A DNA stretch of 37,461 bases from Atractiella rhizophila (GCA_021432655.1 MU271218.1:1-37461), one strand, 5' to 3'. Positions 1-37,461 are shown, counted from the first letter of the stretch. Notes: a model not told the origin generated them from the letters alone. Made by a program: numbers and translations.

Positions 1-2170
1 TCATTGGTGACCTCCATGCACGAAGCAAGCGTCGGTCGACGGTGATCCATGTAGTGCGAGCCGGAGTGCCACAGAAGTTGGAGAATGGGATGGGAGAGAG
101 AATAGGATGGCGGCGGCATGGAGCAGAGAGGCATAGAACGGCGACGAGTGAGAGCAGACGTGCGAAAGAAAGTGTGAGGGTCCCTCTGACACCTTATGTT
201 GATTATCGGCCTCCCGCCTCCCCCTTCGCTATCCGACTTCCAACGTTCGGTCCACGTTGGACTTCAAGCTTTCACGGGCTCAGTGGAGGGGTGAGAGACG
301 GTGGAGTGTGAGAGGAGGTGGAGTAAGTGTAGCAGAAAATGGAGCCGCGGAGCAAGGGACCTAGTGGGCATGTCAGTTAGGACACTTGTAGCAGGGAGAG
401 AGGAAGGGAGAAGCGGAATACTGCCACCAGAACTGAATGCCCCAACGAGGCCAGAGCGTGAAAAATGGAGGGAGGGTTGGGGGAATGCGGAATGAAGGAT
501 GAACCTTGGCGGAGAGGGATGCGAGGTGGAGCGAGAGGTAAGTGAAGCAAAAGGAGATGGCGGGGCGGAAACGGAGCGGGAGAGACGCTGGACGGTCATT
601 CTCCCGTTCTTCTGTGATCACCAACCGAACTCGTTCGCTCTGTCCAAATTTTCGTCATTTGATATGCCCGTCGCTCTCTGGGTTGATTTTAGATTACCAA
701 GATGATTGAGAAGCCGGACGAGCGATGGTGGAGTGGGAATGCATGCCTATGCAATGGTGGAGAGCGAGAAAATAGGCGCGTTGGCGAAAGATGGGGGTAC
801 AACTGGGGGATGGGCGAATGGGTGGGCCGCGACGTCTTTCTGTCCTCTTTTTCACCTCATCTGTGCGACAATCCAGTTCTCTGGCCATCACCAGTCACCA
901 CTACGCTTCGTGGTTGACTCCGATGTCGAGGACGAAACAAAGTTGGCAACAGGTGAGGGACGGCGGAAACGGGTTTGAGTGATGTCGGAGAGTGAAACGA
1001 GAGGGGTAGCGGTAGGTTAGAGAAAGCATCCCATGCCTCTCCCATGTCCACCGCAATTCCCGACCCCTGTGTCACTTCCGTCCTCTGCTTTTCGCAATCC
1101 GACTTTCAACTTGGCTTTGGCGTTCATTTCGGAGGGCATAGAGGTTACTAGAGGAGCGGAGGATGATGGGTGGCGAGAAGAGCAAGCAGGTGAGGAGGAG
1201 AGAGAGACGTCGCGAGAGAACCAACGCGAGGGGGTTACGGGAAAGCGGGATAGGTCGGAACGGGGTATTGAGACTGGTGCAGGATGGCGCTCACTGGGTG
1301 CCCGCGTCTCCTTTTGCGCCCCACGGTTCCCTCGCACTGCTCTCTTGCTTCGTAGCCTCGGCAGCGAAGGTAAGTAGGGACGTTGGGAGCGTCGAGCAGT
1401 GCTGAAGCGTGAAAGGGCTGCAGGAGGCAGAGTGGTGATGGGTGTACAGGGTGAATAGGCGAGGAACCTAATTCCTATGTCAATAAGTGCGATTGCAAAA
1501 AGAGGGAGAAGGAGGGTAAGGTCACCTCTTTCTCTGGTAACTCTTTGTACTATATAGGGCCTTTTAACCCTCCCTTGATCCAACCATGGGCCCTGTTTCC
1601 CACTCTTTTTCGCTCCTTCTTGCCCTGCACTGCCGATCGATTACTTGCTGCTCACACTCTCTTTCGCTGGTTAGCAGTCCAGGCACTTCCTTCTCGGTCA
1701 GTGCCGTCCGCCATGGTGTCGTGTCGTGCTTTGCTCTCCCTTTCCATCTTTGTTTTACTTCACCTTCCATTACGACCCATTCTGTTCACAATGCATCTTG
1801 AAATCTCCCCCTTCCTTCCTCTCGCTGATTGTCCTTGTCCATTCATCACTTGCTCGCACCAGAGCTACCGACTAAGTCGGCCCCGGTGTGTGGGAACGGT
1901 ACATGAGCAAAAGCGGGCGCTGGAAGGTAGCTACGGCGAAAGAGGAATGTGGACGTTAGCGGAGCTGAAGGATGACGGAGTAGGCTGAAACAGGATAGGG
2001 ACACCAAACCAGCCAGAGCGAAAGAGCGAGGAGACTGTGGACGGAAGAGAGGACGGATAGAGGTGAGGTGGAGAGGAATGGGACTGCATGACAGCTCAGA
2101 GCGGGAAGGAGGGAAGGACGGCGGAGGGACGGCGGAAGACGTGAGGCACAGCGGTGTGAGATGAGACGTA
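1..2170 (-). pseudogene. Unidentified decayed intron-containing gene X, unit 1
   Basis: Homologous block in every unit. Minus-strand introns at 1468..1525 (GTGACC..TTGAC..TTAG) and 361..421 (GTATTC..CTAAC/CTGAC..CTAG). Recurring peptide remnants such as LQP.HASALLD...PTYL.C.GY and LRQGS.FI. Confidence 0.5.
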
Positions 2171-2195
2171 TGCTGTTCGTAGTTTCGGAGAAGGA

Positions 2196-3885
2196 CTAAC
2201 TGAAAACTCGTTCGTTTTCGCTTTCCCAGGTCACATTGCCGACGCGGCGCGTTCCGAATGCGCAAGATCTTATCACAGCCGTCTGACATCCTTTTCTTCC
2301 TGTGCCCAACTTGCAACTAATCAAATGATGGATGCAAGTTCCATGCAAGAGCGTCTGTGGTTCCGACATCCGCGAATGGCAAGATCGCAGATTTCATGGT
2401 CAAAAGATGCTATGGTCTAGGGTCATGAAAATGCCAGCGTAGTCTTTGCTAGTACGTTTCCACCTCTGCCCTCTCCTCTCTCATCCACTTGCGAAATGAA
2501 CGCAGTTTGGCCCCAAAGTCACACACCTCAAGAAGGGAGATCGCGTCGAGCTCGATCCCCGAAAGACTTTTGGGTCGTGTTACCACTGCAAAAGCGGTAC
2601 CGGAAGGCCTGAGTTATGCCCTTCCATCAAGTTTGCTGCCACTCCTCCTTTCGTGAGTTTTCCTCTTCCTTCTGTCCACTCTCTGCTAAATGTTTGGGCG
2701 CTAACTGCATTGGATGGCCGGACGGATCTTTCCAAGGGTTCTACAAGCTCTGAGGTGACCTGTACGACTGCTCCCTCTCGACTTCTCCTCTCTTCGATCG
2801 CTCCCCAATCATGTCTATACTGGAAGCACCTGCAGGTTTCATGAGCACATTCAATTCCCTCTGCTCCATGGAATATCTTGTAGAATGAAACCGATTGGAC
2901 AGAACGTTTCCCTAAGAGAAGAAGCGATGGTGGTACCGCTCTCCGTGGCCTCCAAATGTGGCACATATCAGTGGATGAAAGCTGGGTAGTACATCCCCAT
3001 CTGCCGGTTCATCTCCCTCCGCTTTTCCTCTTCTGTCTGTTGAATAAAGAAGAATAATGTAGTTGTGAAGAGCTCGTCCCGTTGGACTCTTCGCACACTC
3101 GGTCGCGAGATGCTAGAAAGACAATCACTATTGACATCCAAGAGCATAGGCTAGCTTTCGCAAACGAATATGTGGGATTGGAGGAGTTTGATCCTTCTGA
3201 ACGTGCGTCCGATGCTCACCTCTCTTATGCTATTCTGTCTTACTTTTTTTTGCGCCGGCTTGTTTATGGGTCGTGGTTTAACGGAGGAGGGTGAGTAGGG
3301 GATTGCTATTCGCGCAGGATCGCGAGGTTCATGAAAGAGTAGGTCAGGGTTGCAGACAGGGATTAGATGGTATCAACCTGGCCGTAGACTGCATGGAGGC
3401 TGAGGTTCGTTTCTCCTTCTTTCCTATCCTGCACTTTCGGATATTGGTGCACTAAAACCATGCACGCATGAGAACAGGCGTGCATCTAGACCGCCCTCTA
3501 TCTGGTCAAGCACAGCAGAACGACGTCTAGGTGTGAATGGGCAACACCTTCGTCCAACAGCCCGTCACCGCCTCAGGAAGAAAGTGTCCATCAAGGGTTT
3601 CTTCCGGTGAGTCCTCCCTCCTACAGCTTGCTCGTAAACATTGCACTGACCTCTTCTGTTTGGTGGCGTAGATAAGGACCCGGCACGCATGCCCGCAATA
3701 GATTTGGTAGCCAGCACAAGTTTGAAGGCGCCAGTCCGGACATTGACACCACGCAGGTCCCTCTAACCTCCATTTCGTCCCTCGTTCTTTTCCCTGTTCA
3801 TGTGAGGTCCTAGTGATGATTCGTTGTTGGACGCGAAAGGAGAGGATGGAGAGGGCACAATCAAAAGCGTCATCGACGGATGGAT
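2196..3885 (+). pseudogene. Xylitol/sorbitol dehydrogenase (Zn-MDR) relic, unit 1
   Basis: Motifs in the expected order: ENSFVF (2202), VCGSDI (2353), KIADFMVK/AMVLGHE (2381-2429), THLKKGDRV (2521), ELCPSIKFAATPPF then a gtgagt donor (2610-2658), NVSL..AMV.PLSVA (2903), IDIQEHRLAFANEYVG (3130), GIDL/VDC-like (3369) and IKSVIDG (3860). Many frameshifts. Confidence 0.85.
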
Positions 3886-4199
3886 ACGACGATGATTGAA
3901 CATTGCAACTCTTGGCCCTGGCATGAAGGAATCAAGGGAACAAAAAGGCAGGATTTTGTACCACCAAATGTGTTGATGAAATGATACCAATGTTGTACCA
4001 TTTCTTCGACCGTCAAGTGCAGCTCCTTTTACTCAGAGACTGAGACCTGAGCTAAGGGTAAAAAGATGATTAGCATGCAATTCATGACCATGGTTTCCAA
4101 GAGGTGCAACTCTTTCATGCATCAGCAGAAGTGCTTCAAGGAGAGAAGACATCCTTAAAAATACACAATGAAATGTTATGATCTTCATTATGCACGTTT

Positions 4200-4620
4200 T
4201 GGGAACAAATAAGCTAGAAAGGTCATCATGCCTCTCTGAGGCTCAACATCAAACCTCAACTTCTCTTCCCATCCATCTCATCCATCTTCATATCCCTATC
4301 CTCCTGATCCCGAAAAACCAACGGATAAACTTTAGAAACCGAATGTTTCCAGTCAGCAATAGTATATCGGTATAATTTGGATGGCATTGTATTCTAACAA
4401 TGCGTGTGAAAAGAACGTGTGAGAACAGGGTTCGAACATTCCAGCTTTGTGAGATGTGATGCATTGAGAGGGGATGGATGGGCGCATAGCATCGTCCAGA
4501 ACGAAGCCCAGCCCTATTACCAGTCACCAATTTTCAATGCTGTGTTAGACAGAGAGGGATACAAACTGCGCACCTTCTTCTCGTGCCTTCTCTAGAACCT
4601 CAGTCAAAAGCCTGCGAATC
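4200..4620 (-). pseudogene. Decayed duplicate of the F-box/LRR C-terminal region, unit 1
   Basis: ORF 4288..4530 contains FLKFIRWFFGIR, matching FSDFICWFFGDR of the intact genes. Confidence 0.55.
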
Positions 4621-6465
4621 TCAGTGTCGCTCGTCTCCACCCTCCCGAACCCATCTAATATCGTCATCCTCGCTCACCCCACACTCTGTCAGCGTCCTCC
4701 TGGCCATGCATATCTCTCCCTCACGCCACGCTCCAAAGAACAGCTTGACCGTCAAATAGCGTCCACTCGCTGTTTCTGCCTGTTCAGCTTCATCCAACAT
4801 ATTCCCCTCCTTCTTGACGCCCCTGTCCCCAAAGAACCAGCAGATGAATCTGGGAATATGTGCCCTGTGAACTCCCAGTCCACCACACAGTACTCAACAT
4901 CTATGTGCTTTATCAGATTTGCACTTATGAGGGTGTGGAAGAACTGGGGCGAAACGAGATTTGAACTTTCCTCACCACCGTCGAGGTAGAGCTCAGTGAG
5001 ATGTTTGAGGTGTGATAAGTTGAGCGGAGTGGGGAGCATGGAGATCTTTCCAGCAGGCCAGTAGGGGGCGAGCTTGATCTCGAGATATTCTAGGAGAGGC
5101 GGCAAGCAGGACCCTGAGACGGAGGGAGGGAGCGGACACAAATTGGAGAGACACAGCCATATAAGGGTTTGTGGGAGGGAAAGTAATGGGAGAGGCGGGT
5201 AAGCGTAAAGCGCTAGGCTTTTGAGGTCAGATGATAATTGAAGGCCTGGTGATGTCGACGAGGCAGAGTCCTCCACGTTGTCAGCACGGAAGGTTCTGAT
5301 CCTGTCACCCATCCTCCACACAAAATTCTCGACCGCATCCTTCTTCCACTTTCTCGAACCCTGTCCTCCAAACCATATGTAATCCGGCCTAGTCAAGCCT
5401 TCAATTGCGTGCAACACAGTCTTCGCCTCCTCTTCACTCCAAAATGCATCCATCCGGACTGTTGTCACATTCGGTGAGCCAGCGATGATGTCTTTCGCCA
5501 TTTCAACGCTAACATCATCTTCAAACATTCTTTCAAACTGGAGGGACGTCCACAAACGTCCGGCATGAGGATATTGTTTCAAACGAGCATACCTGTCCTT
5601 CATCGAAACAAACAAATCATCCAAATATGGGACTGAAACAGCCTTCCAGAGCCGACAGACGGCAGAAAGTCGCTGGAAGGAAACGAGATATTCTTTATTG
5701 AGACCCTCGACAAACTTTTCATTCTTATCAAATGAAAGGAACTCAATGAGGAGAGAGAGAATCTCTGTGGGTAGCTGTGCGATAGTGCATGGATTATTCC
5801 CTGGAGTTTGAGTTGGGCAGAGTGAGAGTTGGATGGTGGTCCCCAGAGCGGTGGATGGAATGGTTGATTCCTCCCAATGGTTGATAGGAACGAAACGGTG
5901 TTCCTTGTTAGAATATCGGGCGACGGGTTTGAAGATGACCTCAGAGCGATTATCTGGAAGATGAAACATGCATGTGAAGGGCTTCAGAGACAGGTCCTGG
6001 GAATCCATGGAAGCATGATGTTTGGTATCCCCAAACGTTACCGTAATAGTTTTCTCCTCCAAAGCGATGCAAAGATCCAGTGTGCCGTCGGATTCAACTA
6101 CATTTTCAAGACCTTCCAGAGAGAAGGAGAACAATTTTGACAATGAGGTACTCCAGATTCGAAGAGGCAAGTCAAACGTGATCCGGAGGGTGTCAATTGA
6201 TGGAAGGAGGCGAACAAGGAAAGATGGAAGAACAGAGAGGTGGACTGGAATGCCATGCTCTAACATTACTGCGGTAATGAGATGAACCAGAGCAGTTGAG
6301 TCTGTTTCCTGGCTGTCCTTGTGTGAAATCGACGTTTTTCTTTTTTTCATTCTGGGAGATAAGATGCTGGACTAAAGCCCACAAACCCATGTTAAACGAG
6401 ACAAGAGAGGGAGAACGATCAGATCATGCCTGCATTGCCTCAGCATGTTGCCCAACTTGAACCAC
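4621..6465 (-). pseudogene. F-box/LRR-like protein, copy 1 (probable pseudogene)
   Basis: ORF 4752..6350 has the F-box motif QLPTEILSLLIEFL...RLSAVCRLWKAV and LRR-like strands. One base is missing at ~4847-4849 (gatgaa-tctg vs gatgaaatctg/gatgaagtctg in paralogs). Restoring it gives FICWFFGDRG...WVREGGDERH* ending at 4621. The homologous exon-1 start codon is GTG (6463-6465); intron 6372..6429. Confidence 0.8.
6372..6429 (-). other. 58-nt GC-AG intron, F-box copy 1
   Basis: Minus strand CAG|GCATGA...pyrimidine tract...TTTAAC...TTTAG|TCC; phase 0. Confidence 0.7.
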
Positions 6466-6585
6466 TCGATGTTCTCTGTGGAATGATCAGAGATTGCAAC
6501 GCCGTTGGTAGGAGTAGATGGATTCCACGACTGTTTAGGCCGCTGTTAGGGGTGAAGTGTAAGTGGAAGCAGGTGTCCGGACGTA

Positions 6586-8090
6586 GGTGGCGAAATGCGA
6601 AATGAAGGGCGAACCACGGCGCAGAAGGTTAGTGCAGCAAAAAGAGATGGCCGCGGTCGAAAAGGAGTAGAAGAGACGCAGGGACAGTCTTTCACGCGTC
6701 TTTCTGCGATCATCGACTGAATTCGACCGCTCTGCCAACCATTTTCACCATTTGAAGTGCCTCTCATGCTTTGGGTTTATTTTAGATGACCATTTGGCGA
6801 GAGAAGGTGGAAGGGATTGGTGGAGGGGGGAATAGCCAATAGTAGAGGGCAAGAGAATGGGCGAGGCGACGAAACACGGTGCCACGAGTGGGTGGGCAAA
6901 TGAGTTGGCAGGGACTTATTTATGGCCTCATTTCCGACCCCATCTGAGCCACAGTCCACCTCCTTCGCCGTTTCGCAGTTGACGTTGTGATGCCTACGGT
7001 GAAGCAAGTTGCTTAGAGTCGAAGGACGGCTGAAGCAGGCTTGGGGATGTTAGAGAGCGAGGTGAAACGAGAGGCAACTGTGGGTGAGAGAAAGTATATC
7101 ACGCCCCTCCGATGTCCAGGCTTGATCCCCGACCCGCTGTGTCAGCTCAATCCTCTACAATCGCGATCCGACCTCCAACTCGACCTGGCGTTCATTTCGG
7201 AGGACAGAAAGGTTGGTGGTGGTGGAGGAGCGGAGGATGATGGATGTCGGTGGGGTGTGGGGAGAGAGGGATGCTGGAGCGAGAGAGGTGAGTGGCGTGG
7301 CAAGGGTTATGGGAAGTGGGATAGGTCGGATGGAGGTATTGAGACTGGTGCAGCGGGGCGGCGCTTCCTGCTTCCCTCTAACTGCTCTCTCGCTTCGTAG
7401 CACGGCAGTGAGGATAACTCAGGACGCTGGGAGGGTCGAGCCGTGCTGAGGCGGGACGGGGTTGCAGGGGAAGAGGACGATGGTGGATACAGGGACGGGG
7501 GGAGGAACCTAATACCATGTCAGTAAAAGAAAATGCAAAAAGCGAGAGAGGGAACGAGACGGTCCCCTCTTCTCGTACCTCTCTGCCTCCATCTCTGTCA
7601 CACGTCGCCTTCCATTATGCACCATTCTGTTGGCAACTTATTCCCTCCCTCCTTCGCGCTGATTGTACTTGTCTATTCATCACTTGCGCACACCCCCACT
7701 ACCGTCTACTCTCCCTGCGCCTCCCCACCCTGTAGAGCCTGCTCTGTCACCAGCTGTCCAAGTATTTCGGTTAGTACCCTTCACCCGTAGCCCAGGAAGG
7801 GTACACCTGCAAAAGAGGACGGTGGGGGATAGCTGCGGTGAAAATGTACTGTGGAGGAGAGAAGTGCTGGAGGGGATGACGAAGGAGGGACACTAGAGTG
7901 AAGGAGACCAGCGAGACGCAAGCGAGGTGAGGCTTGGGACTGCATGAAAGAAACGGCTAGTTCAGAGCGAGAAAGAGGAACGGCGGCGGAGATCGAGAGA
8001 CGATGAGGACGTTCGGAGACGGTGCACTAGTGACTGCTTGCGGAGGCGGAAGAGATGAAAGGAGCTGGCGAGGAGCTGGAGCATGATGAC
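6586..8090 (-). pseudogene. Gene X relic, unit 2 (3' part deleted)
   Basis: Colinear similarity to ~480..2170 and 28450..29990. Confidence 0.45.
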
Positions 8091-8099
8091 CGACGCTTT

Positions 8100-9300
8100 T
8101 ACGGGTCAAATTCGCGACGCGCCGCGTTCCCAATCATGATGCGCAAGCAAGGATCTCACGAGACACCACTCTGTCTTCCTTTCTTTCCTATGTTCGACTT
8201 GCAAAAGAATGGATGCAGGATCCACGCAAGAACATCTGTGGTACCAATGTCTGCCCGTGTGCATGGGCAAGATCGCAGATGCCATTATCAAGATCCTACA
8301 GTATCGTCTAGAGTCACGAAACTGCAATAGTCGCTGCTGGTACGTCTCCACCTCTCCTCTCTCGTCTCGCTTGCTAAAGAAAATGAACATAGTTTGACAC
8401 AAAGTCATCCACTCAAGAAGGGAGATCGCGTCGCATTTGAGCCCGGAGAGAGACTTTTAGGACATGTCCTGACTGCAAGGCGGGAAGGTATGAGCTATGC
8501 CCTTCCATCAAGTTCGTCGTGACCCCGCCTTTCGTGAGTATTCCTCTTCCTTCTGTGGTACATGTTTGGGTTCTAACTCATTGGATGGCCGGACGGAACT
8601 CTCCGCGGGTCTACAAGCTCCAAGGCGACCTGTACGATCTGTCCCTCCCGTCTATTCCTCTCTCCGATCGCTAACTATGACTTATCATGTCTGCAGTGGA
8701 AGCGCCTACACTTCCGGATGTGCTTTCGATTCCCTGCTCGCAGGGATTATCTTGTAAAACAACACCGACTGGACTGAACGTTTCCCTAGAAGAAGGAGCG
8801 AGGGTCGAACCGCTCTCCGTGGCTGTCCAAAGCGTGGGACATATCAATGGATGAAAGCTGGGTTGAACGTCGCCATCTGCGGATTCATCTTCCTCGCCCT
8901 TCTCCTCCTCCACCGGTAAAAGAAAACAATACTAACGGTGTTGTGAAGACCTGATCTGTAGGAACCCTCGCACAGGCGGTCGCGAAGGCCTTTGCCACTA
9001 GAACGATAATCGCCGTCGAGATTCAAGAGTGGTAGGATCACTTTGGCGAACAAAGGCGTGGGATCGAAGTTCATGCCCCCCAGACGTGCGTCCAACTCTA
9101 ACGTCTCTTATGCATGACTTGTCTCATGTTTCCGTTTCTTTTTGACCATCGTGTTTTTGCGTTTGTGGTTTCGCGAAGGAGGGAGAGCAGAGGATAGCGT
9201 ACTCGAGGACGACCGCGAGGTTCATGAAGAGGAGTTCAAGGTTGCATACTACGGATTGGAGGGTATCGACCTCCCTGTAGACATTACGGGAGGTGTGGAC
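8100..9300 (+). pseudogene. XDH/SDH relic, unit 2a (5' two-thirds)
   Basis: HGKIADAIIKDP, KKGDRVAFEP, CKAGRYELCPSIKF, NVSLEEGARVEPLSVAVQ (8777-8830), LAQAVAKAF..IIAVEIQE and EEFKVA..GLEGIDLPVDITG; disrupted. Confidence 0.85.
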
Positions 9301-9349
9301 CAGGAGAATGGGGTCTTGTTCCCCGTTCCAACCTCGACATCCCAGCACA

Positions 9350-10270
9350 ACATTTTGTGAGCCGGGAGTAGGCGCTCGTGTGTCTTAGGCGGTATGCTAC
9401 CGCTCCTTCATGTGCCATGTATATATGGGCAGAGAGTTGAGGTGAGTTTCGAGGAGACCGTATCCACCTCGAGCGCGGAGAGTCATGTAGGATGTGCTAC
9501 GAATCCAATGCGGGAAGGTGCGAGCTCTGTCTCTTCATCGAATTCCCCGCTACTTTTCCTTCCGTGAACTTTCCCTCTTCCCTCTCTCTCCTTTTCGTGG
9601 TACGCGACTTCGTGCTGACTTGATTGGTTGGCAGGGCGGTCGTTGCGAGACTACAGACTATGGCAAGACTTGTACATTATTTTACAATACCCCTCCGCTC
9701 TCCAAACGCTGACTTATCTGGTCCGTGATGACAGAGCCTACAGATTTCCCGATGTACGTTCCAGGTCCCCTACTCTCGCCGAATATGTCGTATAACGGAC
9801 TGCTGGTGTGATAACAGAACGTCTCCGTAGATGAAGGGTTCCATGATCGAACTGCTCTCCGTGATCCTTCAAAGCCTAACACGCATCGGAGTATGAAAGC
9901 AAAGTAGAAGGTTGAACTTTACCTTCATCGGGTTTATCTCCCTCCCTTTCTCTTATACCCTTCGAATAAAAAGTCAATACGCGCCAACTTGTGTTGTGAA
10001 CGGCCGATCCAAGAGTGCTACTCGCGCAGGCAGTCGCGAAGCCGATAGGTACTTAAAGGATAAAGCTGTCGATATTTAGGAGCGTAGGCTAGCTTTCGCA
10101 AACAAGTACGTGAGGGATGCAATTCGCATCTTTAAGACAATAAAGACTTGCCAACTCTCTTCTCTGCTGCCTTGATGTCACAAAGTTGAAACCTAGTGAC
10201 GATAGTTGGCCCTAGGACGTGAAGAGAGGGGATGAGGAGGACGGGATAAAGACCACCGATGGATACGACG
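9350..10270 (+). pseudogene. XDH/SDH relic, unit 2b (internally deleted)
   Basis: GDRIHLERGESCRMCYE.NAGRCELC, NVSVDEG..MIELLSV, LLAQAVAK and RLAFANKYV, then fused at ~10112 directly to RDAIRIFKTI; ends in an IKT.DG-like segment. Confidence 0.8.
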
Positions 10271-10559
10271 ACAATTGAGCCTTGCAGCTACGTGAATGCA
10301 ACTCTCGGGCTATTAAGGAATTGAAGGAACACAAAGTACTACACAAAGGGTGGAATGTCACCACTATTACACCACAGCTTCGATCTTCAATGGCAGCTCA
10401 TTCTGTTCTTGATTAGTCCATCATCGAATGTACAAGTCGTCGTCAACCGTAAGAACAACTCAGGCAAGACTCAAAATGTGAAGGGCTTTTTACATTGTGG
10501 CACATTTTGGACGGAACTTGATGTCTTCGGCGCTTTTACAGGGAATCAGTAGAATTGTT

Positions 10560-11017
10560 TGCATGAGAAAAGACATCCGTAATACACACAGCTAGCGTCC
10601 TCCTCACAAACCCGGTCTCCCATGCCCTGAAGCTTCCTCAAGGAAATGAAATAATCATCAACAGCAATTCTACTTCTTCCCATCCATCGTGACCCACAAA
10701 TAAACACTGGGAGACTGACTCACTCTACGCGGCACGAAATAGCTATGACCTTCACCTCATTCTGTTCTAATAGTGTGTAAGGACAGACTCGGTGCAGACG
10801 GGGTTATAAGATTGCGGATAACCACCGAGCACGAGGGAGGTGACCTTTATGAGGTGCAGTATGGGGAACGGATGGAGGGATGGCATTGTCCCGAACGAAG
10901 TTCAGCCCTGTTCCTGTCACCCATTTCAATGCTGTGTTCGATGGAGAGGGACTCGAACCACGCACCTTCTTCTCGTGTCTTCTCTGGAACACGAGTGAAA
11001 TCTGAGTATCTCCAACA
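10560..11017 (-). pseudogene. Decayed duplicate of the F-box/LRR C-terminal region, unit 2
   Basis: Homologous to the unit-4 relic; reads HLIKVTSL and LPVFIC on the minus strand. Confidence 0.5.
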
Positions 11018-12845
11018 TCACTCCTCCCCACCCTCCCGAACCCATATGTATTCATTCTCCTTGCTCACAACAAACTCTTTCAGTGTGCTCCTAGCCTTAC
11101 ATATCTCGTCCTCAAGCCACCCTCCAAAGAATAGCTGAACCCTCAACCAGCGTCCTCTCGTCGTCTTCACCTTTTCAGCTCCATCTGCCGTATCCCCCTC
11201 CTCCTTCACCCCCCTGTCCCCAAAGAACCAGCAGATGAAATCTGAGAATACGAACGGAGTGAATTCCCAGTCCACCACACAATACCGAACCTCTATATAG
11301 CCCATCGCTTTTGCATTTGTGAGGGTGTGGAAGAACTGAGGGGAAACGAGGTTGGAAGTTTCCTCACCGCCGTCGAGGTAGAGGCTAGTGAGATGTTTGA
11401 GGTGTGAAAAGTCGAGTGGACTGGGTAGCATGGAGGTCTTTCCATCAGGCGAGTAGGGGGCGAGGGTGATCTCGAGATGTTCGAGAAGACTCGGCAGACA
11501 GGAGCCTGAGACGGAGGGAGGGAGGGGACACAGATTGGAGAGAAGCAGCTGTGTGAGGGTGAGTGTCAGGGAGAGGGATGGGAGTGGTGGGTACGCGCGA
11601 AGCTCTAGTTCGTTGAGGTCAGATGATAATTGAAGGCCTAATGATGGCGACGAGGCAGAGTCCTTGACATCGAAAGCACGGAAGGTTCTGATCCTGTCAC
11701 CCATCCTCAACATAAAATTCTCGACCTCATCCTTCTTCCACTTTCTCCAACCTTGCCCTCCAAACCATATGTCATCCAACTTCCTCAAGCCTTCAATCGC
11801 ATGCAACACAATCTTCGCCTCCTCTTCATTCCAAATTGCGTCCAAGTGCACATATGTGACATTCGGCGAGCCCGCGATGACGTCTTTCGCCCTGTCAACA
11901 CTGATGTCATTGACAAGCTGTTTCCTAAACCAGAGGGATGTCCACAAACGCCCGGCATTAGGATAAGCTGTCAAACGAGCATGCATCTCCTTCACAGAAA
12001 CAGCTTCACTCAAATATGGGGCTGAAACAGCCTTCCAAAGCTGACAGACGGCAGAAAGTCGCTCGAAGTCAACAAGATATCCAGTACCTTCTTTGAGCCT
12101 TTCAGATTCGTCGAATGAAAGAAACTCGAAGATGAGTGAGAGGATCTCAGGAGGAAGGTGTGTGATACTGCATAAACTAATACCTGTAGGTTGAGTTGTG
12201 GAGAGGGACAGTTGGATGGTTGTCCGCAGATCGGTGGATGGAATGGTTGATTCCTCCCATTCGCTGAGAGGAATGAAACGCCGTTGCCTCTTGGAGTATA
12301 GGGCAACGGGTTCAAAGAGGACCTGAGAGCGATTATCTGGAAGATGAAAAGTGCATGTGAAGGGCTTCCGAGACAGGCGCTCCAATTCCACGGATGCACG
12401 ATGTTTGGTATCCCCAAAAGTTACCATAATACTTTCCTCCTCCAACGTGATGCAAAGAATCACTGCACCGTCGGGTTCTCCTTTATTTTCATGACCTTCC
12501 AGAGAGAAGTAGGACGATTTCGAGGGTCCATACTTGAGCTTCCAGAATCGAATAGGTAAGACGAACTTGATCCGGAGCGTGTGAATTGATGGAGGTAGGC
12601 GAGAAATGAAAGAGGGAAGAATGGAGAGGTGGATCGGAGTGCCATGTTGTAATTCTGCTGCAGTGATGAGATGGATCAGGGCGATTGACTCTGTCCCCTG
12701 ATCATCCTTTGGTGAAATCAATCGTTCCTTCTCAACGTTTCCCGGAGATGCACTGGACTGAAGCTCACGAATTCATGTCAAATGAGACAAGAGAAGGGGA
12801 AAGATCATATCATGCCTGCAGCGCATCAGCACGTTGTCCAGCCAT
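11018..12845 (-). CDS. F-box/LRR-like protein, copy 2 (exons 12816..12845 + 11018..12757; 589 aa)
   Basis: Long ORF 11018..12721 with the F-box THLPPEILSLIFEFL...FERLSAVCQLWKAV. The ORF-track start is TTG and an in-frame stop lies shortly upstream. Splicing the 58-nt intron 12758..12815 gives MAGQRADALQ|SSASPGNVEKERLISPKDDQG in frame. Confidence 0.88.
12758..12815 (-). other. 58-nt GC-AG intron, F-box copy 2
   Basis: CAG|GCATGA...TTTGAC...TTCAG|TCC. Splicing removes an in-frame TGA and supplies an in-frame ATG upstream of the N-terminal domain. Confidence 0.75.
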
Positions 12846-13189
12846 CCCGACGTTCTCCGTGCAATGATCAGGCCGATCAAGCATCATCGTGAGGAGATCG
12901 TAAAGCCGTTCGTGGGAGTGGATGGGTTAGGTGACCGTTTGAAATTAGGACAGATATCGATGGTGTTGGTGGAAGTCGGCGTCCGGACGTTCCAGACTCC
13001 AGTTCAATTCCACTACTTGAGAGGATTACGAGGTGGTGCCACAGGTCGTGCTAAAACTTGTCAATGAAACGAACTCCTTAGCAATACTAGAATTAAATTA
13101 CACTGTGATTCAAACGAAAGCTGTAGCAGAACACTCTGATCTTGATGCTTCGTCCCGCAATGACCGATTGTGATAGGAAGGACAGATAG

Positions 13190-14860
13190 GCAGTTAGGGA
13201 TCAGAGTGACAGAGGAGGCAGAGGAGGTTACTTGCCAGAACTTAGATGACACTTGAGGAGTAGCGGTATGGAGGGCAGAGGCTTAGGAGCATGAGAGGGT
13301 GCAGGCCTAGAGGTCCACTTGTGGTCCCTGATCCAACACTGCCCACATTGTCCTCCTCTTTCTCCATCAGCCATTTCATTGTTGACCTCGATATCAGGAA
13401 GCAAGCGGGTGGACATCGGAATGAAGGCTGAACCGCGGCAGAGGTGGAGCGAGAAGGTAAGTGAGGCAGAAGGAGTGGGACAGACACCGTGACGGTCCAT
13501 GTCCTTCTGCGATCACGGATCGAATTCATCCCTCTGCCCACCTTTTTTATCATTTGCAGTGCCTCCCGTGAATGAACGTACGTGAGAGAAAGGGGAAAGG
13601 GCTTGGTGAAGGGAATGAGTTGCCTAGGCAATGGTAGAGAACGAGAGAACGGGCAAAAGGCGGGGAATGAGTGAGGGATGCGCGAACGGACCCTCCTTTC
13701 TGACCCCATCTGCGCCACAGTCCCTTTCGCCATCACACGTCCCTGCAGTTCAGGGCAGATTTCCGGTCTTGAGGAATGATGTTGAAAAGCAGGTGAAACG
13801 AAAGCGCAACGGTGGGCGAGAGAAAGCAGGCACGCTTCTCCAATATCCATCCTCAATCTCGACCCGCTCTATCACCTCTCCCCCGTCCTCTGCTATCGCT
13901 ATTCGACGTCCAATACGGGCTCGCCATTCATTTCGGAGGACAAAAAGGTCGTTGGAGGAGCGGAGGATGCTGAATGTCGACTGGAGCGCGGAGGTGAGGA
14001 CAGAGGGATGCTGGAGCGAGAGAGGCGGCGCGAGGGAAACGGGAAACGGGAAAGCGGGATAAGTGGATGGAGGTATTGAGATTGGTGCAGGGCGGCGCTT
14101 ATTGCTTCCCTATAACTGCCGTCTCGATTCGTAGCCCACCAGTGACGGTAAGTCAGGACGCTGGAAGGGACGAGCAGTCCTGAGGCTGCACAAGGTTGCA
14201 CGGAGGAGAGGGGTTATGGCTGGCAGGGTGACGGGGGGAGGAATCTAATACTTATGTCAGTAAACGCAAATGCAAAAGAGGAAGAGGAAATTGGACGGTA
14301 CCTCTTCGCTCGTACCACTCTGCCCCTTCCATCTCTGTCACGCTTCGCCTTCCATTGCGCACCATTCTGTTAGCAATTATCCCCTCCCTTCTTTGCGCTC
14401 ATTGTACTTATCCATTCATCACTTGCTCACGCCCCCGCTACCATCAACCCTCCCTGCCCCTCCCAACCCTGTCGAGCCTGCTCTGTCACCAGCTGTCCAA
14501 GTACTTTGGTTCGTACTGACTCCATCACCTGTCGTCTAGGAAGAGTCCATCAGCAAAAGAGGACGGTGGGGGATAGCCGCGGTGAAGGGTACTGTGGACG
14601 AGAGAGGAGCTGGAGGCGATGACGAAGTAGACTGAACCAGGAGAGGGACACCAGAACCAGTCAGAGTGAAGGAGACCAGCAAGACGGAAGAGAGGTGAGG
14701 CGTGGGACTGCATGAACGAAACAGGTGGCTCAGAGGGAGAAAGAGGGAAGGGTGGCGGACTCGGAGATCGAGAGACGATGGAGATGGAGGACGTTCGGAG
14801 ACGGTGTACTAGTGAGTGCTTGCGGAGGCGGAGGAGATGAAAGGACGAGGGGTGCTGGTG
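13190..14860 (-). pseudogene. Gene X relic, unit 3 (internal deletions)
   Basis: Colinear similarity to the other X copies; intron GTACCG..ACTGAC..TTAG near 14245-14300. Confidence 0.45.
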
Positions 14861-14869
14861 CTCAGTTTG

Positions 14870-16416
14870 GGAGGACTAACAGAAAACTCATTCGCTTCGC
14901 TTTCACGCGTCAAATTCGGCGTTCCCAACGCGCAAGATCTTACGACACACCAGTCTGTCTTTCTTTCTTTCCTATGTTCAACTTGCAACCAATCAAAAAA
15001 TGGATGCAGGATCCATGCAAGAACATCGGTGGTTCCGACGACCGCTATCGGCAACCATTATGCACCATTCTGTTAGCAATGCATCTTATTCCCTCCCTTG
15101 TATTCATTTCCTTCCTGCGTCCATCTTGCGGCTAATGAAAGGATGGATGCAGCATCCACGCAAAGGCGTCTGTGATTCCGACGTCCGCGCATGTGAAGAT
15201 CGTGGATTTCAGCATCGAAGTAGCTATGGTCTAGGGTCACAAAACTGCCGACGTAGTCATTGCTAGTATCACCTCTCCCCTCTCGTCTCTCATCCACTTG
15301 CGAAATGAACATGGTTTTGCCCCAAAGTCACACACCTCAAGAAGGGAGATCGCGTCGCACTTGAGCCCATAGAGAGACTTTTAGTGGTGATGCGACTGCA
15401 AGAGGGGAACTTATGAACTATGCGCTACCATAGAGTCTGCAGCCACTCCTCCTTTCGTCTGTCATTCCTCTTCCTTATGTCCCCTCTGTGGTACATGTTC
15501 CGGTGCTAACTGCATTGAACGGCAGGACGGAACTCTCCAAGGGTTCTACGAGCTCCGAGGCTACTGCACGGCCTCTCCCTCTCGTCTACTCCTCTCCGCA
15601 ATCGCGGTTTATCACGTCTGTACTAGAAGTGCCTGCAAACTTCAGGATGTGCGTTCGATTCCCTGTGCTCCATGGATTGTCTATTGTACGAAACCCACTG
15701 GAACGAACCTTTTTCTGGAAGCGTCGATGGTCGCATCACTCTCTGTGGCCGTTCAAAGCTTGGCACGTATCAGTGGATAAAAGCTGGCTTGAACGTCGCC
15801 ACCTGAGGGTTCGTCTCCCTCCCCTTACTCCTCCTCTATCTGTTGAACAAACAATAATAACGTTGTTGTGAAGAGCCGGTCCCGTAGGACTCCTTGCACA
15901 GGCAGTCGGGAAGGCGTTGGCCCGCTAGAAGGATAATCGCCGTCGACATTCATGAGCCGCAGGCTGGCTTCACAAACATGTATGTGGGATCGGAGACTTT
16001 CACGCCTCCCAAACGAGCGTCCACCTCTGACGTCTCTTCTACAGACTTGTCTCATGCATCTCTTTCTGTCTGCGCGTCGTGCCCGTCACTGCCATCTGCA
16101 CGAAGGAGGTGACCATCAACAGGTCTTTCCAGTCCATCCTCCCTCCTACCGCTTGCACCATAACGTTGTTCTGACATTTCTTAGTTATTGATTTGCTCGA
16201 TGGATACGAACAGGATGCCATGGGCAAACAATTCATTGGTTCGCTAAGGGCCACGTACACTGCTGAGCCGCTCATCACACATCGCTTCATGTTCAGGGAT
16301 GCAATTCGCGCCTTTAAGACAATACAGGCTTGCCCACAAAGTTGAAACCTGGCCATGATGCTTCGCTGTAGGACGGGATGGGGAGGACGAGATCGAAACC
16401 GTCATCGACGGATACG
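14870..16416 (+). pseudogene. XDH/SDH relic, unit 3
   Basis: GVCDSDV, AMVLGH, KKGDRVALEP, Rossmann (G)AGPVGLLAQAV (15873-15906), RRIIAVDIHE, PVTAICTKEVTI, EPLITHRFMFRDAIRAFKTI and ETVIDG; frameshifted, with a middle exon missing. Confidence 0.87.
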
Positions 16417-16719
16417 TTAACGAATGAACCTTGCAGCTCCGTGCATGCAACTCTCGGACTTATGAAGGAAATGAAGGAACAAAAAGATGGAATTTAAACT
16501 ACCAGAAAGGGTTCATGGAATGGTACCATGATTATACCACACCTTCGATCTTCGACGACAGCTCCTTCTGTTCTCCTAAGTAGCTCATCTTTGAATGCAC
16601 GAGTCGTACTCAACTGTAAGAACAACGCAAGCCTGACTCAAACTGTGAATCAGTTTCTTTACAAGGCAATTTTTGGGCGGAACTTGTTGTCGTCGGCACT
16701 TTTACAGGGAATCAGAAGA

Positions 16720-17257
16720 ATTGTTTGCATGAGAGAAGACATCCCGATTACACACAGAGGGTGTCCTCCTCACAAACTCGATTTCTCAAGCCCTGAAACT
16801 TCTTCAAGCAATGAAACAATCATCAACAGCAATTCTACTTCTTCCCATCCATCGTCGTCATTGCCCGTATGTCTCGTTTCCTGATCCCCAAGAACCGGCA
16901 CATAAACACTGGGAAACTAACTCACTCATGCGGTATGAATAGTCATGACCTTTACCGCATTGTGTTAATACGGCGCATGGAAAGTCCTGGCGCAGATGGA
17001 GTTCTAAGATTGCTCATAACCATAGAGCACGAGGCGTCGGGTACGAGGGAGGTGACCTTTGTGAGGTGCGGTATGTTGCATAGAGGGGAGAGGGATGGAC
17101 GGATGACATCGTCCAGATCGAATTCCAGTCCCTGTCCCTAGTCACCCATTTTCAATTTTCAATGCCGTGTTAGTGTTAGATGTAGAGGGGTACAAACTGT
17201 GCAGCTTCCTATCGTGCCTTCCCCAGAACGCGAGCCAAAAGCCTGAGAATCTCAGTG
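16720..17257 (-). pseudogene. Decayed duplicate of the F-box/LRR C-terminal region, unit 3
   Basis: Minus-strand NIPHLTKVTSLVPD..MSNL and FPVFMCRFLGIR. Confidence 0.55.
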
Positions 17258-19070
17258 TCACTCTCCACCTTCCAGAACACATCTAAAGTTGTCATCCTCG
17301 CTCACCCCACACTCACTCAACGTGCTCCTAGCCTTGCATATCTCTTGCTCAAGCCACCCTCCAAAGAATAGCGTAATCCTCAAGTCGCGTCCTCTCGTCG
17401 TCTTCACCTTTTCAGCACCATCCACCGTATCCCCCTCTTCCTTCAACCCCCTGTTCCCAAAGAACCAGCAGATGAAGGCTGAGAATACGAACCCTGTGAA
17501 TGCCCAGTCCACCACACAGTACCGAACATCTATGGTTGCTATTGCTTTTGCATTTGTGAGGGTGTGGAAGAACTGAGGGGAAACGAGGTTGGAAGTTTCC
17601 TCACCACCGTCGAGTTTAAGGTATCTGAGATGTTTGAGGTGTGATAGGTCGAGCGGAGTTGGTAGGATGGAGGTCTTTCCATCCGGCGAGTAGGGGGCGA
17701 GTGTGATCTGGAGACGTTTGAGGAGAGGCGGCAGACAGGTGCCTGAGATGGACGGGGGGAGTGGATACAGTTTGGACAGCTCCAGCAATCTGAGGGTGAG
17801 TGGGAGAGAGAGCGATGGGAGAGGCGGGTATGTGTGAAGCCATAGACTTTTGAGGCCAGATGATAATTGAAGGCCTGGTGATGTCGACGAGGCAGAGTCC
17901 TTGACGTCGTATGCATCGAAGGATCTGATCCTGTCACCCATCCTCCGCATAAAATTCTCGACCTCATCCTTCTTCCACTTTCTCGAACCTTGACCTCGAA
18001 ACTTTACGTCATCCAACCTCGTCAAGCCTTCCATCGCATGCAACACAATCTTCGCCTCCTCTTCATTCCAAATTGCATCCATCCTCACCTTCGTAACATT
18101 TGGCGCACCGGCGATGACGTCTTTCACCATCTCAACGTTAATGTCATCGTCATAGCTTCTATTAAGCCAGAGGGAGGGCCACAAACACCCAGCATTAGGA
18201 TAAGCTTTCAAGCGAGCATGCCTCTCCTTCACAGAAACAGGTATACTCAAATATGGGGCTGAAACAGCCTTCCAAAGCTGACAGACGGCAGAAAGTCGCT
18301 CGAAGGTAGTGCTATCTATGAGCCCTTGAGATCGATCGAATGAAAGAAACTCGAAGATGAGTGAGAGGATCTCCGTAGGAAGGTGTGTGATACTGCATAA
18401 ACTAATAATACCTGTAGGTCGAGTTGTGGAGAGGGAGAGTTGGATCGTTGTCCCCAGACCGGTGGATGGGATGGTTGATTCCTCCCATTCGCTGAGAGGA
18501 ATGAAACGCCGTTGCTCCTTGGAGTATAGGGCAACGGGTTCAAAAAGGACCTGAGAGCGATTATCTGGAAGATGAAAAGTGCATGTGAAGGGCTTCCGAG
18601 ACAGGCGCTCCAATTCCACGGATGCACGATGTTTGGTATCCCCAAAAGCTACCGTAATACTTTCCTCCTCCAACGCAATGCAAAGAATCACTGCACCGTC
18701 GGGTTCGACTTCATTTTCGAGACCTGCCAGAGAGAAGTAGGATGATTTCGACGGCCCATAATCCACCGTCCAGAAGTCAATAGACAAGACAAATGTGATC
18801 CGGAGCATGTGAATTGATGGCGGTAGGCGAGAAAGGAAAGAGGAGAGAATGGAGAGGTGGATCGGAGTGCCATGTTTTAACGTTGCTGGGGTAATGAGAT
18901 GGACCAGTGCGATGGACTCTGTCCCCTGATCATCCTTGCACGAAATCGATGTTTTTCTTCTTTTCATTCTTGGAGATAACACGCTGGACTAAAGCCCACA
19001 AACGTACATTAAACGAGACAAGTGAGGGGGAAAGATCAGATCATGCCTGCAGTGCGTGTTGTTCAGCCAT
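17258..19070 (-). CDS. F-box/LRR-like protein, copy 3 (exons 19047..19070 + 17258..18988; 584 aa)
   Basis: Uninterrupted ORF 17258..18982 with the F-box THLPTEILSLIFEFL...RLSAVCQLWKAV. Exon 1 MAEQHALQ joins in frame across intron 18989..19046. An alternative unspliced ATG lies at 18967. Confidence 0.9.
18989..19046 (-). other. 58-nt GC-AG intron, F-box copy 3
   Basis: CAG|GCATGA...TTTAAT...TTTAG|TCC; phase 0. Confidence 0.72.
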
Positions 19071-19149
19071 CTCGACGTTCTCCACGCAACGATCAGACGT
19101 CATGATCGTGAGGATGGATCGCAAAACTGCTCGTGACAGTCGGTGGATT

Positions 19150-19350
19150 AGGCAACCGTTTGCAATTAGGCCAGATTAGGATGGTGTTGGGTGGAAGAAG
19201 TGGACGTCCGGACGTTGCACGCTTTAGTTCTCTAGCACTTGACTACTAGATAGTGCCACAGGACGTCCTAAAATATGTAAAAGAACTGAAATCCCTTGCA
19301 ATACTAGTACCTAAATTACACTGCATTTCGAACGAGAGCTAGAGCAGAAC
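19150..19350 (-). promoter_or_regulatory. Conserved upstream block (putative promoter) of the F-box genes
   Basis: Relatively AT-rich block (gtgccacagg..ctaaaatatgtaaaagaa..ctagtacctaaattacactg) shared at ~12930-13140, 19150-19350 and 27560-27760, 80-280 bp upstream of exon 1; largely deleted upstream of copy 1. Confidence 0.4.
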
Positions 19351-19379
19351 GGTTTGACATCGATGAGATGATGGAGCGG

Positions 19380-21680
19380 GAACGCTTAGCAGCTCGAAAG
19401 GGACCGACCTAGATGTCCTCTTGTGGTCCCTGTTCAAACACTGTCCCCTTGCCTCCTTTTTCTCCATCGGTATTTTCATTGTTGACCTCGATGTAAGAAG
19501 CAAGCGTCGGTCCAAGATGATCCATGGAGCGAGAGCCGGAGTGCGACCGACGATGGGAGGATGAGGTGGGAAAGAGAATAGGAGTGTGTGATGGAACACG
19601 GGAGAGGCATAGGACGGCGAGGGATGACGAGGGAGCGCCAACAGAGTGTGCGAAAGAAAGTGTGAGGCGTCCCTCTGACATCCTATGTTGATTATCAACC
19701 CCTTGTCACTTCTGTCGCCCTTCCACAATCCTACATCCAACCTCCAGTGCGCATTCGACGTCTGAGCCAAGGGGCTTTGGTAGAGGTATGTAGAACGATG
19801 TGAGACTAGCTGAAAGAGAGCGGCGGGGCTGAGGACCCTAGCGCACATATCAGTCAGGGCACTTGTAGCAGGAGAGAGGGAGGGAGAAAGGCAACACACT
19901 GCGGACGGAAAGGATAGCCTCAACGAGGCCAGAATGTGCAAAAAGGCGGAGGGGTTAGTGCAAGGCGAAATGAAGGGTGAACCTTGGCGGAGAGGGATGA
20001 GAGGTGCAGTGAGAGGGTAAGTGAGGCGAAAGGTGATAGCGGAGGTCAAAAAGGAGGGGGAGGACGCCGGGATGGTCATTCTCGCGTCCTTCGACGCTCA
20101 CCGACCGAAGTCGTCCCCTCTGTCCACATTTTCGCCATTTGTGTGCGTCTCGTGCTACTGGGTTGATGTTAGATGCCCATTATGCGAGGATGGAAGGGCT
20201 TAGTGAGGAACGGTTCTCCAAGGCGATGGTGGACAGCGAGAAAAGGGCGAAGAGGCGCAAGACAGCGGCACGAATCGGGGGATGGGCGAATGACCCCATT
20301 TGCGCGGCAGTCCACCCATCACACGTCCGTGCTACACTTTACGGTTGATTTCCGATGTCTATGGTGCAGCAAGTTGGTTAGAATCGAGGGACGGCTTGGG
20401 GATGTTGGAGAGCGAGGTATGACGAGAGCACTAGGTGACAGAAAGTGTACCATGCCTCTTCGATGCTCATTCTCAATCCCCAACCCAAACTGTCACCTCC
20501 ATCGTCTGCTTTGGCGATCCGCGTCCAACTAGAACGCGCCGTTCATTTCGGAGGGCACAGTGGTTGCTGAACGAGTGGAGGACGATGGATGACTAGAGGA
20601 ACGTGGGGGTAATGGAGAGGGATCCTGGAGGGAGAGCGACAGGGGGAGGGTTACAGCAAAGCAGAACCTGGGATAGGTCCAAGAGGTATTGAGTTTGACG
20701 CAGACGGCACTCCCGCGTGTCTCCCTTTGCCTCCAACGCTTCCCTTGCGCTGCTGTCTCTCCTGGTATCCCTGGCAGCAAAGGTAAGTAGGGACGCTGGC
20801 AGGGTCGAGTAGTGCTGAGGCGTGACGAGACTGCAGGAGCAGGGTGAGGATAGCCCTTGGTGAAGGGGCAAGGAACCTGTTCCCTATGCCATTAAGCACA
20901 TATGCAAAAAAGGCAGAGGGGGAGGAAGGCCACCTCTTCTCTCACACCTCTTGTTATACAGTTTTACCCCTCCGTTGACCGTAGTAGGATCCATACCTCG
21001 CCTCTCTTTCGCCCTTCCTCGCTTGTCTTGCTCGCCAATGCACAACGCCTGCCTCCTTTGTCGCGCTATGCCGTCCTCAGGCACACTTTCAGTAGGCTTC
21101 AGATAGCAGTGCTGGCACCTTCCTTTGCAGGCAGTGTTGTCTGTCGTGGTCTCCTACTTTGCTCTCCCCTTCCCATCTGTGTCATGCTTCACCTACCATT
21201 ACGTACGATCTGTTTACGATGCATCTCACCTCCCTCCCTTCTTCGCCCTGAGTGCACTCGTCCATTCATTGCTTGCTCGCACCAGCGGTACTGACTACAT
21301 CGACCTTCGCGCGTGGAATGGTATTCAGCCAAAGAGGACGGTGGAGGATAGCTGAGATGAAGGGGGAATGTGGGGGTGAGCAGAGCTGGAGGATGGCGAA
21401 GGAGGCTGAAACAGAAGAGGGAGACTAGAACCAGTCAGAGGAAAGGAGACCGGGGGACGGGTGAGAGGAAGCGAGATCGAGAGAGGTGAAGCCTGCGAGA
21501 AAGCAGCGAACTAAAAGCGTGAAGGGCGGGAACAACGGCAGAGATAAGATAGACGGCGATGAAGGATACAGTAGAAGGTGTGAAGTGAAGAAGAGTCGGT
21601 GTACTGGAGGCTGCCGCGGAGGTTGAAGGAGATGACAGAAAAGGAGCTGCTCGCAGCGTCCATATCCTGGCGATCGTAGA
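19380..21680 (-). pseudogene. Gene X relic, unit 4 (longest copy)
   Basis: Residual ORFs 19339..20079 and 20651..20899 (LQSRHASALLDPASVPTYLCCQGY); both intron positions recognisable. Confidence 0.5.
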
Positions 21681-23059
21681 ACGTCATTCAACTTCGTGAC
21701 ACTTTCATGCAACGATCTACCCGAACAAAGGCTGTCGCGATTTACGCCTCCCTCCCCACCGTGTTCCCCCTTCCCCTGTAGCGGTTGATGTTCTTAGGCA
21801 GACTAGACTAAGAGATGGAGTTGGTAGGAATGAGACTGAGAGGAAGCTGATCAACGGCGTTAACTTGTGCGTTCTTCTTCATTGCGAAGCGTTGGTTATA
21901 CTGTGATATGTCGAGAATGCTGCTGAGAGCCTCTCAAAATAGAATTGCTGCCGGAGGTTTATGCACAGACTTGCAGAGCTGATCGATGCTCTCCAGCTGC
22001 AAACATACCTTCCATATCTCCCTTCGCTTGGGGAGAGTAACTCCCATTTATCGTGGCAACACGTCGCTCTCTGTACTTCGTGTACGGTCTATACTGTGGT
22101 GCCTTCCAGCTGTCCGTGTCTTCTTTTCACAATGCATGGAACGGCGGCTGAAGGAGACGTCCTGAGCAGGAGAGTTAACCCTAACTGCCCCCTTGTTACA
22201 GCGTTAGAGGGTGGTGAAGATTTCCAGCAAGTTCATGATCCTGTTGATATGAAAGCATCAAATCATCATTTCCAGTTATCAATGGCCAATGTCAACCTTT
22301 CCCTCCAAATGCCGGGCAAAAACACCAATGAAAGATATTATTGCGACAGATGCTCCTAAGACTGGTGTACTCAATTCCACATTCGACACCTTCCTCATCC
22401 GTATGGAGCGTTCGCGGATATCGTGACTGTCTCTTGACGCATCTCGCTTTCATGGCAGTTCAACGATGGGAAGGGGGGATAAGTACATTCGATTGCGAAT
22501 ATGAAGCTGAAGGACACGGTGTGAATATGTGCCAATATATTGGAGCTGCAGGAAGAAGGAGCGGAGAGGCCTGGGATTATCATTGTTGATACTATCAGTG
22601 ATGAGGAGCAAGAGTCTCCTTACGTGGATGGACATTTTGAGTGCGTTTCTGTTTCGTTTATCTCCGGTGAACACTGATACATGATATTTGAGCTCCTCAA
22701 GAACTCAATAAGGGCGAGGGAGGAACACCGGGAAAGTCCTGAAGAGTTCCCCATGACTGCCACGGTGTTGGTAAATCGATGGGCCAGCCCACCGAGACCT
22801 TTGAATATCAGATCACGGTGAGCAACTTCCAATCTGTCCCCAGCCCCTCCAGTGGTGGTGCGTTGAATAGTAGGTTCTCTGTTTTTTCGTTTAGATAACG
22901 AATGAAGGTGGGTTTGGTTTTAGATATAAGAACGAGGCGGAAGCGAAGGAGGAAACTGTGAGGAAGGATGGGATTGTGTAGGAAGATGCGGTCAATTCCA
23001 CCGGAAATCTCGACAGCATCTTCTTCCTTCTCCATGGTTCTAACATGTGGAGGGAAGTC

Positions 23060-23330
23060 AAGCCGAATCATTCATTCCCACAAACATGCGTTCCTGTCAG
23101 ATTTGTGTTCTGTCTTATGTTTCTGTTTTCTTGCATGTAGCATGTTGATGTTGATGCTTTAGTGAAGAAGGGAGAGCAGTTGATCCGTATCCGATAGTGG
23201 TCACAGGGATCAGGAAGAAAAGTTCAAGATGGCAGATAGGGGATTGCATGGTATCGACCTCGCCGTAGACTGCACTGGAGCTAAGGTCCGTTTCTCCTTG
23301 CTTCCCACACTGCAATTTGAATGCCGGTGT
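23060..23330 (+). pseudogene. XDH/SDH fragment, unit 4a
   Basis: FKMADRGLHGIDLAVDCTGAK (23223-23286), preceded by intron-like sequence homologous to the other relics. Confidence 0.7.
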
Positions 23331-23449
23331 ATGGATAACTGATAGATGGACGGGAACATGTGTTAATCCAGAGGGCTATTTTCGTCAAGGATGACAGAGC
23401 ATATACATCTCAACCGAGTCCTTCCCATCACAGCCATCCTCACAAAGAA

Positions 23450-24890
23450 GTAAGGTCATATAGGCCCAAAGATCCGATGGTCTTGGGTCACGACACCGCT
23501 GGTGTAGTCGTCGGTGGTATGTCTCCACCTCTCCACTCCTCATCTCATATACTTAGCTAAACAACATGAACACAGTGAGGCTCAAATTCATGCAGCTCCA
23601 GCAGGGAGACCGCGTCGCCCTTGAGCCCAAAGAGGCATGTGGGATGCAAGGCGGGCAGGTATATGCTGTGCCCGTCCATCGACTTCGCTGACCCTCCTTT
23701 TGTGAGTTCTTCTCTCCTTCCTTTCTCCTCTTTGTGGCGTGCGCTGACTGCATTAGATGGCAGCATAGAACTCTGCGAGGCTTCTACGAGATCCTAAGAG
23801 ACCTGTAAGTCCCCCCCCTCTCCTCCCTCCTATCACTGACTTATCTCGTCTAATATCAATATGGACAAACTTCCTGACATGAGTACCAACTCTACTTCAT
23901 CGAAAATCTTGTATAACAATATCGGCTGCTGCTGTGATAACAGAATGTCTCCCGAGAAGAGGAAGCGATGATCGAGCCGCTCTCTATGGTGCAAATTGTG
24001 GGGCGTATCGGGGGGATGAAAGCTCGGTTGAACGTTTCCATCTGCGGGTTCGTCTTCCTCCAACGGTGTTGTGAAGATCTGGTCCTGTACGACTCCTTGC
24101 ACAGTCAGCCGCGAAGGCCTTAGACGCCAGAAAGATAATCGCCGTCGACATTCAAGTGTGGCAGGCTCGCTTCGGAGACTGTCGTTCCTCCCAACGTGTG
24201 TCAACCTCTAGCCTCTCTCATGCATGTTTTGTCTTACGTTTCTGTTCCTTTTATGGGTGTAGCGGATTTGTGTTTCAGCGTATGAGGGAGAGGAGAGAAT
24301 TGCGTAATCCAGGAGGGTCGCAGGGATCATGAAGGAGGAGCTTAAGGTTGCAGACAAGGGATTGGAGGGTATCGACCTCCCCGTAGACTGCATGGGGGTG
24401 ATGTCCGTTTGTCCTTGCGTTCCATCCTACAGTTTGCAGATCGGTGTCTTGATAGTGATGGATGGACGAGAACAGGCGTGCCTTCAGACTCCTACCTCGT
24501 CAAGGACAGCGGAACATACGCTTAAGTCGGCTAGGGCAATGAGTTCGTCCAGATGCCCGTCACTGCTATCCTCACAGAGGGGACAGTCAACGTTTCTTTC
24601 CGGTCCGTCCTCCCTCCTACCGCTTCCACTACAACGTTGTTCTGATGCTTCTTAGATTTACTGGATGAATACGGACAGGCAAGCAATTGATTTGTTCACT
24701 AGGGGCGTCGTAGACTGCTGAGCCGCTCATTACACATCGCTTGAAGTTCACGGATGCAATTTGCGCTTTTAAGATAATACAGTGTCACCACCTCTCTTCT
24801 CTTCTACCTTGATATCACGGAGTTGAAACCGAGTAACTATAGTTGGCCCTAGGACGCGATAAAGACCATCATCCACGGATACGGCGACGA
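23450..24890 (+). pseudogene. XDH/SDH relic, unit 4b
   Basis: PKDPMVLGHDTAGVVVG then a gtatgt donor (23465-23523), GDRVALEP, CKAGRYMLCPSIDFA, EEEAMIEPLSM, GPVRLLAQ, MKEELKVADKGLEGIDLPVDC, EPLITHRLKFTDAI and IKTIIHG. Confidence 0.88.
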
Positions 24891-25149
24891 GACTATTAAG
24901 GAATTGAAGGAACAAAAAGATGTGATATGTACTACACAAAGGGTTCAAGGAATCGTACCATTGCTATACCACAGCTTCGATCTTCGATGGCAACTCCTTC
25001 TGTTCTCTTAAGCAGTCCATCGTCGAATGCACAAGTCGTCGTTAACTGTAAGAACAACTCAAGCAAGACTCAAAGGCTGAATCAGTTTGTTTAACAATTG
25101 TGGCACTTTGGATGGAACTGGATGTCTTGGGCACATTTACAGGGAATCA

Positions 25150-25664
25150 GCAAAATTGTTTGCATGAGAGAAGACATCCTTAATACACACAAAGAGTGTC
25201 CTCCTCACAAACCCAACCTCTCAAGCCCTGAAGCTTCCTCAATAATCAACAGCAATTCTACTCCTTCCCATCCATCGTGTCATTCCCCGTATTCCTCGTT
25301 TCTTGATCCCCCAAGAACCAGCAGATAAACACTGGGAAATCCACTCGCTGCATAGAGTAACAAATAGCTTTGTCTTGTGTCGCATCTTGTTTCAATAGTG
25401 CGCATGGAAAGACTTGGTGCGGACGGGGTTCTAAGATTGCTCATAACAATCGAGCATGAGGTGTCAAGTATGAGGGAGGTGACCTTTGTGAGGTGCGTTA
25501 TGTTGAATAGTGGTAGCTGGACAGACGGCATTGTCCCGACCAAAGTCCAGCCCTGTTCGTAGTCACCAATTTTCAATGCTGTGTTAGATAGAGAAGGATA
25601 CGAACTGCGGAACTTGTTCTCATGTCGTCTCTAGAACGCAAGTGAAATCTGAGTATCTCCAGCA
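25150..25664 (-). pseudogene. Decayed duplicate of the F-box/LRR C-terminal region, unit 4
   Basis: ORF 25280..25576 LFNITHLTKVTSLILD..MSNL resembles LDFSHLKHLTSLYLD..TSNL; 25307-25340 reads DFPVFICWFLG on the minus strand. Confidence 0.62.
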
Positions 25665-27476
25665 TCACTCCTCCCCACCCTCCCGAACCCATGAATATTT
25701 GTCCTTGTCGAAATCTCTCAAGGCGCTCCTGGCCATGCATATCTCTCCCTCAGGCCACGCTCCAAAGAATAGCTGTACCGTCAACCAGTGCCCTCTAATT
25801 GTCCTCATCTTTTCAGCTCCATCCACTGTATCCCCCTCCTCCTTCACCCTCTGTCCCCAAAGAACCAGCAGATGAAGTCTGAGAATACGAACCCTGTGAA
25901 TCCCCAGTCCACCACACAATACCGAACATCTATGATGGTTATCGCTTTTGCATTTCTGAGGGTGTGGAAGAACTGGGGGGAAACGAGGTTGGAAGCTTCC
26001 TCACCGCCGTCGAGGTAGAGGTTAGTGAGATGTTTGAGGTGTGAAAAGTCGAGTGGACTGGGTAGGATGGAGGTCTTTCCAGCGAGCAAGTTGGGGGCGA
26101 GCTTGATCTCGAGATATTCGAGGAGAGGCGGCAGACAGGAGCCTGAGACGGAGGGAGGGAGGGGACACAGATTGGAGAGAATCAGCCGTGTGAGGGTGAG
26201 TGGGAGGGAGAGCGATGGGAGAGGCGGGTATGTGTGAAGCTCTAGGGAGTTGAGGTTAGATGATAATCGGAGGCCTGGTGGTGTCGACGAGGCAGAGTCC
26301 TCCACGTCGTGAGCTTCGAAGAATTTGATCCTGTCACCCATCCTCTGCATAAAATTCTCAACCTCATCCTTCTTCCACATTCTCCAACCTCGCCCTCCAA
26401 ACCTTACGTCATCCAACTTCCTCAAGCCTTCAATCGCATGCAACACAATCTTCGCCTCCTCTTCATTCCACAATGCATCCATCCACACGTCCGTAACGTT
26501 CGGTGCGCCCGCGATGACGTCTTTCGCCATCTCAACGCTGATGTCATCTCTCTCAAATGAGAGGGATGTCTGCAAATGCCCGGCATTAGGATAAGCTGTC
26601 AAAAGAAAATGCAACTCCTTCACAGAAACATATTTGTTCAAATGTGGGACTGAAACAGCCTTCCAACGCTGACAGACGGCAGAAAGTCGCTCGAAGTCAA
26701 CAAGATATCCAGTACCTTCTATGAGCCTTTCAGATTCATCGAATGAAAGAAACTCGAAGATGAGTGAGAGGATCTCAGTAGGAAGGTGCGTGATACTGCA
26801 TAAACTAATACCTGTAGATCGAGTTGTGGAGAGGGACAGTTGGATGGTTGTCCCCAGACCGGTGGATGGGATGGTTGATTCCTCCCATTCGCTGAGAGGA
26901 ATGAAATGCCATTGCTCCTTGGAGTATAGGGCAATGGGTTCAAAGAGGACCTGAGAGTGATTATCTGGAAGATGAAACGTGCTTGTGAAGGGCTGCATGT
27001 CAAGGTCGTCCATATCCTCGGATGCAAGATATTTGGCATCCCCAAAAGTCACCGCAATACTTTCCTCCTCCAACGCGATGCAAAGAATCGCTGTACCGTC
27101 GGGTTCGACTTCATTTTCAAGACCTGCCAGAGAGAAGTAGGATGATTTCGACGGCCCATAATACTCGCTCCAGAAGTCAATAGGCAAGACAAATGTGATC
27201 CGGAGCATGTGAATTGATGAAGGTAGGCCAGAAAGGAAAGAGGGGAGAATGGAGAGGTGGATTGAAGTGCCATGTTCTAACGTTACTGGGGTGATGAGAT
27301 GGACAAGTGCGATAGACTCTGCTCCCTGATCATCCTTCAGTGACATCAATTTTTCCTTCTCTATCATCCCTGGAGAAGATATGCAGGACTAAAGCCCACG
27401 AAGTCATGTTAAACGAGACAAGAGAAGGGGAAAGATCATATCATGCCTGCAGCGCATCCGCCCGTTGTCCAACCAT
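25665..27476 (-). pseudogene. F-box/LRR-like protein, copy 4 (1-bp frameshift near the 3' end; pseudogene, truncated allele or sequence error)
   Basis: ORF 25844..27367 stops after FICWFFGDRG. At 25847-25851, ttca-ccctc-tgtcccc has 5 nt where copies 2 and 5 have 6. The normal tail VKEEGDTVDG...WVREGGEE* continues in another frame to 25665. Exon 1 MVGQRADALQ is at 27447..27476. Confidence 0.8.
27389..27446 (-). other. 58-nt GC-AG intron, F-box copy 4
   Basis: CAG|GCATGA...TTTAAC...TTTAG|TCC; phase 0. Confidence 0.72.
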
Positions 27477-27799
27477 CTCGACATTCTCTGCGCAGTGATC
27501 AGACATCACGATCGTGAGGATGGAGATTGCAAAACCGATCGTGGGAGTCGGATTAGGCGACCGTTTGCAATTAGGACAGATTAGGATGATGTTGGGTGGA
27601 ATAAGTCTGCGTCCGGACAATGAAGGCTTTAGTTCTCTAGCACTTGACTACCACATAGTGCCACAGGAAATCCTAAAATATGTAAAAGAATTGAAATCCT
27701 TTGCAACACTAGTACCTAAATTACACTGCAATTCAAATGAGAGCTAGTGCAGAACGCTCTGATATTGATGCTTCGCCAGGAATGATCTGATTGTAAGAG

Positions 27800-29990
27800 G
27801 AAAGACTAGATAGAGAGATAGGGCAGTTAGCAACAGGATGGCAGATGGAGCGGAAGTCACTTGCATCTCAGCGAGAATATAGGTGATGTTCGAGTCAGGA
27901 GTGGGAGACAAGAGGGACGGAGGGCAGAGGCCGAGGAGCATGACAGAGGGGCCGACCTAGACATCCTCTTGTGGCTCCTGATCCAACACTGTCCCACTAC
28001 CCTCCTCTTTCTTCATCAGGTATTTCATGGTTGACCTTGATGTCACGAAGCAAGCGCCAGTGGAATATAATCCAAGGAGTGCGAGCCGGAGTGGGGCGGA
28101 AGATGCAGGATGAGGCGGGAGAGAGAATAGCACGGCGGCATGGAACACGGGAGAGGCATAGCAGGTGAGAGATGCGAAGGAATGCGATCAGAGTGCGAAG
28201 AAAGTGCGACGCATCCCTCCGACATCCTCTTGTCACATACCCTCCCTGCTACCCAACATCCAACCTGCGTGAGGGGGTGGAGTGCAAGAGGACGTGGAGT
28301 GAGACTATCAGAAAAGGGGGCAGTGAAGGATCTAGTCTGCATGTCAGTCAGGACACTTGTGGGAAGGAAAGAGAGGGAGAAAGGGAATATCCTGACAGCA
28401 GAAGGAAAGTCCCAACGAACCTAGCATGCGAAAAAAGGCAGAGGGGTTGGCAAAATGCGAAATGAAAGGCGAACCTTGGCGCAGAGGGTAAGTGCAGCAA
28501 AGAGAGATGAGAGAGGTCGAAAAGGAGTAGAAGAGACGCCGGGACGGTCTTCTCACGTCCTTCTGCGATCACGGACCGAATTCGTCCCCTCTGTCCACCA
28601 TTTTCAGCATTTGGGTTGATTTTAGATGCCTATTTTGCGAAAGAAGGTGGAAGAGATTGGTGGAGGCGAGAATAGCCAATAGTGAAGGGCCAGAGAAGGG
28701 CGAGGCGGCGAAAGACGGCGGCTCGAGTGGGATGGGCGAATGGGTTGGCAAGCACTTTTTTTTGACCTCCTTTCCCACCCCATCTGAACCACAGTCGACC
28801 TCCTTCGCCATCACGCGTCCCAACTACGCTTCGCGGTTGACTTGCGATGTCCACGGTGAAGCAAGTTGCTCACAGTGGAGGGACGACTGAAGCGGGCTTG
28901 GGATGGTAGAGAGCGAGGCGAAGTGACAGGGCAACTGTGGGTGAGAGAAAGCATAACTCATGCCTCTCCGATGTCTAGGCTCAATCCCCGATGCGCTGTC
29001 TCACTCCGTCCTCTACTTTCGCTATCCGACCTCCAACTTCGCCGCAGCGTTCATTTCGGAGGACAGAAAGGTCGCTGGAGGAGCGGAGGATGATGGATGT
29101 TGGCAGGGGCAGGGGCAGGTGTGGGGAGAGAGGGATGCTGGAGCGAGAGAGGCGAGAGTCGTGGCGAGGATTATAGGGAGTGGAATAGGTCGGATGGAGG
29201 TTGAGACTGGTGCAGGACGGCGCTTACTGCTTCCCTCTAACTGCCCTCTCGCTTCGTAGCCTGGCAATGAGGGTAAGTCAGGACGCGGGGAGGGACGAGC
29301 AGTGCTGAGGCGCGACGGAGTTGCAGGGGGAGAGGGGCGATAGCTATTAGGGTGACGGGAGAAAAACCTAATACCTATGTCAGTAAACGCAAATGCAAGC
29401 AGAGGGAGAGGGAACGAGACGGTCACCTCTTCTCTCGTACCACTCTGTCCCTTCGATCTTTGTCACACTTGGCCTTCCATTACGCAACATTCTGTTGGCA
29501 ATGTATCTTTATTCCTTCCCTTCTTCCCTTCTTCGCGCTAATTGCACTTGTCCATTCATCACTTGCGCACACCCTCGCTACCGTCTCCACTCCCTGCGCC
29601 CCCCACCCTGTCGAGCCTGCTCTGTCACCAGCTCTCCAAGTATTTCGGTTCGTACCACCTTCATCACCCGTAGTCTAGGAAGGGTCCATCAGCAGAAGGG
29701 GACGGTGGGGGATAGCTACGGTGAAGAGTACTGAGGAGGAGAGAGGAGCCGGAGGTGATGCCGAAGGTGACTGGGATAGGAGAGGATACCAGCACTATCC
29801 ACGGTGAGGGAGACCAGCGAGACGCGAGAGAGGTGAGGCATGGGACTGCATTAAACGGCTAGCTCAGAGGGAGAAAGAGGGAACGGCGGCGGAGATGGAG
29901 AGACCGAAGGAGGATGTTCGGAGACGGTGTACTAGTGAGTGCTTGCGGAGGCGGAGGAGATGAAAGGACAAGTGGTGACGGTGCTCAGTT
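27800..29990 (-). pseudogene. Gene X relic, unit 5
   Basis: Colinear with the other copies; intron GTGACC..ACTGAC..TTAG near 29368-29425. Confidence 0.45.
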
Positions 29991-30494
29991 TCGGAGGACT
30001 AACAGAAAACTCATTCGCTTCGCTTTCACGCGTCAAATTCGGCGTTCCTAACGCGCAAGATCTTACGAGACACCAGTCTGTCTTCCTTTCTTTCCTATGT
30101 ACAACTTGCAACCAATCAAAAAATGGATGCAAGATCCATGCAAGAACATCGGTGGTTCCGACGTCCGCTATTGGCAACCATTATGCACCATTCTGTTACT
30201 AATGCATCTTATTCCCTCCCTTGTATTCCTTTCCTTCCTGCGTCCACCTTGCGGCTAATGAAAGGGTGGATGCAGCATCCACGCAAAGGCGTCTGTGATT
30301 CCGACGTCCGCAAATGTGAAGATCGTGGATTTCAGCGTCAAAGTAGCTATGGTCTAGGGTCACAAAACTGCCGACGTAGTCGTTGCTAGTATCACCTCTC
30401 CCCTCTCGTCTCTCATCCACTTGCGAAATGAACATGGTTTTGCCCCAAAGTCACACACCTCAAGAAGGGAGATCGCGTCGCACTTGAGCCCATA
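29376..30494 (+). repeat. 1119-bp direct repeat A
   Basis: Virtually identical to 32844..33962 (offset 3468). The only difference I spotted by eye is gttact vs gttagc. Confidence 0.92.
29995..30494 (+). pseudogene. XDH/SDH 5' fragment, unit 5a
   Basis: Unit-3-type 5' part, truncated right after KKGDRVALEP at 30494. Confidence 0.75.
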
Positions 30495-31700
30495 TTCACG
30501 GGTCAAATTCGCGACGCGCCGCGTTCCCAATGATGCGCAAGCAAGGATCTCACGAGACACCACTCTGTCTTCCTTTCTTTCCTATGTTCGACTTGCAAAA
30601 GAATGGATGTAGGATCCACGCAAGAACATCTGTGGTACCAATGTCCGTGCATGGGCAAGATCGCAGATGTCATTATCAACATCCTACAGTATCGTCTAGA
30701 GTCACGAAACTGCAATAGTCGCTGCTGGTACGTCTCCACCTCTCCTCTCTCGTCTCGCTTGCTAAAGAAAATGAACATAGTTTGACACAAAGTCATCCAC
30801 TCAAGAAGGGAGATCGCGTCGCATTTGAGCCCGGAGAGAGACTTTTAGGACATGTCCTGACTGCAAGGCGGGAAGGTATGAGCTATGCCCTTCCATCAAG
30901 TTCGTCGTGACCCCGCCTTTCGTGAGTATTCCTCTTCCTTCTGTGGTACATGTTTGGGTTCTAACTCATTGGATGGCCGGACGGAACTCTCCGCGGGTCT
31001 ACAAGCTCCAAGGCGACCTGTACAATCTGTCCCTCCCGTCTATTCCTCTCTCCGATCGCTAACTTTGACTTGTCATGTCTGCAGTGGAAGCGCCTACACT
31101 TCCGGACTTGCTTTCGATTGCCTGCTCGCAGGGATTATCTTGTAAAACAACACCGACTGGACTGAACGTTTCCCTAGAAGAAGGAGCGAGGGTCGAACCG
31201 CTCTCCGTGGCTGTCCAAAGCGTGGGACGTATCAATGGATGAAAGCTGGGTTGAACGTCGCCATCTGCGGATTCATCTTCCTCGCCCTTCTCCTCCTCCA
31301 TCGGTAAAAGAAAACAATACTAACGGTGTTGTGAAGAGCTGATCTGTAGGAACCCTCGCACAGGCGGTCGCGAAGGCCTTTGCCGCTAGAACGATGATCG
31401 CCGTCGAGATTCAAGAGTGGTAGGATCACTTTGGCGAACAAAGGCGTGGGATCGAAGTTCATGCCCCCCAGACGTGCCTCCAACTCTAACGTCTCTTATG
31501 CATGACTTGTCTCATGTTTCCGTTTCTTTTTGACCGTCGTGTTTTGCGTTTGTGGTTTCGCGAAGGAGGGATAGCAGAGGATAGCGTACTCGAGGACGAC
31601 GGAGAGGATCATGAAGAGGAGTTCAAGGTTGCATACTACGGATTGGAGGGTATCGACCACCCTGTAGACATTACGGGAGGTGTGGACCAGGAGAATGGGG
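30495..31700 (+). pseudogene. XDH/SDH relic, unit 5b (near-copy of 2a)
   Basis: Nearly identical to 8100..9300, with the same motifs. Confidence 0.82.
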
Positions 31701-32499
31701 TCTTGTTCCCCGTTCCAACCTCGACATCCCAGCACAACATTTTGTGAGCCGGGAGTAGGCGCTCGTGTGTCTTAGGCGGTATGTTACCGCTCCTTCATGT
31801 GCCATGTATATATGGCAGAGTGTTGAGGTGAGTTTCGAGGAGACCGTATCCACCTCGGGCGCGGAGAGTCATGTAGGATGTGCTACGAATCCAATGCGGG
31901 AAGGTGGGAGCTCTTTCCCTTCATCGAATTCCCCGCTACTTTTCGCTTCCGTGAACTTTCCCACTTCCTTCTCTCTCCTTTTCGTGGTACGCAACTTCGT
32001 GCTGACTTGATTGGTTGGCAGGGCGGTCGCTGCGAGACTACAGACTATGGCAAGACTTGTACATTATTTTACAATACCCCTCCGCTCTCCAAACGCTGAC
32101 TTATCTGGTCCGTGATGACAGAGCCTACAGATTTCCCGATGTACGTTCCAGGTCCCCTACTCTCGTCGAATATGTCGTATAACGGACTGCTGGTGTGACA
32201 ACAGAACGTCTCCGTAGATGAAGGGTTCCATGATCGAACTGCTCTCCGTGATCCTTCAAAGCCTAACATGTATCGGAGTATGAAAGCAAAGTTGAAGGTT
32301 GAACTTTACCTTCGTCAGGTTTATCTCCCTCCCTTTCTCTTATAGCCTTCGAATAAAAAGTCAATACGCGCCAACTTGTGTTGTGAACAGCCGATCCAAG
32401 AGTGCTACTTGCACAGGCAGTCGCGAAGCCGTTAGGTACTTGAAGGATAAAGCTGTCGATATTTAGGAGCGTAGGCTAGCTTTCGAAAACAAGTACGTG
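30498..32499 (+). repeat. ~2-kb recent duplicate of 8101..10112
   Basis: Colinear and highly similar, with scattered substitutions and small indels. Confidence 0.92.
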
Positions 32500-32843
32500 G
32501 GGTTGGAGACTTTTGTTCCTCCCAAACGTGTGTCGACCTCTAACCTCTCTCATGCGCGTCCTGTCTGACGTTTCCGTTCCGACAACAGGCGTGCATTCAG
32601 ACCGTCTAACTTGTCAAGGATGGCAGAACGTGCGTCTAAGTGGGAATGGGCACCGAGTTCGTTCCAGGCGCCCGTCACTGCCATCCTCACGAAAGAGGTG
32701 ACCCTCAAGGTTCTTTCAGTTCAGTCCTCCCTCCTACGTTTTGCACTATAATGTTGTTCTGACGCTTCGTAGTTATTGATTTGCTCGATGAATACAGAGC
32801 GAGTGTTATGAGTAAGCAAATGATTTGTTCGCTAGCGGCCCTA
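31740..32843 (+). pseudogene. XDH/SDH relic, unit 5c (near-copy of 2b but retaining more middle sequence)
   Basis: Matches 9350..10112, then continues with GLETFVPPK, a VGMG-like segment and PVTAILTKEVTLK before being cut at ~32843. Confidence 0.8.
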
Positions 32844-33962
32844 TATGTCAGTAAACGCAAATGCAAGCAGAGGGAGAGGGAACGAGACGGTCACCTCTTC
32901 TCTCGTACCACTCTGTCCCTTCGATCTTTGTCACACTTGGCCTTCCATTACGCAACATTCTGTTGGCAATGTATCTTTATTCCTTCCCTTCTTCCCTTCT
33001 TCGCGCTAATTGCACTTGTCCATTCATCACTTGCGCACACCCTCGCTACCGTCTCCACTCCCTGCGCCCCCCACCCTGTCGAGCCTGCTCTGTCACCAGC
33101 TCTCCAAGTATTTCGGTTCGTACCACCTTCATCACCCGTAGTCTAGGAAGGGTCCATCAGCAGAAGGGGACGGTGGGGGATAGCTACGGTGAAGAGTACT
33201 GAGGAGGAGAGAGGAGCCGGAGGTGATGCCGAAGGTGACTGGGATAGGAGAGGATACCAGCACTATCCACGGTGAGGGAGACCAGCGAGACGCGAGAGAG
33301 GTGAGGCATGGGACTGCATTAAACGGCTAGCTCAGAGGGAGAAAGAGGGAACGGCGGCGGAGATGGAGAGACCGAAGGAGGATGTTCGGAGACGGTGTAC
33401 TAGTGAGTGCTTGCGGAGGCGGAGGAGATGAAAGGACAAGTGGTGACGGTGCTCAGTTTCGGAGGACTAACAGAAAACTCATTCGCTTCGCTTTCACGCG
33501 TCAAATTCGGCGTTCCTAACGCGCAAGATCTTACGAGACACCAGTCTGTCTTCCTTTCTTTCCTATGTACAACTTGCAACCAATCAAAAAATGGATGCAA
33601 GATCCATGCAAGAACATCGGTGGTTCCGACGTCCGCTATTGGCAACCATTATGCACCATTCTGTTAGCAATGCATCTTATTCCCTCCCTTGTATTCCTTT
33701 CCTTCCTGCGTCCACCTTGCGGCTAATGAAAGGGTGGATGCAGCATCCACGCAAAGGCGTCTGTGATTCCGACGTCCGCAAATGTGAAGATCGTGGATTT
33801 CAGCGTCAAAGTAGCTATGGTCTAGGGTCACAAAACTGCCGACGTAGTCGTTGCTAGTATCACCTCTCCCCTCTCGTCTCTCATCCACTTGCGAAATGAA
33901 CATGGTTTTGCCCCAAAGTCACACACCTCAAGAAGGGAGATCGCGTCGCACTTGAGCCCATA
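32844..33962 (+). repeat. 1119-bp direct repeat A'
   Basis: Second copy of 29376..30494. Confidence 0.92.
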
Positions 33963-35035
33963 GAGAGACTTTTAGGGGTGATGCGACTGCAAGAGGGGAA
34001 CGTATGAACTATGCGCTACCATAGAGTCTGCAGCCACTCCTCCTTTCGTCTGTCATTCCTCTTCCTTATGTCCCCTCTGTGGTACATGTTCCGGTGCTAA
34101 CTGCATTGAACGGCAGGACGGAACTCTCCAAGGGTTCTACGAGCTCCGAGGCTACTGCACGGCCTCTCCCTCTCGTCTACTCCTCTCCCCAATCGCGACT
34201 TATCACGTCTGTACTAGAAGTGCCTGCAAACTTCAGGATGCGCGTTCGATTCCCTGCGCTCCATGGATTATGTTTTGATCGAAACCCACTGGAACGAACA
34301 TTTTTCTGGAAGCGTCGATGGTCGCATCGCTCTCTGTGGCCGTTCAAAGCTTGACATGTATCAGTGGATAAAAGCTAGCTTGAACGTCGCCACCTGAGGG
34401 TTCGTCTCCCTCCCCTTACTCCTCCTCTATCTGTTGAACAAACAATAATAACGTTGTTGTGAAGAGCCGGTCCCGTAGGACTCCTTGCACAGGCAGTCGG
34501 GAAGGCGTTGGCCCGCTAGAAGGATAATCGCCGTCGACATTCATGAGCCGCAGGCTGGCTTCACAAACATGTATGTGGGATCGGAGACTTTCACGCCTCC
34601 CAAACGTGCGTCCACCTCTGACGTCTCTTCTACATGACTTGTCTCATGCATCTCTTTCTGTCTTTGCGTCGTGCCCGTCACTGCCATCTCCACGAAGGAG
34701 GTGACCATCAACGGGTCTTTCCTGTCCATCCTCCGTCCTACCGCTTGCACCATAACGTTGTTCTGACATTTCTTAGTTATTGATTTGCTCGATGGATACG
34801 AACAGGATGCCATGGGCAAACAATTCATTGGTTCGTTAAGGGCCACGTACACTGCTGAGCCGCTCATCACACATCGCTTCAAGTTCAGGGATGCAATTCG
34901 CACCTTTAAGACAATACAGGCTCGCCTCCTCTCTTCCCTTCGCCTTCATGTCACAAAGTTGAAACCTGGCCATGATGCTTCGCTGCAGGACGGGATGGGG
35001 ATGACGAGATTGAAATCGTCATCGACGGATACGTT
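33465..35035 (+). pseudogene. XDH/SDH relic, unit 5d (near-copy of unit 3)
   Basis: AGPVGLLAQAV, PVTAISTKEVTINGSF and EPLITHRFKFRDAIRTFKTIQ (34857-34919). Confidence 0.85.
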
Positions 35036-35339
35036 AACGAATGAACCTTGCAGCTCCGTGCATGCAACTCTCAGACTATGAAGGAAATAAGGAACAAAAA
35101 GATGGAATATAAACTACCAGAAAGGGTTCATGGAATGGTACCATGGTTATGGTTATACCACACCTTCGATCTTCGACGACAGCTCCTTCTGTTCTCCTAA
35201 GTAGCTCATCTTTGAATGCACGAGTCGTCGTCAAATGTAAGAACAACGCAATCCTGACTCAAACTGTGAATCAGTTTCTTTACAAGGCAATTTTTGGGCG
35301 GAACTTGTTATCTTCGGCACTTTTACAGGGAATCAGAAG

Positions 35340-35860
35340 AATTGTTTGCATGGAGAAGACATCCCGATCACACACAGAGGGTGTCCTCCTCACAAACCCG
35401 ATTTCTCAAGCCCTGAAACAATCATCAACAGCAATTCTACTTCTTCCCATCCATCGTCGTCATTGCCCGTATGTCTCGTTTCCTGATCCCCAAGAACCGG
35501 CACATAAACACTGGGAAACTAACTCACTCATGCGGTATGAAATAGTCATGACCTTTACCGCATTGTGTTAATACGGCGCATGGAAAGTCCTGGCGCAGAT
35601 GGAGTTCTAAGATTGCTCATAACCATAGAGCACGAGGCGTCGAGTACGAGGGAGGTGACCTTTGTGAGGTGCGGTATGTTGCATAGAGGGGAGAGGGATG
35701 GACGGATGACATCGTCCAGATCGAATTCCAGTCCCTGTCCCTAGTCACCCATTTTCAATTTTCAATGCCGTGTTAGTGTTAGATGTAGAGGGGTACAAAC
35801 TGTGCAGCTTCCTATCGTGTCTTCTCTAGAACGCGAGTCAAAAGCCTGAGAATCTCAGTG
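35340..35860 (-). pseudogene. Decayed duplicate of the F-box/LRR C-terminal region, unit 5
   Basis: Near-identical to 16720..17257. Confidence 0.55.
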
Positions 35861-35975
35861 TCACTCTCCACCTTCCCGAACCCATCTAAAGTCGTCATCC
35901 TCGCTCACCCCACACTCACTCAACGTGCTCCTAGCCTTGCATATCTCTTCCTCAAGCCACCCTCCAAAGAATAGC
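35861..35975 (-). pseudogene. Orphan copy-3-type F-box gene 3' end (115 bp)
   Basis: Encodes LFFGGWLEEEICKARSTLSECGVSEDDDFRWVREGGE*, lying 18 bp downstream of the copy-5 stop and out of frame with it. Confidence 0.85.
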
Positions 35976-35993
35976 ATCTGAGTATCTCCAACA

Positions 35994-37461
35994 TCACTCC
36001 TCCCCACCCTCCTTAACCCATATGTATTCATTCTCGTCGCTCACACCAAACTCTTTCAGTGTGCTCCTAGCCTTGCATATCTCGCCCTCAAGCCACCCTC
36101 CAAAGAATAGCCGAACGCTCAACTCGCGTCCTCTCGTTGTCTTCACCTTTTCAGCACCATCCACCGTATCCCCCTCCTCCTTCACCCCCCTGTCCCCAAA
36201 GAACCAGCAGATGAAGTCTGAGAATACGAACCCTGTGAATTCCCAGTCCACCACACAGTACCAAACATCTATGATGGTTATCGCTTTTGCATTTCTGAGG
36301 GTGTGGAAGAACTGGGGGGAAACAAGGTTTGAAGTTTCCTCACCACCGTCGAGGTGGAGTCCGGTGAGATGTTCGAGGTGTGATAGGTCGAGCGGAGTGG
36401 GTAGGATGGAGGTCTTTCCATCAGGCGAGTGGGGGGCGAGCGTGATCTTGAGATATTCTAGAAGAGGCGGTAGACAGGAGCCTGAGACAGAGGGAGGGAG
36501 GGGACACAGATTGGACAGCTCCAGCCATGTGAGGGTGTGTGGGAGAGAGAGCGATGGGAGAGGCGGGTATGTGTGAAGCGATAGTTCTTTGAGGTCAGAT
36601 GATAACTGAAGGCCTGGTGATGTCGACGAGGCAGACTCCTCCACATCGTAAGCATGGAAGGATCTGATCCTGTCACCCATCCTCCGCATAAAATTCTCGA
36701 CCTCATCCTCCTTCCACTTTCTCGAACCTCGGCTGCCAAAGGTTACATAATCCAACTTCCTCAAGCCTCCAATCACGTGCAACACAATCTTCGCCTCCTC
36801 TTCATTCCAAATTGCATCCATCCGCACTGTTGTGACATTTGGCGAGCCCGCGATGACGTCTTTCGCCATCTCGAAGCTCATGTCATCGTCCCCACTGTCA
36901 AACAAGAGATATGTCCACAAATGCCCAGCATTAGGATAAGCCTTCAAGCGAGCATGCATCTCCTTCGTAGAAACATCTCTACTCAAATATGGGGCTGAAA
37001 CAGCGTTCCAAAGCTGACAGACGGCAGAAAGTCGCTTGAAGTCAACAAGATATCCAGTATCTTCTGTGAGCTGTGCAGATTCATCGAATGAAAGAAACTT
37101 GAAAATGAGTGAGAGGATCTCAGGAGGAAGGTGTGTGATACCGCATAAACTAATACCTGTAGGTTGAGTTGTGGAGAGGGAGAGTTGGATGGTGGTTCCC
37201 AGACCGGTGGATGGGATGGTTGATTCCTCCCATTTGCTGAGAGGAATGAAACGCCATTGGAAGTATGAGTATAGGGCGGCGTGGTCGAAGATGGCCTCAG
37301 AGCGATTATCTGGGAGGTGAAACGTGCATGTGAAGGGCTGCACGTCCAGGTCATCCATATCCGCGAATGCAAGATATTTGGCATCCCCAAAAGTCACCGC
37401 AATACTTTCCTCCTCCAACGCGATGCAAAGAATCGCTGTACCGTCGGGTTCGACTTCATTT
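35994..37461 (-). CDS. F-box/LRR-like protein, copy 5 (5' end beyond the window)
   Basis: Open frame from the window edge to the stop at 35994, with the F-box THLPPEILSLIFKFL...RLSAVCQLWNAV and a complete C-terminus WVKEGGEE*. Confidence 0.88.
   Translation of the reverse strand, partial: NEVEPDGTAILCIALEEESIAVTFGDAKYLAFADMDDLDVQPFTCTFHLPDNRSEAIFDHAALYSYFQWRFIPLSKWEESTIPSTGLGTTIQLSLSTTQPTGISLCGITHLPPEILSLIFKFLSFDESAQLTEDTGYLVDFKRLSAVCQLWNAVSAPYLSRDVSTKEMHARLKAYPNAGHLWTYLLFDSGDDDMSFEMAKDVIAGSPNVTTVRMDAIWNEEEAKIVLHVIGGLRKLDYVTFGSRGSRKWKEDEVENFMRRMGDRIRSFHAYDVEESASSTSPGLQLSSDLKELSLHTYPPLPSLSLPHTLTWLELSNLCPLPPSVSGSCLPPLLEYLKITLAPHSPDGKTSILPTPLDLSHLEHLTGLHLDGGEETSNLVSPQFFHTLRNAKAITIIDVWYCVVDWEFTGFVFSDFICWFFGDRGVKEEGDTVDGAEKVKTTRGRELSVRLFFGGWLEGEICKARSTLKEFGVSDENEYIWVKEGGEE

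Follow-up and report, generated by a model that had tools for sequence, protein, structure and literature searches.

In F-box proteins of the FBXL type (human FBXL17, FBXL2 and Skp2; TIR1, COI1 and MAX2), the F-box is followed directly by a leucine-rich repeat (LRR) solenoid. The same order is found in five proteins encoded in tandem in the 37,461-nucleotide stretch of Atractiella rhizophila DNA analyzed here (GCA_021432655.1 MU271218.1:1-37461, hereafter the window), whose best structural matches are FBXL-type proteins (Z 17.8, 17.7 and 17.6) and whose family profile hits the F-box regions of these proteins. However, the array proteins add an orphan N-terminal domain of ~180 residues and a loop inside the F-box, have no detectable sequence similarity to the FBXL type beyond the F-box, and belong to a one-species family found in tandem arrays, for which Skp1 docking is predicted.

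A 2006 study of nematodes and plants reportedly found that positive selection acts on the substrate-binding domain of F-box families. Lineage-specific expansion of F-box families, in which positive selection falls mainly on the substrate-binding part, is described in the available portion of PMC8120010, and both features recur in the array family; the nematode and plant substrate domains are FTH, HTH and FBA, whereas the array family, from a different kingdom, uses LRR, and in both cases an immune role is hypothesized. Tandemly expanded fungal F-box families are already known from Agaricomycetes, where families of 67-1,199 copies have arisen mostly by recent tandem duplication and are regulated during development, according to the available portions of two reports (Krizsan et al., bioRxiv 10.1101/349894; Nagy et al. 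2023, PMC10282164). These are likewise large, fast-evolving repertoires; however, as presented there, they belong to mushroom-forming fungi and are tied to fruiting-body development, whereas the array family comes from Pucciniomycotina and is set apart by an N-terminal domain of its own, and, unlike for the array family, no site-level selection on the LRR surface is described in those portions.

In the S-locus F-box (SLF) arrays of plant self-incompatibility, linked F-box paralogs, similar in arrangement to this array, are thought to split the recognition of variable non-self proteins, as stated in the available parts of PMC12033343 and PMC11170026. SLFs have an FBA-type domain and adjoin S-RNase, whereas the array spacers yielded no toxin-like partner gene (119 spacer ORFs, Pfam). 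Exposed solenoid positions likewise diversify on a conserved scaffold in the LRRs of plant NLRs and in the WD40, ANK and TPR repeats of fungal NLRs, which are known for repeats other than LRR, and NLR paralogs are likewise clustered, with recombination or conversion. Here it is proposed, as a probable though far from certain reading, that the locus is a tandem array of A. rhizophila FBXL-type substrate receptors with a diversifying LRR surface, recruiting varying targets.

Organization and Reshuffling of the Array

The five paralogous ORFs lie head-to-tail on the minus strand, one per tandem repeat unit of 6-10 kb (Table 1), and align over 577 columns with a mean column identity of 77%. An earlier reading of the same DNA (the sequence-only reading) had described five paralogs with variable strand residues, and all six sets of strings quoted there match these ORFs letter for letter.

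Table 1. Positions of the array copies, spacers, domains and variable strand residues in the window.
Feature	Position	Strand	Details
Copy 1	4752..6377	-	ORF 4752-6350; database model P0018 (541 aa)
Copy 2	11018..12887	-	ORF 11018-12721; annotated protein P0003 (603 aa, BT69DRAFT_1277447)
Copy 3	17258..18967	-	intact 569-aa ORF
Copy 4	25844..27367	-	507-aa ORF
Copy 5	35994..37461	-	ORF 35994-37460; 5' end cut by window end
Repeat-unit spacer	6378..11017		self-BLAST; equivalents 1-4751, 12888-17257, 18968-25843, 27368-35993
Orphan beta-rich N-terminal domain	18428..18919	-	copy 3 residues 17-180; AlphaFold
F-box-like motif (LPTEILSLIFEFLS ... LSAVCQLWKAVS)	18248..18397	-	copy 3 residues 191-240; Pfam PF12937
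LRR solenoid, nine strands	17468..18247	-	copy 3 residues 241-500; DSSP strands of model
x3/x5/x7, strands 1-3			copy 3 residues 265/267/269, 293/295/297, 320/322/324
x3/x5/x7, strands 4-6			copy 3 residues 349/351/353, 374/376/378, 394/396/398
x3/x5/x7, strands 7-9			copy 3 residues 418/420/422, 449/451/453, 478/480/482

P0018 maps to 6371-4755 in copy 1 at 100% identity. The DNA alignment of the five copies places a 1-bp deletion near 4845-4850 in this copy, changing the frame over the last ~30 codons, and another 1-bp deletion right before the stop codon of copy 4, with the loss of a C-terminal tail of ~65 residues. Copy 2 has two exons, separated by an intron at 12758-12815, and an intact C-terminal tail; P0003 maps to 12763-11021 at 100% identity and its first 25 residues to 12887-12813. 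Downstream of its intact tail, copy 5 carries the 3' coding tail once more as a tandem duplicate, and its 3' flank barely differs from the copy 3 flank (JC distance 0.017). Among the 103 family proteins fetched, none was identical to copies 3, 4 or 5, and the best identity for copy 3 was 80%.

The spacers have blocks of 73-99.8% identity in common (self-BLAST), and no intact second gene was found among their 119 stop-to-stop ORFs compared with Pfam. This comparison gave four weak matches, with only a SWIM match above its cut-off; the repeated blocks do not include this SWIM finger (3530-3931). A transposable-element-borne gene was rejected, as none of the 119 spacer ORFs has a transposase, reverse-transcriptase or integrase domain. 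RIP-type composition was also looked for and not found. The copies are gene-conversion mosaics, because all 10 possible splits of 2 against 3 copies are supported, with 4-14 informative sites each, and the array grows and reshuffles via unequal crossing-over and gene conversion of the repeat unit.

Domain Architecture and Fold

The structure of copy 3 was modeled with AlphaFold (mean pLDDT 79.3), the LRR reaching about 90 (range about 85-96) and forming nine repeats, each strand-helix or strand-loop, that follow the F-box immediately. The best fold match in the VIA comparison was FBXL17 (6wcq_B, Z 17.8, rmsd 4.2, 292 aligned residues), with FBXL2 (6o60_C) at Z 17.7, rmsd 4.9 and 315 aligned residues, while the top Foldseek matches were TIR1, MAX2/D3, FBXL3 and Skp2; the LRRs of NLRC4, NLRP3 and NRC2 were also among the fold matches. 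The F-box plus LRR architecture and solenoid fold claimed from the sequence alone were thus recovered by PF12937, PDB profile matches, Foldseek and VIA and by the DSSP strands of the model, although the "~10 successive strands" resolve into nine in the solenoid and one in the tail. An NLR/STAND receptor was also considered and rejected, with no NB-ARC or NACHT domain present and Pfam (E up to 1) giving only F-box-like/F-box matches and one chance-level SPASM; the region before the F-box, a beta-rich domain, had no P-loop fold match in the AlphaFold/VIA comparison.

This N-terminal domain, the first third of each protein, is conserved across the family and was predicted with confidence (pLDDT 81.8, pTM 0.77). 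It matched no known fold in Foldseek (best E 0.6), and among 48,161 chains compared with VIA the best Z was only 2.6 (rmsd 3.1, 76 aligned residues). Conversion mosaics, the frameshifted tails of copies 1 and 4, the fast evolution of this orphan domain and the known Agaricomycetes F-box expansions were not part of the sequence-only reading.

An F-box is present; its scores are weak to marginal, but the methods agree on it. PF12937 was found in all five copies (E 8e-6 to 0.018), with only copy 5 (26.0 bits) above the curated cut-off of 24.3 bits, and the family profile gave 17 matches among all PDB sequences, 16 of them to the F-box of F-box proteins, led by FBXL5 (E 0.0016). Four copies under the Pfam cut-off, together with a variable loop inserted between helices 1 and 2 that is modeled at low confidence (pLDDT <50), would suit a vestigial F-box, in proteins acting as LRR receptors or scaffolds without SCF and giving their output through the confidently predicted, family-conserved N-terminal domain. 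Such a loss of function is quite improbable, given that all 46 of 46 family members, some with as little as 22% identity, have P197 and E199, and that L196, L201, F205, V228, C229 and W232 reach a conservation of 90% or more in the same set; this maintenance of the LP-E core and of the C/W positions argues for a retained F-box function. Also against it, the structural alignments to FBXL17 and FBXL2 run from the F-box onward, beginning at model residue 190/191. The array proteins have an FBXL-type F-box/LRR architecture with an extra orphan N-terminal domain and are likely ubiquitin-ligase adaptors.

Variation and Selection on the LRR Strands

Hypervariability is confined to alternate, exposed strand positions. 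The variable residues are positions 1, 3 and 5 of the nine DSSP strands in the AlphaFold model (x3/x5/x7, a class of 27 codons set from the AlphaFold strands and independent of variability), in agreement with the sequence-only reading. Mean entropy among the five copies is 1.35 bits at the 27 x positions versus 0.38 over the remaining 229 positions of the LRR (Mann-Whitney p 1e-11). Outside the window, 13 close paralogs have 1.95 bits at the x positions versus 0.63 elsewhere, and the class takes up 17 of the 27 LRR positions that vary most; 20 mid-distance paralogs have 2.61 versus 1.00, and there the class takes up 18 of the 27.

Codon analyses used the DNA of the five copies (n = 5) and custom-written codon-model code, without validation by simulation. 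At the x positions dN is 0.62, compared with 0.11 in the remaining LRR and with a JC divergence of 0.22-0.53 in the non-coding 3' flanks. Composite pairwise codon likelihood with a shared synonymous rate gave an omega of 3.84 for the x codons (bootstrap 95% 2.41-5.90; lowest of 150 replicates 2.09) and 0.64 for the remainder of the gene. Variation at these codons is beyond chance, as none of 60 random 27-codon LRR sets exceeded a dN/dS of 1.53, and register shifts by odd numbers gave omega values of 0.30-0.59. The claim of a dN/dS above 1 thus held at the x positions under a shared rate and became borderline when their synonymous rate was left free, which raised that rate 1.9-fold and gave an omega of 1.96 (0.98-4.47; 4 of 100 replicates at or below 1); NG86 counting gave 1.18 (0.64-2.13). 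With this reservation for the free rate, the exposed alternate residues of the nine strands outpace both synonymous sites and flanking non-coding DNA.

Site models gave 2dlnL values of 83.0 for M1a versus M2a (5.7% of sites at omega 8.5), 85.9 for M7 versus M8, the comparison named in the sequence-only reading, and 82.9 for M8a versus M8, with 88.8 and 89.2 on two alternative topologies and 56.3 for the LRR by itself on its own best tree. Posterior probabilities above 0.8 were obtained for 21 sites, of which eight are within the 27-codon class (Fisher p 1.2e-6). The copies are mosaics, and therefore these tree-based site tests may be inflated. Purifying selection keeps the hydrophobic core of the LRR strands: the leucine positions L4/L6 have an omega of 0.29 and M2a assigns 38% of sites to omega 0.05, from which it follows that the fold is being kept. 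The sequence between strands, described from the sequence alone as near-invariant, turned out less constrained than that, with a dN/dS of 0.45-0.48, and the N-terminal domain evolves fast (0.84). The pattern of receptor-type diversifying selection, a dN/dS above 1 at exposed positions of a scaffold under purifying selection, is found here in copies that are mosaics and with a free-rate interval that reaches 0.98.

Birth-and-death decay would be another account of these estimates: with recent duplicates redundant and constraint on them relaxed, exposed strand residues would drift neutrally at an omega of about 1, and the estimates would be inflated above it by sequence converted from diverged paralogs, by changes of several nucleotides at once and by a mutation rate that is raised locally. 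Whole-gene dN/dS (0.51-0.96), the 54% of sites already at omega 1 under M1a, the frameshifted tails in two of five copies, the mosaic structure, the raised synonymous rate with its lower bound and the NG86 value all point in that direction. Decay is nevertheless unlikely, since the fold is kept, the x omega exceeds 2 in 150 of 150 bootstrap replicates under the shared synonymous rate, x-position dN is above the divergence of the non-coding flanks, and the strict period-2 pattern, recurring in 33 other paralogs, is unlike the products of conversion tracts. An array of processed or decaying pseudogenes was separately rejected, with three of five ORFs intact and the frameshifts in copies 1 and 4 touching only the last 30-70 codons; the strand-core omega, the M2a class at 0.05 and spliced cDNA contigs also oppose it.

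If the array encodes diversifying substrate receptors, the F-box would dock on Skp1 within an SCF ubiquitin ligase, and every paralog would offer a distinct concave LRR surface, recruiting a different or changing protein for ubiquitylation. The pressure would come from targets that evolve or vary themselves, candidates being viral, mobile-element and bacterial proteins, those of other fungi or of the host plant, and allelic proteins from other strains. A predicted binding surface that evolves faster than neutral DNA resembles immune-type receptors.

Family Distribution and Expression

All named relatives of the array proteins are from A. rhizophila, a root-associated fungus (organism named by the protein records), and no relative outside this species was detected among 1.84 billion representatives. 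The gene family is young, and A. rhizophila is its only known source to date. The cDNA contigs cover at least copies 2, 3 and 4. Spliced contigs of run X3, silent on level and strand, lie on 29 of 30 bins of 7500-27480; one joins 12757 to 12816, reproducing the annotated intron of copy 2, and others lie on copy 3 (bins 16838-18838) and copy 4 (bins 25509-27480).

Transcription of the copies in culture-type cDNA would also be compatible with ordinary SCF adaptors that regulate proteins of the fungus itself and whose surfaces differ after the paralogs settled on different endogenous substrates, with no arms race, and the large, developmentally regulated Agaricomycetes families, as far as the available portions of those reports go (10.1101/349894; PMC10282164), offer a parallel. 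This reading seems slightly less probable again than decay: the family has no detected relative outside one species, and its x positions are hypervariable at every family depth, so that continuing diversification, as proposed for the receptor array, fits better than a one-off partition of substrates.

Least probable of all, and very much so, is that these F-box proteins are delivered as effectors into root cells of the plant, where they would hijack its SCF ligases as the bacterial GALA proteins do, a precedent taken from the available part of PMC2244805. The N-termini (MKRRKTSISCKDDQ...; P0003 MMLDRPDHCTEN...) are charged and, by visual inspection only, have no hydrophobic signal-peptide core, which speaks against delivery. 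In its favor are the root association of A. rhizophila and the root metatranscriptome run X1, in which contigs at least 97% alike were found on copies 2, 3 and 4.

Architecture of the tandem array and of its protein family

The locus is real and well delimited, and it holds five F-box/LRR paralogs (c1 to c5), each within a repeated unit of 6.2-10 kb according to self-BLAST, which found the spacers of these units to be alike too (73-99.8% identity). The five proteins align over 577 columns with a mean column identity of 77%, c1 being the outlier (64-65% identity to c2-c5). Aligning the 3' ends of the five copies at DNA level showed a 1-bp deletion in c1, which alters the frame over the last ~30 codons, a 1-bp deletion in c4, which leads to a stop and the loss of a tail of ~65 residues, and a tandem duplication of the 3' coding tail (last ~40 codons) in c5; tails are thus truncated in two of the five copies. 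All ten 2|3 splits that are possible among the copies have backing from informative sites (4-14 per split, 85 in total), and this support shifts along the gene; gene conversion or unequal exchange has thus made mosaics of the five copies.

The second tail copy of c5 and the adjoining 3' flank are nearly identical to those of c3, unlike the coding regions of the two copies, which are 13-14% different, and this indicates a recent conversion or exchange ending inside the gene. In the spacers, self-BLAST found two pairs of blocks far more alike than the genes they flank, indicating very recent duplication inside two long spacers.

Coordinates of the gene copies, repeated segments and spacer features
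Feature	Position	Strand	Remark
c1	4752-6350	-	Long ORF
c2	11018-12721	-	Long ORF
c3	17258-18967	-	Long ORF
c4	25844-27367	-	Long ORF
c5	35994-37460	-	Long ORF, runs off window end
Annotated intron of c2	12758-12815
N-terminal domain of c3	18428-18919	-	c3 residues 17-180
Duplicated 3' tail of c5	35994-36200	-
3' flank of c5	35570-35993		Nearly identical to 3' flank of c3 (16840-17257), JC 0.017
Spacer blocks, first pair	8098-10116 and 30495-32502		97.1% identical
Spacer blocks, second pair	29376-30494 and 32844-33962		99.8% identical
Dehydrogenase-like remnant	2289-3097	+	In a spacer
Dehydrogenase-like remnant	8202-9282	+	In a spacer
Dehydrogenase-like remnant	15104-15900	+	In a spacer
Dehydrogenase-like remnant	30596-31373	+	In a spacer
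Dehydrogenase-like remnant	33695-34491	+	In a spacer
ADH_N match	2500-2841		E 8e-4, below cut-off
SWIM zinc-finger ORF	3530-3931	-	134 aa, stop-to-stop; Pfam 21.9 vs 19.6 bits cut-off

PF12937 (F-box-like) was the only Pfam match and was found in all five copies (E 8e-6 to 0.018), with a score over the curated cut-off in one of them. In a 46-member family alignment reaching down to 22% identity, P197 and E199 (numbering of c3) are invariant, and conservation is >=90% at L196, L201, F205, V228, C229 and W232; these residues are the L-P-x-E ... C-x-x-W positions of the F-box. The family profile had 17 matches among all PDB sequences (best E 0.0016), 16 of which fall on the F-box of F-box proteins, among them FBXL5, FBXL17, Skp2, FBH1, FBXL2, TIR1 and FBXW7. 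The AlphaFold2 model built on the family alignment has a mean pLDDT of 79.3 and a pTM of 0.66, with pLDDT ~85-96 at residues 250-500, and Foldseek ranked TIR1, MAX2/D3, NLRC4, FBXL3, COI1 and Skp2 at the top of 39 matches at E <=0.001. VIA-align, run on Foldseek's list of chains, placed FBXL17 first (6wcq_B, Z 17.8, rmsd 4.2, 292 aligned), followed by FBXL2 (6o60_C, Z 17.7, rmsd 4.9, 315 aligned) and again FBXL17 (6w66_B, Z 17.6), and these three best alignments all begin at model residue 190/191, that is, at the F-box.

In the model, a beta-rich domain spans the first ~180 residues; folded alone, it reached pLDDT 81.8 and pTM 0.77 on an alignment from one species only. Foldseek returned no match for it (best E 0.6), the best VIA result against 48,161 representative chains was Z 2.6 (rmsd 3.1, 76 aligned), and its ESM Atlas scores (<=0.78) are at chance level. 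With a confident prediction and no structural relative found, the domain is a candidate new fold. Its omega is 0.84, and it may take part in recognition or simply be under weak constraint. High-posterior sites with omega >1 lie in it at columns 10, 64, 68, 69, 124 and 151.

A word-indexed search with c3 returned 55 proteins, 54 of them named Atractiella rhizophila hypothetical proteins and the remaining one being P0018, the database protein 100% identical to c1, and an exhaustive HMMER search of 1.84 billion representatives returned 61, of which the 10 weakest or longest matches were looked up and were all from A. rhizophila. The annotated protein P0003 (BT69DRAFT_1277447) corresponds to c2 at 100% identity, plus a short upstream exon, and no protein identical to c3, c4 or c5 was present among the 103 family proteins fetched. 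Among the matches of the c3 search, six share a contig of 82,413 bp and five another, of 100,918 bp, and family members also share contigs of 104,506 and 112,534 bp; with several members per contig, further arrays of the same family probably exist elsewhere in the genome. These results support the view that the proteins are FBXL-like adaptors and belong to a family known from one species only.

Diversity at the exposed strand positions

The analyses support diversification of the concave LRR sheet, with conservation of the fold and of the F-box core. The 27 codons compared with the remainder are positions 1, 3 and 5 (x3, x5 and x7 of LxxLxLxx) of the nine solenoid strands assigned by DSSP, and because this class was taken from the model and not from variability, circularity was avoided. 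Nei-Gojobori counting, summed over the ten pairs of copies, gave an omega of 1.18 (bootstrap 0.64-2.13; dN 0.62, dS 0.52) for this class, 0.45 for the rest of the LRR (dN 0.11, dS 0.25) and 0.29 for the strand-core leucines L4/L6 (dN 0.04, dS 0.13). Two or three base differences occur in 106 of the 270 pairwise codon comparisons of the exposed class, which makes counting methods unreliable there, and the value of 1.18, with its raised dS, is treated as a lower-bound view. Between copies, the non-coding flanks at the 3' side are JC 0.22-0.53 apart, except for c3-c5 at 0.017, a distance that reflects recent exchange, so dN at the exposed positions is roughly double the neutral divergence.

A composite pairwise codon likelihood was also used, which is tree-free and therefore unbiased by recombination. 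With one synonymous rate for all sites, omega is 3.84 in the exposed class and 0.64 in the rest, and 150 codon bootstraps gave 2.41-5.90 (minimum 2.09) and 0.53-0.79, respectively. When the class has its own synonymous rate, this rate is 1.9-fold higher and omega drops to 1.96 (0.98-4.47), being <=1 in four of 100 replicates. Sliding the register revealed a strict period of two, with 3.84 at shift 0 and 0.59, 0.46, 0.30, 0.38 and 0.49 at shifts -3, -1, +1, +3 and +5, and 60 random sets of 27 LRR codons had a mean omega of 0.77 and a maximum of 1.53. RIP was rejected as a source of the changes, since it left no signature in genes or spacers (TpA/ApT 0.40-0.73; (CpA+TpG)/(ApC+GpT) 1.09-1.43), and the kappa of ~2.3 was likewise counted against it. 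The six strings of strand residues quoted in the sequence-only reading, from which a diversifying recognition locus had been proposed, are all present in the copies; its description of the sequence as near-invariant between strands is too strong, as whole-gene omega is 0.51-0.96 by pair and that of the N-terminal domain is likewise high.

The codon analyses used the DNA of the five window copies, and the same positions were compared at protein level in paralogs outside the window. In 13 paralogs with >=60% identity to c3, the 27 positions have an entropy of 1.95 bits vs 0.63 elsewhere in the LRR (p 4e-10), and 17 of the 27 most variable LRR positions belong to the exposed class; in 20 paralogs of 35-60% identity, the values are 2.61 vs 1.00 (p 2e-13) and 18 of 27. 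The contrast fades in eight paralogs below 35% identity (2.14 vs 1.78).

Site models were fitted with our own implementation (GY94 with F3x4 frequencies) on a five-taxon tree that is almost a star, its internal branches being ~0.02 vs 0.06-0.19 for the terminal ones. Omega under M0 is 0.73. Sites with dN/dS >1, anticipated in the sequence-only reading, were found among the five copies by M7 vs M8 (lnL -5286.36 vs -5243.41, 2dlnL 85.9), as well as by M1a vs M2a (-5284.85 vs -5243.36, 83.0) and M8a vs M8 (-5284.89 vs -5243.41, 82.9), and M2a assigns 5.7% of sites to omega 8.5. The second- and third-best topologies gave 2dlnL of 88.8 and 89.2, an LRR-only fit on the tree best for that part gave 56.3 (omega 7.2, 8.1% of sites), and the N-terminal plus F-box part gave 17.8. 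The naive posterior exceeds 0.8 at 21 sites, eight of which are in the 27-codon class and one at an x2 position (Fisher p 1.2e-6), the others being located in the N-terminal domain, the tail and the linker that follows the F-box. When the LRR was run alone, the class accounted for nine of 13 such sites. Mosaic copies can inflate tree-based site tests, and column 381 (S/E/S/S/E) has a posterior of 1.0 because of its conflict with the tree.

A possible recognition repertoire

From motif and fold, the proteins are predicted to act through Skp1 and SCF. One step further, and by analogy with nematode and plant F-box families, plant NLRs and SLF arrays, their targets may be foreign or variable proteins. 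Most of what is known of innate immunity in fungi concerns NLR-like proteins, the sensor repeats of which are not known to be LRRs. A broader reading, held here to be unlikely, would make the locus part of a fungal intracellular recognition system on a chassis unlike fungal NLRs, in which F-box/LRR arrays with a new N-terminal fold have concave faces kept diverse by selection and gene conversion, and each paralog marks a foreign or strain-variable protein of its own for SCF-dependent destruction. Candidate targets would include a mycovirus, a mobile element, a bacterial or plant effector, or an allotype, and such a 'degrade-the-intruder' repertoire would have analogues in the SLF arrays of plants and in the role suggested for F-box families of nematodes. 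If relaxed decay were the true explanation, the locus would be merely a clear example of birth-and-death turnover.

An LRR surface with the evolutionary signature of a recognition repertoire is here coupled to a ubiquitin-ligase adaptor motif in a root-associated fungus, and, if the adaptors bind Skp1, the array would offer a concrete, testable example of selection-driven diversification among fungal substrate receptors, with the 27 residues to swap or mutate already defined. The N-terminal domain, as a candidate new fold, is worth solving. Large, fast-evolving F-box expansions, mostly via tandem duplication, are described for Agaricomycetes by Krizsan et al. (10.1101/349894) and likewise by Nagy et al. 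(PMC10282164), and strong positive selection on C. elegans F-box genes is reported in another paper (PMC8120010). No report on the A. rhizophila F-box/LRR family, and none on selection at individual sites in the LRRs of fungal F-box proteins, turned up in a literature search outside subscription journals.

Transcripts and spacer content

The sequencing run X3, of unrecorded kind, is identified as cDNA by the GT..AG or CT..AC joints, 48-117 bases long, in its contigs. Its contigs, which give neither expression level nor strand, are present at >=97% identity over 29 of 30 bins between 7500 and 27480, with c2, c3 and c4 among the parts covered; 295 of the 416 aligned contigs are at >=99%, 73 fit two places, and one reproduces the annotated c2 intron. 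Run X1, a root metatranscriptome, has 36 contigs on the window (a small share, 0.07), a weak hint of expression in roots, and run X2 has two (likewise small, 0.05); together they establish nothing firm on habitat or expression.

A second gene in the spacers was considered and rejected, as the 119 stop-to-stop spacer ORFs of at least 80 aa include only four with weak Pfam matches (ADH_N, SWIM and Prot_inhib_II), of which only the SWIM finger is over cut-off. The SWIM ORF is located in the sole non-repeated stretch left of c1 by self-BLAST, and no homologue of it was found among longer proteins. Each spacer also carries a remnant resembling a zinc-dependent alcohol/sorbitol dehydrogenase, spliced on the plus strand in the cDNA contigs and with no ORF >109 aa on that strand after removal of the cDNA introns, which looks like a transcribed pseudogene duplicated along with the F-box gene unit. 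One X3 contig joins 18148 to 11932, leading 6,217 bases back from c3 into c2, and has 11 foreign letters at the junction; it is most likely an assembly chimera between paralogs, and less likely a product of read-through or trans-splicing.
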